In this document: piece by piece, positions 1 through 64,000 of the stretch | How positions within the stretch are numbered: the stretch's first letter is position 1 | How the letters are laid out: every line of letters begins with the position of its first letter | Origin: Trichosphaerium sp. ATCC 40318 | Taxonomy: Eukaryota; Protista; Tubulinea | Assembly: GCA_038496445.1 (NCBI GenBank) | Contig: JALMLS010000309.1 | Location: 186,001 to 250,000 of the forward strand | DNA: 64,000 nt | Direction of reading: 5' to 3' | Position numbers and translations under genes: made by a program | The notes under the pieces: model-generated | Database searches by the model: none | Told to the model about the DNA's origin: nothing | Seen by the model: only the letters and a program-made list of their open reading frames with translations

Positions 1-1433
1 TTTTTTTTTTCAACCAAAGTCCAACACATTTGCTACACACCATAGCTATTTGCGACTTTCCTGCTATTACCAATTCCTTTACTACGCCGGTTACTGTTTT
101 CACAGTAAGTTTGGTACCTTGCCAACGGTGTTAAAGCTAAACAAGTTTCTGTGTTTGCTGAACACCATTTGATCATTTAATATGTTATAAACGCCTGTTT
201 AAACGCGTATCAAAACCACAAATGTTCCTTGTAAGGTTTTTTAACTCAGTACTCTTACCAAAACTGTTTATACAGTTTCTTACTGTGTTTTTTACGTTGT
301 AGTGCAGTTTTAAAGGGTAGTAATGCATTGTAATGAAGAAAATGAGATTCTAAAAAATATTCAAAATTACGTGAAACAAACATCTTTGCGCCAACATGCA
401 ACAACCTTCTGAAAACTATATCAACTATTCTAACACTACATATATAGGATCCTGTAGTGTATGAACGTTAAAGGCTCTCTTTATACTACAAAACAAGCAT
501 AGTTGTTACCATACACCTTATTTACACGATTGACTTGTACATAGTCCGTATGCAGTATTTTTCCTTGTGCTATACACTTTGAGATAGAAATGGGCGATTT
601 ATCTAGCACAAAAATAATAAACCAGCGTATCTTTCCCTGACATTCAAAGCTCCCTCCAATTTCAATGTAGTGATGTTTACACAGTGCCTATAAGCACGTT
701 TAGCATATTTACGAGCGAATACAACTGTAAGCAAAGGGACTTATCTATTTCACAAAAAGAGCGTACGTTTTAACGCAACACAGCTTTCATAGGCAGCACA
801 TTTCTTATGCATAGCGGTTTACATATATTACAACCGTGTAGCATCGTTTGATGGTGAGAAAAACGCTTTTTTTTGACCGGTTTTTGACCTTCCGCCTGAT
901 CGTAGCTCTTTCCTTATTTGCTAAATCTAGGTTCCTGCAAATTAACTAAATCGTTCACATATTTGCTCCGTGATGTTTCGTGTAGACTATGTAAACCATT
1001 ATCGATGTCTATAGTCTATTGGGATGTTATTATCACGAAACTTGCTCACGAAGTAACTCGAAGTCTATTCACGATGTTTCACACGCCACGAGATACACTC
1101 ACTTACTAGAAACGCTCATCTGAGACATTGTAACACGTTCATGTAATAAACAGATTTAACTAATTACACAAGCGTTACAACATCTCTTACAGTGCACCAC
1201 TGTGTAGAGTACAAAAAACGTAGTTAGAGTTAAAAATAACTGGGTGCAAAGTAACGTGAAATTTGGTGTACTTTTCATTTAACCAAGTTCATCGAACCGT
1301 TCAGGATAATATCTCAAAAATATAAACCATTTCGCCACAGTCAACAACACAATAAACACAACCATATCATGTGTAATACAAGGTACGCATCTAATGACGC
1401 TGAGAATTTTCACTGTCAATAGATATTGATACG

Positions 1434-2972
1434 TTGTTTAGTTTAGAAGGCAGTTTGCTATGTCTACCAACAGAGATTCTAGTTCAGATTTTCGAGCTAG
1501 TTCCAAAATCATTAAAAGCACTAGTTAACACATGCTATGATTTCTATCTAATCATGCGTGATGTCACTGGGTACCCATTTATTGTAGTAAGATCTCTTCA
1601 TGCCGCGAAAACGATTGCCAAATACCCTGGGGTTCTCAAGCATTCAGCAATTTCTGTGGACAGAGCTGTTTACTCTCATATTGTTCCAGTGATTAAAGCT
1701 CTTGCTGGTGCCCGTCAACTCAATATTAGATATTCGGGTATCAAAGACAAGGATATATTACCTCTCACCAATATTCGCTCTATCAACCTCGAAGGCACCT
1801 CAGTATCGAACGCTTGTCTAAAACAATTTTCTGGTGTTCACACAATAAGTCTAAGCCTCACAAACAACATTAGAGGTGACGGCGTTAAAGTACTTGCTGG
1901 TGTTCATACTATTGATCTTGGCTATACCAAAGCGAATGATACTGGTATTCAAGCACTAGCAGGCGTTCACAAGATCGATTTAAGACACACGCGTACAGTG
2001 ACAAATGAAGGAATTAAGGCACTTGCTGGCGTTCATACGATAAATCTATCCCATACAAAAGTCAGAGATACTGGGCTCCAAGCTCTTGCTGGGGTTCATA
2101 CTATTAGCTTGGATTATTGCCAGCTTATAACAAATGAAGGTGTGAAATCTCTTGCTGGAGTTCACACAATTAACCTCGAAAATACAAACATTACTGACGC
2201 TGGTATTATTGAACTATCTGGCGTACATACAATTCATTTACAGGACACACAAGTAACAGATGACGGTATATTGGCATTGGGAGGTGTACATTCGATATAT
2301 TTACAAGGTACTAGCGTCACAGATACAGGAGTTAAGGCACTTGGTGGCGTTCATACTATCAACTTGGATAGGACAAGGATAACTGGGGAGTGTCTATCAG
2401 CTCTTGCTGGTGCTCACTCTGTTTCATTGCAACGCACTACTATCTCAGGAGAGCATCTCGAAAAACTTGCTGGGGTTCACACAATTGACTTAGCACGGGC
2501 CACAACATCAGTTAAAGGCATAGTAGCACTTGCAGGTGTACATACAATTCAGTTACAAAATTGTCCAGCCATGTGGGGTTACAAAGACACAGCTGACAAA
2601 ATTGTCAAAGCGCTTGCTGGTGTTCATACAATTGGCCTATACAGGACTGATGTATCTGATGAGGGTGTTAAAGCATTGAGTGGAGTACATGAGATAGACC
2701 TTGGTCATACAAGAGTTACAGACGAAGGGTTGAAAGCGCTAAAAGGCGTTCATACTATTTGCTTAGCTGGCACAAAGGTAACAGATAAGGGTATGCTAGC
2801 ACTTCAAGGTGTTCATACCATAAAGGTATGGGATACAAAGGTAACAAAAGAAGGTATAAGGCAGCTTTGCATGTCAGGTGTGAGTACTATGTATGTGAGT
2901 GCCGCACAAATAGCTGAGAGCGAACAGGCGCATCTACGCAAAAATTATGGAGTAGAGTTCGTATGTGTGTAG
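1434..2972 (+). CDS. F-box + leucine-rich repeat protein (about 18 repeats of 21-22 aa)
   Basis: N-terminal LLCLPTEILVQIFELV...LVNTC is F-box-like. It is followed by repeats LAGVHTIxLxxTxVTDEGVKA in one uninterrupted 1.5 kb ORF. True start unresolved (the ORF begins at TTG, so a small upstream exon is possible). Confidence 0.85.
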   Translation: MFSLEGSLLCLPTEILVQIFELVPKSLKALVNTCYDFYLIMRDVTGYPFIVVRSLHAAKTIAKYPGVLKHSAISVDRAVYSHIVPVIKALAGARQLNIRYSGIKDKDILPLTNIRSINLEGTSVSNACLKQFSGVHTISLSLTNNIRGDGVKVLAGVHTIDLGYTKANDTGIQALAGVHKIDLRHTRTVTNEGIKALAGVHTINLSHTKVRDTGLQALAGVHTISLDYCQLITNEGVKSLAGVHTINLENTNITDAGIIELSGVHTIHLQDTQVTDDGILALGGVHSIYLQGTSVTDTGVKALGGVHTINLDRTRITGECLSALAGAHSVSLQRTTISGEHLEKLAGVHTIDLARATTSVKGIVALAGVHTIQLQNCPAMWGYKDTADKIVKALAGVHTIGLYRTDVSDEGVKALSGVHEIDLGHTRVTDEGLKALKGVHTICLAGTKVTDKGMLALQGVHTIKVWDTKVTKEGIRQLCMSGVSTMYVSAAQIAESEQAHLRKNYGVEFVCV

Positions 2973-3086
2973 ACTGCGATATTTTATACAATGTAAAAAC
3001 ATCTGTTTCCTAACGTCACTTGGATTGTAAATACACGATACTGCAAGTTTTTTTCTTAAGTTCGATGGTCTTGTTTGTATTTTTTC

Positions 3087-4030
3087 TTAACCTTCTTTGG
3101 GAACAAAAGGCTGTAGGTGGCCTTGCTTAAAGATAATTAAGCATCCATCTTTAGTTGTACGTTTGCATTTGTTTCCTTCGTCAGAAGGTGGTAGACGTAA
3201 CCAAGAATGTTTAACGCAATCTTCGTCACCTGGTAGAAATAAGGATTCAAAAAAAAAACCAAAGCTTGCTGTTTTGATTTCGTACCGTTTTCACTCTTGA
3301 AACTACCCTCAACAACAAACAACTCTTCGCCACCCCATCCTACAACCCAGTCAATGCTAGAGCCAGGAGCCCATTTTTCCATCCACATGTGCTCTTTTGT
3401 TTTCTTATTCTGGAATAATTCCAAAATCTGTCTTCCTAATTTTCGCGTCACGTGATTACTCAAACCGATATTTTTATGTCTATATAAAGACGTACCATCT
3501 TTTAAAGTCTTCCAAAGCTTCTCATCCTTCCAATTAATGGCTACAGGGTCCTTATCGTCTTTATCAATTGCGAACATTGATTTTCCATAAATTGTAGTTC
3601 CAGTTTCAATACACGGCTTGTGCGAACTCCCAATGGGAAGTCTAACATATGAACCAGCCGAATAAGTTACTCCTTCGTCGTGTACTTCTCCATCTAGCAC
3701 AAAATACTCTTCACCACCTGAAAAATTATAAAGACAAACTCGCCAAGCTCAAAAGTACCTATGTGAGTGTGGTTTGGTATGTTTAAACCAGCGCTTAGTT
3801 CCATCAATGCTGTGTTTCTACCCGCTGAAAAATTTCAGTGTAAAAGCTGTTTCTAGGTGAGCACGTACGGTTTTTTCCGATATCAAAGTAACGTGCTTTG
3901 AAGCCTTTCATTGGTTCGACCGAAATAAGATCAGAGGCTTTTGCTGACGCTCTAGTCGAGTAAATAGAGTTTAGGGGTTGCATGGGTATGACGCGTGGTA
4001 GTTAGATGCTGGTACAGGTTTGTTTACCAT
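3087..4030 (-). CDS. ChrR-like double cupin protein (spliced)
   Basis: GGEEYFVLDGEVHDEG...GSYVRLPIGSSHKP and GGEELFVVEGSF. Removing the GT-AG intron at about 3231-3285 gives HSWLRLPP...GCLIIFKQGHL, the ChrR cupin C-terminal pattern. Confidence 0.8.
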
Positions 4031-4380
4031 TTTCGGTTTTTGTGACAATATGTGTGAATTGAGTATCGCTTTCCAAGGGTAGATTCAGCTACATAAAGCC
4101 ATTTACAAGTTGGGCGGTATCCTTTTTTGGATAGAGAACAGTTAAAGATTCCATATTTGCACTAGTGCTCTATAAGCCAACAAGCAAAAACGACACCATG
4201 TAACATTAATATGTGCTCTTACTTTCTTTTTGAAAAAGTTGGCTTCTTTTTCTATGTCTAGACTAAAGCGAAAGTAACAATCATGTATGTGCCGTAATGG
4301 TTTTATTGTTATTCTGGCTGCCCTCTATAAGATAAAACTGAGGTTTACAATTTATGTGATTGTTATTGTTTGTAAAAAGT

Positions 4381-6277
4381 CTATCCTACAATCGTTCCAG
4401 TTGGTGTTAATTCTTCTGACATTGTGTTGTCATAAGGAAACAAGTATTCGTGAATCGAAGAATTAAAGACCACAGCAATACCCACTATGATTAACAAGAA
4501 TAAAACAATAGCTGTCACTACAGATGCAACTATTGGTACTGTATTCTAACAAAAAGTGTTAGAACATAACAAGCAAACACAGAAAAACAACAACATTAAT
4601 CCTCCAAAGAGAGCCAAAAAAACCAAAGATGTTGCTTACCGTTTTTTCTTTACAGTTGAATTCTTGTAAAACAAGCAAGCTATTCTTAGTTACTTCAGCG
4701 ATAATGTTTACACATAAATCAGTGTTTACAATATTCACGTGATTATCTGTTACATTACATTGATCTCCTAACAACAACAAAGAAAGTTAGATGCTATGAT
4801 AGATAGTTAGTGTAACGTCTTCATACCAGCCCATTTAATTATTTCTACTTTTTTTGCAATAGATAGCAAAGACTCATTTAGAGATAGGATACCTCTCAAC
4901 GTAGGACATCCTGATACATGTAAAACACCGCCATTCCATAACAAAGTTCCATTCAGTATAAAATCTCCTACAAAGGAACATCAACGTAATGTTCAACACC
5001 GTATTGTTTAAAGGAATAATTGCTCGAACCAATAATAATTGTGCTCTTATTTAGTTCAAATAAATCAGTTGAATTCAGTAGCTCTTCAAATTCTTCGCCT
5101 GTAAGTTTAACTGTATCCTTGACACGTGATAATTTAGAATAAATACATTCTAGTTTTCAATCGTACCGTGTAAGTACCAATATCTAGCGGACCATAAGTG
5201 CCATTCATCCAAAGTGTAGCATTGGAAAAGTCCTTATCCATCCGCAGAATGCCACCTCTTCCTTCGTCATACACATAAAGATGAGAACTATTCATATTTG
5301 TAGATACATAGAGTGGCTTGATCACATCATCAACATGTCGTACTGTACGTTTATTTCTTGTATCGTGCATAAGAATATCTACTGTATCAATGAATTGAGT
5401 AGCATAAATGATACCATTCAATGAGTCATAGGCGATGTTCGTGCCACGAAATCCTAGTGAAAAGTGCTGTTAGTTCTTAGGAAAAAGCAACTTTTTGCGG
5501 CACCTCTTTCTATTGTTTCGAGTGCTCCTGAATAGACGTTTAACCTTTGAATGGCTGGTCCAGCTATATTAGGGCGTAGTATATACAACCAATCACCGAG
5601 TGTATCTGCAGCAATACCTACAACTTAGTAAACTTTTTTTTTTGCCTTTTACTTTTAAGAGAGGACAGATGTTGACGTACTGAAGATTCCTTCCATAGGA
5701 GATGACGTTAAACGCGTTGGATGCTTCTGGAAGCCATGGAAAAGAGATATATACCATATATCCTCATTATCGGAGAAATACAAGCGTCTTTTTGATTCAT
5801 CAAGTTCAAGGGCGCTGATTCTTGTCCACTTTTTACGCTCAACAGAGTATTCTGTATCATCGAAACCATCGTATTTAATACTACCATATACACAGTTATG
5901 TATTTTTAACAGGTGAGATAAGTAGTGGTTTTCGTACTGTACAATTTGGCCACCAGTAGAAGCTTCGTTCGTAGATAGATATATATTAAAAGTATCTTGA
6001 TCAATAGAAATGTCGTTCATCACGTGTGTAGGTTCAACTATCGCGTAAAAAACACGGGACATTGCGTCATCGATATCTTGATTGATATGTTTTACAGTAA
6101 CGTCACGTGATTGCGTCCCCGAAGCAAATACAAGAGAATCGCACTAAAATGTTTGTAAGGATACTAAACGATTGAGGATCTACTAGATACTTTTTTCCGC
6201 CTTTTTCTACGTACATGGGATGGTACTATCGAAATGGCGATAATACCGATAACGCTAAAAATATCTACAATACGCAT
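4381..6277 (-). CDS. Type I membrane protein with YWTD/NHL-like beta-propeller ectodomain (spliced)
   Basis: Signal peptide MRIVDIFSVIGIIAISIV; propeller-like blades (ALELDESKRRLYFSD, IAYDSLNGIIYAT, LYVYDEG...GPLDI); C-terminal TM segment IVASVVTAIVLFLLIIVGIAVVF; TAG at 4381-4383. Confidence 0.65.
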
Positions 6278-6526
6278 GAACTACAATGAGGAAACTAGCA
6301 AGCTCTCTCGTCGTAGTTAACAGACTTGTGAGTACAAACAAAAGCAAACATTTAGTCAACTATTTTCTATGCTACCATTCTTTTTATGTACCACAGTTGT
6401 CGTACCCCTTTTTTTTTTTTGAAAGACGTATAAGTGTCAGTGCTGATTAAATTGTTATTTCATATCTTCATTATTACCAAATAAATTTAATAATAAGGAG
6501 CGCATTGATAAGATTTTATATAAAAT

Positions 6527-7478
6527 TCACCAATTGAATACAAACTTCTTTGATGGTTTTGGTACATACGGCTCATCTTTATGCTCTTCCCAAGCTTCAC
6601 GCACGTCCTCAAAAGTATAATCCCAATCACCATGGTGACGCATGATGACTGAGGCAATTTCTGTGATGTGTTCAAAAGTGACTTGATCGACTACCTTGTC
6701 ATGATAAATCTCTATCACACTCTTCATTTTAGAGAAATCTAAAGACCACGATGATTTAGGACCATCTGAAGATATTTCAAACACAGTGTTATCGTCAACA
6801 TATACCCTTACACGCTTACTACGTTCCCATGGAGCAAAACAATCAATTGAGAGCTTGATTGGAGAAGTGCCTTGCTCAACTCTTCGTGGGAAAAACATAC
6901 ACTCTGCCTCGCAGGTAAAGTACACATCAGGTCCTCCACAGACCCCACCTGGCTCCGTTATGGTTTCTGAAGAATTTTTAGTATAGTATGCAAAGTTTCT
7001 GACATGTTTTGGTAGATTGTTGTGGCACTCAAGAAGCTCCGCTTCAAGTTTAAGTTTGGTTGCAGCTTCTTTTGTGTTGTTCAATGATAATGCCTTGTAA
7101 GCACGTGATAATCCTTGAAAATGATCGTAATCAAATTGAAGACGATTTTGTAGAAACTGACGAATATCAGAAGAGTCCAAAGGCGGTTTGTTTTGTTGTT
7201 TGTTCGCATCGTCATTTTCACTTTGTTTTTCGAATTTGGTGTTGTAGTAGTATCTGTGAGGTGAGTTTGCTTCTAACACTGCACAAAACGTTTTATTGAC
7301 GGTAATCTAAACAAGAGTTGTCAAATTAACTTGGCTATTTTTAAAAGTGACGCCAAACTGTGCGAATGTATTATTTGCGCGTAGTAAAAGCGATTTGATG
7401 ATGTTTTGAGGAGTTTGAGTTTAAAATACCGAAAAATGATTAAAACCTGGTTCTAGAGGCGGTCAATAGCGTACCCAT
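6527..7478 (-). CDS. Hypothetical protein of about 250 aa, copy A of an inverted pair
   Basis: ORF 6527-7279. A predicted 4-nt first exon ATGG|gtacg at 7478-7475 splices in frame to the tgcag acceptor, and the same arrangement is conserved in copy B. Confidence 0.75.
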
Positions 7479-7699
7479 GCGCACACTTGTTTGTATGTAC
7501 ATGTGTGAAAGGCTTTACAAACAATTTCGTGTACTGTGTCGTATTGAATAAATAAAGTCGAGTTTGGCGTGCTGTGTGGTGTATCCATTTGTTTTTTCAT
7601 GCTTTGGTTCATTTAACGTGTCTCAAATTGTGTTTTTTTTTTTGTTTTTGAGTCAACGTCATTTCTTGTAAACACATCAAATCATTCATTACTCTTTCA
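6540..7699. repeat. Left arm of a ~1.15 kb inverted segmental duplication (partner 14596-15770)
   Basis: The reverse complement matches 14596-15770 across CDS, intron and upstream region. The ORF track gives near-identical proteins on opposite strands. Confidence 0.95.
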
Positions 7700-8040
7700 C
7701 TAAGAGGTAGTTAATTGAAGTGGCCGATGGTTGGTTGAAGTGTTTTATCTTCTATTTTTATTGAATTTCGACTATTTTTGCTCCTATTTGTTTTCTTAGG
7801 ACGTTGCTGAAATGGTAAGTTTGGTTTATCCACTGGTAAGGTTTCACGCCCAATTGTACGATGACCTATTAAGTTTCGTCCGATTTAGCAACTATACCGC
7901 TAAAAGCATACTACAACGCCTTATTAGGCATTTATTAGGCCAGAAAACTCGTTATACGAGATTACTTTACATTCTTCGTTAAACACTACTGTTGGTGCTC
8001 CAATTGCGTTTTCAGTAGTCTAAACGCGTATTTCCAGTGT

Positions 8041-8274
8041 TTACACTCCTACTTTACGTATAGCATGGGCGAAAGTTGAATCGTTCTTTACAGCATACCC
8101 CTTGAGCGTTTGTTTATCATCCATTTGCATTCCAACAAAAATGAGCGTTTGTTTTTCTACTGGAATACCTTCCTTGTCTTCTAGCTTTTGTTTCACGTTT
8201 TCGATAGTATCAGATGGTTCTACTTCAAGGGTGTATATTTTGTTAGCTCGCACGTTATTGATAAACAGTTGCAT
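8041..8274 (-). CDS. Divergent ubiquitin-like protein (77 aa) without C-terminal diglycine
   Basis: MQLFINN...TLEVEPSDTIENVKQKLEDKEGIP..Q.LIF.G.Q.DD..TL..Y aligns to ubiquitin. It ends IRKVGV*. Confidence 0.85.
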   Translation of the reverse strand: MQLFINNVRANKIYTLEVEPSDTIENVKQKLEDKEGIPVEKQTLIFVGMQMDDKQTLKGYAVKNDSTFAHAIRKVGV

Positions 8275-8384
8275 TGATGTTGTGTTTTTATTGTGTTTGT
8301 TAACTGTTTTTTCTGTATTCTGTTCGTTGAAAGTCACTGGAAAAAACTGTTTCGCGTTCGGTATCATATCTGTTGATTTGGAGT

Positions 8385-8754
8385 ACACGAGATATCAGTC
8401 TATGAAAGTAAAATCTCTGAGAGCAATTATTACACGTGACAAATCACGTGAATTCTGATACTACTTCCAACACCTTCAATCAACTACATCAAATGCTATA
8501 AGTAAAAGTTGGAAAGGAGAAACAGACAGAACTCAGTGTATCAAGAGAGTTTGTAGCACTGAGTAGTATCCTAACAGCGCAACAAACACAAATCGATGAC
8601 AAAGAGAGTGTTGATAGCTTTCTCATTGTCTTGCAACATGAGATTGGGTTCGAATGGCTTGTAAACAATTACAACAGATCAATTACAGACATATACGATG
8701 ATTACTGCGCTAAACCGACACAGATGAAATCCTCATACCTTGAGACTGTACGCT
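8385..8754 (+). repeat. Near-identical direct repeat (partner ~12185-12555) covering the promoter and first exon of the Skp1-like paralogs
   Basis: Base-by-base match with only a few substitutions. Identity falls off at the first intron donor (gtacgct). Confidence 0.95.
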
Positions 8755-10024
8755 ACGTTTATCACTCTCGGGTACTTAAATGCTTTCTAGCTCTTCGACG
8801 CAGTAGCATGCTGTGACTACCTTGATGTTGACAAGAGTGTTACCAAGAAAGCCGCCAATATTCTACAAATTGAAAATGCAACAAAAGATCCAACAATTCT
8901 GGAGTTCAGCTATCCACTATCGTTTGAGTCAAAAGCCGTATTGAACGCGTTTAAAGGAGGTAATAGCATTTCACCAATTTATACTTACTTTCTTAGAGTT
9001 CTTCGTAGACCTCACTGATGATGCGGCTAGAGGGAAGGGAAACGATACTTTCGGTTCTTTTTCTTCAGGTTTCTATAGACCCAGCACCACCACCAGCGCT
9101 ACCTATTACATTTTTTGGCTTTCTAAGGGGAAGTATGGTATAACCTTGGAAGGTCTCAAGAGGATATTTGGTATTGACAAGAAAGTAGCATTTGAACTTG
9201 CAAAAGAATATTTGAGATTAATTTTCAAAACAAAGGAATTGGTTTCCAAAGTTGAACTTAAGGATTGTGATGCTTTGTTACCGTTATGGAAGCAAATAAC
9301 CTATGCGCAGTTAGTTGAGCTATCAACACAAGCTCCTGAAGATAAAGAGTATACAGCGATTGGTGCTGTCATCGCAAAAAACTTGAAGTACTTTTCTCTT
9401 TTTCAGTTTCTTTTGGATATTGTCGAAAGTGAGAACAAGACACATGCCATGAAAATCAAGGAAGATATTGTTTATGCTCTCGTACACCACTCTCATGAGT
9501 ATAACTCAAAGGACATAATGGATACCATTGCTTGTATTCCTCCATCCAGGAGATGGGCAATCATGAATCGTACTGCATTCAGTATGTCATCAGTTCCAAG
9601 AAGAACATACTTCTGGGAAGCAATCAAGTACACTTTTATCCTTTTGTTGTTTAGTTGTACTTACACATACAAAAGGTTAGCTATACTGACAGAGGAACAC
9701 GAGACTAGTCATCCCTTCATGTCTTCATTTGAGCGTGAGCTTTCAGACGACAATTGGAAAAATCCAGAGAAAAACTATTTATCAGGTAGAACGCTATCTG
9801 TATCGATGTACTCTGTCGTTCAGGTAAAGGGATGGCAAGCCAAGTGGTTTAAAAAGACACACGATAATGTTAGGATTGACTGGTACGAATACAAGCACTG
9901 CTGTCTACTAACCATCAATACAAAACAGGGAAAGCAAGAAGTAAATTACATGCTTAGCGGCCAGGGCAAACAGCTGTTTTCGAAACAAAACTGTCCTCTA
10001 CGTTTCTGTTTTAAAAGTGAATAA
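8493..10024 (+). pseudogene. Skp1/BTB-like N-terminal domain protein, copy 1 (TAA at codon 3)
   Basis: ATG CTA TAA at 8493-8501 versus ATG CTA AAA in copy 2. Spliced exon 2 reads LFDAVACCDYLDVD, similar to Skp1 LFELILAANYLDI. Downstream exons are open. Confidence 0.6.
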
Positions 10025-10281
10025 ATTCTCCATTTTTTCTTAATGTTGCAATAAGATAGGCTTATGACGGATGTAGCTTACACGGCGTGATTAGCTCAGC
10101 CTATTTAAAGTAGATTTTTGACCGATTTTAATAGTGTTTTGTTATGTTTTAGGTGCCTTATCGCTGATTTCATTAACTTCCTTGTACTACTTTGTTTAGA
10201 AACACTATTGTTGTTAAAGGACAAAACCAACCGCAATTACTTTATTTCTTGAACATGCTATTACCAGGTTACTCATACTTT

Positions 10282-11934
10282 TTAAAAAGGAACACGGTAG
10301 ATAGTCTCAGCAAATTGTTGAGCAGACATGTCGTCATCTCCTCTGTTGAATCCACCGACCACATACAATCTATTCTTTGCGTTCACTGCTGAAGTTCTAA
10401 ATAATTTTGGTGGTACACTGCCACTTGTAGTAACAAGAGAGAAAGTGCGCGAAGCAACATCCCATGACGCCAACTTAGCAGAAATTAATGATTAAAAACA
10501 CATACTATAGTAAACAGTAACGTACCTCATTCACAGGAACACCAAAACCTTGAGATCCAATAACCTCTCCTCCAAATATTTGAACCTTAGTACCAGCTCT
10601 ATTGGCAGCAGAACCAAAGAAAACCCTTTTAAAGAGTTAGAACAAACAAAACTACTTCAAATGGGTTGTTTACCTTGCAGGCAAGTTTCCAGTTGCTGGA
10701 TCGTAGACCTTTGTCCATGTCTTCGACGCAAGATCAAATTCCCTGAAAGGAAAGCGTAAGTAAAGGAAGGCAAGTAGTTAGACACGTGTACCAAACGTCT
10801 CCAATGAAAGTTATTTGAGGGATGAAAGCGACACCTCCATACATCCATAGAGTCTTTCCGTTGTTTATAGTTTCAAGTCCAGGTGTAAACCTGCCAAAAG
10901 GCTCTTCACGCTTTTCTTGTTCGCTCACCAATGGTGCTGTTTTTACCTTTGCGTTGTGACTTAGTAGTATTTTAGTGAGTGAACCAAATGCGTTTGTAGG
11001 TATGCTCATTGGAGACTTCGAAGGAGGGGACAACATTTGCCATGTTTCTGAATTTGCGTTGTATTCCCACAAATCATTGAGTTGCGTGAATTGTTCGTTT
11101 ATGCCTCCGAAGACATAGTATTTGTTGCCGAAAGAAGAAGAGCCCGATGCTAATCTAGCGCCTAAGCCTGCAGGTACAAGACTTGTACGATCCCTCCACT
11201 TTCCTACAAGTAAACAAGCAAGTTAGTTTTTGTTCGAGTTTAATGTGCACGTGCTTGTTTTTGTATTGAAAGTATAGAAACTATCAGGTGCGGGGAACAC
11301 GCGGGCTTGCGTATCATCAAACTCGCCTCCTCCAAAGACTAGAACAACATCTCTACCCTTCAACGTAACGACGCCACTATAAAACAAGGTTATAAACTAA
11401 ATTACGAAAAACCAGTTTAATTTAGGAAACAAAACGTTTAGTATCACGTGCGTCGAAGCAAAGGAGCGTTCTGAGGGTACAACGGCATGTTTCTTGACAG
11501 AAAACTACAAGTAAAAGTTGGTTCATGTGGGTTATAATAATGGCACAGAAAGCCGGTTTTGTACCCTTTTCCATATACATTTAAAAGGTTCTGGCCTACT
11601 TGGTACTACCAAACAACGCCACAGGTCGTTGAAGAAAATCCAGTTGGAGCTATTATCAGAAGGGACATCCAAGACGCCACCAAAGACGTAAAAACGATTA
11701 GGGGTGCCTAGTTTGATTGTAAATGTTTTATTTTGAACTCGTTTTAACTAGCGCACCTGGATATTTGTTTGCAGCAAGTTCTCCACTTCCCCTACGTACG
11801 TATTAGCAAACAGCACAATAATTACATCGTAAGAGATACCTTGGGAATGGGTCCGTTGGTTTTGGAGTCTCCCATACACTGCTTCCAATAGCAAGAACAA
11901 TAAGCAAAGATACGAGAAGGAAACGCTTCTCCAT
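10282..11934 (-). CDS. Secreted kelch-repeat protein (multi-exon)
   Basis: Signal peptide MEKRFLLVSLLIVLAIG; repeated FYVFGG, LVFGGG, YYVFGG, WMYGG, LYVVGG and DLW motifs. Includes two GC-AG introns. Confidence 0.85.
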
Positions 11935-12293
11935 TGTTTATTTTATTATATTATTTATGTGCACTACTATAGAGAATATGTGCATCAACACTAATCCCTT
12001 CCTGCTCTCAACATAAACGTTTGAGCTTTGCCATTCATCATTCTTAGTCAACTTGGTTGTTTGCTTTGTTTTACATGTAAAGCAACATTACCAGTCGGAT
12101 TTAAGTAACGTGATGCATGGTATAATTAATCGCTTGTTTTTGGAATAATAGAATTTTCAAAAAAACAGTGCTTGAAGCACGAGATCACTAGATATTCAGT
12201 CTATGAAAGTAAAATCTCTGAGAATAATTATTACACGTGATAAATCACGTGAATTCTGATACTACTTCCAACACCTTCAATCAACTGCATCAA

Positions 12294-13663
12294 ATGCTAA
12301 AAGTAAAAGTTGGAAAGGAGAAACAGACAGAACTCAGTGTATCAAGAGAGTTTGTAGCACTGAGTAGTATCCTAACAGCGCAACAAACACAAATCGATGA
12401 CAAAGAGAGTGTTGATAGCTTTCTCATTGTCTTACAACATGAGATTGGGTTCGAATGGCTTGTAAACAATTACAACAGATCAATTACAGACATATACGAT
12501 GATTACTGCGCTAAACCGACACCGATGAAATCCTCGTACCTTGAGACTGTACGCTAAACCTTTATAGCCATGTTTGTGTATTAAACTTTTATAGCTTCTC
12601 GATGTAGTAGCGTGCTGTGACTATCTTGACTTTGACAGGAGTATCACCGAGAAAGCTGCCAATATCCTACAAATTGAAAACGCAACAGAAGATCCAACAG
12701 TACTAGAGTATAGTTACCCACTATCATTCGAGTCAGCCGCTGTGTCGAACGCTTGTGCCGGAGGTACTTTCTTTTGGTATCAGCAAAAAGTAACTAATCT
12801 TTGCTAGTGTTTTGTGGAGATTCAAACTACATCTTCATAAAATCACTAAATCACCTAATGAACAAATATATTATCAAAATCAATACGACAGGTTTTTACA
12901 GGCTGCTATGTATTGACGAGAAAGTAGCATTTGAACTTGCAAAAGAATACCTCAGATTAATTTTCAACAAGAGGCAGTATACGCTGTCAGGTAAAACGTA
13001 CTCTCCCAGCATTGAATTAAAGGATTGTGGCCTGTTATTACCGTTGTGGAAGCAAATAACATACACACAGCTACTGGAAATATCGAAACAAGCTCCTGAA
13101 GATACAGAGTATACTGCGATTGGAGCTATAATTGTTAAAAATCTTGAGTACTTTTCGCTCTTTCAATTTCTTTTGGATATTGTCGAAAGCGAGAACGAGA
13201 CACATGCTATGAAAATTAAAGAGGATATTGTTTATGCTCTTTGTCATCATTCTTCCTCGTATAACGCAAAGGCTGTGATGGATACTATTGCTTGTATTCC
13301 TCCATCTAAGAGATGGGAGATCATGAATCGTACTGAACTGCAGATGTCAAGAGTTCCTCGAACAACCTACTTCTGGGAAGCAGTCAAGTACGCCTTACCA
13401 CTATTCTTGTAGATTTAAATACAACTAATACTGTTGAATAAAGGTTAGCAATACTCTCGAAAAAGTACAAAACAGGAAACTCTTTCATGTCCCATTTTGA
13501 ACGTAGCATTGATGACACTTGGAAGGATACCAAATCGCCTTTATCTGTTAATAAGCCAGCGTCATACTCTACCGTGGAAGTGAAAGGATGGAAGGCCACC
13601 TGGTTTCAATCGCCACATAATAGCACCACAGTTGATTGGTACAAAAGCTGTTCAGGTTTCTAA
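12294..13663 (+). CDS. Skp1/BTB-like N-terminal domain protein, copy 2
   Basis: MLKVKVGKEKQTELSVSREFVALSSIL...|LLDVVACCDYLDFD. Paralogous to 8493-10024, with a shorter C-terminus. Confidence 0.65.
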
Positions 13664-14595
13664 AAAGAGACTCAAAACATGTCGCCAATTAAGCATAATG
13701 TTTGCACATAAGATTAAACATTAATCTCTCATTTCGTCCTACCCAATGAATTTAATAAACATAAAGAATTCGCACAATACTGCCAACAAACTGTCACCTG
13801 CTAAAAAGTTCGAATTTATGAAATAATTAAACATGTGATAAAGCTATCTGAGTCTTTCGACCTTACTTGTCGGAACACCTGAAATTCTTCAACCACTTAA
13901 AATCTATCAACCAATTTGCAAATAATCAAGAGCTGGTGATTAGTACTTGTAAATAGTTCACATCGCAGCCAAAGAGCACCAACTATGGAAGGAACCTTGC
14001 TGTTAGCATATTCTAGAATATCGTTTCAGAGGTTGTATATGTAGGCCTTCAAAAGAAGTTCAAAGACACTTGCAGGCTAGTTGTATATTTGCGTACAAGC
14101 TATGAACAACTGCACATTATACCCTGAAAACGCAGTTGTACCTTTTACCACAGAGGCAATGGATATAACAACATTTCTTGCTTTGTTTTATTGGATTTAA
14201 TAAATGAATGAATGAATGAATATTGAACACACGACTAGAGGTGCCGGACATAATGCTTTACCACTATGAAACGTTAAAGGGCACACAACGGATGAGAATA
14301 CGTGTAAGAGACGTTGCCTTACTTGTAGGATAATAGCGTTAGTACATTCAGAGAAATACACAATCAAAAAATACGTTTGTGTATTTCGTCAAAGTTCGCT
14401 GTGAATATCTTCGTGGAAATACTTGGAAAGCAAGCATACTGAACATGGTGACGTTGCACGTTACATTGAGGGGCAGAGCCTAGCGGCGACTGAGCGCCAT
14501 AACCTAGTTGTCTCCCCTTTGTGGCGAACAGTTCAATATCACTTTGACATTTTTTCGACTTTTCTTTCGACATTTTAGTTTAACCCTTTGTGACT

Positions 14596-15770
14596 TGAAA
14601 GAGTAATGATTTGATGTGTTTACAAGAAATGACGTTGACTCATAAAAAAAAAGAAAACACAATTTGAGACACGTTAAATGAACCAAAGCATGAAAAAACA
14701 AATGGATACACCACACGACACACCAACCGCGACTTTATTTATTCAATACGACACAGTACACGAAATTGTTTGTAAAGCCTTTCACACATGTACATACAAA
14801 CAAGTGTGCTCATGGGTACGTCCATTGATCGCCTCTAGAACCGAGTTATAAATCATTTCGGTATTTTAAACCTCAAACTCCTCAAAACATCATCAAATCG
14901 TATTTGCTACGCGCAAATCATACATTCGCACAGTTTAGCGCCACTTTTAAAAAATAGCCAAGTTAATTTGACAACTCAACCGAGTTAACTCTTCTTTTTG
15001 CTTAGATTGCCGTCAATAAAACGTTTTGTGCAGTGTTAGAAGCAAACTCACCTCACAGATACTACTACAACACCAAATTCGAAAAACAAAGTGAAAATGA
15101 CGATGCGAACAAACAACAAAACAAACCGCCTTTGGACTCTTCTGATATTCGTCAGTTTCTACAAAATCGTCTTCAATTTGATTACAATCATTTTCAAGGA
15201 TTATCACGTGCTTACAAGGCATTATCATTGAACAACACAAAAGAAGCTGCAACCAAACTTAAACTTGAAGCGGAGCTTCTTGAGTGCCACAGCAACCTAC
15301 CAAAACATGTCAGAAACTTTGCATACTATACTAAGAATTCTTCAGAAACCATAGCGGAGCCAGGTGGAGCCTGTGGAGGACCTGATGTGTACTTTAGCTG
15401 CGGGGCAGAGTGTATGTTTTTCCCACGAAGAGTTGAGCAAGGCACTTCTCCAATCAAGCTCTCAATTGATTGTTGGGCTCCATGGGAACGTAGTAAAGCT
15501 ACTACAATAAGTGTAGATGGTCATACAGTCCTTCAAATAACTTCAGATGATCCTAAATCATCGTGGTCTTTAGATTTCTCTAAAATGAAGAGTGTGGTAG
15601 AGATTTATCATGACAAGGTAGTCGATCAAGTCACTTTTGAACACATCTCAGGTATTGCCTCAGTCATCATGTACCACCATGGTGATTGGGATTATATTTT
15701 TGAGGGCGTATCTGAAGCTTGGGAAGATAATAAAGATGAGCCGTTTGTACCAAAACCAAAGACAAACTTT
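14596..15770. repeat. Right arm of the inverted segmental duplication
   Basis: Reverse complement of 6540-7699. Confidence 0.95.
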
Positions 15771-15785
15771 TTTTCATTTCAATAA
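14812..15785 (+). CDS. Hypothetical protein of about 250 aa, copy B of the inverted pair
   Basis: ATGG|gtacgt at 14812-14815, intron 14816-15033, then ORF to TAA at 15785. Confidence 0.75.
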
Positions 15786-16107
15786 AACTCTATCACTACA
15801 ACCTTACTGTTTCTTGTGCTAAGACTGACAATTTTCGCCTGAACATCATATGGCTAAGGCACGATGTTTTGGGCTATATTTGGAAACTGTTTTATGGTCA
15901 CGTGCATAGCAACGTTATAAATTACAAACGGTTTCAGTCTGGTTCCTGGATTACTATCATTGTTATTCCAGAATCAGGATTAATGTCTCTAAGAACCCGT
16001 GATATCATTTGACTCATCTACTTTTTTTTGACATTCAACAGAAGTCAAAACGCGTCAAAGAACTCTACTAGACGTACGTACTACGTACGTAGTACTATTT
16101 TCGAAGA

Positions 16108-16939
16108 ATGGCATGTGGGATGGAGCCAACGGTAAAAAGGAAGGTAAATGCTTTGTTTTATCAAATTCCTCGTTAAAACAAGTGTAAAATAGATACATTC
16201 CACAATAACATGTTGTGACGTATTACTACGCCTTCCACTAGAGCTACAGCTTGATATTATCGATTTAGATGCAGAAGTTTACATAAAGTGGCCTCTTTTA
16301 TCCAAATATACAGCTACAACAACAAGGTTCAATAGTGATTTGGAAAGACAAGGGAAATGGCTGAAATACAAGCTTTTGCCTGATGAAGGTAATGGCACGC
16401 GTTCCATATTTAAGGTTGTCTGTCAGGAGTATTCTATACGCGGTAAGGTAAATGGAGAATACAAATGGTGGCATCCTACAGGTGAATATGGGTGCAGTCA
16501 TTTCGTAGACGATGTTATACATGGCCTATCAAAAGAGTGGTATGATAGCGGTCAGTTAGCTGGATGTTGTACTTTTGTAGATGGTAAGGCTGAAGGCCAG
16601 TGTAGTGAGTGGCATAAAAACGGGCAATTGAAGAAACAGTTTAACCAAGTTAAAGGCAGTTATGAGGGAGAGTACAACGAATGGCATGAAAATGGACAAT
16701 TGTTAGAAAAGAGCAATTATGTTAATGATAAATTGGAAGGGGAGTGCAATGAGTGGTATGATACTGGCCAATTGCTTGAAAAGTGTTATTACGTCAATGA
16801 TGAGCTTACAGGAGAGTACAAAACGTGGTATAGAAACGGACAATTGAAGCAACAAGGCACCTATAATAAGGGCAAGCTAGAAGGAGAGTATAGAGAGTGG
16901 GATCCAAATGGACAATTAACCCAGTCTAAGTATTTCTGA
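16108..16939 (+). CDS. F-box-like + MORN-variant (YwqK-like) repeat protein
   Basis: Exon 1 16108-16143 and intron 16144-16192, then LLRLPLELQLDIIDL and repeats GEYxEWYxNGQLxExxxYVNxKL. Confidence 0.85.
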
Positions 16940-17318
16940 ACTTCTCCTCAATTTCAAGTTTTATAGAGCTTATAGAACTATCTATTTTACGATTTTCGTT
17001 TGCTTTTTTATTCCATGACGGTTTGAAACACGTGCTTGGCCCTCCAAAATTTGTGGGAACAAATTTCGGGGCCTGATCGAGCAAGCTGGGATGGTGATTA
17101 TTTATTAAACGATGTAATATCTGTTTGTAATTATTATTATGAATAAAGTGAGGGCTACGGCGCTCGCCTCTTGTTTGAAAAAAAAAAAAAAAGGTTTGAA
17201 ACACAGTGCTCCCAAAAAAAGACACGTGATTGAATACAGCTTTGATAAGCATTAAAAATCACAAAGGGTCCTTAACAACCTATTATAGGGGTTGTTAAAG
17301 GCGCTAATACTGAGCCCT

Positions 17319-18557
17319 ATGGAACTATCACAAGACGTGCGTACCATCAACTTTCACCCAAATAATAACAAAAACCAGATAAACGACACGGAATCGGATA
17401 GATATGGGTTGTTACAGCTTCCAATTGAGATACAAATGTATATTATGGATTTAAGCACATCAGTTTATGTTATTTGGCCTCTATTATCCAGACAAGCAGC
17501 TGTGACATCCCGTTACGACAGTGCGTTGGATAAACATGGATTATTTAAACGTTGGCATAAAAACGGTCAACTTTCCACGAGATGCCTTTTTGTCAACGGT
17601 TTACTCGAAGGAGAGTATATTGTGGCGTCTCAAACAGTATCAACACAAACTATCAGCATGTCCGCACAACAAAAAAATGTACAATCAAACTACCCAAGCG
17701 CCTTCGTTTCAGAGCTTGCAGTTAGTGGTGAAGCATCAAGTGACTTTGACAGTAACGAAGAGGCGATTGACAAACAAGAAAGCCGCGAAGAAGATACTAG
17801 CAATGGTGAAGAAACATCAGAAACAAGTCAAGATGAAGAAAACAGCGACATTGATAAAAAAGTCAACGATGCAGAAGACTCACACGCTGAGCAAGAGCCT
17901 CCTTACATTGTTGATTCTGAAGAAGACAATATTGACGATGTGAGTGTAACCGTACCGGAGATTACAGGACATTTCTATGGACCTGATCGTATTTTTTCAA
18001 TAAGAGAAGAAATCAATAAAATATTACAATGGACGCCTACAGGTGTTGGTTTCTGGCCATTTCACATCTACAAAAAGCGATGGCTTGCAAGTCCAAGGTA
18101 TAGTTTTATGCAGATATACGCACAAGGAGAAGGCAACAAATACACAGACGCATACCTGATGATATGGGAAGATCAATGTGGTACGTTTTCAAAAAGATCT
18201 TTTGTTGTTTGCTCTTGACTTTGTTTTTAACCCTTTTCAGGACCTGTTGGATTTCCTACACACTTGATTTGCTTAGTTTCAGGCTGTGAATATAAATGGG
18301 TTATGGGTAGATCTAGTAGGAGGTTGACAAAAGCAAAAGTTCGGTTAGTTGCACTTGAAGACAGCACTTACGAAATTCCAATGCCTTGTTTTGCAGTTGG
18401 TAGCGATAAGCTTCTTCAATTTGCTAGGTTGCTTTCTCCATTTGTTTCTATAGTACCTCGTGATAGGAACCCACTTTTCGGAGTCGACTTGTTGACCTTC
18501 AAATCTGAGTACCTTGTTTGTAAAGAAAAAAAACAATTAGAAAATTTAAACATTTAA
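17319..18557 (+). CDS. Chimeric protein: F-box + one MORN repeat fused in frame to a paralog of the acidic protein at 38295-39608
   Basis: The 5' part is nearly identical to the 20719 gene up to about 17618. The 3' part matches 38295-39660, including the intron (18181-18240). Confidence 0.75.
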
Positions 18558-19094
18558 CAAGTGCAGCTGTAATCTAAGCAACAACAATAAAAAAGCGCCT
18601 TGGATACAGAGTTTTTCAGTTGGCAGCCTTGCAGCGGTGTTGTAAGCTTTGAAAAACTATTGTACGAAAAACCTTTGCACCTCAAATCAATATATCTTGT
18701 TGAAGTTCTGTTGTTCCTTTCTGGGTAAAAACCAAGCAAAAGTACAATAATTCGTGTAAGAGTTAGAAGAATTGTTTGCCGAATCCTAGAGATTTAATAA
18801 CGGTTACCGTTAACCTTATACAACAGAAGTAAGCAATAATAGACGTCAGTGCTGCAAACAAATATTCCTTTTTTGTACTTTGTTTAAAGTATTCTAATAA
18901 TGCCGGATCATTTGTTGTTGTCAACGATTATCTTAGTATGTTCATTTATCGACAGCTTATAATACTTGCTATTAATTACACAGCACGCCAAAACAATACG
19001 AATTAAAAATCACATGGTACTTAGCCAAAAGGGGAGAGTGGAACAAGTTGAACGAAAAACATTTTTCCTGAAGCTGTGACATGTTGTTTACAGG

Positions 19095-20096
19095 ATGCCT
19101 AAAACACCAATAACAGTAATAGACAATGTGAATCTATTCTTAGACTGTTTTTTCGAAGAAGATGAAAACAAACCGAAAAGCATTTTTTGGATAACATCAC
19201 CACTAATGTCACGCAATACACCAAAAGCAGCGAAATCTAAGCAAGTCGAAGCATCAAACACCTCAAAATGCTATACTCTCCCACCAGAGATTATTCTGGC
19301 TATTTTCGCATACAACGGCGTCTACACCTCACTGCGTACATATCTCTGTGTTTCAAAGGATTTACGCTCCATCATCATTTCTACAAAGTCTTATTGGCGT
19401 GACATGTACGAAACTCACTTCGTCAACAGTCGCTATTCTGTATGGGAATACCTAGAAGAAAGTGAGGCTTACGGGGATGTCCCAGGATATTTGTCTATCG
19501 CACCAACAGGAGAGTACACAGTAGAAAGTGGAGACAAACAGCAAAGCCAGTCTAAAGGCAAAGGACCTACCGACAAGCCTCCAAGCGATGGCCAAAACCC
19601 TTCTTATTGGTATGAGAGCTGTAGAAACAGAGCAATTGGTAAAATGCTTGAGAAGAGGATCAAAGGGTTACGTTATCCAAACAGGACGGCGAATACTGAG
19701 CCAGAGTTTGAAGAATTTTATACGGTTTTGAAGGACGATGACAAAGACGAAAACGCTTTGCATCACGTGCTTGAAAAGATAAAAGTAGACGAAGAGGCAA
19801 ACCTTCGAGCTATGACTCCTCAAGTATTTATAAGATTCATAGAACAAGAATTAAAAGAAGTCGAAGACCCTCCTTTCTCTGATGAAGAGGACGAAGAAGG
19901 TGATTATAATTGGAAAGAGAAAACACCAAAGTTACTCGAAGGTCTTAAAGATATTTTCAACGAAGAGAAATGGGGATTAAAGAATTATGGTTGTGTAGCT
20001 CTTGGTAGATGGGAGAATCAATGTTATTTCGTTTATGGAGTATCGCAAGGTTTGCGTGCTATTGTAGGTGTTTGTGCTATTGTGGATAACTCGTGA
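19095..20096 (+). CDS. F-box protein with C-terminal NuiA (nuclease A inhibitor)-like domain
   Basis: F-box TLPPEIILAIFAY...YLCVSKDLR; C-terminus IKGLRYP...TEPEFEEF...LKDIF...ALGRWENQCYFVYGVSQG...IVGVCAIVDNS. Intronless. The real start may be the ATG at 19206. F-box call is firm, NuiA call is by eye. Confidence 0.7.
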   Translation: MPKTPITVIDNVNLFLDCFFEEDENKPKSIFWITSPLMSRNTPKAAKSKQVEASNTSKCYTLPPEIILAIFAYNGVYTSLRTYLCVSKDLRSIIISTKSYWRDMYETHFVNSRYSVWEYLEESEAYGDVPGYLSIAPTGEYTVESGDKQQSQSKGKGPTDKPPSDGQNPSYWYESCRNRAIGKMLEKRIKGLRYPNRTANTEPEFEEFYTVLKDDDKDENALHHVLEKIKVDEEANLRAMTPQVFIRFIEQELKEVEDPPFSDEEDEEGDYNWKEKTPKLLEGLKDIFNEEKWGLKNYGCVALGRWENQCYFVYGVSQGLRAIVGVCAIVDNS

Positions 20097-20718
20097 ATGC
20101 TAGCTCAAATAAATAAAAGTTACTTATCTCTAGTTTTTTTTAGTCATACAGGTTTTTTTTATTAGCAAGTCAGTTTATTAACACGACGGTACATTCCAAA
20201 TGCCTAAGCATGTAGCGCAACAAACACTAAGGGTTACAATCCCTTCGCGATTAACTGATTGGGGCTGTGGGGTGTAACAATGGTTGTTTTTTTGAAAGGG
20301 TTAATGGGTGTTGGTTGATGGGTTGTTACTCCGTTCTGTGGGTTTGATAAGGGGTTGCAGTACCCGTCTGGCTTGAACAGCGGCCTGAATAAGTACTTAC
20401 TATCTTAGTACAAGAATGCTTTTGTTATTAGACTTACATCTGTCTTTGTTTAAACACTAATAGCCAAGCATACGAACAAAGCACAAATAATAGTATAATG
20501 CAGACTCTTCGAAGTAGGATCAACGAGCATGGTTGGAGCAGCTGTTGCAGCAGTAGATGCAGCTGTTAGAGTTGTTATATCTGTTGTCAGGCATTGTTGG
20601 TGTACCAGCGATTAAGTAAACGGCTTGACATTGGATTAATGCTCTTGATAATTTAAGGCATACCCTTAAGTTACAACATCTCGCATTAGACTTATCCCAT
20701 TAAACTAGCCGCCCTGAA

Positions 20719-21651
20719 ATGGAAACACAACTAGAGGTATTAAGCAGTATACAAATTAAGATAAACGATGCAGAATCGGAGGACCTTGGGTTGTTACAGC
20801 TTCCAATTGAGATACAAATGTATGTTATGGATTTTAGCACATCACTTTATGTTATTTGGCCTCTATTATCCAGAAAAGCAGCTGTGACATCCCGTTACGA
20901 CAGCGCGTTAGATAAACATGGATTATTTAAACGTTGGCATAAAACCGTCGGTCAACTTTCCGCGAGATGCCTTTTTGTCAACGGCAAACGCGAAGGAGAG
21001 TACAACGAGTGGTTTGAAAATGGACAAGATAAGTTAATATGCTCTTACACCGATGGTAAAATCGAAGGAGAGTACAAAGATTGGCATGAAAATGGAAACC
21101 TTAGGCTAGTGCGCTCTCATATCAATGGTAAACGAGAAGGAGAGTGCATGAAATGGCACCGTAATGGAACATTGTACAAGAGTTCGTTTTATACACATGA
21201 CAGACTCGAAGGGGAAAGAAGGATCTGGTACATTAGCAGAAAGTTGCGTGAGGATTCCTTTTATGTAAATGGTTTGTTAGATGGAGAATACAAGCATTGG
21301 CGCTCTAACGGAAACTTACGTATTCATTGCTTCTATAAACAGGGTATCCTTGATGGAGAAAGCAAAAGTTTTTATAATTCCGGATACCTTTATTATCAAC
21401 GGTTTTATGTTAATGGTGAGAAGGAAGGAGAGCATAAAAGTTGGTACCAACATGGTCAACTATGTGATCAAAGCTTTTATGTAAAAGGGAAACTCCATGG
21501 AGAGTATAAAAGGTGGTACGAAGACGGTTCATTAAATGCGCATTGTTTTTACATAAACGATGAGCGCCATGGAGAGTATAAGTGTTGGTGTTATAATGGA
21601 GAACTAGAAGTGCAATGCACTTATAAAAATGGCAAAAAGGTTGAGGAATAG
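20719..21651 (+). CDS. F-box-like + MORN-variant (YwqK-like) repeat protein
   Basis: LLQLPIEIQMYVMDF followed by about 10 repeats of GEYKxWxxNGxLxxxxFYxNG; intronless. Confidence 0.9.
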   Translation: METQLEVLSSIQIKINDAESEDLGLLQLPIEIQMYVMDFSTSLYVIWPLLSRKAAVTSRYDSALDKHGLFKRWHKTVGQLSARCLFVNGKREGEYNEWFENGQDKLICSYTDGKIEGEYKDWHENGNLRLVRSHINGKREGECMKWHRNGTLYKSSFYTHDRLEGERRIWYISRKLREDSFYVNGLLDGEYKHWRSNGNLRIHCFYKQGILDGESKSFYNSGYLYYQRFYVNGEKEGEHKSWYQHGQLCDQSFYVKGKLHGEYKRWYEDGSLNAHCFYINDERHGEYKCWCYNGELEVQCTYKNGKKVEE

Positions 21652-21933
21652 AGACAGTCATTACCAGTTCACCAGTTAAGGAACAGAAACTAATAATAAA
21701 AAGAAATTGAACTTGCCATCAATCGTTGCGCATTAATAGATACTACTGAAACAGAACCAAAAAGTAACACCAACACGAGGTGATGTGACAATGACATTTT
21801 TTTGAAAGGATGGATCCAAAAAAGAAGGCAACTCAGAAATTATTTCTGTAACGTGTTACTTGCCTATTCCAAATTACGGTAAGTATACATACTAGACAGT
21901 ACTTAGGGAACCAAATGTTTGGCATTTATTTGT

Positions 21934-22607
21934 CTATGAAGCACATGGTTTGATGCAGTCTATGACGTAGTTACTGTAAGTGCCCATAGGTATTGGTTGG
22001 ATATCTGAACTACCAATCATGAAGCATGGCCATCCACCGTTAACGTTACATCCAGTATTCTAAAGAGAGGTTACAAACTGCAATGTAAAAAAAAAGTAAA
22101 AAACCAAAAAGACATACACCATCATCAGTTGCAAACAATAATCCACGAGTGCTTGTGAATGAATCTGTTTCGTAATGGTAAACAGTACATGTTGTAGTGT
22201 TTGTTGGAATGGCAAAGGCGAGATAAGGTGCAGAGGCATGCTATTCAAAAGTGAGCCAGTAATTACGAATTAAACAAGTTACATACAGGTCTGAGGCAAA
22301 TAGATTGTTCAGCATTACAACAGACATCGGTAGTGGATGAAAAACAGTCTGCACTAGCGTCACCAAAAGTAAGACGTCCAATGATCCTTGGGTCATTGTA
22401 GAATCCCATGTTGTACACAATAGTATCAGAAATACCATTGCCATTTCCGCCAGTTCTTGACACTGTGTAGATCTCGTGAGCGATAGTATCACCTTCACAC
22501 ACAGGTATAGATGGACGTGAAGTGCTGAATCCTTGCTCGGATCCATGCACACATGCAAGAATACAGAGTACTACTAGAAGTGTTTCGATTACAGGTTGTT
22601 GCGTCAT
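21934..22607 (-). CDS. Small secreted cysteine-rich protein (3 exons)
   Basis: Signal peptide MTQQPVIETLLVVLCILACVHG. Two GT-AG introns give an open frame ending YVIDCIKPCAS*. Confidence 0.7.
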
Positions 22608-23199
22608 TGTTGTTGTTTTGGTCTTTGGTGTTGAAAGATTATGTTTGCAAGTCGATACAAACGTATTCACGAGTAATTTGAGAACGAGACCGCGTTGTCT
22701 CGAGTACACGTGAATAAGATATTTTTCAGTGAAAATTAACCATTTTGAGCTAAAAAAAACTGCCACGCTCTTTCTCACCCGCCACGCTGACCACTAGGGT
22801 TTCGAAAGTCGCCAACATACATCTATATCGCAATCAGATGGCATCGGAGCATATGCCAAACTAGAGCACAAAATTTATCGCAGCGAATGCATCCGCATGT
22901 CTATGGTGGTTTAGACCAATGCCAGCAAAGATGCTGAGTGGTATGAACGCAAAACGAGTCAATATAGTTGGTCACCTACAAGGCTTAAGTGGCTGTATTG
23001 GTGCTCTGAAAATTTGAAGTCCTTCGTAAATCACAAGTTCTGACATCATCAAAAAATGAGCAATTAAATGTACTAGATACCTTGTTTGGCTTATTTTTGT
23101 TAAATAAAACTACTGACGGCGTTGTTTAATATTGAAGGTATATTTACTCAAGCACAATGTCCTTTACAATGTATTTTTAATTACACTTTTGTTGTTCAG

Positions 23200-24886
23200 C
23201 TAAAGCTTTGAAAGCTGTGTTTTCATATCATTCACAACAGCTTGGTAAATGCCCTTTGACATTAAGCTTGTTGCTTTCTCGACACTGTCTTGGTATATCT
23301 TCGCTCTAGCAAGCAATATACTCTTCTCTTTAGGCCCTGCAGCAACCGCGTAATCAACCTAAATCCTATTAGAAACAACTAGTTCAGTTGTTTAGTGCTG
23401 TGTACCAATATCCTTGCAACGCCTGTATTTCCGTCTTTATTCTCAGTCAATGCTTTATCGGCTACTGTCTTTGGGCAGCCAGCTATACTTGATACTGCAT
23501 TACCTATTTTATCCATAGGGACAGAGTGAAGGCGACTTGGTATTTGATCAAACCAACCAGCATACTGTCTCCACATTGTACGAACAATAAACTCAGGCTC
23601 ATCGTAAATCTGAAGAAAACAAATATCAGCACATGATACCACCAACAACAAACTGGATTTAGTTCAAACGTACTGGCTTTAAATATGGCCTCTTAAGGAG
23701 CTCCTCAGGCATTTGCATATTCTCTATTACTTGAGGGAGAGATAGGCCTAGAAAACAATATTACAAAAAAAAAGTTCAAAAGACAATCATGAGTTACCTT
23801 TGTTTATGAGTTGAATCGATTGAGTTGTAATTAGTTCCAGAAACAATGCAGTATCAGAAAGTACAGCCTTAACTCTTTCAGCGCCTACTACAGCAGGTCC
23901 ATGGCCCGGGAAAAGCCTGAAGTAGAAATTAGTAATCGAAAAAAAAACTAGGTTCCTAAATAGTACAGTTCGGCATTGAGCGCTTCCATCTTTCTAAGAG
24001 CGTTTGCCCATTCTATAGGATACCTCTGAACCTTTTGAGGATTTCCACAATTAGGAGAGCACCAGATAATCAAGTCCCCGGTACATAAAACACGTCGGGA
24101 TGGTAACCAAATCCTGTTTTAAAAAAATGAGAACAGGATTTCATGCAATGTAATTTAGTACCATGTTGCGTCATCTGTCTCGCCTCTGTCATGGAAAAGA
24201 TGCATCTTTTCATCGCCTACATTACATACCATCTCATTTCTGTATGTGACATCAGGATAACGATATTCTTTAGGCATTTGTATATCAGTCTGAAACTGCC
24301 TGCTATTAATACAACTATTGTATCCGTTCATCAATACATATCTTTGGAAACGTTCTGCGCTCAAAAATTAGTTTCTGATGGAAGCTGGGTGTTGTATTCA
24401 AGCGCTTGTCGTACTTGGTACGTTTTCATGGGCTATAACTCTTGCAGGTGTGTCTTGGTTCTCTTCGAATGGTCCTACGCCAAACACGTGATCCACGTGA
24501 CCGTGGGTGTAGATAGCGGTATGAAGCGGTTTATTTTTCCAACCTTTGATCTATTTGCAGTAATTACCATCAAAGACGCTGCAAGTACTCAATTGGCATA
24601 CCTCTTCGTAGTTTGTGTAAGCGCTTATTGGAGATGAAGTATCAATCAGTACTAGGCCTTGATTTGTGTCCAAGACTAGCAAAAAACAACATTAGAGTTT
24701 GATTAACATGCTGCTAACTTGGTTCGTACCTACGACGTTTGAAAAGCCCATTTTGAATGCCAAACCAGGCTGGTATTCTTCAATAGGTGTAGAAATATGA
24801 AAATGATTTGCACGTCCATCAGTGGATAACGTTCCGTTCCAAAAAAGTTCTGCAATTTGCTTTGAAGTAGGTTTGTTATTGGACAT
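23200..24886 (-). CDS. Alkyl-sulfatase-like metallo-beta-lactamase-fold protein with PTS1 (SKL)
   Basis: THGHVDH, RGETDDATW, GDLIIWCSPNCGNPQKVQRY, PGHGP, YDEPEFIVRTMWRQYAGWFD. C-terminus reads MKTQLSKL*. Confidence 0.85.
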
Positions 24887-25787
24887 TTGGTTGATGTTTG
24901 TTGTTTTAAGATTGACTTTGATGTTTGTAAGATGAGGTGTTGTAACTTAGATGATGTTCTAGTTTGTATGTATTTTCCAATCACGTGAGTTATTTTATAA
25001 CGTGACAGATAATTCATGAGAATTGGGATATTCTTTGAATATCAGGTAAATTCTTTTTCCCGTGTCTCTTAAAATGTACAAGATACCGGTCTTTTTATTA
25101 TAAAACCCGGCTACTGTTAGAATACGGCCTATGAGGCTTTATCATAAGCACTAGCTGCCCATAGCTATTTATCATCCCATTATTTGCACCGGCAAAACTC
25201 GGGATTATAGTATCTATAGATAAATTTGCGATTCATCAAGCGTTAGGGAGGACTAGCAAGCTATGTTCTTACTTCACTAGTATCACCTGGTTTACCAGTA
25301 CAAAGGCTTGTGTGAAAAAAGCCAGTCAGGCGTAAGTTGTAAGTCTTTATAGACACAACGTTTGACAACTATTGCGATAACTTTACCAAACACCTCTGTA
25401 TGGTGCTTACGATAGCATATTAACGCTTGCTCCAGGACTTTCACGTGTTCTAGTGTAAAAGGTATATCGAACCAACTATTGATATTTGAGAAGTTAGAAA
25501 ACTACATTGTGGTCATGATTACAGTTTTTGCTTATTCAAGCTTAAGTTGTACATTTGCAATACTTTTTCGACTGGTAAAAACTCCTTTGAATTATACAGT
25601 AATTACAAGCAAGACTGAATATGATAATCACAAGGTGAACAACAGTTCTATGTAATACAGATACACGGCTAAGATATTAGCGGTATAATCTAATGTATTT
25701 AAGGACACTTTACAGTAACCGGATTCGGTATTACATCAAGAACCTGAGGGAAATGCTGCTTTTCCAATGTTAAAACAGCAAGTATGC

Positions 25788-26889
25788 TTACACGGGAGGT
25801 GGGGTTGATGCATACAGCAGTGTCCAATCAGCTGCCTTTCTCTTAAACTGTTCTCTGTTCGATATCAGAAGCTGGTGTGCTTCTATGTTAAGAATTGCTT
25901 CTATAGAGCAATGTGTTAGGCACAGAACAATTTGAGGGAGATGAACTTTTATCAAAAAAGGTACCACTGTCAAGATTGACCATTTCTGCGAGAATAAAGT
26001 CAATTACGTCTGAAACTTTAACTGTAGGAGACCAAAAACAATGAATTAATTTAAATGATAAGTAACCTCGTTTACTCACCTACAATAGAAGGTTTGAACA
26101 CAAACATAAAAGTTGTGATCTGTTGGGTTTTTTTTGTGGATAATAAAATCAACATACCATAGGATGGTAAGTCTTTGTTTTCATTGTACACACTGGAGGT
26201 TTAAAAGGATACCCTTTCTATATTTTGTTAGTACAAAACTTTTGTTTGATGCTAATACTGAGCTATAATTTATAGCTGAAGTACAACTTGTTCAAAAAAG
26301 GTAAAAAAAGTTGCTTTTGGGTTGAATGATAAAGCAAGTAATCACTGGGTACAGTAGAAGAGTTTACACTGCTGTAAGGTGTTGAAGACCATTAAAAGAT
26401 TACAACACATTCATTATCACGTGTTAAGAGACGTACTGGGAACTTAAATTCGACAACAAAGTAGCCTCCAACATAAGGTGATTCTTTCTTGTTTCAAAGT
26501 AAGTTAAAAAAAAACCGGCTTATCACGTGGTTGCATAAGTACCGGTCCTTGAAATGTTATTTCCCATTTTCTGGTGCTAGATATTAAGTTGATATGGAGT
26601 ATGGCGTCGTGTTGTTTCTCTAATAGTAGGTACTCTTTTCTGAGGCGTCTAGCGCCTTTTGGTCTTGCCTTTACGCAGTTTAAGTGATATTCGCAACGTT
26701 TTGAGACATGTGTAAAATAGTTTTGTTACCTTTTCGAATGAAAACGAGTTTGTTACCAATACTTTTGTCTTGACACTTACCAGACGCAGTATTAGTTGTG
26801 TTGGAAAATCGCAAGTCTCTATTACTGCGAGCATCATTTCAGGTATTAAAAAAGCATCACTGGTATCAATAGGCTCTGAAGATCCCATG
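25788..26889 (-). CDS. F-box-like + E2 (UBC) fold fusion, catalytically inactive (UEV-like)
   Basis: Spliced: FLIPEMMLAVIETCDFPTQLILRLVS...FEK|ARPKGARRLRKEY...WEITFQGP|KESPYVGGYFVVEFKFP|KGYPFKPPVCTMKTKTYHPM|VSKRGYLSFKLIHCFWSPT...FKRKAADWTLLYA. Confidence 0.8.
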
Positions 26890-27064
26890 GTAAGTAGTAT
26901 TGCTTGGTACTGGTAATTCAAAGATATTCCCGACCTTTTGGGTAATGCCACTAAATTTTTAATGGATTTTTTCTGATCTCAAATTAGAAATGGCACGTGA
27001 CCAAATGATGAATGACAGTCACAAGCGTAACACAAACACTTTTTTTATTTCTTTGAGAAAATAT

Positions 27065-27916
27065 CTACTCATCATCATCCATATCAGCGATAAACTTTTT
27101 GAGCTTCTCATCGCTTGAAAGCAAGTCCTTTGATCGCGTAACCGAATCTACAAGTTTTATATTAGCTGAAATTGGTTCAAACAAGCCAAAACACATCAAA
27201 ACTGACGCGTATAACATTACCTTGGGTGATTTGACGCATGAAAACGTCGTACTCAGACTTTGAGATTTTACCATCTCCATCAGTGTCAAATTTATCTATT
27301 AAGCATTGTAAGCGCTTTTGTGCGTTGTTTGGCGTGAATTGAGGGGTATTTTAGTTTTGTCGTTACGTGCCAACAAATTGTTGTACAATAGCGTCTGTCA
27401 CTGGCCAGAATCCCATGGCTTGAAGGAAAGCAGGTCCCTTTGAAGTTCATTAGAGTTTCATTGATTATGACGTTTGACGGAACGATTTTTGGCGCCTCTC
27501 TATGCCTTGTATACGTACCCAATCTAGCGAAAATTAGCCTAACGCTCTTTTTGTAAATGAAAGTGGGTTTCACCCGAATAACTCATAAAAAGTACCTTCA
27601 AGCGCTGATTTAATCTCGTACGGCGCTAAAAAACCATCCTTATCAATATCCGTCTCAAACTCAAAATGCTAGGTGGCGTTAGACAGTTAACCGTCAAAAC
27701 TGATCCCAAATACGTAGGAAAGGAAGTGGTACTAAGGATTAATAAAATTAGTACCTCGGTGACGTATTTAGCCCATTTGGCTTCGTCAGCCAATAAACCT
27801 TCGTATTTGTTCTAAAATAAGGCGTTAGGTATCATTTTGATACTTCTTTTTGGTTTTCGTTAACGTACAACAAAGCCGTTTAACTCTTGTTTAACTTCCT
27901 CTAGTTCCTCTGCCAT
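27065..27916 (-). CDS. Small EF-hand calcium-binding protein (spliced)
   Basis: EF loops DIDKDGFLAPYE and DTDGDGKISKSE. Confidence 0.7.
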
Positions 27917-28267
27917 TGTCAATTGTAAAAAACTACTACAAAAACAGCTTAAAACAGCACATCCCAGTCAATTGAAATCAACCAACTGTTTTAGTTAGAG
28001 GCAGAAAAAGAGTTGTGGCTTGTGCAAAGGTTAAGACCTCTTGGAAGCTGTTCCAAACACTCTAAGGTTACTGAAGGGAGCCACAACAACAGCATCTGAC
28101 AATGAATGTCAAATTAATCGACTTGCAAGAAACAAAGACATTTGTTGTAATGATGTAGTGCTTTATTGAATAATTGTGTTTATAAAGTTAGGTGGTTAAG
28201 TGTTTCCCTTTTTTCCCGTTGTACAACTATGTTGTATTGATTGATTGGTAAGGGATTTTTCTTTTTC

Positions 28268-30744
28268 TTACTTGCCCCATCCAAATAATTTGGACATAAT
28301 TTTCTCGATCAATGATATTCTCCTCTGAGAAGTCTTTGGTTTTGTAGATTTCTTCTTCTTACCTGGACAACATTGTACGTCTGCTGCTCCAGGACAAAGA
28401 CCTGCCATAGGTGTAGTACTACACTCTGATACTGGCTTACATCTACCTTGTACACCACGAGCAATACACTCGCCTGTAGACATACCGTAGTTGCCCTACA
28501 AAAAAAAAGTTAGAATAATTTTGCGTTTACCAAAGAAATACTATTTTCGCTTACAAGGAACAGATTGGCTTCAGTGACACGGCGAGCTGCAAGAACGCTA
28601 TTATAAGCACCACCTGCTTTATTAAATCTTCCAAAACCTTCCTTAATGTTGGCTAAGGGAGTATTAGAACTCGACCAAGTAGTACTATCTAAAAGCATGT
28701 ACCAGCTGAAGTTTGAGGATCGTTGGCTCTTTGAAGAATTGTAGAATCCTTGAAGGAATTTGGTCCTATATTAAACGCTAATGATACAAGGGCATCAAAC
28801 TGATAATCTTCCAAAGGTTCTGTGGTGTACTCCCTAAAAGTAATTGAGAAAAAAAACCCAACATCGAAGCACCAAGGCAACGAAAAATATTGACCAATAA
28901 CTCACCTTACAGCCTTTGTATAATCTCCTAGACTTAGATCACCTCTTAGTAAGTCCATACCATCCTTTTCGCTCAAAGGAGCTCTAAAAGTACGCGTCTA
29001 CAATAAAGTTACAATTAAAACCTTGAGAAGGTTGAAAAAAGTGAAGAAAAAAAAATTGCAATAAACAGTGACGTACTGTGCCGGACTCGGTACGTCCAAC
29101 AAATTTTCTGCAATCGTACTTATCATGGGTACATGCGTGACCATATCCTATAGTCTTGTGTCCTGCTACATCATAGTAAAAGTCTGATCTGAATCCTTCT
29201 TCTTGAATTATCAAGTCAATCCCATATTTGCTCACTTCCTTCTTGTAATTTGGAAATTGTGACTTTTTAACACAACTTTAAAAACAACCGGTTAGACTAT
29301 AATTTTTTCAAATGAATTTATGGCAAAACAATCTCAAAAAATGTAACAAAAAAAAAGAGGATTTTTACACAACAGAAAAAACAAAGTTAATAAAATTTGA
29401 AGGAGCAAAGCCGTACCATTGAATTGTAGCGCCATCACGTGGACAATACCCTTTGAAAGCAAAGTTACCTTTTGATAAACAAGTACTCCTCTCAATACAA
29501 GAACCAGAACGTCCTAAACAATCGAATATTTAACAGCAACAAAAAAAAAACCGTTTACCTGGTGGAACATTGCAAGGATTAGCATTTGGATTTAAAGGTT
29601 TATCCTTTTTACTAGGTTTCGTAGGTTTACCAGGGTTATATCCACCCCTGTTCGGCTTTGTCTTCTTAGTCTTTGGCTTTTTATTACAGCACTGAATATC
29701 TGCTGCTCCAGGACAACGACCAGCCTCTGGTCTTCCACCAATGTTTCTGCACTTTGAATTAGAGAAACAGTATCCACTCTTTCCGCTTGTTAATTTACAG
29801 CGTGGTAGTGGTTTTTCTGGTATATCTAATGAAGCACGACAACTAGCACCCTTCCTAAACCCATTGACAGGGCTAGCGTTCATTTTTTTTTGAGTTGTTG
29901 GTCCAAAATCGCCGTCGACTTTTATTTGGTCGTTTGGGTTGTTTGCGTTCCATAGTGTCTGAAATGCTTTTACTGATATCTCAGCGATGCTTGGGGTTTG
30001 AAAAAAGTCATAGTGCATTGGATCCCAAGATCCAAGTTTTTTCCATCCGGCACGTGTTAAACCTGAGTACATCCAACCACTCACACCCTCTAATGTTGAA
30101 GTCAGTGGGAATCGAAACATCTTTTTTTTTTTATTGTCGCACCTTCGTAGACATCTATGCCGGCAGCTGAGTTATGGTTGCTAGAGCCTATTCATAGCGT
30201 CAAAAAGAGTTACAGCTGACTTTGATCATTTTTAAGGACGTACCTGGGTAGGCTGCTGCTGGAATACATGATTGGCCTCTCCACTTGTACAATAGCCATT
30301 GCTGAGCTATTGAACGAAGAGCGCTCGTGAAGTAGATTTTCCCTCGAGGATTGGCTCGAAGAGCTGCAAAAAGTGCATCTGCGGCGTCTGCTTGAAGGAA
30401 TCTATGCTATTGTCACTACAGACAACGTTATTGAACGCTAGTTCGTACGGGAATACGCCATCTTCGTAAGATATCTGTGGATGACCTGCTATTGTCTTCA
30501 AGAGCCCTTTTTTCATGCAGTTTACTTGATTTACGAGCTGCAGACTGAGTCCCTTGACGTGGTACGTAGAACAAAAAAATATTGCAGGTTTTTGGTTGCG
30601 TGGTGTACTTAATACTAGCGCATGGTTTAGTACGCGCTGTGTAGTTTTTCAATACGTACTATCGCCAACAGTTGTCTCCCTGGCATCAACAGTACAAGCG
30701 AATGCAACAAGTACTACGCAAATAACCGCAAGCTCTGTTCTCAT
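28268..30744 (-). CDS. Secreted bifunctional peptidoglycan hydrolase: M15-type Zn peptidase, PG-binding domain, Cys-rich modules, GH24 lysozyme, Cys-rich module
   Basis: Signal peptide; SALRSIAQQW, SNHNSAAGIDV, DPMH; VKAFQTLWN...VDGDFGPTT; CPGAADIQCC; in-frame splices into EEGFRSDFYYDVAGHKTIGYGH, QFDALVSLAFNIG, RRVTEANLF. One junction inside the lysozyme (about 28985-29075) is unresolved. Confidence 0.85.
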
Positions 30745-31146
30745 TTTGAGCTTATAGCAATCTCTAATAAGGAAAGTTCCGGTTTAAATTAGCGTATATT
30801 TGTTAAGTATAGATGCTGGCGCGTGGTAGCGTAGTGTGGTGTATGTGTGATGTTTTAGAATTGTAAAACACAGAATTTCTGCGGAGAAAACCATCAGTCA
30901 ACACTCTTCTGATTGCACACTTGATCAAGAAAATAAGCGTTCTCACAATCCTGGACTACCTGCCAAGTATCTAGGTACAAGTTCGTATCCAGTAAAAAGG
31001 TGCAACCACTAGCATAAGGTGTAGTTTTTTATTATTACAAGTTGTCTCGGTTCTCAGTCAGTCTGTTTTGGTTTTTTTTGATTTTATTGTCTAACATTTC
31101 TTTTTTTTCTTTTTTTTTTTTTGAGTAACCTATATGCATCCCCAGG

Positions 31147-35220
<4,074 letters not shown>

Positions 35221-35417
35221 TACTATTGTTTTAAAATGATTTAGGTGCGAGAAGGCATTGCATTAGACCTCAATTGGCAAAAAACATCGGTTGAGAATAA
35301 TGTCGACTTTTTGTGTTCCTGTACGCACAGCACGTAGACAGTCTCTTATCACTGTTTTGTACAAAAACGCAAGCGTGAAACATGTTAAAGCTGGTTATAG
35401 ATTCTTTATTGGATTTC

Positions 35418-36723
35418 TCATTGATTCCCAAGCACCAAGTTTTGTATCTTATCTGTGAGGTTCTCAAATACCGCTAAATGGTCGTTGTACAATTTACAAA
35501 ACTGTTCGCTATCTAAGACCTCTGCATTTGCTTCATCAAAAAACGTCTTTGCCTGATAGAAGCGCTAATTAGTACATTGAAAGGCTAACCACTCTTTTGT
35601 ACGTACCATTTCTTTTTCTATCTCTTCAAACGTTGTGTCAATACCTTGGACGTGTTAGTGACGCGACAGACGCAACAAAACCAGAGTTCGCAAAACAATA
35701 CAGAAAAAAGTGATCTCGTGCCTTTTCCTCTTAGTTCTGGAGGCAAATCCGCGATGCCCTCTTTCTCTAGTTCGTTCAGAAGAGCTTTTGTCGATTTAAG
35801 CGCTTTTCTGATAGTCTGTCAGCAGAAAATACAACGTCTAGCACATGCTGCTTACCCAAAGAATAGCTGCAATTCTGCTTGTGTGATTTTATTGTCACTG
35901 TTTGAGTCTACAGCCTAATAAACTAAGTGAGCATTACTGTTGATGACAAGGCTCTCTTGGAACGTGCCTTGAAGCACAACTGTGCACGTAATTCTGGTGG
36001 ACCACTTGCCAAAACTGCGAATGAGGAAACAAATTCCTGAGCATCTATAGTAGTACTTTAGAACAAACTGACACAAAAGTTTTTTGGTTTTTTGTTTGTT
36101 TTTACCAATACATCCGTTTTTATCTTGATCAAACAGCATGTATAGATGCTCAGCTGATTGAACGTTTGAGAATAAAGGAATATCCTGAGAACCGTTACAG
36201 TTGTGTTTTTTTGATAATTACTGTACTCTACGCACCTTTAATTGATCCTCCATGCCTTGATAAACCTGTCTATTAAAGAGATTAAGGAACTGACATTTCG
36301 TTTATTTTTGTTTCGTCCACGCACTCTATGACTGCGTTGAATTCGTCCTGGTTTATTTTACCTACGTGAGCGTAAGCTCTATGCCATGTCAGTAATCAAC
36401 GTACCAAGGTTTTTAGCGTGCTCGTGAAAAATATCTAAAACATTCTTTTCAGCTTTTTGGATTCTAACAATATTGACATGTTATACCTATTAATTGATCT
36501 ACTACTTCAGCTGGTAGCATTGTTTTCGCAAAAGATTTAGTTCGCCTAGTGTAAATTAATAAAATTAGGTAACTATGTTAAAACCATAATGTGGAAACGG
36601 CAGGTTATGTACATACTTTATTTCAAGTGGTTTTTTTTTTGTTGTCGTTTGTTTTTTTTTGTTTAGTGGTTCTGTGTCGTCATCTATTTGTTTCGCGGCT
36701 CCACTGGAGCTACACATACCCAT
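35418..36723 (-). CDS. EF-hand protein, NCS/calcineurin-B-like (probably N-myristoylated)
   Basis: ATG G|gtatgt first exon; LFDQDKNGCIDAQEF; VDSNSDNKITQAEL. Confidence 0.7.
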
Positions 36724-37008
36724 GATGGCTGGTTATCGAATAGCACCCAAATAAAAAGAGATTGAGTTGCCGAAAAGTCAAGACGGTTAAATCACGTTTC
36801 TTAAACAGTTTTTCACTGTTGTTTGTTGCCAAGCGCGAAAAGTATGTCGGCGTATCATTTTTGTACATGCGACCGTCCAAACGGTTACGAACTTTTGAGA
36901 GTGTACTTGTTCATGTCACAGGATAGAAAACATTATGTGAATGTTGGTTCATCAAGTTCACCTGAAAAACAGTCAATATTCATCTTGTAAGCTTGACCAA
37001 CGTGTCTC

Positions 37009-38245
37009 ATGACCACACCAACGCTTTTCAGAGTATTTGTGCTCTATATTAGTGCTATCTATATTACACGTGCCTTCAACGGGTTCGACACTACAAATTT
37101 ATTTCCCCGGCCTGGATGCGATAGAACAAGCTTTTCAAAGCTATTTATCTACGGAACAGACGTTACTCTCGATTTAAACGAAGCACCTTTCTTTATACCT
37201 GACGAAGGCAACGACTGGTTTCAGGTGCGCCTAATTTATTTGTTGAAGTAAAGCTCAATTAATCTTTGTGTACAGAAAGACATTTTGGATAGATCAGATC
37301 AAGAAATTGTGGCGTTCAAAGCTTCTGGACTTGACTACTTCAGGTACGAGCGTATAATAATGACTGTACAACGGACTGACGTCGTTGTTAGAAACCGACT
37401 AGAATGGGATTTTAGTGAATCGAATACAGACGTTGAAGTAGGTTCGTAGAGCGCATTGATCGCTTGATAGTGTTTGTGTCTTACTCCTTTTTCTGAAATA
37501 TAGTAAAAGATGGTGCCGAGTGGATCTTGTGGAACCCTCAAAGAACTGGAGGAGCAAGACTCATTTATGGTCACATCAACCCTTCTTGGGGTTACAGACC
37601 TATTCTAGTTTCTGGCGAACGTGTTCCTGATATATGTGGTGCAGTATGGGATGGAGGATATCACATAGTAACTTTTGGTGAAGGCATTCTAGCTAGAGGT
37701 AGGGTGGAATTTTTCCATCTTTCTTAGTTTTTTAACTCTTTTTCGAAGGTACCTGGGGAGGCTCCGAAGGCAGACATGTACCGGAAAATTCTTTATTGTT
37801 CTTTGGAGACTACCTGTTCGTTCTTGGAAGAGGACGTAGACCAATCCAAATCAGTTATATTCCAAATCGTCCAGGTATACCAGATGATGAAGGTTTTTAT
37901 GCAATCCGTTGTAACTCGACGAGTGAAGAGTATGGAGAAGGTGTTATTGCCATCAATATGATTGTATCTCCGCCCGAAGATGGATTTCAAACGTTTAGCG
38001 TTCGTAGTTATCAGTCATTTCCTCGACGTATGGCATGCGGAGAACGTCCTCGTAATGCAAAATGCAGACCAAAACCAAGAAGACGATACCCTTTTGATGA
38101 CTACTACTATGGACACAGACGTTCTTACCGCAGTCACGCCTCGACTAGACCAAGATATGTGACGAGAGATTCAATGACTACGACTACGGTAGTGCAAGAA
38201 ACGAGGACCTGTGGTATTAACACTAAGTTGGATTTGCGACTTTAA
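37009..38245 (+). CDS. Secreted hypothetical protein (multi-exon)
   Basis: Signal peptide MTTPTLFRVFVLYISAIYITRA; ORF pieces separated by GT-AG introns; no recognised domain. Confidence 0.6.
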
Positions 38246-38294
38246 CAAATACTGAAATAAAGTAATTTCCCTGAATGGTGTTTAACAAATTGTT

Positions 38295-39608
38295 TTATTC
38301 TTTATACACAAGTTCCTCAGATTTGAACGTCTTTAGTTCTGCTCCAAAAAGCTTCTTTCTATCGCGAGGTACTATAGAAACAAATGGAGAAAGCAACCTA
38401 GCAAATTGAAGAAGTTTATCTTTGCCAACTGCGAAGCAAGGTACTTCAATTTTAGAGGCACTATTTTCACTTGCTACTAAGCGAACTTGATCTTTTGACA
38501 TCTTCTTGCTAGATCTACCCATAACCCATTTATGTTCACAATCTGACATTAAACAAATCAAGTGTGTAGGGAATCCAACAGGTCCTGAAAAAGATTAAAA
38601 ACAAAGTCAAGAGCAAACAACAAAAGGTCTTTTTGAAAACGTACCACATTGATCTTCCCATATCATCAAGTATGCATCTGTGAATTCTTTGCCTTTTCCT
38701 TGTGCGTATATCTGCATAAAACTGTTCTTTGGCTTTGCTGTGCTTCGCTTTTTGAATACATGGAACGGCCAGTAGCCAACACCTACAGTTGACCATTTTT
38801 GAGCCTCAATGTTTTTAAACAATTTGCTGGTTTCTTCTCTTATTGAAAAAATACGATCAGGTCCATAGAAATGTCCTGTAATCTCCGGCGCGGCTACATC
38901 CGCATCATCATCACATTCTTCAGAATCACATTCATCATTATCGTCATCATCATCCTCACATTCCTCAGAATCACATTCATCATTATCGTCGTCAACATCC
39001 TCGCATTCCTCAGAATCGCATTCGTTATCATCGCCATCTTCTTCATCACTGGCTTCATTATCTTCATCACTGTTTTCCTCAACTTCACTGGTTTCGGAAG
39101 TTTCTTCAGCATCGCTATTATCTTCTTCGTCAATTTCTTGTTCTTCATCACTTTCTTGTTCATCATCACTTGCTTCTTCATTGCTTTCACAGTCGCTTGA
39201 TGCTTCACCACTAACTTCTTCGCTAGCGCTTTGATTCTCTTCGTCGCTGTTCTCTTCACCTGCGTCGTCGCTTGCACTAGCCATGGATTCCTCTTCATCG
39301 CTTACATCTCCGTTTGTACTGGTATTTGTGGATTGTTCTTCATTGTCACTTTCCTCCTCAACAGCAGGCTCTTCTTTCTCTCGTTTGGTCTTGGCTGGCT
39401 TGTTGTTCATTTTTTTTGGTTTTTTACCCTTCTTTACTGGCGTAACTCTTTTGCTTGTAGTTTTTGCCTTGCGCTTTGTTTGTTGTGCACGTTGTTTCTT
39501 TGATGGTTTTGTTACAATTTTCTTTGTTCTTTTATTTCGTGTTTCAAGTTCAGCTACGATTCCGCTTTGTTTGTTAGATTGTTTAGTATTTTTTCGTCTT
39601 GAGGACAT
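38295..39608 (-). CDS. Protein with Lys-rich and Asp/Glu-rich low-complexity regions and an unknown globular C-terminal domain
   Basis: ORF 38607-39608 plus terminal exon 38295-38585. The domain and the intron are conserved in the 17.3-18.6 kb paralog. Confidence 0.8.
38900..39030 (-). repeat. About three copies of a 39-bp coding tandem repeat (DDDNDECDSEECE)
   Basis: Repeated cattcctcagaatcacattcatcattatcgtc units. Confidence 0.85.
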
Positions 39609-39883
39609 GTTGTTAATAGTTTATGTTGTTTTTGGTTTTGAGATACACAGCGCCACACGTGTCGTCATATTTTTCAGTGAAAACAAAACACTGCACATCC
39701 CGCTCTCTCCGTCACCTCGCGACTCGTCGCAGAGTGGCTTTACGTTTTTACGTACGATAGGAAGTATGAACGTAACAAATATATTTATTGAGCATAAAAC
39801 ACGTGATTTTTCTTCAAACAATAAAATGAGGCTGTCAAATATTTGCGTGTTATTCTCTTACGCTTGAAGCGATGTTTCAACTT

Positions 39884-40894
39884 CTATTTACTGACCACTT
39901 GTTGTATTTGTTCGATCAAGTTACCATTGTTATACGTACATTGAACTTCTAGTTCTCCATCATTGTGCCAACGCTTGTAGTCTCCATGCCACTCATCGTT
40001 TACGTAAAAACCATGCTCATTTAATACACCATCATCATACCAACTCTTGTACTCTCCATGGAGTTTCCCTTTTACATAAAAGCAATGTTCACATAGTCCT
40101 CCATTGTTGTTATACCAACTTTTTTGCTCTCCTTCCTTCTCACCATTAACATAAAACCGTTGATAACATACACGTCCATTGTGATACCATTGGTAGTTCT
40201 TTCCTTCAAGTACACCGTTACTATAAACGCGATGAGCAATTAATATTCCACGAGAACTCCAAGCCTTGTATTCCCCATGTGACAAACCATTTGCATAACA
40301 AGTCTTCACATACAAGTTTCCATTCTCATGCCAACTCTTACTTTCCCCTTCTTCCTTGCCATTTGAGAAAACTTCAAGTCGGCACAAGTTACCATTCTCA
40401 TGCCACTTTGTGTACTCTCCCTCTAGTTTACCATTGAAGTATAAACAATGCACATGTAATTCTTCATTGTCATGCCATTCTTTGTACTCTCCTTCGATTT
40501 TACCATCGGTGTAAGAGCATATTAACTTATCTTGTCCATTTTCAAACCACTCCTTGTACTCTCCTTCGAGTTTACCGTTGACAAAAAGGCATCTCGTGGA
40601 AAGTTGACCGTTTTTATGCCAACGTTTAAATAATCCATGTTTATCCAACGCACTGTTGTACCTGGTTGTCACTGCTGCTTTTATGGATAATAACGGCCAA
40701 ACAATGTATGAGATTGTGCTTAAATCCAATACATCTAGTTGTAACTCAAACGGTAGCTGTAAATCCATTACATCTAGTTGTAACTCAAACGGTAGCTGTA
40801 ACAAGCCACAACAATCTACTTCTGCTTCTGTTATCTTGTTTTTGGTTATTCTCTGATTATTACTGCTGTTTTGTACCTCTTGCTTTGCTTCCAT
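39884..40894 (-). CDS. F-box-like + MORN-variant (YwqK-like) repeat protein
   Basis: Paralog of 20719-21651; intronless; F-box core tandemly duplicated. Confidence 0.9.
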   Translation of the reverse strand: MEAKQEVQNSSNNQRITKNKITEAEVDCCGLLQLPFELQLDVMDLQLPFELQLDVLDLSTISYIVWPLLSIKAAVTTRYNSALDKHGLFKRWHKNGQLSTRCLFVNGKLEGEYKEWFENGQDKLICSYTDGKIEGEYKEWHDNEELHVHCLYFNGKLEGEYTKWHENGNLCRLEVFSNGKEEGESKSWHENGNLYVKTCYANGLSHGEYKAWSSRGILIAHRVYSNGVLEGKNYQWYHNGRVCYQRFYVNGEKEGEQKSWYNNNGGLCEHCFYVKGKLHGEYKSWYDDGVLNEHGFYVNDEWHGDYKRWHNDGELEVQCTYNNGNLIEQIQQVVSK

Positions 40895-41198
40895 TGACTT
40901 TGCCAATTCAAGTCATTAGACGGAATGTTCTTTTTTTTCAGTCCCTTTTTTTAATGCCAACAGCAAAGAGCTGGACCTGGGGCTGACTGCTCTGCCAATT
41001 TTTGCTTTTTTTGGCTAACTGCTTGATTTTGGGACCTATCGTAAAAGAAGCCTTCAACTGGTAGAACTGTTATACAATCAAGAAGGTAGGTGTCAAGATT
41101 ACTTAGCAAGTATGTAGCTTAAACATATTTGCATCTCATAAAAGAATCACGTTTCTTACATTCGCTACAATAATTAACCTTTGTTACACATGTTTTTG

Positions 41199-43158
41199 TT
41201 ACTGTAGCTTGTCCACCCTCACGTTATCAATAGTAAATACACCATTACCAGCGCCTCCTAAGAACATCCTAAAAGTCAACTGCGAAGTGCCACCGTAGCC
41301 AGCACCAATGTCGAAAAAGAAACGCATAGGCAATGTCGAAGGAAAAAAGTCACGACCTCCAGCTGAAAAACCAAGCCTATCATACCATAACTCCACTCTT
41401 ATCTTGGATCCTTGGACAGTGTTACCTGAACTTGACCATGCATCAAAATGAATCCTGTACCTCGAGGGACCAGGATGTTCCCAATCGAAATTTCCATTCG
41501 ACAATTCTACTCCTCTTAAATCGAAGCTATTGTACATTTTGACAAAGCCTGATACACCCCCTCTATATCCTAGAGGATCTACGCTAGCAGGATAAACTGC
41601 AGATAATGTCCAAGCAGTCCTATCGCCGTTCCCAGAAAACTGCCCGTTTTTAGGAGAGTTGGTCGTTGGGAGGTATTGAGGCGCAAGATATCCTCCAATG
41701 TTGTCCTTCATGTCTTCTAAAGTTACTATTGCACTTGCCACTCTTACTTCATCATGATATATCTCTCTTTTTGGTATGGTACGACCAGCCGAAGGGTTGT
41801 ACCTGTCGTAGTGGTAGATACCGAGTTTAAACTCTAAGTTGTTTTTGACTTCATTGAAAATAGTTGGACCGTTGTAGTTTACGACTAAAGCGCCGTTCCG
41901 CCAAATCTTAAGAAATCCGTTATCGTCACTCTGCCACTTTGAGTGTATTATCCATTTGACCCATCGGTTCTTTACAAATGGCTCGAAGTAGTGTGTAACG
42001 CCGACAATGTCGGTACTACTAGGGTTATTTACAAGTGAGTATTTGGTCACAATAGCCAGCTTGTCACGTCTCAGGTCAAAGGCGAGAGGTGGGTTTAACG
42101 ATGATCCTGCATCTTGTTCTACACGCCATTGAGCAACGATATCTCCCTCATTAGCATTTTCCCAGTCCGTAGGAACTTTCATGTTGAACGCATACCTGTT
42201 ACGGAAATAGTTAGTTTCACCAGACCGAAATGGCAAAGTCAAAGGTCACGTGCCAATTTTCTGTGCCTAAACCGCCAGCTCCAAACTCACAATCAAGTTC
42301 TGCACGATCTCTGAAAGGAAAATTAACTGTGTCTTGATAGCGCCAAGTAGTAAGGTGTCCACGTCCCACATATCCACTACAGTACAAATGAGTAAAAGTA
42401 AGAACGGACAACTTTAGACAACCATGTTTTTGTATTTAGAAGCCACGTGTTTTCTGGACGTACCCAGATACTATTTGTGATGATATAGTAGATGGTAACA
42501 AGTGAGTCTTCCATACAGGGGACCTTGTATAGTAATTGAAATTGTCATGAAAGTTGAGTGCAGTGTCATAGTTGGAGGAACTCAAATCGACGTAATTTCG
42601 TCCTCTGTATACTGTTGGGTTACTGCTAGTACGTGGGACTTGACCTGATCTTGTTGTAATAAATATCTGATCGATCTGTGACGGTTCATAGAGGGCAGTC
42701 CTGTCGTGCACAATAATCAGCGAATTCTGACCTTGTTGCATATCGAAGGCAACTGCATTTGATCTAGCCGTTGCGTGACCGCCATTGTTGATTCTAACCC
42801 ACTCCAATGAAGACGTCCGAAACACTCGAGAGTCGGAAACTGGATTTTGAAGTGAGGTGCCCAAAGAAACCGAATATGGTAATTTTTCTGAATACAACGC
42901 CTTTTCTCGCTCTCCTTGCGATGTGATACGGAGCCAAACGTAGTATTTCCTACTCTCTCGCAAGTTCAGTATGTACTCAGCTTTCCCTTGATTCCAACCG
43001 GCCCATATAGGCGTTTGGATCACGTGACAGCCCTTTGCGAGGCTTGCTTTGCCTATTTTCATTGGAGCTGTTATAACGCCATTTTCAGCCTCTAGATAGA
43101 AGCTCTCGTGTGCATAGGCTGCGCAGATTACTACAGTCACCCAAATCAATAGTTTCAT
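41199..43158 (-). CDS. Secreted polysaccharide-lyase-like protein (heparinase I/Polysacc_lyase-like jelly roll) flanked by CBM-like modules
   Basis: Signal peptide; YLEAENG...IDQIFIT (CBM6/35-like); DRAEL, ENWYAF, IVAQW, PPLAF, GFLKIWRNG, FKLGIYH, IYHDEVRV; NGQF...IDNVRV (CBM4/9-like). Confidence 0.75.
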
Positions 43159-44478
43159 AACAGCTAGCGAGAGGAGTGCGCAAGTTGTGAATGATGGTTT
43201 GACGGAACAAGAAACAAAACTCTGAAAACAGGTGAAGATATTTTGTACCTTCCGCCATTGTCGCTACTATTTACAATTTCCAATAGACAGGCACACGTGT
43301 TTGGTGCCATCTTTCATCTGTGTTCTGACTTTATCGTTTTAAACTTTAGAGCTTTGATATCTGCGCGTCTTTTAGGTTTCATAATAGGTGATTCTACGCC
43401 GGGTGATCCAATACTAGGCACAACTGTGACACTAGGTACACGCGGGCGCTGAAGTTTAAAATAACGAGCGACTTAGGTTTGCCCATATCATCATGTTTTC
43501 ACTTGTGCTGCTAGAGAGAAAGTAAGCTTGTTTCTTATATTATTAATTGTTATCATGTCTGTCATAGCTGCTTCGGACATGCTGCGTCTCGCTCGTTTTT
43601 ATACCACCATCTTTTGTACCAGACTTTCTTGATAGAATAAGAGTGGTGTATACCAAGAACCATCGCCTAGGCAAAACCATTTGATTCCTTCTTACGAGAT
43701 ATTTGCGAATGTGGCTCAAACACAAAAGAAAACTAATTTCGAAAACTTCTAATATTACTTTGATCTCTGTTAGTCAGCTGTGTTACCTACGTATTCGCAT
43801 AGTTTAAATAACGGTTGCCTGTTAAATACAGTACACGTCGCGGTTGTGACTCCAAAAACGTTAAGTGAATGTGGAAACTTGAATAACAGAATGGTTTTCA
43901 AATTATCAAAACAACATTAACATGTTTTAATAGAAACCAATCTGTGCAATAGATTTCTGAGTCATCCAGTAATTGGAAATATCGTGATTTTTCAACAAGT
44001 TGTTGGTACTGCTTCATCTACAAGGTGTCTACTGTAATATCATAAATGCCATTTTTTTTTTTCTGACTAAAATAACTTCTTTAAAAAACTCACAGCATGC
44101 TTTATATAGTGGGGAGCGCAGTAGTACTGTTAGCATTCATCAAACCTTGCAACCCGCCGGCAAAACACCAAGGCTTAGATAGCTTATGGTCTCTGCTTCG
44201 AGCACGTGCTTCATCGAAATAAACAACACCAGGGCAACTGCAACAGTTCTAGACTCTAGAACAAAAAACAAACCAACAACTCCAACAACGTATCATTAAC
44301 TTCTATCTCTGATGGCAAAGAGAGAACACTAACGCATTCACTGTTACCACACTCAAGCTTGCGCTTGCACAGTTTAGACAAGCGCAAGGATGCACGTGCC
44401 ACTACCTCCCCTTTTTTTTTTTTCTACAAACGTTGCAAACATTGTAAATAAAGTTTGTTTTATCAGGATTTTTTACAA

Positions 44479-47400
44479 TTATTTTACAGCAAAGTCAATA
44501 ATATCTGTTATCTTGTTGGAAACTTTTGTTCGCTTGAACTTCTTGTGAAGATACAATGCTGCTTTCACATTGCCTTTAAAAAAAACGTGAGTGGTAACCA
44601 AGTGCAAATAGGGGGTTGTCGTACCGCAATACACCAGTACAGGAATTTTCTTCCACTTTTTGTTGCCTCGCAATTCTGCAACTAGTTTTTCAGCAGCAAG
44701 CTCTCCACCATCTTCTTCTCGATACCTATTCGTTACAATACGAAGTTTACTACTAGAACAAAATCCATTAAACTTATGTAGCCATGCGATAAGTTCATTG
44801 GAAGAAGTCATTTGAATGACCTAAGAAAAAAATAAGAAACCACAAAACAAACGTTAGGTGAATCAATTTTTTTTTACCTTTACTTTCTTGGGCTTATTCT
44901 CAAGCATGGCCACTACCTGTTTGTTCTCTGATGAAAACTTATCATCTATCCATATAACAAGGGACTTTGCATCACGCCAAGAAAGTGCGAATAAAGTCAA
45001 ATCCATGGCATTAGTATGTTTATAATAAACTAAGTAGCGAGGCAGTATCTGATAAAAAAGTTAAAACAACCAACAAAAGTCATAGGCAAATAAAAGTGTT
45101 CACCTGATTTTTTGAGAATACTACAATCTCATCAGCGTCTGGCGTTTCTGTAGGTTTACAAGGAAAGTAAGTCCTTGCGTTACCCTTTTGTTTTACAACA
45201 GCATAATGTGAGTCGTATCCGGGCTTCGAAAACAATTAACCAAATAACAAAAACATTATAGTGTACCATGCAGGGTTTGCCCAATAGTGATTTTGGATCT
45301 CCCATAACAGGATCTTGAGTAACTGGATATGATTTACCCATCATGACCCATGATATTAGCATACACTGTTCTCCAGTTTCTTGTTTTAACCCAGCATAAA
45401 CAGAACCTGTTGAAAAAAGTTGTTAACAACGTTTTTAATATTATTGGTCACGTGCCATATTTAGGATACTGGGTAAAGTATATACCCTTTCCTTTAATTC
45501 ACTAGTTAGATATAGTATGGGAAAAAGACGATGAGTTACCGAAATACCCAGGATCTTGTTGTTTTTTTAGTTCATGTGGTTCTAAAAAGTTGGTTGTTGC
45601 AATTTTAAAGCTGATATCCTATCACGCCAGTTAGCATTTTTTTTTAAAATGACGAGCATCTATACTGTACCTCGGATGTTCCATGAAATCCTGCAATAAG
45701 ATTTATACCTTCATTACCAGATACGCGCATAACATAGTTTTGCAACTGGCACATAATCCTAAGGAACTTTTACATCCTACAAACCTAGAAATTATATCTG
45801 TTTAACTCACCACTCTTTGTACTCTTTGTCGCCTGTAAAAAAATACATGTAAGCACGTGAAACAGAATAATACGTGCACTATAAAAAATTTGACGTACGG
45901 TCATCTGTATCATGCTCAGACTTCTTCCTTTGGATGGTTCTTTCAACCAAACCATCATAAAATTTTCTGAAGTTGTTTTCTAATGTTGCATTATCAAAAA
46001 ACACAATCTTTGACAGCGAAAAGAATGACTCCTTGTTAACACCCATGAATCTATAGAACATATTTCTAGCTCTAATATATTCTTGAGAACGCTCCTAAAA
46101 CAACAAGTTGTGAGTACAAACAGATTGTGTTGAACTATAGTTGCCTTATCAGTTTCATTGGCAAGGAGCGTTGTAAATCGTAACCCTTCCTTTTCGTTCC
46201 ACTCTCCTTTCTTAAAGAAAGATTCACCGCAAACACTGCTCCATAAATCCGTTCTAACATTTTGAAGAACAGGATAACCTCTCGCCAAGTGCGTTTCTGT
46301 CACTTCACTGCCTAAGGTCGAGAGTCAAAAACCGATGATGACACAGTATTACCTGTTTGTTGACTTTTGTAGGGTACTGGCGGATGCTCAATAAAGTATC
46401 CGCTTTGAACAGCTGCTGGACATTGAGGTATAATTGTTGGATCAAGACGGGACAAGAAAGGATCAAGACACTCCTAATAACTATGTCAGACTAACTATTT
46501 GGATTTACTGAGTTCTGTACCTTCCAAAGATGCGGTGCTGCACCACGCACAACAACATTAAGAACTGGCGGCTGGAAGTAAAGTACTATGTCATTATCAT
46601 AAAAATCTCTTAATATAACAGAGTTACAGAAGAGCTTGTAACGGACATTGTGGTAACCTATAACATATCATTTAACAACTTAACCTATAAACACGTGACC
46701 GTACATCGCAATTGTACTTGCAAATCAGTGAAAGTATCAGAAGATAGCAGTTTTGATGTTACACAAAACGCTAGAAACTTGGGCGTATCATCTAATAAAA
46801 TCAAGCCTTCAGCTAAAACCTATGTGCGTTGTTAATACACGTGTCAATGATGAGTGAACTTACTGGATCACCGTTTTCGTCAGCGTGCACTTGTTCTACG
46901 TGATCAAAGGCCACCGTATCTTTGACGATTCCCTTTAGTTGTAGTAGATCCCAATCTTCATCTGTAGGGCGCATAACATATGTTGTTGGGTCATGACCTC
47001 TATTATCTTCAACAAGAATTTTGTTATCCTCACAATGAGGTCCTTTCAATGCTAAAGATGGAAAATATAGCATATCAGCCTTTGGACGGAGTGACAGTAT
47101 GATGAATCCTCTACACCCATAGTGTGCCTGTAAAACAATTATAAGATACGGTTTTTGGACATACGTTAGCATATAACATACCTCTTCTGCCTTGTTGAGG
47201 CGGAAACAAAACTTCATTACAACAAGAAATTTCATTACAAAATCAGCTTGTTTTTTATCCTCCAAGCCCAACATCTTTGATATCCTGTCTCTCGCTTCTT
47301 GTTCTGTCACTACTGCTGATACTTGCCTTAACTCATTTTCTTTTAAAAGTCTTTTAACATGCTCTTGTGGACCAACAAAGGCGCTCATGACATGTGATAA

Positions 47401-49871
47401 TATCTTTGGATTGATACAAATAGTAAGTGATTCCTACCATAAAAAAAAATGTCAGTTGAGTTTTGTTTAACAGTTGCACGTGTCACCTTGTCGAACATGA
47501 TATCACCAATAGAATGTAAGTAGTCTAATCCACCTATAACTTCGACAGGTGCCATATAAAGAGTTTTTACAGCATGGGCCAAAATCTTTGAACTGCAGAT
47601 AGGAAGAACATGTCAAAACTAGGCGATAGTGTATTTGGCGTACACTGGCATAAAGTCATTCATCGGTCCTTTTTTATCCCTATGAGACTCTTTTATTTGT
47701 TTAAGAAGATCCAGATATACAAGAGGAACATTAGGAAAGTATTTCTTCAAACGCTTTGCTTCTGATGCAAGGATTTCTCTGAAATCTGCTATATTCTTTG
47801 CTGGAAAAAATAAAGTCAGCAAAACTGTTTTACCTTTCTGGTTTTAAAATAACCTACCTACGCATGAACCAAAACACAATAATGCATGTGGAAAGTATTC
47901 ACGTAAAATGATTTTCATGGATTGTTCTGTCTGTGATAAATCACCAGAAACAACATCCAATTTTGAACCCATAACAATGATTGAGTATAATTTCTTGTCT
48001 TGCTGATATAGCACTTTCTGCAACGTTTTACACCAGTGAATAAGATGCGCTTTACTTTCTGCAACAGGTAACGAAACATCAACCTTACTCAATATAAATA
48101 CACACAATGCAGAGAGAAAAAGAGGGAAAACGCACAACTATGAGGTAAATTGATAGTCTTTTTGAAAAGAAGTACTTATGAACTGCCATATACTCCATCT
48201 GTCCTGCAAAGTCTATAATATTGAAAGAAACGCCATACATCCTAGATTATATGTTAGTTTTTCTGATATCACGTGATACTATATCAACAAGAAAACAAAA
48301 AAAGCTACATGCTTGAAAATTTTTGTGTCGAATCCAATAGTGGATGCCACATTGTCTTGCTTCGCTCCTGATAATGCATTTACCAAGGTTGTTTTGCCTT
48401 TTATTTCGTTAGGTATATACAAGTTGAATAATCGAGTTACCTGATCCACCATGACCAAGTACGAGAAGTTTCGCTGAAACCCCTTTTGAAAACTTGTATG
48501 GTGGTAAAAGTTCTCCTATTCTCATTGAAGACTCGTTTTCAATACCTCTTTTCAGGTCTTTAAAGTGCCGCTTTAACTTCTTTACACATGCGTTGTTTCT
48601 ATCGTCAAAAGGTATAACTTTTGCCTGTAGCCAACGCCCAATACCAGTCACTATTGCTCATTTTTAGCATTATTTTTCGACTCAAACGTTTTGGATTGTA
48701 CCTTCCAATAGAGGAATGTGCGACCGCTTAGGATGCAAAATATATAATGTAGGCTTCTGATCAAGATTATCTAGTATTTTAGAAATAAGACCGAATCCCC
48801 ATGTTCGTCTCAAAGCCATAATGAATATGACATTATAGACACTTAAATCTATATTGGGATTTCGAATAACATCATAAACACTGTAGACCTCTTTGATTGA
48901 CAATGCACCAACAAGATTACCAATAGAAGCCTTGTTTTCTGATATAGCAACAGCTTTCATTTTGAACTCATGAGGTGTAGACTTCGACCCTAAATTTTTA
49001 CCTGGCAGCCCAGACATGGTGCCTGTTACTCTGTCTATTAGATCCATTGTATCTCCAGCAACCTTTGGAGGGATCATTGCTTCGTATTTAGGCATCATTC
49101 GATGTGTTAAGATGGTCAATCCGAGAGAAGTAAGCAAGCCTTGGGTAGACTATACACCAGTCAACAACATCTAAATACGAACTTCGAGAAAAAACACGTG
49201 CTGTATACTTTTTTTCGAAAGAGAGAAGAGATGTTCCATATTTATGAGATAACTCTTTAGCTGCATTTGGAGGAATCTTGCTGAATTCGTGATCCATCTC
49301 AATGATTTTCTAAAAATAAGTTATTCATCCATAATGATCTACTTCTAGATACATACAGTGGGCGGAAAGTTGGCATAGGATACATCCATCGCTGTTTTTA
49401 TATACTCTAGCTTTATTCTAGCAAGTGCAAACGAGTCTTTGTTCGAAGCATAGAATAATACGATAAAACCCTCGCAACCTCGTCTGTCAAGGTGTTAAAT
49501 ACGTTATATTGCGTCGGGGCAGTATTCGCACATTTCACGTTTAGTTTCTTCTGGTGCAGCTCCTTTTTGCGTGTATAACAGCTCCATAGTTCTTTGAGTG
49601 CCTGACGCATCAGGAAACGTAACTGAATCGCCCTGAATTTATAAATTAAGGGATTTCAATCCAAAAAGGACTTACAACATCTATAATACGTTAACAACAA
49701 CTTACATAAAGAGCTAGTACCATTTATGAACCCATGATCTGTCCAGCTTGAACCAAAAACGAAAACGCGCACACTTGACCTCACAGACTTTCTTAGGCTT
49801 GAAGCTAACAAGCGAGGGTCTTTATTGACCCTCACCTTTCCCTTTGACATCAATACCTTTCCCTTTGACAT
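44479..49871 (-). CDS. Roco-family protein: degenerate Ras-like domain, Roc GTPase, COR, PARP-type ADP-ribosyltransferase, receiver-like domain
   Basis: KLLVLGHGGSGKTTLV, STIG, IIDFAGQMEY...H.YF, IIVMGSKLD; LDYLHSIGDI, YFPSL (COR); FHGT, DPGYFGKGIYFT, GYDSHY, DEIVVF, QILPRYLVYY; VIWIDD...IPVLVYC. The start codon and one junction near 49150-49210 are uncertain. Confidence 0.8.
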
Positions 49872-50008
49872 CAATGCTGGTCTTTAATTGAATCATAACT
49901 TAGACTGACTTAAACATGGGCAAAACTGTGTTTTTTTTTATTTGGGTGAAAATGGCATCTACAATACGGTTCAAAAGGAACGGTTTGGGGGTTTTTTGGT
50001 GACACAGG

Positions 50009-52190
50009 TTACTCAATACATTCCCCTACTGTGGCTGATATTCTGGTAGGGTCTGATATAGTGACTGTACTTTGGAATCTACGGAACAAACCACTAATGA
50101 AATGACAGGTTAGTGAACACTTGGGTATACTTTGAATTGTGGTCGTACAACATGTTAAAAGATCCTGAACCAGGGGCAGTCTCGAAAACTCTTATAGCTT
50201 GTTGAAGTCTTTCGGCAGTAACCAAGAAAACTTGATTCTATTTTATAACAAGTAAGAAAAAAAGAAGAAATATACTACTAGTAGTCCTTTTTTTGTTTTT
50301 AATAAGCTTACGTTGAAAAATATGATTCCTTCTCTTATTGAATCTGAAGTTAATTCCCAATTTGGTGCAGTACCAACAACATTAACATTACTACGGGAAA
50401 AGTAAGTGAGTTGTACTAAAAAACAGTTGAAGTAAAAGACGAAGCGTACTTGAAGATAATATTGACAGAGCCGACTGTATTGCTATCTCTGGTAGCGCCA
50501 ATATCCACTCCTCCAACAATATGTCCCGCTACCATGATGGTGCGAGCAACAGGGTCAAATGTAACTCTCATATTTCTTTCGATACATGTAACAGTAGTAG
50601 GACGCTAAAACCACAATAAGAACTTACATCACTAAAAAATTCTGGTAGCAACATACTCGGCCAGCATTATCCAACCGCATGCAATATGATGGTGGAGCTG
50701 GAGGGCCACTGGCATCGCCTAGAACGTATTGGCCTGTTGGAAATACACCTCCCGCGAGTGTAAAAGCGCTACATCCCGAAACAGGTGAGACTACAACAGG
50801 AGCATTTGTTGGTGAGTTGGTTGGTGGTGCAAAAGGCGCGTTCGTTGGGGTTAACTGTACAGGTGCGTTTGTAGGAGAGTTCGTTGGTTGTGGAACAGGT
50901 GCATTCGTAGGTGGCTCCGTTGGAGGCGGAAATGGTGCGTTAGTTGGAGCTGTTGTAAATGGGGCGTTTGTTGGAGCTGCTGTTTGTACTGGGGCGTTAG
51001 TAGGTGGTTGTGTTGGTGGTGGAACAGGTGCATTTGTTGGCGGCTGTGTTGGTGGAGGGAATGGCGCATTTGTAGGTGTTAGCACTGGAACAGGTGCGTT
51101 TGTTGGTGCTTGCGTTGGAGGAGGAAATGGGGCATTTGTTGGTGGGACAACTACAGGAACAGGGGCGTTTGTAGGAGGTTGTGTTGGTGGTGGGAATGGC
51201 GCATTTGTAGGTGTCAGTACGGGAACAGGTGCATTTGTTGGTGGCTGTGTTGGTGGAGGAAATGGCGCATTTGTAGGTGTTAGCACGGGAACAGGTGCAT
51301 TTGTTGGCGGCTGTGTTGGTGGAGGGAATGGCGCATTTGTAGGTGTTAGCACAGGAACAGGTGCGTTTGTTGGAGGTAGCGTTGGGGGTGCTACTGGAGC
51401 ATTCGTTGGAGAAGCTGTAACTTGCGCTTGGGCAATTACTCTAACAATGTTCTTCCACATGCACTGCGCGCTAGAAGGCCTTCTGAACATAACCCAAGCC
51501 TGCGTTATATGTGAGCACAGTTATATCTATCACGTGCGCATGAAGCGGTATCAAAAAACGAAAAATATACATACTTGTGCTGTCAAAGTGCCAACGTTTG
51601 TGGCAGGTGCTGTCCAAGTAAAGGACCTTGCGTCTGAAACGTCAAAGCGATTTCTATGACGTATGGAGTTTCTACAACCATCTACTAAGGCTACACCTGT
51701 AGTGTCGAACTTTGCATCATCCGCTATGAACGTCCCGTGTTCAGTTGAGTCATCTGGGTCGTAAATAGACATAAGGAATCCCTAAAAATCATTTTAACGG
51801 ACACAATACCTAACAAACAAAAAAAATCTCAGATTGTAGATTTTTCAGACAGAGTTTGTGTTACAATCGTTTTTTCGCTGTGTTTTACGTACGCGCCATT
51901 CTAAAGGGGCTGTCGCAGTAAAGGTAATTACGTATGTTTCACCTGGTACGTAACCTGAAGTAAATACCGTAGATACGATGTCACCAGGCAAGGAAGGTTG
52001 AGGTCTAATTAAATAAATTAAAGAAAGTGGGGAAGATAAAGAAGATTACGCACTCGTTCGAACACATACCAGGGCATATTGGAGAGGTGGCTGGACATAC
52101 CGATATAGGTGGTGTGAGGCCTCCAAATGACACAACGGTATGCAGAATGCAAGCAACAATCAAAACCAAGATAAGCTGTGAATGTTGCAT
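50009..52190 (-). CDS. Secreted Reeler-domain protein with Pro/Thr mucin-like stalk
   Basis: Signal peptide; YVPGETYVIT...RGFLM...HGTF...C..SIRH...SFTWTAP; PPTNAP repeats. Confidence 0.8.
50800..51415 (-). repeat. Coding tandem repeats PPTQPPTNAPVPVLTPTNAPFP (~66 bp)
   Basis: Visible in the sequence and in the ORF track. Confidence 0.95.
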
Positions 52191-52409
52191 TTTTTTTTCT
52201 AATTGCCGCTTTTTTCGGGTCTCTAAACAGTCAACTCAGGTAGAACATGTGAATTCCCAATACTTTGTCACGTGATCAAATGAAATGCTAGCAAAACTGG
52301 CATTGTAAGCCCGATGAATTTGTTCTGGGTCACAAAAAAATGAATTTTTCTTCTTTACATGGGTTGTCGTTTATTCAAGGAAGATACTTCTCAAAAGGTA
52401 GTTGGGTTG

Positions 52410-54408
52410 CTACTTTTGTTTGTCGAAATAAAACGTCTTTGCGAGCGTCATTGTGACATTTACAAACATTAGTATTATCCCAACTATAGCTAACAATAAA
52501 GCGCCAGCTTTCTTAATTGTCCATGGGTGCTTCTCCTTTAGTTTGTAGTAAAAACCTCCAGGTAATATATAGCAAATAATAGTGCTCCCAGTTGATCCGA
52601 CAAGAGAAAAAACCTACAAAAAAAAACAAGTCAAAACAAATCCTTTTTTTTTTCTTTAAAAGTATTGATCACGTGATATTTAAAAGAGGTGATCTTTTGT
52701 GCGTACCAAGTCTATATTGGGAACACGCCATGCAATCAGCCATGTGAAAACGACAATAAAGGTAGTGATGATAACATGTCTTGTGCGACGCCAGCCAAAC
52801 TTTGGGAAGAAGTTTCCAAAGATTAAATTCTCTATACATGCACGAGCTGGATGTGCTTGTAAAGGATACGAGAATGTTACCAATACAACAACAGCTATCC
52901 TTGCTATTGTAACCGGTATTGTAACAGGATCTAAAAAGGAATCAGAGGTGCCCCTTACAGCAGGATAAAAAAAAAGATGAACTCAACGCACAAGATTTTA
53001 GAAAATTGGAATCTACAGTCTCTCCAAACGTAAAGTATCCCATGACACCAGCGCAAAGGTATACCATAAAACAAGTGTATGTAGAAGTCAAGATAACGAT
53101 CCACATTTGAGGGCCATTGGCACGTTTTCTTCCCAACTCATTGTATATTGTGAAAAGCTACCCAAAAAAGGTTACAAAAAAAAACCAAAGTTAATAATTT
53201 TTTAACGTACGTTTTGGTGGCACGTGAAGGCAAATGTAAATATAGGTATGGCTGAGAATGTGTCAACTGAAAAATCCCAGTATCGCCAAGTAGATATTCT
53301 AGGTTTTTCTATGGCTTCACGATCGGCAAAGTATCCAGTTACCATCGCAATCACATAAGCAACAGATACAAGAGCAAGAATACTTTGAAAAAAAAAAAAG
53401 TAAATAAGTCATCCAACTTTTACAGAACAGTGCGCTACCTCGTATACTTTAAAAAGTCCATCTTTGGTAGTAAGCTCAACGGTACAATGAACACACCCAA
53501 GAGTACAGTTATCCAAAAGAGTCTATCCACAAGAAAACCTTCGTCTACACTAAAAAAAAAAGATTAAAAAAATGTGTACTAACAATAGTATCCATATTCT
53601 AACTAAAAAAAGAAACAATCCTCACCCGAACTCTTCTACAGCAGCAGGCATCAAATCTCCAATGACAATTAAATATGCGATACCTAAGCCAATACTTAGT
53701 ATACCCTAATTAAAGAGCAAGCACGTGAAACAAGAAAATCCAAGTTGTTCAGCCTCTCATACCAACACCTATACATTTAATAGCAACAGCAGTGTCAATC
53801 AGAATAGCTCCCCAAGGAAAAGTCTAAACAATAAAGTTAGTTAGGTGACAAGCATCATTACTTGGTTCGGTAGACATACCATTTTGGCTACAGCAAAATA
53901 GCTGCTTTTGCCTCTAACCTCACGTGAGCACACTGCCAATAAGTGCAATCCAAAAATTGCAGCACCTCCAGCACTTACAAGTAGCACTAAGCCAAATACA
54001 ATGCCTGTAATCCCAATTGCGTAAGGTAAGCCTAAAAATCGAGTTTAAGCGTTAAAAACAATAAATAACCTCTGTACCGAGTACACCGGCGCCTAATATC
54101 GTATTTGTAAGGTTTATGTAGGAACTAATGACACTGGCATGTTTTTTATTGTCTACCTGTTCAACAGTGCCTAAAAACCGCCTAGTAAGCGCGTGATTGC
54201 TTTATCTCACGAATTCCGTGTTTAACTCGGGATAATACGTACCTAATAAGGCGTGGCCTTCTTTAGATAGTGTATTGTCTGCCTGATACGAGTCAGACGC
54301 TATATCACCGTCTAGTGGCACATGACCCGGGTTTTCGTCACTAACTATCAGTGCTACGTTGTGTTCATCCTCTTGTATACCTTCAATGCTAGCAGTAGAC
54401 GCCGTCAT
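52410..54408 (-). CDS. Amino-acid transporter, AAAP family (SLC38/Avt-like)
   Basis: NLTNTILGAGVLGLPYA, AIKCIGV, YLIVIGDLMP, IPIFTFAFTCHQN, GYFTFG, VTFSYPLQAHPAR, VGSTGST. Confidence 0.9.
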
Positions 54409-54726
54409 TTGCTGTGGAAAGTTCTCAATGAAAAGCAGTGACCAGAAGGCAAGAATATGATACTTCAACTTTATTTGTTGTACAGCACTCCAACAACTTT
54501 TAAGAGCACGTGCTCAAACGAAGACAGCTTAACGTTTGACTGACGCCGACCTTTGCGTTGAGATAACTGTCGGAAAACAGCCGTGAAAAAGGTGGTATTT
54601 CGGAGCATCTAACTTGGTTCTACAGATAAAGTGGTAACACTGGTTTTTTGACAAGATATGAAGTTCTTGGGGTTATGTATTTGACAATCTTTACTTTTTT
54701 TTTAATTGAATTCTTTTTTTTTTTAA

Positions 54727-57700
54727 TTATGCGTCTTCGTCACATTGTTCTTCTTGATCATCTTCTTGTTCTTCATTGTTCTCATCATTATCACCATATA
54801 CGTTTCGAAAGTCGTTCAATACTACACTCTCTTCGTTCAAAATCTCGCACACTTCTACGAGTCGCTTCTTTAATTGTGGTATTTGTCCCAAATTACTCTC
54901 TAGCTTTGATTTCTCATCCTTCAGTGACATGCGCACTTCAGCGTTATTCATCGGTGTGAATTGTACACCTCCTTGACCTACCAAACGTATCAACAATAGT
55001 TGCATCTTCAACTTCAAAACCAAACAAAGTACGTACCATCAAACTGTAGGAGGTAGTTGTGGAACTTCCAGAGTGAAGGACGATGTGTCACTGTCATGAG
55101 TGTGATACCTTCGTCAATGGCGTGTTGGTACATTTTACCTAAGTATTGATGTAAGCGCTTGAATGTAAGGAAATCTATGTGCAAACAGTAGTACCTTCAA
55201 CATCAATAGAGACAGCAGATGTGCACTCATCCAAAATAGCATATTTCGGTTTATGATAAAAAAGGCGTGCAACACCAACACGTTGCTTCTCTCCTCCTGA
55301 TAATACATCTTTCCAGTTTTTCTCAGAGTTCCATCCGCCTTCTCTAAAGAGAACCTGGTTAACCACCCGTTGTCAACATCAAAACACTTACCTCTCAACA
55401 ATATAGCGTAGGTTGACCCACTCGAGGATGTCCATCAAGTCACTACAATTGAGTTAATTGTTTGCCAATCTCAGATATATTTTTTTTTGGTACTTACGCA
55501 TCGTTGACGCCCTTTGCTTTCATCTCTTCGACAGAGTGTGGATAGATGATTTGGTCTCTAAGGGAGCCAAGGTACAAATATGGTCTTTGTGGAATGTAGA
55601 ACATCTCTTTTGGTGCAGGTCGAGTCATAGAGCCACTGTACACAGGCCATAGTCCACCCAAGATTCTGGAGAAAAAGGATTAGAACAAGGGTAAAAAATG
55701 GGAGTTTGGAGTACCTGAACAATGAGGACTTTCCGCATCCGTTTGGTCCAGTAATTAGCAAGTGCATACCAGGTTCGATTGTGCAGTTAAGAGCCTTAAC
55801 AAGGACATCACCATTTGGTGATACAATTGGCATATCCTTAAAATCAATCTTATCGGCAATAATGACCTATCGAGAATATATGAGTCACAGCAAGCAAGTA
55901 TTTATGGTTTTGATATTGATAATTATTTTAAGTCAGGGTTTGGATGATTTGATCTCACAGTCACTTCCGCAGCAAGCCGCAGTAGTGATTCAAACACGCA
56001 ATAGTAGTCATCATGTTATTAAACAAAAAAAGAGGCAGCCATTCAAGCAAATAGATGCCGCCAAGAGTTGAAAGATGTTTTGGTAAAAACAAAGAAAACT
56101 AGGTTGTTTTAATACCTTGCCACGTTTAGACATATCAATCTTAACGTTTGTGTTCACAGTCTTGACGTATGAGCCTTGGGATACACCCCTAGTAGCGAAA
56201 ATAAGTACAGTGGTTTGAACAAACGTTAAAGGTGATTGACATACTTGAACACTTCCAACATTTCGTATACACGTGAAGTGTATCCAGCCAACTCATTAAT
56301 ATCCTTAGCAGCAAGCATCATACGCTCAAGTGCTTCAGAAGCGCTATATCGGGTAAGTGGGAGAAAAATACAAGAGCTGGAGTTGCGTACCTGACGAGTA
56401 GTTTTCTGCTTGTGACGTAGTCTTGGGTTCTTGTCGATATTGTTTCATTGTCAGTCTGTGCTCTGTCTTTGTCAAAGAAGAAAGATGGGATGGCAATCAT
56501 AGATAGGCCAACAGCAGACCAGCAATATTTCATAATGAAGCCCTGTTTTTCAAGCATTAGTTTTTGTTTGAAACGAAAAGCTGTTTTAAATTGTCGAAGA
56601 TATCTATGCTTACCTCCATTGTGTTGTAGAGAATTCTCACTTTGTAAATTTCATTCATGTGCTTTACAAGGTTCAAGTAACCACGTTGTAGAATACCAAG
56701 TTCAGCGTAGTGGCCACCATAAAAGGCAATTTCTTCAGCGTTGGAAATGAGCCTGCAAATAAAATTTAAAAATTGATTCGAGGTTCATTAAAAAAGGTCG
56801 CTACCTGCTGTGTACAAAACGAAGAAGTCCTTCTAGTTTAGCTTGCTCTTTGACAAGTTTTCCAAAAGGAGGTTGCATCCATCTGAGGAATACACCCTTG
56901 TTTACAAGTTAATAATGTTTAAATTTTTTTTGTTTCTAAACGTACCGATAAGTACGTCATACCAAATCCAAATATTGTTGGTATGAGCGTAGAGCTCGTT
57001 CCAGTTTTAGCTGCAGCAAGAGAAAATAACTCATAGGACATGAGGGCAACATCTAATACTGGTTTTGACCTAAACACCGATTTAGTAATCCGATAAAAAA
57101 ATTAAAAGGTTGAATGAGTACAATTGACTGTGAAGATGAGCGAGGAAGGAACAGAATCGCGAAATATCCTCAGTTAAGCATTGATCGGCATTAGTCAAGC
57201 GAGAATCCAAGTTATCAACTCTAAAAAAAATGTCACGTGACCCGCAAAGGCAACAAAAAGATGGGAAAAAAAAAAAAAAAAAAGGTACCTGTAGTAAGTT
57301 TCATTCTTCATGTACAAACCGTATGAGTGCTCAACAAGTTTTGTACGGAATGCAATAGCTAGTTTGCTTTCCAAAAATTTAATCATAGCGTTAATATATG
57401 TAGCAGGTACAGCTACACCCAACCACCAACACATATTGATAACAAACTACAAAAAAGGTGAACAAGGAAAAAATCAGAAAAAAAAAAAACGTGTCTAGCC
57501 ACAGAAAAAGGAAAGAGGTTGTTCTAATCCACGTGGGTCAAAAAAGACTAATTATACACGTGATAGATGCGTAATTCAGCTTTTTTTTTAAAGTGCTAAG
57601 TTGTTGACTTGTTTCGGTAAATACCTGGTTCCCGTTTCTGTCAACAAGTGATTTTACAATTGATCCATCTAGTTTAGCGACCCATATGCTTAAAAATGTG

Positions 57701-58123
57701 CTAAAAAATTGTCAATTACTACACCACACGCCTAGGCGTAATTTTCAAGCGTAAATAATACGTACCGAGCAACCAAAAACGCTGTGTGAAGCACTAGTAG
57801 CATAAATTCTTTGGATTGAAAGCCAGGGATGACAATACGCAGCAAGAAGACTAGTTGTTTTCCAAACTCTGGATTGCGTCTAGACCTTTTTTTCTTTCTC
57901 CCATCGCCTACTGCAAGCTCTGAACCTGTTTTTTCCACTTTACGGCGTTTTGTGCCGTAGTAAATTAAGGCTACTAATGCGCCACCCAATAGAATCTTCT
58001 TAGGGTGTTTACTGACTACTTTAATTTAGAAATGAATCACAAAACGATGTCCTTACCTCCATGAGTCACAGAATATGATATAGTCTTTATCAAGTGTTGA
58101 AACGCCGTAGCTACAGAGCTCAT
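54727..58123 (-). CDS. Peroxisomal ABCD-family half transporter
   Basis: [75 protein letters not shown]. Confidence 0.93.
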
Positions 58124-58358
58124 GACGTAAAAAAAAAGACAACAACAGTTTCTGCTGGTTCTTCCTTTATTCCCTCTGTTTTACGATTTTTGTGCGTAAT
58201 CGCTGACTTCTACGTAAAATAGCACAGTTGGCAACTGAAGCACTGAAGTACACGATGGTCAGCTGGAGTCTTCGGCTCTTTTTTTTTTGAAACTGTTGTT
58301 TGCTGATTTCAGCTGTCACTTAGGACGCCAAACAATACTGTCATATGGTTTGAGTAGA

Positions 58359-61200
58359 ATGTTACGGTTCCAGGCTTGTCGGAGGGTCTTGTTCTCTCAA
58401 AAAACTACAACACGCGCAAAACAGCGGTAACCGTTACCTTTCGCTCTGATTGTTAAACTCCTGTAGAAATATAAGCGTATGGAGCCGCTCTGGGAGTAAT
58501 GCAATAAGAAATAACCGAAAGCGGGCAAGAGGCGTCCTAAGGCGTAGTATTGCGCCAGGATCCCTTCAACCTCATTTTCGTTCAGTTGGCATGCCAATTA
58601 CACAAAGGCGATATGACGCTACTTTCCTGTACATCAAGGCAAGCAATATGCGAAAGCTATCCTATGTTTAGTTGAAGCCAACATTGTTTTAAGATAGCAA
58701 TGGCTGTTCTGTCTACTGGTGGTGTTGCTATCGGTTACTATGTTCTTGAAGGCTTAAAAAGGCGCAAGTCTAGACAATACGCGGCAATAAGGTAAGCTAA
58801 AAATAAATTGAGCACGTGAGCTCACGCGCATGCACATTAATTTTCTTTCAAATTTTTGAAAAAGTTTAGATTAGGGTACCTTTTTTTCTGTTGACACGTG
58901 ATAGAGATATGTTGTATCATCCAGCAGAAATACATTTAAATACTCTACCTGGAAGTAGTGATGACTGGTTGGAAGTCGATCGCGGTAGTGAACTAAAGGT
59001 GAGTACAAGCTCGTTGTTAATGTTTTAGTTTCACCTGATTTCATTGTTTTTGCAGTCTATAGAGAGATACTTGAATAGTCAGCTTCCAGGTCCTACTGTA
59101 ATTATAGGTCCTTCAGGTTCAGGTAAAACTAACATGATAAAAAGGGTAAGCTAGAATATAACATTGTTTTACAAACACTTTGCGTTGTAGGTTCTAAATG
59201 GGCGCAAAATGACTCTTTATGTTGACTTTCGTAAAGATCCTGTACTTACAGGTTCGTCCTGTTTTTTTTTTCTCAAACTCACTCTGAACTCTTCTTTAGG
59301 TGAAGACTTCATGTATCTATTCGTTACTTCCTTGGTACTTGTTACATCAGTATTTTTTTTGCTTTTTCTAAGGGACATGCCTTTAGGGTTACTACATTCC
59401 CAGTCCTTCAGAAGTAATGCAACGTGTATTCAATTCACAAGGAACCAAAGGGCGTGAGTCACATACCACGTAATAAGGAAAATAGCTCACGTGATACGTT
59501 AAGGTATAACATCAGAGGATGCCGAAAAAGCATTACAATGTCTAATCGATGTGCTTCGAGATCAAAAAGCGCAGGGATGGAAAGATGGTGTACCACTTAT
59601 ATGCCTTGATGGTACACCCGTATAAAATCTTGTCTTTACCTTAATTACTATAGAGTATCATCGGGTACGACCACAAGACGGCAAAGAAGTTGATGTAAGA
59701 AATTCAAACAACCTTTTTTTGAACTAAAACAACTGTAGGCAGATGGATTTTTTCCAAAGGTATGCAGTTGGTGCATCACACTAGTTTATGTGTGTATAGT
59801 TTATGGATTGGATCGTATATGTTGCCGATGCCCGCCTTGCTAACATAGTGTTTGTGACAAGCTACGATAGCTCTAGGACTGATTTAGATACACGTGCGCA
59901 CTAATTTCTTGATACTGTGACTAAACATTATTAGACGCGGCGTTTATGGCACGACGAACACACGTGTTCATTGACTATCCACAAAAACAGAAAATAGAAC
60001 AACATCTACGGGCTGTTATTGATGCCGGCAACATGCAATCACTACCTCTGAAGGCTATAAATACAATTGTACAGTGCATAGGAGGTGACTTGGAAGATTT
60101 AGATAAACTCACAGCTGCATTACAACGAGGAGAAGATTGGTTATCTCAACTCAAGAGGTACCGATGGTTTTGTACTGTGGACAATCTTGAGTCTGTTTGT
60201 TTAATCCATGGTGATAGGATGGTAACTGATCAAATGAACTTTGTTGAAGAAAAACTTGAGCAAGTGTTGAATCCCGCTGCAATAAATGGCGGTAACGGTG
60301 ATAAAAAGCGCGTTTTTGAATGCTATCTTAGGCTTTGGAAGCTCATGGTATGATGCTAATGTTTTCTTTAATTTTGTTCCCGTGGCTGTACGCTCATACC
60401 TTGTACTAGGAACGGTTGCGTGATAGGGAACATATAAATAGACGTAAATTGATCATTGATATCTTTTTGGAATATGGTCGAGAACTCGATGATTATACAT
60501 CTCAAGGACTCATTTCTTATGTCAACCCAGCGCGTGGGCACCACCAAAATGCCAATCAACCCAATACTGAAATGGATGAGGATATTGTACGCACTACTAG
60601 CTTACCATACTATCAGGTAACCTAAACCGCTATGTAGGAGGGTGACAATGAACCCATTATACTTAATGAATCTATGGATGCCGTCATGGTATCAGCAGCA
60701 TCACCTTGCATGCGGTACTTAAACTTCAGTTCATTACAACATTAATACGTTGACTAGTATGGCATTTAAGACTCTCACAAATGATGCGAAAATGATTGCG
60801 AAAGCACAGTACATTCAAAATACTCTCGAGAAGATAGAGGTAATAAAAACCAACGAACACGTGATGTTAATCGACAATGTTAGTGCCAAGAGACTATTAC
60901 TTCTTTGGAGGAAAAAGAACGATACCTACACCAACTGAGAAAGGACTATGATGGTCAGCTATTGCAGTATGTTAAAAATAAAGACGTACTAAAAGAGGAA
61001 CTTGGAGAAGCCATTTATGAAGACAGAAAACAACAGGTGCTAAAGCTTTGTGATGACGTTGAACAAGAATGGAGGGTACATACAATACACTAGTTGTTCG
61101 TTTTGTTAAACTAAATATTCAACCTTAGGAGAACCTTGAAACTTTGACTAAAAATAGGAGAAAATTGGTAAAACTTGACAAAAACACAAATGTAATATAA
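58359..61200 (+). CDS. Mitochondrial Yme2/RNA12-like P-loop protein
   Basis: Arg-rich presequence MLRFQACRRVLFS; TM segment; IIGPSGSGKT; DWIVYVADARLANIVFVT; IGGDLEDLDKL...QRGE resembles the RNA12 domain. Divergent from the ABCD gene across about 235 bp. Confidence 0.65.
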
Positions 61201-61523
61201 AAAACTATGCTATCCTCTGTTGGTTTGTTTAACAATTCTCAGAAAAAAGCGCAACGGTTAGTTAGTTTTTGATGAAATCACGTGTTTTAGAGTCTTATTG
61301 ACAACCTTGTATAGAAAATAGCTCGTTTTGTAGTTAAACTCGACTTTAATCTAAAAGTTGTTCTATCCATCGCTCGTGCCTTTGGCTCATCGAACCGTGC
61401 AGTAGTGAATAGTTGAAGGACTACTTGTGCCACACAATACATTTCTTTATATTGCTAAGAATAAACCGTTTCCGTTCACAAGTGTGCAGTCCACCGCCTA
61501 AAATACCATTTCGCGAATAACAA

Positions 61524-63377
61524 ATGTGGCAACATCTCATTGTTTTTTTCTCAACTCTTTCTGTAATATCAGTTACACCTACAACGATACTCCCTCCCCT
61601 CATTGAGGCGGATACTGTTCTCAACGCTACTTACAGTCCGTACCTTTTTAATACATCCATCGCCAATGTAATAGCAACCCTCGAACTGGAGCCTGGCTCG
61701 GTTTTGTACACAAACGCCAACATTGTATTCAAGGGTAGTGGATACCTAAAAGCTCACGGTAACGCCACGCACTACGTTGAAATCATCGGAAATAATACAG
61801 GCAGAATATCGCTTGGCGATATTTCGAAGAAAAAACGAATAGACATGCAATATGGACAACTTTCGAACTTAGTCATTCAAACAAAAAGTACAAACCTCAA
61901 CAACGTACTTTGTGAAAACGTCAAAATTATAGTAAACGCAAACGTCACCTATAGCTTTATAGAGATGAGGGAATCATCAATCAATGCTATCCAAGAGAAC
62001 TCAACAACGTTTGAAGACAGTACATTTATTGACGTGGAACTTTACTTCAATGGCAATCCCTACATGATGACATATGCGTCCCTGTATTTAAAAAGATGTA
62101 AGTTCTTAGCAAACATTCCTTTTCCAAGACAAGGGTATTCACAAACTCCAATAAGCCTAGAAGAAAGTTCTTGGAACACAAAATATATCGATAATTCAAT
62201 TCAGTTCAGAAAAGTCATACAATCAACTATCGCTGTTAACAGCACTCACAACAGTATCAGTGCTATTACGTTGTTTCCTTACAACATGAGGTGTAGTACA
62301 TTCAACGTCACCAATACAGAAGTAATAATTGACTTATGTTCAGACAGTTTCCATTGTTTTGATAACTACAGAGGACTCTTGTTCCAAAACAATACTATTC
62401 ACGCTGATGCTCTTTCATCGATTAATGTAGATACGGCTCTCAATTTTAAGCCTATTCTTCGCGACAATACTATCTATTCATCTAATGTAACAATTAATAA
62501 TCTCTCCCCAGCGTTTATGTACAACAATGTTTTTTGGCCTACACGTGATGATACTAAGAATAACACAAAAACCAAGAGCTTTACAGCAGCACCATTAACA
62601 ACATGAATGTCATTTTGAAAGGGTCTATCAAGGAATCATCTCTACTATTCGGCACCATCGTTACTTTGATGGATTTTGATGATGTGGATATATCCAATAA
62701 TTATTGGGTACAACAAACTTTACAGCTATCAAATCAAGAGTCTGTGATGTACACTGTGACCTACAAAAGGCTTTGCTACAATCAAGCCAATACTATCAAC
62801 ATATCCACCACCTGTTTCAAATCCTACGTCATCCCCTTCTTTTGATCCCCCTTCTTCCCCTACTTTTGCTGCCCCTACAAAAATCCCAGTCCTCCACGTG
62901 CGGTGCCACCCAGTGCCCCAGTGCATTCACCAAGTACAAACACAACAGCACCAACGTTCAACACAACAGCACCCACGACACTGCCAACATACGCCGCGCC
63001 ATATTCTCCAGTACATAATTCTACGCCTACGAGTGCACCAGCAAAGAACCCAATAGCACGTACGTGTCAAAAAAAAAAGACGATGCCATTTTGGACAAAA
63101 CTAACACTTCACAGCGTCACAACCACCAGCGATTACACCTTCTATCTCGCCAACCACTGTACCAATTGTTAGTCCTGTCACGCCCACAACAAGAGTACCT
63201 TCGCTGAGTCCCTCAAAAGAGCCTACTGCGACAAAAAAGTCTGGCTATTCTGCTTTAGCTTTTGGCTTAGTAGGTGGCATACTATCTCTGATTATTGTAG
63301 TACTTGCTGTTATCATTGGAATACTTGTATTCAAGCTTAAACAAGGTAGACAAACAGTAGAGTATTCACGCATGTAG
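61524..63377 (+). CDS. Type I surface protein: parallel beta-helix-like ectodomain, Pro/Thr stalk, TM. Three apparent frameshifts as assembled
   Basis: Signal peptide, SPY...TLELEPG, NNYWGTT...RVCD motif, TM LAFGLVGGILSLIIVVLAVIIGILVF; introns 62519-62586 and 63060-63114. Confidence 0.7.
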
Positions 63378-63682
63378 ATGGGATTTCCTTATAGTTACAT
63401 TGTTTAATAAAGTACTATTACACCTCCTAATTTCGGTTAAAACGGCATATCTTTTACATAGATCAACTCTTTGATACATCGACCAAAAAAGCCTTAAAAT
63501 GTAACTATTTCGTGGATGACATGTATCGGGAATGACAACTATAAGAAGCACGTTGTTCGCCATTAAATTTACAAGTGCTTACAGTTAACAGATGCATCAT
63601 CAAAGGCGCTGAGTGCTGTATTAAACAGCTTGTTGTTGTTTTTATTAATCTTAACACAACTTTAGTACAAAGCCACATTTAA

Positions 63683-64000
63683 TTAGGCAGATAGCTCTTT
63701 TATAGATGTATGAATTGCATCAGCATTGAAGGAAGAACCATCGTCAACTCCTGAGAATAATAGTTAAGGGTAAAAAAGTTGAGTTTAATGATTCAAAAAC
63801 TAATTTGACTGAGTCACTGACATACCGCTATCCGTTGCTTTAAATACTCTAACAGGTTAGCACCAAGACTAATACCAACTTTGATAGCAGAGGCGTGGAG
63901 AAAAGCGATTATAGCGGTTCTTTGTGCGACCCAACTTCCAGTCCAGTTTTTGTTCAGCTTCACAAAAAATCCAATGTTTAGCTTCTCAAGACAATCCGCA
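63683..64000 (-). CDS. 3' end of an unknown spliced gene running off the window
   Basis: Open frame ...LLEYLKQRIA|GVDDGSSFNADAIHTSIKELSA* with a GT-AG intron. Confidence 0.45.

Follow-up and report, generated by a model that had tools for sequence, protein, structure and literature searches.

Does a crowded group of F-box-like, Skp1-like, ubiquitin-like and E2-like genes in Trichosphaerium sp. form a dedicated defence locus, or did duplication bring together members of families that are spread over the whole genome? The window, which is the entire 64,000-nucleotide stretch analysed, spans 186-250 kb of scaffold 25 of this marine amoeba, whose published draft genome comprises 70 Mb with 38% GC (PMC10521059). 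All ten features named in the original prediction were found at or near the expected positions, and most are real genes; its observation was confirmed in part and its interpretation is supported in part. We conclude, with a probability of about 0.6 for this explanation as a whole, that the window is nuclear DNA of an ordinary kind and that the cluster results from local duplication among SCF substrate receptors, whose families are very large and lineage-specific, not from a special defence unit.

F-box-LRR and F-box-like-MORN_2 genes

The following genes carry leucine-rich or MORN repeats behind an F-box-like N-terminus, or are tied to those that do.

1369..2972, plus strand: F-box-LRR gene, main exon corresponding to ORF 1434-2972 (Pfam LRR_6, hhalign)
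16108..16939, plus strand: F-box-like-MORN_2 gene with a 5′ mini-exon from ATG 16108 and main exon 16193-16939 (MORN_2 91.5 bits; module HMM 87.9 bits)
17319..18218, plus strand: chimeric F-box-like-MORN ORF (module HMM 99.7 bits; self-BLAST)
20719..21651, plus strand: F-box-like-MORN_2 gene, single exon, 310 aa (MORN_2 75 bits)
38295..39608, minus strand: Lys-rich/acidic gene whose C-terminal part is conserved (ORFs)
39884..40894, minus strand: F-box-like-MORN_2 gene (MORN_2 91 bits; module HMM 84.4 bits, first domain split)

The F-box-LRR gene starts either at ATG 1369 or with the ORF at 1434. Its sequence makes a 5′ mini-exon from ATG 1369, followed by an intron of ~59 nt, probable. The ORF encodes an F-box-like N-terminus and then ~16 'GVHTIxL' LRR_6 repeats (79.9 bits). 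The N-terminus scores under the cut-off for Pfam F-box-like (20.4 bits), and its predicted identity as an F-box is supported by alignment to F-box profile A2 from the same genome (hhalign probability 93%, E 2.7e-7). Copies that are 93-97% identical occur on contigs C320 and C39.

The four MORN_2 genes (16108, 17319, 20719 and 39884) have an N-terminal module in common, of which a scan of the window found exactly four copies. The intron behind the mini-exon of 16108 measures 49 or 61 nt, depending on the 5′ exon model. An F-box had been predicted for all four genes, and HMMER profile tests did not bear this out: none of 22 family members matches Pfam F-box models at E ≤ 1. A PDB profile search with the module returned no F-box protein among its matches, and hhalign gave a similarity to the F-box that is weak yet in register (P 0.0027, probability 11%).

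Predicted docking argues for the assignment. The first 80 residues of the 20719 protein, modelled with the amoeba's own canonical Skp1 P0001, reached a score of 0.73 compared with 0.13 for the best control. Module residues 23-55 touch Skp1 residues 105-168, i.e., the F-box site; the three runs share at least 80% of contacts, and the partner pLDDT is at least 58. Of solved eukaryote pairs that have no like complex in older structures, 39 of 65 attain the pass mark, as do 2 of 126 unrelated pairs; a pass denotes a predicted likeness to solved Skp1-F-box complexes and not binding itself.

The repeats of these genes belong to the generic MORN_2 class, and their description as YwqK-type was not upheld by the YwqK model (no NCBIfam match). 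Of the seven predicted F-box-like genes, two (LRR and 19095, the latter described below) are backed by profiles, and the four MORN genes by the docking of their shared module as modelled for 20719; for the seventh, an E2-like gene, the F-box is not supported.

Families dispersed across the genome

The receptor families extend far beyond the window. For the MORN-type module, many contigs together yield at least 150 matches at E < 1.5e-10 (1189 first-look candidates), and a pattern coding for WPLLSK matched 407 times genome-wide, against 12 control matches. MORN repeats are present in 20/20 sampled members, and these searches suggest that the F-box-like-MORN_2 family has about 400-800 copies. 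For the F-box-LRR family, ~80 or more places were matched among 2,226 candidates. PF12937 (F-box-like) has at least 150 genome matches above the Pfam cut-off, and none of the matches listed lies in the window.

Three or more MORN-type matches within 55 kb also occur on C30, C171, C239 and C9 (among the best 150 of the 1189). In ~40 kb of the window, four families contribute six or seven F-box-type genes, several-fold above a rough genome average of ~1 per 35-90 kb. This excess is modest and local, and is explained for the most part by duplication on the spot, the families being huge across the genome. Equal density of these families elsewhere had been named as a point against the defence reading, and the genome-wide numbers largely show it.

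The F-box families that have expanded in nematodes and plants, and the F-box/MORN/LRR families of amoebal giant viruses, are alike in comprising hundreds of receptors with variable repeat domains, in clustering by local duplication and in including many pseudogenes. Such families are often proposed as recognisers of foreign proteins. Trichosphaerium sp. differs in its pairing of MORN_2 with a divergent F-box and in a copy number that is very high for a genome of this size. The pairing with this family-specific F-box (LLxLPVEIQLDIxDLD...WPLLSKQAA) was not found outside Trichosphaerium sp. among 120 protein matches listed, nor in IMG/VR.

The F-box and MORN genes of the window could instead have been acquired from a nucleocytoplasmic large DNA virus, or be the remnant of an integrated one. 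Putative viral transfers in Trichosphaerium sp. carry F-box and MORN more often than any other domain; a viral origin was proposed for many such genes, and the best BLAST matches are from Indivirus and Pacmanvirus (PMC10521059). Amoebal giant viruses typically have MORN, F-box and LRR families (PMC5753266), and the MORN and NuiA-like genes have zero or one small intron. The GC content, however, is even along the window (0.36-0.41), and intron-bearing cellular genes (DEAH helicase, POZ-like genes and E2) are scattered through it. A general rather than hallmark-specific Pfam search of ~30 ORFs and exon pieces named no viral family, and a search of IMG/VR contigs, limited in sensitivity, found nothing related to the MORN-type module or to the window proteins. 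Several hundred dispersed copies fit expansion within the genome better, and any transfer could equally have run from amoeba to virus. We regard a viral origin as very unlikely.

Duplication, rearrangement and selection

Self-BLAST confirmed that the window contains recent duplications. The 39884 gene is a paralogue of 20719 (79% nucleotide identity) with a 13-aa tandem duplication within helix 1 of its F-box-like module. The 17319 ORF consists of this module and one MORN repeat fused in frame to an acidic/C-terminal part as in 38607-39608, where a gene copy retains the intact version of its 3′ part. The 3′ half derives from the Lys-rich/acidic gene 38295-39608, which lies downstream of the 39884 gene, has no match in a Pfam search and belongs to no known family. 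Positions 17377-17617 match 20759-21002 and 40762-40557, and 17945-18538 match 38898-38288. This pattern indicates that the chimera originated when ~1.7 kb, still present in the 38-41 kb block, was deleted; it could be either a pseudogene or a new gene.

These rearrangements could mean that the region is merely prone to duplication and that the majority of the copies listed no longer function or are being lost, which would leave no joint mechanism to explain. The chimera and the internal duplication in 39884 fit such decay, as do an early stop in one POZ-like gene (below), stops in several family members elsewhere in the genome and relaxed dN/dS values, which for the MORN pair, the F-box module and a pair of orphan ORFs amount to 0.5-0.7 (0.64 for the latter). 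But most of the ORFs are open over a long stretch, POZ-like and NuiA-like pairs have dN/dS values of 0.12-0.31, and the spliced frame of a multi-exon E2-like gene is still open. We consider general decay unlikely. Across all paralogue pairs compared, dN/dS ranges from 0.12 to 0.74 and stays below 1 throughout, which points to purifying or relaxed selection and not to the fast-evolving locus that had been envisaged.

POZ-fold, ubiquitin-like and E2-like genes

Several further genes were thought to complete an SCF toolkit.

6527..7279, minus strand: orphan ORF, 250 aa, with an inverted duplicate at 15033-15785 on the plus strand (92% nucleotide identity; self-BLAST)
8041..8271, minus strand: divergent ubiquitin-like gene, 76 aa from MQLF (Pfam ubiquitin 69.8 bits)
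8493..10024, plus strand: POZ-like multi-domain gene, copy 1 (DNA read; tblastn exon map)
12294..13655, plus strand: POZ-like multi-domain gene, copy 2, exons 12294-12548, 12595-12763, 12892-13387 and 13444-13655 or beyond
25788..26888, minus strand: Cys-less HPM-type pseudo-E2, 6 exons (26888-26730 or -26781, 26668-26543, 26487-26437, 26217-26158, 26079-25965 and 25900-25788)

The POZ-like copies match each other at 8386-8931 with 12186-12735 (91%) and 9171-9631 with 12910-13391 (80%), and are flanked by the orphan ORF pair, for which a Pfam search of 6527-7279 found no match. Copy 1 has a TAA at codon 3 (8499-8501) in an otherwise open frame, and is thus a probable pseudogene or reflects an assembly error.

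The 12294 protein has at least 377 aa, with an N-terminal POZ fold, then a helical domain in the middle and, at the C-terminal end, a part without known family. The POZ fold, set beforehand as a test, is supported by the AF2 model of exon 1 (pLDDT 89.7): the top 50 Foldseek matches are Elongin C throughout, and the top matches of a wide VIA search are nearly all BTB/POZ (Z ≤ 5.7). In this model exon 1 has the order beta-beta-alpha-alpha-beta-alpha-alpha-alpha, and its matches include Skp1, Elongin C, ASK1 and many BTB domains. Membership in the Skp1 family did not hold for the pair. Neither gene has a Skp1 Pfam signature, the 12294 protein has no Skp1_POZ, Skp1 or BTB Pfam match, and the Skp1 F-box-binding domain is absent. 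Unlike Skp1, the 12294 protein has extra domains without known family, an architecture nearer to BTB substrate adaptors. From the models, the POZ-fold genes appear to be BTB-adaptor-like and not Skp1, and belong to a dispersed family of multi-domain proteins with at least 16 loci, other contigs included. A role as local Skp1-like adaptors is thus not supported. Canonical Skp1 genes were found only on C137, C57, C88/C430, C51 and C91, off the window's contig; the C137 gene matches MMETSP transcript P0001 in those exon stretches that were compared by eye.

The ubiquitin-like gene lies head-to-head with POZ-like copy 1. It ends in RKVGV and so lacks the C-terminal Gly-Gly, as predicted. It is a singleton, 52% identical to canonical ubiquitin loci, and no pairing with other POZ-like loci was found genome-wide.

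The pseudo-E2 is an intact gene encoding 207 or 190 aa by two alternative splice donors, with an open spliced frame in both. It aligns with E2 exons of its own genome (phmmer E 3.4e-15 to 4.6e-5; Pfam UQ_con 19.9 bits in one exon); in the pseudo-E2, HPN is replaced by HPM, and its Ser occupies the catalytic Cys column of the alignment. The prediction of a dead E2 is borne out. Its additional F-box is not, since the resemblance in the N-terminal extension is weak (Pfam 13.2 bits, E 0.087; hhalign 1.2%) and depends on the splice donor used. UEVs and other inactive E2 variants (Mms2/Uev1, Tsg101) likewise have a UBC fold without catalytic cysteine, but the pseudo-E2 retains the HPx motif and surrounding core, with Ser precisely at the Cys position, and is extended by 36-53 aa at its N-terminus. 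The closest paralogue in its own genome is also Cys-less, indicating a small local subfamily and not a UEV orthologue.

An F-box-NuiA-like fusion

19095..20096, plus strand: F-box-NuiA-like gene, single exon, 333 aa (Pfam F-box-like, Foldseek, VIA)

The encoded protein comprises a disordered region (residues 1-59), three F-box helices (64-108) and a NuiA-like alpha/beta domain (~177-333). Both predicted domains were confirmed. The F-box scores over the Pfam F-box-like cut-off (25.8 bits) and aligns with the F-box profile in hhalign (probability 90%, E 1.5e-6). The second domain has no Pfam NuiA match and no detectable sequence similarity to Pfam NuiA, and was recognised by its fold. The AF2 model (pLDDT 70) matches NuiA 2o3b_B in Foldseek (E 9.9e-6), VIA aligned 130/135 residues of the C-terminal half with NuiA (Z 9.6, rmsd 3.7; next match Z 5.2), and the top rows from the ESM Atlas are PF07924 NuiA clusters (TM 0.64-0.70).

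NuiA, the inhibitor of the Anabaena nuclease NucA (PDB 2o3b, 1j57; PF07924), has the same fold over nearly its whole chain at 18% identity, and the structural alignment reaches the last residue of both chains. Unlike NuiA, the 19095 protein has an F-box and a disordered N-terminus attached. In NuiA, the residue at the C-terminus is a metal ligand (PMC2790893); at this place some of the paralogues have Ser and others Met, and half of the family has a C-terminal extension. The ~10 paralogues in the genome make up a family limited to Trichosphaerium sp., save for one short environmental contig.

The precedent invoked for this fusion is real. FBXO3 and fungal proteins acquired, in independent fusions to an F-box, SUKH domains, which confer nuclease immunity in bacteria (Zhang, Iyer and Aravind 2011, PMC3113570). 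As in FBXO3/SKIP16 and the fungal proteins, a domain known from bacteria as a neutraliser of nuclease toxins lies C-terminal to the F-box, the substrate-recognition position of an SCF receptor; such fusions arose more than once (PMC3113570). The 19095 protein differs in having a NuiA fold instead of SUKH. A search of the Trichosphaerium sp. genome detected no endogenous NucA/EndoG-family nuclease, so a NuiA-like receptor would be without an obvious self target.

Defence locus or local duplication

The original prediction joined these genes into one fast-evolving locus for defence: Skp1-like adaptors encoded there, F-box baits with MORN, NuiA-like or LRR domains, a decoy E2 and a non-conjugatable ubiquitin would together capture toxins, nucleases or viral proteins. 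The co-occurrence of four F-box families with POZ-fold, ubiquitin-like and E2-like genes within 40 kb is consistent with this, as are the NuiA fold, the missing endogenous target and the SUKH precedent. POZ-like loci elsewhere also have a MORN-type F-box gene at a distance of up to 20 kb more often than expected (5/16 other loci versus ~1.3), suggesting that some functional or regional linkage is possible. However, the families are dispersed in hundreds of copies, the POZ proteins lack the Skp1 F-box-binding domain and one has an early stop, and the predicted partner of a local F-box is canonical Skp1. No POZ-like gene elsewhere is paired with the singleton ubiquitin-like gene, dN/dS is below 1, and unrelated genes (DEAH helicase, cupin, polysaccharide lyase and peptidoglycan hydrolases) are interspersed. 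A dedicated defence toolkit is thus not supported, and we consider it improbable.

In the explanation by local duplication, F-box-like-MORN_2, F-box-LRR and F-box-NuiA-like genes are scattered over nearly all contigs, and their tandem, inverted and segmental duplication yields the apparent cluster. The three-helix F-box of each receptor would dock on the C-terminal helices of canonical Skp1 encoded on other contigs, as predicted in silico for 20719, and, judging from the families, the MORN, LRR or NuiA-like domain would present a bound protein to the Cul1-Rbx1 ligase. The POZ-fold genes belong to a separate dispersed family, and the GG-less ubiquitin-like gene and Cys-less E2 are singletons or members of small subfamilies; this analysis gave no evidence of a functional tie between these three and the F-box genes. 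Some copies (8493, 17319 and 39884) are decaying or rearranged.

The enrichment of F-box and MORN genes in Trichosphaerium sp. is already published. The new and interesting part is the F-box-NuiA-like fusion, which appears to be unreported so far and may place a nuclease-inhibitor fold in the substrate-recognition position of an SCF receptor.

Genomic setting

The window lies on scf.00025 of the 70.28-Mb assembly (642 contigs) that was searched here; the published draft genome of Trichosphaerium sp. measures 70.87 Mb at 37.69% GC with an N50 of 262,981 bp (PMC10521059). Its DNA is eukaryotic, with short GT-AG introns and an even GC content (0.36-0.41), and no tRNA genes were found in it. An exact look-up of two window proteins among the published gene models gave no match. 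The genes treated below are named by their start coordinate.

Genes and other features of the window
1434-2972: LRR gene with an F-box
3137-3700, 28268-30120 and 41199-43158, all minus strand: interspersed bacterial-type genes (among them a ChrR cupin, Cys-rich secreted proteins of a peptidoglycan-hydrolase locus, and a polysaccharide lyase at 100.7 bits)
6527-7279, minus strand, and 15033-15785, plus strand: 250-aa orphan ORF in two inverted copies (92% nucleotide identity)
8041-8271, minus strand: ubiquitin-like gene
8493: POZ-like gene, copy 1
12294-12548, 12595-12763, 12892-13387 and 13444-13655 or beyond: exons of POZ-like copy 2 (at least 377 aa)
16108, 17319, 20719 and 39884: MORN genes
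19095-20096: NuiA-like gene with an F-box
25788-26888, minus strand: pseudo-E2 gene

Non-F-box genes unrelated to the cluster are interleaved between the F-box genes. The orphan ORF copies bracket the ubiquitin-like gene and the POZ-like pair; they are without a Pfam match and show a pairwise dN/dS of 0.64.

An F-box fused to a NuiA-like fold

Gene 19095 encodes an F-box that exceeds the Pfam F-box-like cut-off (25.8 bits) and aligns in hhalign at 90% probability (E 1.5e-6) to an own-genome F-box profile built from 20 of the strongest PF12937 matches in the assembly. The LRR gene, which has a strong LRR_6 match, scores 20.4 bits with Pfam F-box-like, under the cut-off, yet aligns to the same profile at 93% (E 2.7e-7). 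Profile comparison supports these two of the seven F-boxes originally proposed. A plausible 5' mini-exon with an ATG (1369) precedes the LRR gene.

For the 19095 protein, AlphaFold2 supplied with 12 paralogue rows gave a model of mean pLDDT 70. Residues 1-59 are disordered, three F-box helices follow in residues 64-108 (64-73, 76-95 and 98-108), and an alpha/beta domain makes up the C-terminal part. In the PDB, Foldseek ranked NuiA (2o3b_B) first, with E 9.9e-6 and probability 1.0, as the sole match below 0.001. VIA-align superimposed 130 of the 135 NuiA residues on model residues 177-333 (Z 9.6, rmsd 3.7 Å; next entry Z 5.2), and in a shape search of the ESM Atlas bacterial NuiA clusters (PF07924) led, at TM 0.64-0.70 by matched row. 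The Pfam NuiA model matched neither the whole protein at E ≤ 0.01 nor residues 166-333 at E ≤ 1. The three structural searches thus concur on the NuiA-like fold proposed for this gene, and sequence profiles are blind to the relationship.

The F-box-NuiA-like family comprises about 10 dispersed paralogues in the genome. A search of 1.84 billion representative proteins returned one true relative, a 255-aa protein of identical layout. It is encoded on two contigs (about 1.1-1.3 kb), which were assembled from two public runs. We found no literature mentioning NuiA together with F-box, and the fusion appears to be new. A precedent is SUKH, a bacterial immunity domain against nucleases that is fused to an F-box in FBXO3 and in fungal proteins (PMC3113570). 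The principle is common to both, but the amoeba version has the NuiA fold in place of SUKH.

In NuiA, the C-terminal residue forms a metal bridge through which the EndoG-like nuclease NucA is inhibited (PMC2790893). The chain stops straight after DN[S/M] in 19095, in three paralogues and in protein P0167; five other members are extended. A NuiA-style conserved C-terminal residue was rejected as a family-wide feature, since only about half of the family ends at DN[S/M]. The other pattern, a C-terminal extension, is present in half of the family. At loci L061, L062, L066, L067 and L068 the extension past the DNS motif is conserved (SCGAGPWNEYYLQKKKNGWK-like), and it is absent from the window copy.

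An exon-wise six-frame search of the genome with the EndoG/NucA/Serratia nuclease profile (PF01223) gave no match at E ≤ 0.001, although short exons could hide one. If real, a genome without an EndoG-type nuclease would be unusual for a eukaryote. We speculate, at a probability of roughly 15%, that the family consists of SCF receptors based on a bacterial nuclease-inhibitor fold that seize foreign NucA/Serratia/EndoG-type nucleases for proteasomal destruction. Because no such nuclease gene of the organism itself was detected, the proteins would act on foreign targets coming from bacterial prey or from viruses.

A probable divergent F-box module on the MORN genes

The four MORN genes carry MORN_2 repeats (75-91 bits in Pfam) behind a common N-terminal module with the consensus LLxLPVEIQLDIxDLDxxxYxKWPLLSKQAAxTTRFDxxLNKHGKW. 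This module had been called an F-box, and standard profiles do not see it as one: at E ≤ 1, all 22 family members are without a match to the Pfam F-box models, and F-box proteins are absent from the matches of the module profile in PDB sequences. Aligned to the own-genome F-box profile in hhalign, the module profile keeps register between LPxE and the last Trp, at a weak score (P 0.0027, probability 11%).

Structure prediction speaks for the F-box. Residues 1-80 of the 20719 protein were docked with the organism's own Skp1, an MMETSP transcript (P0001) that agrees by eye with three compared exon stretches of the Skp1 gene on contig C137. The predicted complex scored 0.73, against 0.13 for the best of three controls. 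Its contacts agree to at least 80% among three runs, with a partner pLDDT of at least 58, and join residues 23-55 of the MORN protein to Skp1 residues 105-168, the canonical F-box site. Among eukaryote pairs, 39 of 65 solved ones that lack a similar complex in older structures reach the docking mark, as do 2 of 126 unrelated ones. The pass, obtained in silico, may reflect likeness to solved Skp1-F-box complexes. Taken together, we regard the MORN-type module as probably a divergent F-box, on the strength of the predicted docking and despite the failed profile tests.

Gene 16108, like the LRR gene, has a plausible 5' mini-exon with an ATG. Gene 17319-18218 is an in-frame chimera of an F-box-MORN gene and a neighbouring acidic gene, in which about 1.7 kb present in the intact gene pair at 40894-38295 (minus strand, 38-41 kb block) has been deleted. 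In gene 39884, the first helix of the F-box-like module contains 13 aa (LQLPFELQLDV[M/L]D) in two tandem copies (40700-40800, minus strand).

The MORN repeats had been likened to bacterial YwqK immunity proteins. In NCBIfam, the window MORN genes gave no match to any YwqK model and a sub-threshold match to a MORN-bearing Leptospira adhesin model; one database relative (P0117) carries the name YwqK from its source. Judged by sequence, the MORN_2 repeat class is common to the window genes and YwqK, and an immunity function is not implied.

POZ-like genes

The two genes proposed as Skp1/BTB-like paralogs are copies of one gene, copy 1 having TAA as its third codon (8499-8501). Exon 1, folded in AlphaFold2 with 12 family rows, gave a model of pLDDT 89.7 in the order beta-beta-alpha-alpha-beta-alpha-alpha-alpha. 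All of the best 50 Foldseek rows are Elongin C, at weak scores (E 0.2-1.5, TM 0.33-0.41). An exhaustive VIA search of 48,161 chains matched almost exclusively BTB/POZ domains, with Z values of 5.7 for the KEAP1 BTB, 5.5 for ASK1, 5.5 for NAC1, 5.2 for Elongin C and 5.0 for Skp1 (1ldk_D); these values are modest because the folded part is only a portion of the POZ domain. The fold of the 12294 protein is thus POZ, as had been proposed.

Skp1 identity did not hold up. Pfam found no Skp1, Skp1_POZ or BTB match in exons 1-3, and a genome search with PF01466 and PF03931 placed canonical Skp1 genes solely on other contigs, with no match in the window. Skp1 carries its sequence signature, with the C-terminal F-box-binding helices, in a small single-domain protein of about 160 aa; the POZ-like gene has extra domains, including a middle domain for which there was no database homologue or Pfam match. 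A profile of exon 1 against PDB sequences gave a chance coiled-coil as its sole match, and its language-model neighbours were uninformative. The family is present at 16 or more dispersed loci, some carrying stops, and no intron-less paralogue was found.

Exon 1 and its upstream sequence are about 98% identical between the copies (8386-8750 versus 12186-12550; dS 0.04), and the remainder of the two genes shows a dS of 0.8-0.9. This difference indicates a recent 5' gene conversion, in which copy 1 would be the converted copy.

Outside the window, POZ-like members lie less than 20 kb from one of the 150 best MORN-type matches at 5 of 16 loci, against about 1.3 expected under uniform scatter (rough P ~0.008). 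This proximity may come from regions prone to duplication that both families share, or from a real link.

POZ-like loci near a MORN-type F-box
C14:526805-529064
C28:398658-404264
C9:424495-429569
C69:139140-154247
C4:604257-621710

Pseudo-E2 and ubiquitin-like genes

The pseudo-E2 gene fits a six-exon model (minus strand, 26888-25788) whose reading frame stays open whichever of two donors the first intron uses; the products measure 207 or 190 aa, and the F-box-like stretch is complete in the longer one alone. With 13.2 bits in Pfam F-box and 1.2% against the own-genome profile, the F-box ascribed to this N-terminus is not sustained.

The E2 part is supported. In a small database of own-genome E2 exons, the spliced protein matched at E 3.4e-15 to 4.6e-5; UQ_con (PF00179) matches a single exon of 20 aa at 19.9 bits, and a genome E2 scan matches at C25:212155-212226, on the scaffold of the window. 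Single exons searched against PDB sequences gave nothing significant. The stretch RGYLSFKLI aligns with canonical E2 GEICLDIL, placing Ser in the Cys column, and HPM replaces HPN, in agreement with the proposed dead E2. The catalytic Cys is missing from the nearest paralogue as well (GHFSHSLNIL; L072, at C408:22900-23450, same as C29:72098-72391), so Cys-less E2 variants form a small subfamily in this genome.

The ubiquitin-like gene scores 69.8 bits with Pfam ubiquitin (PF00240) and ends in RKVGV followed by a stop, without Gly-Gly, as originally described, although a 3' intron is conceivable. Its identity to canonical ubiquitin is 52%, and no paralogue in the genome is closer. A conserved pairing of ubiquitin-like and POZ-like genes was rejected, the ubiquitin-like gene not being found beside other POZ-like loci.

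The module families are dense genome-wide

The MORN-type module has at least 150 genome matches at E < 1.5e-10 on many contigs (1189 first-look candidates), and MORN repeats are present in all of 20 sampled members. A back-translated WPLLSK pattern matched the genome 407 times, against 12 for a control; as 10 of the 20 sampled members contain the exact motif, the genome would hold very roughly 800 MORN-type copies. PF12937 has at least 150 matches over the cut-off among 1809 candidates, none of the best 150 falling inside the window, and the LRR family has 2226 candidates. The window F-box-LRR gene has 93-97% identical copies at C320:23412-24587 and C39:12841-14424, which either stem from very recent dispersed duplication or represent haplotypes that were left uncollapsed.

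Based on best-match lists and the one DNA-pattern count, about 0.7 MORN-type modules are expected per 64 kb, against four in the window (rough Poisson P ~0.007). This is a modest excess over background; three of the four genes are each other's closest relatives, self-BLAST shows local duplications, and three of the 150 best MORN-type matches also lie within 55 kb on C30, C171, C239 and C9. Pairwise dN/dS of window paralogues, the MORN-repeats-only pair left out, is 0.12-0.74. We conclude that the window has an apparent modest F-box excess, which would arise from duplication inside families dense everywhere, and is not a dedicated unit. The original prediction of a dedicated SCF/ubiquitin defence locus is partly confirmed as an observation; its interpretation is supported in part for the domains and not for the locus.

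Enrichment of F-box and MORN genes in Trichosphaerium sp. has been published and was read as giant-virus gene transfer (PMC10521059). Neither the MORN-type module nor the MORN or LRR protein had a relative among viral contigs, within the limited sensitivity of our scan. The surroundings are cellular and contain introns, which speaks against a viral insert at the window.

Implications

Mainly new here are the F-box-NuiA-like family and the cryptic F-box on several hundred MORN genes. The latter is predicted to be a very divergent F-box peculiar to this family, which escapes standard profiles and fits the organism's own Skp1 in the docking model; Pfam-only F-box counts would therefore fall far short in such genomes. 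Free-living eukaryotes repeatedly show large F-box families, which are poorly understood. The window looks like a toolkit mostly as a side effect of dense, duplicating families, and similar stretches of this genome are to be read likewise. The F-box-NuiA-like fusion leads to a concrete, testable hypothesis, that of a ubiquitin ligase recognising a nuclease via an inhibitor fold. If true, evolution would have made a bacterial anti-nuclease domain into a substrate trap of a ubiquitin ligase a second time, independently of SUKH in FBXO3, and F-box-MORN and F-box-LRR, both very large families, could make up a recognition repertoire encoded in the germline.

Follow-up and report, generated by a model that had tools for sequence, protein, structure and literature searches.

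The gene at positions 25788 to 26888 on the minus strand of the window (the 64,000-nucleotide stretch of amoeba DNA analysed here) belongs to a family of four genes. The best explanation of our results is that the family joins a degenerate F-box-like head to a dead UBE2D-type ubiquitin-conjugating (E2) fold and acts in the manner of the Drosophila protein Morgue, with the gene in the window (copy A) being a recent duplicate; taken as a whole, we give this reading a probability of roughly 55%. The gene model, the loss of the catalytic residues, the in-frame splice in paralogue B and the long-term constraint on the family are established. In the proposed mechanism, a short, degenerate, helical F-box-like head, followed by the UBC fold about eight residues later, would dock on Skp1 and so bring the protein into an SCF (Skp1-cullin-RING) complex, where the dead E2 fold would serve as a non-catalytic binding module for ubiquitin, polyubiquitin or a partner that ordinarily engages an E2. 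The F-box identity of the head, its binding to Skp1 and the binding target of the ubiquitin E2 variant (UEV) are what we infer, and by analogy a Morgue-like mode of action is the most likely one. New here are the existence of a fourth family member (copy D), the assignment of the RNA evidence to copy B, and the recognition of the copy in the window as a young duplicate whose divergence looks neutral.

Gene model and loss of the E2 catalytic residues

Copy A lies in contig C25 (186001-250000), within a 70-Mb, 642-contig amoeba assembly with short introns. It comprises six exons running from 26888 to 25788 on the minus strand, as do all features of the gene given below, with GT-AG borders throughout, consistent phases and a product of ~206 residues. 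Exon 1 (26730..26888; 53 aa), with its ATG at 26888-26886 and its donor GTAACA at 26729-26724, encodes the F-box-like head, in which residues 14-50 (LIPEMMLAVIETCDFPTQLILRLVSVKTKVLVTNSFS; 26739..26849) make up the F-box-like segment. The exon is conserved over all 53 aa (94% in copy B, and 57% in copy C over residues 11-53). A stronger-looking alternative donor at 26781 (GTAAGT), which would give a 36-aa exon and halve the head, was rejected for the family because residues 37-53 are kept in copies B and C and an RNA contig of copy B reads through to the 26730 donor. Intron 1 (26669..26729; 61 nt, GT..AG) links the head exon in frame to the UBC exons. These begin with exon 2 (26543..26668; 42 aa), which supplies a short linker, helix alpha1 and the first strands of the UBC fold (...RRLRKEY...WEITFQGP), and continue with exon 3 (26437..26487; 17 aa, KESPYVGGYFVVEFKFP), identical in copies A and B, and exon 4 (26158..26217; 20 aa, KGYPFKPPVCTMKTKTYHPM). 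Exon 5 (25965..26079; 38 aa plus 1 nt; VSKRGYLSFKLIHCFWSP, also given as GYLSFKLIHCFWSP) is separated by intron 5 (25901..25964; 64 nt, phase 1) from exon 6 (25788..25900; 36 aa plus stop), whose first 2 nt complete the codon split with exon 5 and which encodes the last two UBC helices (...REQFKRKAADWTLLYASTPPPV) up to the stop codon TAA at 25790-25788. Introns 2 and 3 begin with alike 26-nt stretches (window 26414-26439 and 26520-26545) that hold the palindrome CACGTG close behind the donor (GTAC.T...CACGTGATAA on the coding strand); the likeness may reflect chance, a common intronic signal or an intron duplication.

Comparison with the E2 fold was made exon by exon, using individual exons and their profiles. 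The exon 2 profile, built from four paralogues, aligned with residues 3-40 of an E2 (E = 0.048), and exon 3 was 56% identical to the corresponding exon of the genome's own UBE2D-like gene (C7). Exon 4 aligned with positions 56-73 of Pfam UQ_con (PF00179; E = 5.7e-4), the exon 5 profile with UBE2D2 residues 80-109 (E = 0.037), and the exon 6 profile with residues 124-149 of yeast Ubc1 (E = 2e-4). The matches of the UBC exons to E2 enzymes are colinear along the whole core, and a prior reading made from the DNA letters without database searches (the sequence-only reading), which had described a full UBC fold after splicing, was right in this respect. The UQ_con cut-off of 27 bits was reached by no single exon of copy A. 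The gene was likewise not listed in a six-frame Pfam UQ_con scan of the genome (E ≤ 0.001), which indicates that its exons are strongly diverged. Two introns, one after ...KFP and one directly after HPN/HPM, are common to copy A and the canonical UBE2D-like gene of the genome.

Both catalytic determinants of an E2 are altered in copy A, as the sequence-only reading had proposed. Exon 4 ends ...KTYHPM, so that HPM (26166-26158) stands for HPN, and the GxICL motif reads GYLSF in exon 5, where a Ser codon (TCA, 26058-26056) occupies the catalytic Cys column and no Cys is found in the GxICL context. In an alignment that includes the genome's own canonical UBE2D exon, this column reads C in the canonical gene, S in copies A and B, H in copy C and D in copy D. 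The second Asp of the DPNxDDP loop (DPNADDP in the canonical enzyme) is Ala in copy A, as placed by ungapped register from WSP. Given the Ser in the Cys column and HPM, copy A is a UEV or pseudo-E2 and not an active E2; a UBC fold without the active-site Cys is what characterises the UEV class, and this Cys is missing in all four paralogues. Judged from sequence comparison, the fold is a UEV/pseudo-E2 descended from the UBC4/5-UBE2D class. The canonical UBE2D-like E2 of this genome (C7:268000-270500) itself reads ICVSTL where animal UBE2D reads ICLDIL, so the Asp behind the catalytic Cys is not conserved even in the genome's active UBE2D-like enzyme.

E1 can charge Cys-to-Ser mutants of E2 enzymes, yielding a stable oxyester. 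The fold of copy A might thus still be catalytic, with the Ser as an oxyester acceptor or with the Cys six residues downstream (26040-26038), which is present in exon 5 as had been claimed, acting as the nucleophile. The top PDB match of the exon 5 profile, a Cys-to-Ser variant of UBE2D2 aligned Ser on Ser, would fit the first of these options. However, the Ser is replaced by His in copy C and by Asp in copy D, and three copies (A, B and C) have Met for the Asn of HPN. Nor is the downstream Cys conserved: it is Tyr in copy B and missing from the exon of copy C, which argues against its use as an alternative nucleophile. We therefore regard retained catalysis as highly improbable.

A four-gene family and the recent duplication of copy A

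Spliced RNA was examined in one public run, over part of the stretch, as Logan contigs, which drop rare variants. The run behaves as RNA, in that a multi-exon contig matches the neighbouring EF-hand gene (27075-27915) with 100% identity. Over the gene of interest, one contig joins 26729 to 26667, skipping the 61-nt intron 1 with CT..AC ends and thereby connecting the long form of exon 1 to exon 2, and a second contig joins 25965 to 25900, skipping intron 5 exactly. Both contigs carry the letters of copy B at 11 of the 11 listed differences from the window, so that the in-frame splice between exons 1 and 2 is proven for copy B and not for copy A. The head-to-fold junction near 26670-26730 was therefore borne out as an exact skip in spliced RNA, in contigs that derive from the paralogue; the contrary case, in which the F-box exon would not be spliced to the UBC exons, is at odds with the RNA of copy B, which joins them. 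The splice sites of copy A are identical to those of copy B, and the same joining of head and UBC exons can be expected there on that ground. Contigs covered the exon 1/2 and exon 5/6 junctions, and the exon 2/3, 3/4 and 4/5 junctions lie outside them. The predicted junction at 26080-26157 has canonical sites and is conserved across the four paralogues; at the equivalent position, right after HPN, the canonical UBE2D gene is also interrupted by an intron.

The neighbouring gene, on the minus strand at 27075-27915 of the window, has multiple exons and encodes an EF-hand-type protein (DKFDTDGDGKISKSEY...); its 100%-identical spliced contig is at higher depth. One of its introns is apparently GC..AG (27296-27370), and the ends of the junction from 27438 to 27596 are unusual, its two sides being separated by four additional letters.

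Six-frame exon searches and comparison with the E2 genes yielded four family members in this genome, each of ~200 residues. Copy A, in the window (C25), has HPM, Ser in the Cys column and Cys at the downstream position. Copy B (C236:24231-25327), 94.3% identical to copy A at the nucleotide level over 1.2 kb including introns, likewise has HPM and Ser, with Tyr at the downstream position. Copy C (C236, ~59.7-60.6 kb) is 43% identical to copy A at the amino acid level and combines HPM with His, in an exon without Cys. Copies B and C have six exons and phases as in copy A, and copy D (C185, ~97.3-98.4 kb) has the same exon layout. Copy D, found at ~324-1435 on the plus strand of C185:97000-99500, has a head (MEVEDPVFSNEVFHLIIEECDENTVYALRSTCTQMKAL...) only 26% identical to that of copy A at the amino acid level, which is nevertheless homologous to the heads of the other three (hhalign P = 2.6e-5). 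Its UBC fold keeps HPN, has Asp for the catalytic Cys (GSIDLDILCCQWSPAL) and Cys at the downstream position, and its exon 5 is above the Pfam UQ_con cut-off with 32.6 bits. Copy D is thus the more conservative member, standing as a link between the canonical UBE2D class and the other three copies.

A profile of the four heads retrieved just these four loci from the genome. Searched by HMMER against 1.84 billion representative proteins, the head profile found no relative and no animal protein; the sole match, a protein made of KDFATQTTLELVRLLL repeats, was judged spurious. In JGI metagenomes the head alignment gave 153 pattern matches, none of which was confirmed, and the family was absent from the public protein sets searched. 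Since these searches yielded no relatives of the head, external conservation cannot back its reading as an F-box. Within the genome, the comparison of copies A and C gave pN = 0.39 and pS = 0.71 (saturated), i.e., a dN/dS of ~0.25 or less, which indicates that the family has been under long-term constraint, although copy A itself may not be.

The relationship between copies A and B is of a different kind. The segment common to the window and C236, determined by blastn against pieces of C236, spans 25434..26944, with 94.3% identity over 25736-26944 and 82% over 25434-25650 and otherwise nothing in common. An interpretation of the two copies as alleles or haplotigs was rejected, because just ~1.5 kb is common to them and their flanks are unrelated; they are dispersed paralogues. 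No terminal inverted or direct repeats were found at the segment edges, and duplication by a mobile element was set aside for lack of such repeats. Copy A is accordingly a young duplicate of an expressed paralogue, which arose by recent DNA-level copying of ~1.5 kb from (or with) copy B. Exons of the two copies differ at 28 of 618 positions (4.5%) and introns at 15 of 466 (3.2%), with 22.5 non-synonymous and 5.5 synonymous differences; the resulting dN/dS of ~1.2 is consistent with neutrality (Fisher P = 1.0 against it). So far, copy A has diverged as if unconstrained.

These results would fit a copy A that is redundant or already dead, a young and still unbroken pseudogene within a family that may be functional. 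In favour of this, the exons are no better conserved than the introns, every RNA contig over the locus proved to be copy B, the duplication took in only ~56 nt of sequence upstream of the ATG, and a simulation with 28 random neutral substitutions kept the frame open in 25% of runs. On the other hand, copy A has suffered no damage to its reading frame, its start codon or any of its ten splice sites, and the absence of its letters from all RNA contigs of the run does not amount to silence, given that Logan contigs drop rare variants and that copy B itself was at a depth of 3-7. The genes are moreover tightly packed, with the neighbour ending ~190 nt upstream, so that a short promoter may suffice, and the excess of amino acid changes in exons 2 and 5 could be adaptive. 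We consider a dead or redundant copy A quite conceivable, while leaning towards the other side. The locus is an extra copy, and its own use has so far left no sign.

The changes between copies A and B were patchy. Exons 3 and 4 had none, and exons 2 and 5 together had 17 non-synonymous and 2 synonymous changes, a non-synonymous rate ~3 times that of the introns (P = 0.004, the exons having been chosen post hoc). Amoebae are hosts of effector-secreting bacteria, and this clustering could point to an SCF-borne E2 decoy under diversifying selection, which would present ligases that seize host E2s with the likeness of an E2 surface. In this amoeba, which feeds on bacteria, bacterial effector E3s would then be delivered to Skp1-cullin, ubiquitinated and destroyed or, in a variant, the RING of the amoeba's own SCF would be blocked, and copies A and B would be a young pair caught diverging on the surface that faces E3 and ubiquitin. 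The sequence-only reading had suggested a trap for pathogen E3 ligases that hijack E2s, or an inhibitor of SCF, and our results contradict neither idea. The changed positions lie around the former active-site loop, loop 7 (Thr/Ala at the position of UBE2D Ala96) and helix alpha2, and all four copies retain YPFKPP and WSP, motifs of the E3-binding loops. However, the retention of these motifs does not decide the binding partner, since they are also critical to the fold, and the comparison of non-synonymous with synonymous changes within exons 2 and 5 was not significant (P = 0.38). The adjoining introns 1 and 5 were also the most diverged between the two copies (6.8% and 7.8%), so that regional heterogeneity, e.g., patchy gene conversion, explains the pattern equally well as positive selection. 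Polarising the differences by copy C was uninformative, as 18 of 20 sites matched neither copy. Overall, a decoy under diversifying selection appears improbable.

The head as a candidate F-box

The sequence-only reading had placed an F-box-like motif ahead of the UBC fold. A motif is indeed present at residues 14-50 of exon 1, and its identity as an F-box received weak support, with a Pfam score below the cut-off. Pfam F-box profiles (PF00646 / PF12937) scored the head at 13.2 bits against a cut-off of 20.5 (E = 0.087), aligning its residues 16-48 with profile positions 6-38; the cut-off was not reached in copies A, B or C, and copy D gave no match at all. When head profiles were compared by hhalign with 20 F-boxes of the same genome, P improved from 0.015 with three heads to 2.8e-4 with four, i.e., with copy D included, at a probability of 41% and with residues 14-52 placed on template positions 7-45. 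The register, judged by LPxE, hydrophobic heptads and V-S/C-K...L, was unchanged between the two runs and put LIPE on LPxE. In the ESM Atlas, the ten best named clusters were all F-box, with a score of 0.89, below the 0.9 mark, and so provide a lead at most.

ESMFold2 was used to model docking of the head on Skp1, of which exons 2 and 3 were supplied as separate chains; the ipSAE was 0.40, compared to 0.15 for the best control. The runs had at least 86% of their contacts in common, and the pLDDT of the partner was at least 61. Among solved complexes, 51 of 78 reached the docking mark, as did 2 of 108 mismatches, and at values of 0.60 or less stood just 5 of the 78 solved complexes together with all 4 of the mismatches that passed. 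A value of 0.40 therefore amounts to weak support, as passes in this range are wrong more often than not.

Several results would instead fit a head that is merely a helical extension specific to this family, on a free-standing UEV which, like Mms2/Uev1, has no link to SCF and would pair with or block an active E2, or bind ubiquitin. The Pfam scores are consistent with this, as are the searches of the PDB with the head profile, which returned no F-box protein, the hits being limited to designed repeat proteins and a His-tag artefact. The usual F-box Trp is missing in all four copies, and copy D has lost the Leu-Pro as well. AF2 folded the isolated head (pLDDT 77.6) into a short helix and one long helix, and Foldseek found no match to this model in the PDB at E ≤ 0.001. 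Set against these points, and against the weak docking pass, are the four independent weak tests that point to an F-box in the same register, the 50-fold improvement of the profile-profile P upon addition of the fourth paralogue, and the existence of Trp-less F-box subfamilies in this very genome. A purely family-specific extension is, on this evidence, rather unlikely.

The F-box-like head with possible Skp1 docking remains our preferred reading. Four weak lines of evidence (Pfam, hhalign, Atlas and docking) agree on an F-box identity, and descent of the head from an F-box seems probable; as to its being a working Skp1 binder, we take the chances to be about even. A first look at the genome gave at least 1398 F-box candidates, among them a large, highly similar Trp-less subfamily (LPPETLTHILTYLDKKQRIRASIVSHLFNNIIRYNIGF) with many copies on several contigs. 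There are also several Skp1 loci (C137, C57, C88, C430 and C51), among which are two pairs of near-identical loci (C88/C430) and some weaker matches that are divergent.

Comparison with Morgue and other E2 variants

Among catalytic E2 enzymes, the family is closest to the UBE2D/UBC4-5 class, with which it has in common the best exon-level matches, two intron sites and the YPFKPP and WSP motifs. It differs from that class in that the catalytic Cys, the Asn of HPN and the loop Asp are replaced in copy A and an F-box-like exon has been added. Stand-alone UEVs bind non-covalently by means of a UBC fold without the catalytic Cys (PMC3787007). The amoeba fold resembles those of Mms2/Uev1 and of the TSG101 UEV domain in having no catalytic Cys; unlike the amoeba genes, those proteins have no F-box, and exon matches indicate that the amoeba family is UBE2D-derived and does not belong to those UEV families. 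Searches with the exon 2, 5 and 6 profiles gave no match to Mms2/Uev1 or to the TSG101 UEV.

The architecture itself is not new, being already known from Morgue. Drosophila Morgue consists of a zinc finger, an F box and a UEV, and binds SkpA via its F box as well as K48 polyubiquitin (PMC3787007). Its N-terminal zinc finger is of the CX2CX12CX2C (C4) type, its F box has five conserved Trp, and its UEV has an invariant Gly at the Cys position; Morgue has been reported from protostome invertebrates only, and its precise biochemical role is still unclear (PMC3787007). Like Morgue, the amoeba proteins would carry in one polypeptide an F-box or F-box-like segment N-terminal to an E2 variant without the catalytic Cys, and this order is reflected in the in-frame splice from exon 1 to exon 2 in copy B RNA and in the identical splice sites of copy A. 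In contrast to Morgue, exon 1 of the amoeba gene has a single Cys and no zinc finger motif, the head has no Trp, the four copies have Ser, Ser, His and Asp where Morgue has Gly, and the proteins are much shorter, at ~200 aa.

Lacking the zinc finger, the five-Trp F box and the Gly, the amoeba family is proposed to work like Morgue and not to be a member of the Morgue family; as compared with the published description of Morgue, its layout is likely of independent origin. If the head is a working F-box, the Morgue layout, with a dead E2 built into an SCF ligase, would have arisen a second time, apparently independently, in a lineage remote from animals. A minimal, zinc-finger-free version of 200 residues would then offer a simple system for the role of a pseudo-E2 inside SCF, the usefulness of which is increased by the natural variants of the 'active site' in the four copies (Ser, His and Asp) and by the young, diverging gene pair.

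Follow-up and report, generated by a model that had tools for sequence, protein, structure and literature searches.

Within the window, a 64,000-nt stretch of contig JALMLS010000309.1 (positions 186,001 to 250,000) from Trichosphaerium sp. ATCC 40318, the locus described here is very probably one intact, intron-rich Roco-family gene. Its predicted product comprises an N-terminal region, a small alpha/beta domain, Roc, COR, a linker, a PARP-family ADP-ribosyltransferase (ART) domain bearing the H-Y-E triad, and a pseudo-receiver whose acceptor Asp is replaced by Asn. A first-pass annotation of the same DNA had proposed that one gene encodes Roc-COR and, behind it, a PARP-type ART bearing H-Y-E; this is supported through relatives, from which the domain identities are also drawn. 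The annotation had further stated that no characterised Roc-COR-PARP protein was known; consistent with this, a literature search found no paper on the combination.

The predicted gene model consists of about 23 minus-strand exons, separated by short introns and joined into a single open frame with no stop or frameshift. With 20 introns modelled, each 41-66 nt long, the open frame covers 1,226 codons, from 49149 to a TAA at 44481-44479; 19 of these introns are GT-AG and the remaining one is GC-AG (Table 1). The GC donor is also found in the closest paralogue, L043, and the donor is GT in paralogues L054, L055, L057 and L061. Two further segments, 47181-47128 and 44624-44574, which are in frame and stop-free in the window, are likely to be introns as well, given that paralogues have stop-containing introns at both positions. 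All of the motifs quoted in the first-pass annotation were found, on the minus strand and in the order claimed. With slashes marking exon boundaries, the Roc motifs are GHGGS/GKT across e1 and e2, DFAGQ in e3 and SKLD in e4; the ART motifs are GFHGT in e14, GYFG/KGIYFTQYPKYG/SVYA across e15, e16 and e17, and GYDSH and DEIVVF in e18; QILPRY then crosses from e18 into e19, followed by VIWIDD in e19 and by LRIVTN and IPVLVYC in e20. The span originally claimed, 44479-48500, was right at its 3' end, which coincides with the TAA, but too short at its 5' end: conservation of e0 and of upstream exons U4 and U5 with L043 places the gene start upstream of 48,500, and the gene reaches at least 49,483.

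Each exon is matched at about 50-57 other places in the genome, and exons e2-e20 are collinear, in the same order and with the same spacing, in all 20 of the paralogues fetched. This recurrence puts the exons beyond chance, and an explanation by chance motifs was rejected on these grounds. Division of the locus into two separate genes was rejected on the basis of the same collinearity and of L063, an intronless metagenomic relative in which Ras-LRR-Roc-COR-PARP-tail occupies a single 1,496-aa ORF, with the window exons mapping onto it in order. Together with the open spliced frame, these data argue that Roc, COR and the output domain lie in one predicted polypeptide, as had been proposed.

Table 1. 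Predicted features of the gene in window coordinates, from the N-terminal to the C-terminal end
Feature	Coordinates	Strand	Remarks
Upstream exon U4 (RGCEGFIVLF...ANFPPT)	49357..49483	-	56% identity to L043, E 4e-13; part of N-terminal region
Upstream exon U5 (KIIEMDHEF...KKYTAR)	49196..49309	-	34% identity to L043
Exon e0, disordered linker and small alpha/beta domain	48702..49149	-	before Roc; 38% identity to L043
Roc GTPase, e1-e4	47858..48656	-	48656-48441, 48397-48289, 48241-48136, 48083-47858; P-loop GHGGSGKT, switch I T, DFAGQ, SKLD
COR, e5, e6, e7a, e7b, e8, e9	46521..47800	-	e7a 47433-47182, e7b 47127-46864; weak COR-A scores
Linker, e10 and e11	46136..46473	-	e10 kept in 20/20 fetched paralogues; e11 maps to L063 1074-1116
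PARP-type ART	45019..46094	-	e12, e13 (22 nt), e14 (H, GFHGT), e15, e16 (Y, GIYF), e17, e18 (E, DEIVVF), first 10 codons of e19
GC-AG intron, e16/e17	45407..45455	-	sole splice keeping the conserved GIYFTQYPKYG/SVYA reading
CheY-fold pseudo-receiver tail	44479..44985	-	end of e19, e20a (44820-44625), e20b (44573-44482), stop 44481-44479

Evidence for the Roc domain came from the window, its closest paralogue and L063. The G1-G4 motifs are all present in the window. Pfam Roc matched window exon e3 below threshold (E 9e-4) and was passed by the natural e2-e3 read-through frame of the closest paralogue (30 bits against a threshold of 27; E 7e-7). For the central GTPase of L063, the best match was the LRRK2 Roc domain (3e-7), with the Methanosarcina barkeri Roco also among the best. 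These sequence matches agree with the Roc assignment of the first-pass annotation. A COR domain after Roc is weakly supported, through COR-A. No Pfam COR-A match was obtained for the window's exons searched singly. The e7a family, compared by hhalign with exons of other genes in the same genome that pass Pfam COR-A, aligned at LNPQWL with P 1.2e-3, and e7 maps to residues 684-784 of L063, where Pfam COR-A gave 6e-4 and 20 bits (threshold 35.3). A search of 1.84 billion representatives with the COR exon returned a single weak match, P0001, which carries COR-A (E 2.7e-4). COR-B was judged by eye alone.

The predicted architecture parallels that of the Roco family (LRRK1/2, DAPK1, MFHAS1, Dictyostelium Roco1-11/GbpC and prokaryotic Rocos), where a central Roc is followed by COR, preceded by repeats or other modules and completed by an output domain at the C-terminal side; the nearest word-search match was a canonical LRR-Roc-COR-kinase (E 6e-4). 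One difference is the output, which is a PARP-type ART plus pseudo-receiver in the window gene and mostly a kinase, death domain or TIR in characterised Rocos. A second difference is the divergence of the window COR, evident in its lone match among all of those representatives.

The region in front of Roc is variable across the family. Exon U4 has no Pfam match; U5 is joined in frame to e0 via a 46-nt GT-AG intron. Residues 62-149 of e0 were modelled by AF2 with pLDDT 77-91, and a structure search with e0 returned generic flavodoxin-like matches only (Z at most 6.5). A degenerate Ras-like domain, suggested by eye for the upstream exons, was unsupported by Pfam or by BLAST against the L063 Ras domain. 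MORN arrays of varying length are found in most paralogues and are absent from the window copy. The earlier statement that there are no LRRs or kinase holds for the window copy; elsewhere, MORN repeats occur in paralogues and LRR or ankyrin repeats in relatives.

The family comprises roughly 40-55 copies in the genome; ART exon e17 alone has about 57 matches, of which 37 score highly over nearly the full length. Relative to the closest copy, L043, dN/dS is 0.09 for the ART, 0.12 for Roc, 0.17 for e10/e11, 0.20 for COR, 0.27 for the tail and 0.34 for the N-terminal part, making the ART the most constrained part and the N-terminal part the fastest evolving. The window gene is under purifying selection. 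Since dS against the same copy is near saturation (0.9-1.7) and dN/dS is low in all parts, this constraint has been long-lasting. No relatives of the window gene were found in the viral contigs scanned, and feature searches of the ESM Atlas were uninformative.

A possible, if unlikely, reading of this expansion is that the family forms a set of NLR-like immune or conflict receptors, in which invaders would be detected by the variable N-terminal repeats, Roc-COR would serve as the switch, and the effector would be the PARP domain, either consuming NAD or modifying a target. The lineage-specific copy number, the differing MORN arrays and their absence from the window copy, and the fast evolution of the N-terminal part are consistent with this reading. 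Genomes labelled Chlamydiae, Legionellales, Francisellaceae and Rickettsiales, lineages that are mostly intracellular, encode fusions of the same PARP clade to Ank, Sel1, LRR, kinase and SidE-PDE modules. On the other side, to our knowledge, characterised amoebal Rocos have roles in chemotaxis, cytokinesis and trafficking rather than in immunity. Additional support by analogy comes from brown-algal LRR-ROCOs (PMC11378527), likewise an expanded protist Roco family with variable repeat modules, whose members have been proposed as candidate immune receptors; these are LRR-Roc-COR proteins, and PARP or ADP-ribosylation is never mentioned in that paper. A broader version is more doubtful: that such genes constitute a class of amoebal innate-immune receptors in which a Roc-COR switch replaces the STAND NTPase, with swappable sensors (MORN, LRR, ankyrin or Ras-LRR) coupled to a PARP-type effector, and that they are caught in an arms race against intracellular bacteria whose own effector domains come from the same PARP clade. 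The GTP-gated, NAD-consuming role in immunity suggested by the first-pass annotation is a hypothesis. Given the copy number, the swappable front modules and the occurrence of the PARP clade in Chlamydiae- and Legionellales-labelled genomes, an immune or conflict role merits testing in a tractable amoeba.

Assignment of the ART domain came through relatives. Several direct approaches gave no signal: the window's exons taken singly had no match to Pfam PARP, exon-wise family profiles searched against the PDB gave nothing or spurious alphaRep repeat matches, an hhalign comparison with one PARP sequence did not reach significance, and exon HMMs found nothing at canonical PARP loci of the same genome. 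The ART exons are collinear on residues 178-403 of L065, 514-771 of P0042 and 1121-1335 of L063, with e12 and e14-e18 mapping to relatives at 41-82% identity. In these regions Pfam PARP scored 42.5 bits for L065 and 48.7 bits for P0042, both of which pass the gathering threshold, and 19 bits for L063. In the PDB, a profile built from 11 contiguous relatives matched PARP catalytic domains and nothing else, with the motifs aligned to PARP2. Exon-wise hhalign against a 42-sequence PARP alignment placed the triad in register, on PARP H68, Y107 and E193 (FHGT on H68-S70, GIYF on 104-108 and DEIVVF on E193), and the scores of the e16 and e18 profiles were reached by none of 90 shuffles. Across 20 copies, GYDSHY and EIVVFS show little or no variation. 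The domain shares core motif order and the H-Y-E triad with the PARP family (PF00644; PARP1/2, PARP4, PARP12, ZAP/PARP13). It differs in its fusion to a GTPase switch, in having no visible PARP regulatory, WGR, macro or zinc-finger modules, and in its own clade signature (YPVTE, GY[DN]SHY, DEIVVF).

With its complete H-Y-E set, the domain is a candidate enzyme. It is improbable that it is instead a pseudo-enzyme able to bind NAD or ADP-ribose but not to transfer it, in a protein serving as scaffold or sensor. Pfam PARP scores in the clade are low, and among solved structures the clade profile comes closest to ZAP/PARP13, which is catalytically inactive; nonetheless, the triad is complete, its E does not vary among 20 copies, and no other part of the gene is under such strong constraint. 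That the window copy is a duplicate in decay or already silent, its intact frame being a remnant, as its one GC donor and missing MORN array might suggest, is very improbable given that all of its exons are open, that the GC donor is common to this copy and L043, and that every part has remained constrained at such high dS.

A long-standing question in Roco research, which has been driven mainly by LRRK2 and Parkinson's disease, is how the Roc-COR switch controls the enzyme attached to it. By analogy with LRRK2 and the C. tepidum Roco, the guanine-nucleotide state and COR-mediated dimerisation of the Trichosphaerium protein would control its C-terminal enzyme, which, as in characterised PARPs, would move ADP-ribose from NAD+ onto itself or a target. 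Input specificity may come from the N-terminal modules, which vary: most copies have MORN, relatives have LRR or ankyrin, and the window copy has neither. A natural family with a Roc-COR switch on a PARP-type ART would provide an independent output for testing the coupling of switch to enzyme, and would add a GTPase-gated member to the PARPs.

The receiver-like tail proposed in the first-pass annotation is consistent with a predicted structure. No sequence-level receiver match was found for the tail, either with Pfam on exons and frames or with the family profile against the PDB. A natural frame of one paralogue (L046:5104-5451) was modelled by AF2 as four beta-alpha units with pLDDT 63, the last strand and helix being absent, so that the CheY-like fold is predicted over strands 1-4. 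In a wide VIA search with this model, receivers accounted for almost all of the 50 top-ranked rows (best Z 9.2, rmsd 2.4 A over 83 aligned residues); the best Foldseek E value was 0.015. The tail would share with receivers and pseudo-receivers the CheY-like beta-alpha fold and an acidic pair, here WIDD or WVDD after strand 1. It differs at the end of strand 3, where the phospho-acceptor Asp is replaced by an Asn that is invariant in the 14 aligned copies (the T-N of LRI[IV]TN), and after strand 4, where Cys stands for Thr/Ser. The pseudo-receiver may be a regulatory or oligomerisation module, not a phospho-acceptor.

All of the motifs quoted in the first-pass annotation were found, in the order it proposed, in minus-strand stop-free pieces between 49.5 and 44.5 kb of the window, which lies on contig C25 of a 70-Mb genome. 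Joining these exons across introns of 41-66 nt gives a 1,226-codon open frame running from 49149 to a TAA at 44481-44479. The exon concatenation was used for counting stops, while searches were done with individual exons or with natural stop-free references. GT-AG boundaries occur at 19 of the 20 introns of the spliced frame. The remaining intron, between e16 and e17, requires a GC donor; the donor is GT in four paralogues, and GC is common to the window copy and its closest paralogue. Two further in-frame introns, within e7 and e20, are probably removed in the window copy too, because they have canonical splice sites and their paralogue counterparts are introns containing stops. Both are multiples of three in length, such that retention would keep the frame and add 18 and 17 residues, respectively.

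Feature coordinates in the window, and motif positions in the 42-sequence PARP alignment A4
Feature	Position	Strand	Observation
Upstream exon	49483-49357	minus	56% identity with C41 copy
Upstream exon	49309-49196	minus	34% identity with C41 copy
e0	49149-48702	minus	in-frame join to e1; 38% identity with closest paralogue (contig C41)
Candidate intron (e7a/e7b)	47181-47128	minus	in-frame, stop-free, canonical splice sites
e16/e17 intron	45455-45407	minus	requires GC donor
Candidate intron (e20a/e20b)	44624-44574	minus	in-frame, stop-free, canonical splice sites
e14 FHGT	A4 HGS 67-70		hhalign P 0.14
e16 GIYF	A4 104-108		hhalign P 2.5e-4
e17	A4 Y118 to G137		hhalign P 0.085
e18 GYDS	A4 154-158		hhalign P 0.027
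e18 DEIVVF	A4 190-201		hhalign P 0.0046

The range originally given for the gene, 44479-48500, is too short. Its 5′ side runs further, with conservation of e0 and two upstream exons. An additional exon at 49632-49532 and a start codon near 49871 are possible. A 17-nt direct repeat, ATGTCAAAGGGAAAGGT, is present at the candidate start. The upstream exons (49196-49883, minus strand) look by eye like a degenerate Ras-like domain, with DASG for DxxG and EMDH for NKxD, a resemblance with no Pfam or BLAST backing. A Pro/Thr-rich repeat gene starts near 50.6 kb. The minus-strand open frame there (50627-51520; 298 codons, largely PTNAP(V/F)P-type proline/threonine repeats) is probably a separate gene for a mucin-like secreted protein, just upstream of the Roco gene.

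The window sequence by itself identifies the encoded domains poorly. Pfam searches with single window exons matched Roc alone (E 9e-4), with no PARP, COR or receiver, and exon-wise family profiles compared with the PDB returned no PARP. In exon-wise hhalign comparisons with A4, the best local matches follow the known PARP motifs in order; column shuffles attained the observed score in 21/100 cases for e14, 0/90 for e16, 9/90 for e17 and 0/90 for e18. In e0, the folded segment is an alpha/beta unit of generic type, for which structure searches gave no specific match.

Comparison with relatives settles the Roc and PARP identities. Scanning metagenomes with an e18 profile yielded 11 loci, including L063, a 5,062-bp contig (38% G+C) with a single intronless 1,496-aa ORF (93-4580). 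In this ORF Pfam picks up Ras at 3e-45, LRRs, another GTPase of Roc/Arf type, COR-A at 6e-4 and PARP at 1e-3, and window exons e3, e7, e9 and e11-e20 are collinear on it. Of the solved structures, the Roc domain of LRRK2 (3e-7) and the Roco of M. barkeri match its Roc-COR part best. The full layout of the ORF reads Ras-LRR-Roc-COR-PARP-tail. In a second relative, L065, residues 178-403 align with e12 and e14-e18 at 41-82% identity, and Pfam scores PARP there at 42.5 bits (threshold 26.7). Residues 514-771 of a third, P0042, align with e12, e14, e16, e17 and e18 at 45-80% identity (Pfam PARP, 48.7 bits). Upstream gene calls on the P0042 contig bear ankyrin repeats and a faint Roc; together with P0042 they look like one split gene. 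A profile of 11 contiguous relatives matched 52 distinct PDB sequences, 52/52 of them PARP catalytic domains, including ZAP/PARP13 (4e-7) and PARP2 (4e-6), with the alignment spanning H, Y and E. The COR-A assignment is weaker than the others. The e7a family matched same-genome exons of other genes that pass Pfam COR-A (hhalign P 1.2e-3), and the sole match among 1.84 billion representatives bears COR-A at 2.7e-4.

Full-text literature searches found no paper linking Roc-COR with PARP or ADP-ribosyltransferase. A word search with the Roc-COR part of L063 returned nothing but a canonical LRR-Roc-COR-kinase (6e-4).

The C-terminal tail was studied through a natural read-through frame of the paralogue L046 (5104-5451; 53% identity with window e20a). 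AlphaFold2 predicted four beta-alpha units (pLDDT 63). The top Foldseek rows for this model were receivers (E 0.015), and the independent VIA search gave a best Z of 9.2 (rmsd 2.4 Å over 83 residues), nearly all of its top 50 rows being response-regulator receivers. The acidic pair after strand 1 (WIDD) is retained, every copy has Asn at the acceptor position, and a Cys follows strand 4. Sequence searches with the tail found no receiver family. Pseudo-receiver is the most fitting term for the tail.

The COR, tail and e17 ART exons each have ~50-57 matches in the genome at constant mutual spacing, and the order e2-e20 is identical in 20/20 fetched paralogues. The ART motifs GYDSHY, EIVVFS..Q and CMLISW.M.G are near-invariant among paralogues. 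Most paralogues carry long MORN-repeat arrays at the front (Pfam 1e-77, 2e-31 and 3e-43 in three copies); these are absent from the window copy, from its sister on C41 and from one C19 copy. Every part of the gene is under purifying selection: dN/dS against the C41 copy rises from 0.09 in ART through 0.12 in Roc, 0.20 in COR and 0.27 in the tail to 0.34 in e0-e1, with synonymous sites close to saturation (dS 0.9-1.7).

Architecture and conservation are what the analysis shows. Beyond architecture, a gated ART mechanism is likely by analogy with characterized Rocos and PARPs. The ART would be gated by nucleotide state and COR dimerization, and would ADP-ribosylate itself or a target with NAD+ as the source. 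The pseudo-receiver would regulate or oligomerize, with input set by the front module.

The Roc-COR-PARP family may possibly have an immune role, a conjecture that draws on the family expansion, the variable front modules and the occurrence of the same PARP clade in genomes that bear the labels Chlamydiae, Legionellales, Francisellaceae and Rickettsiales, among others. The clade is found in bacterial contigs (L075-L106) at 25-38% identity; the labels of these MAGs are Protochlamydia, Parachlamydiales, Legionellales, Francisellaceae, Rickettsiales, Gammaproteobacteria and Verrucomicrobia, and 11 matching loci come from a single gammaproteobacterial MAG. Among ten bacterial members scanned, the fusion partners were Ank, Sel1, LRR, TPR, SH3, kinase and SidE-PDE, and Roc-COR was seen in 0/10. 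Transcripts of the amoeba Copromyxa protea with LRR or TSP1 also bear the PARP clade. By their predicted domains, LRR/TSP1-PARP proteins are a second, receptor-like architecture with the same output domain. P0043 and P0044 (C. protea transcripts), P0045, P0047, P0049 and P0050 are 1,100-1,300 aa long and combine LRRs (TSP1 in P0044) with a C-terminal PARP of this clade; EGF-like and DUF4215 modules also occur in the last four.
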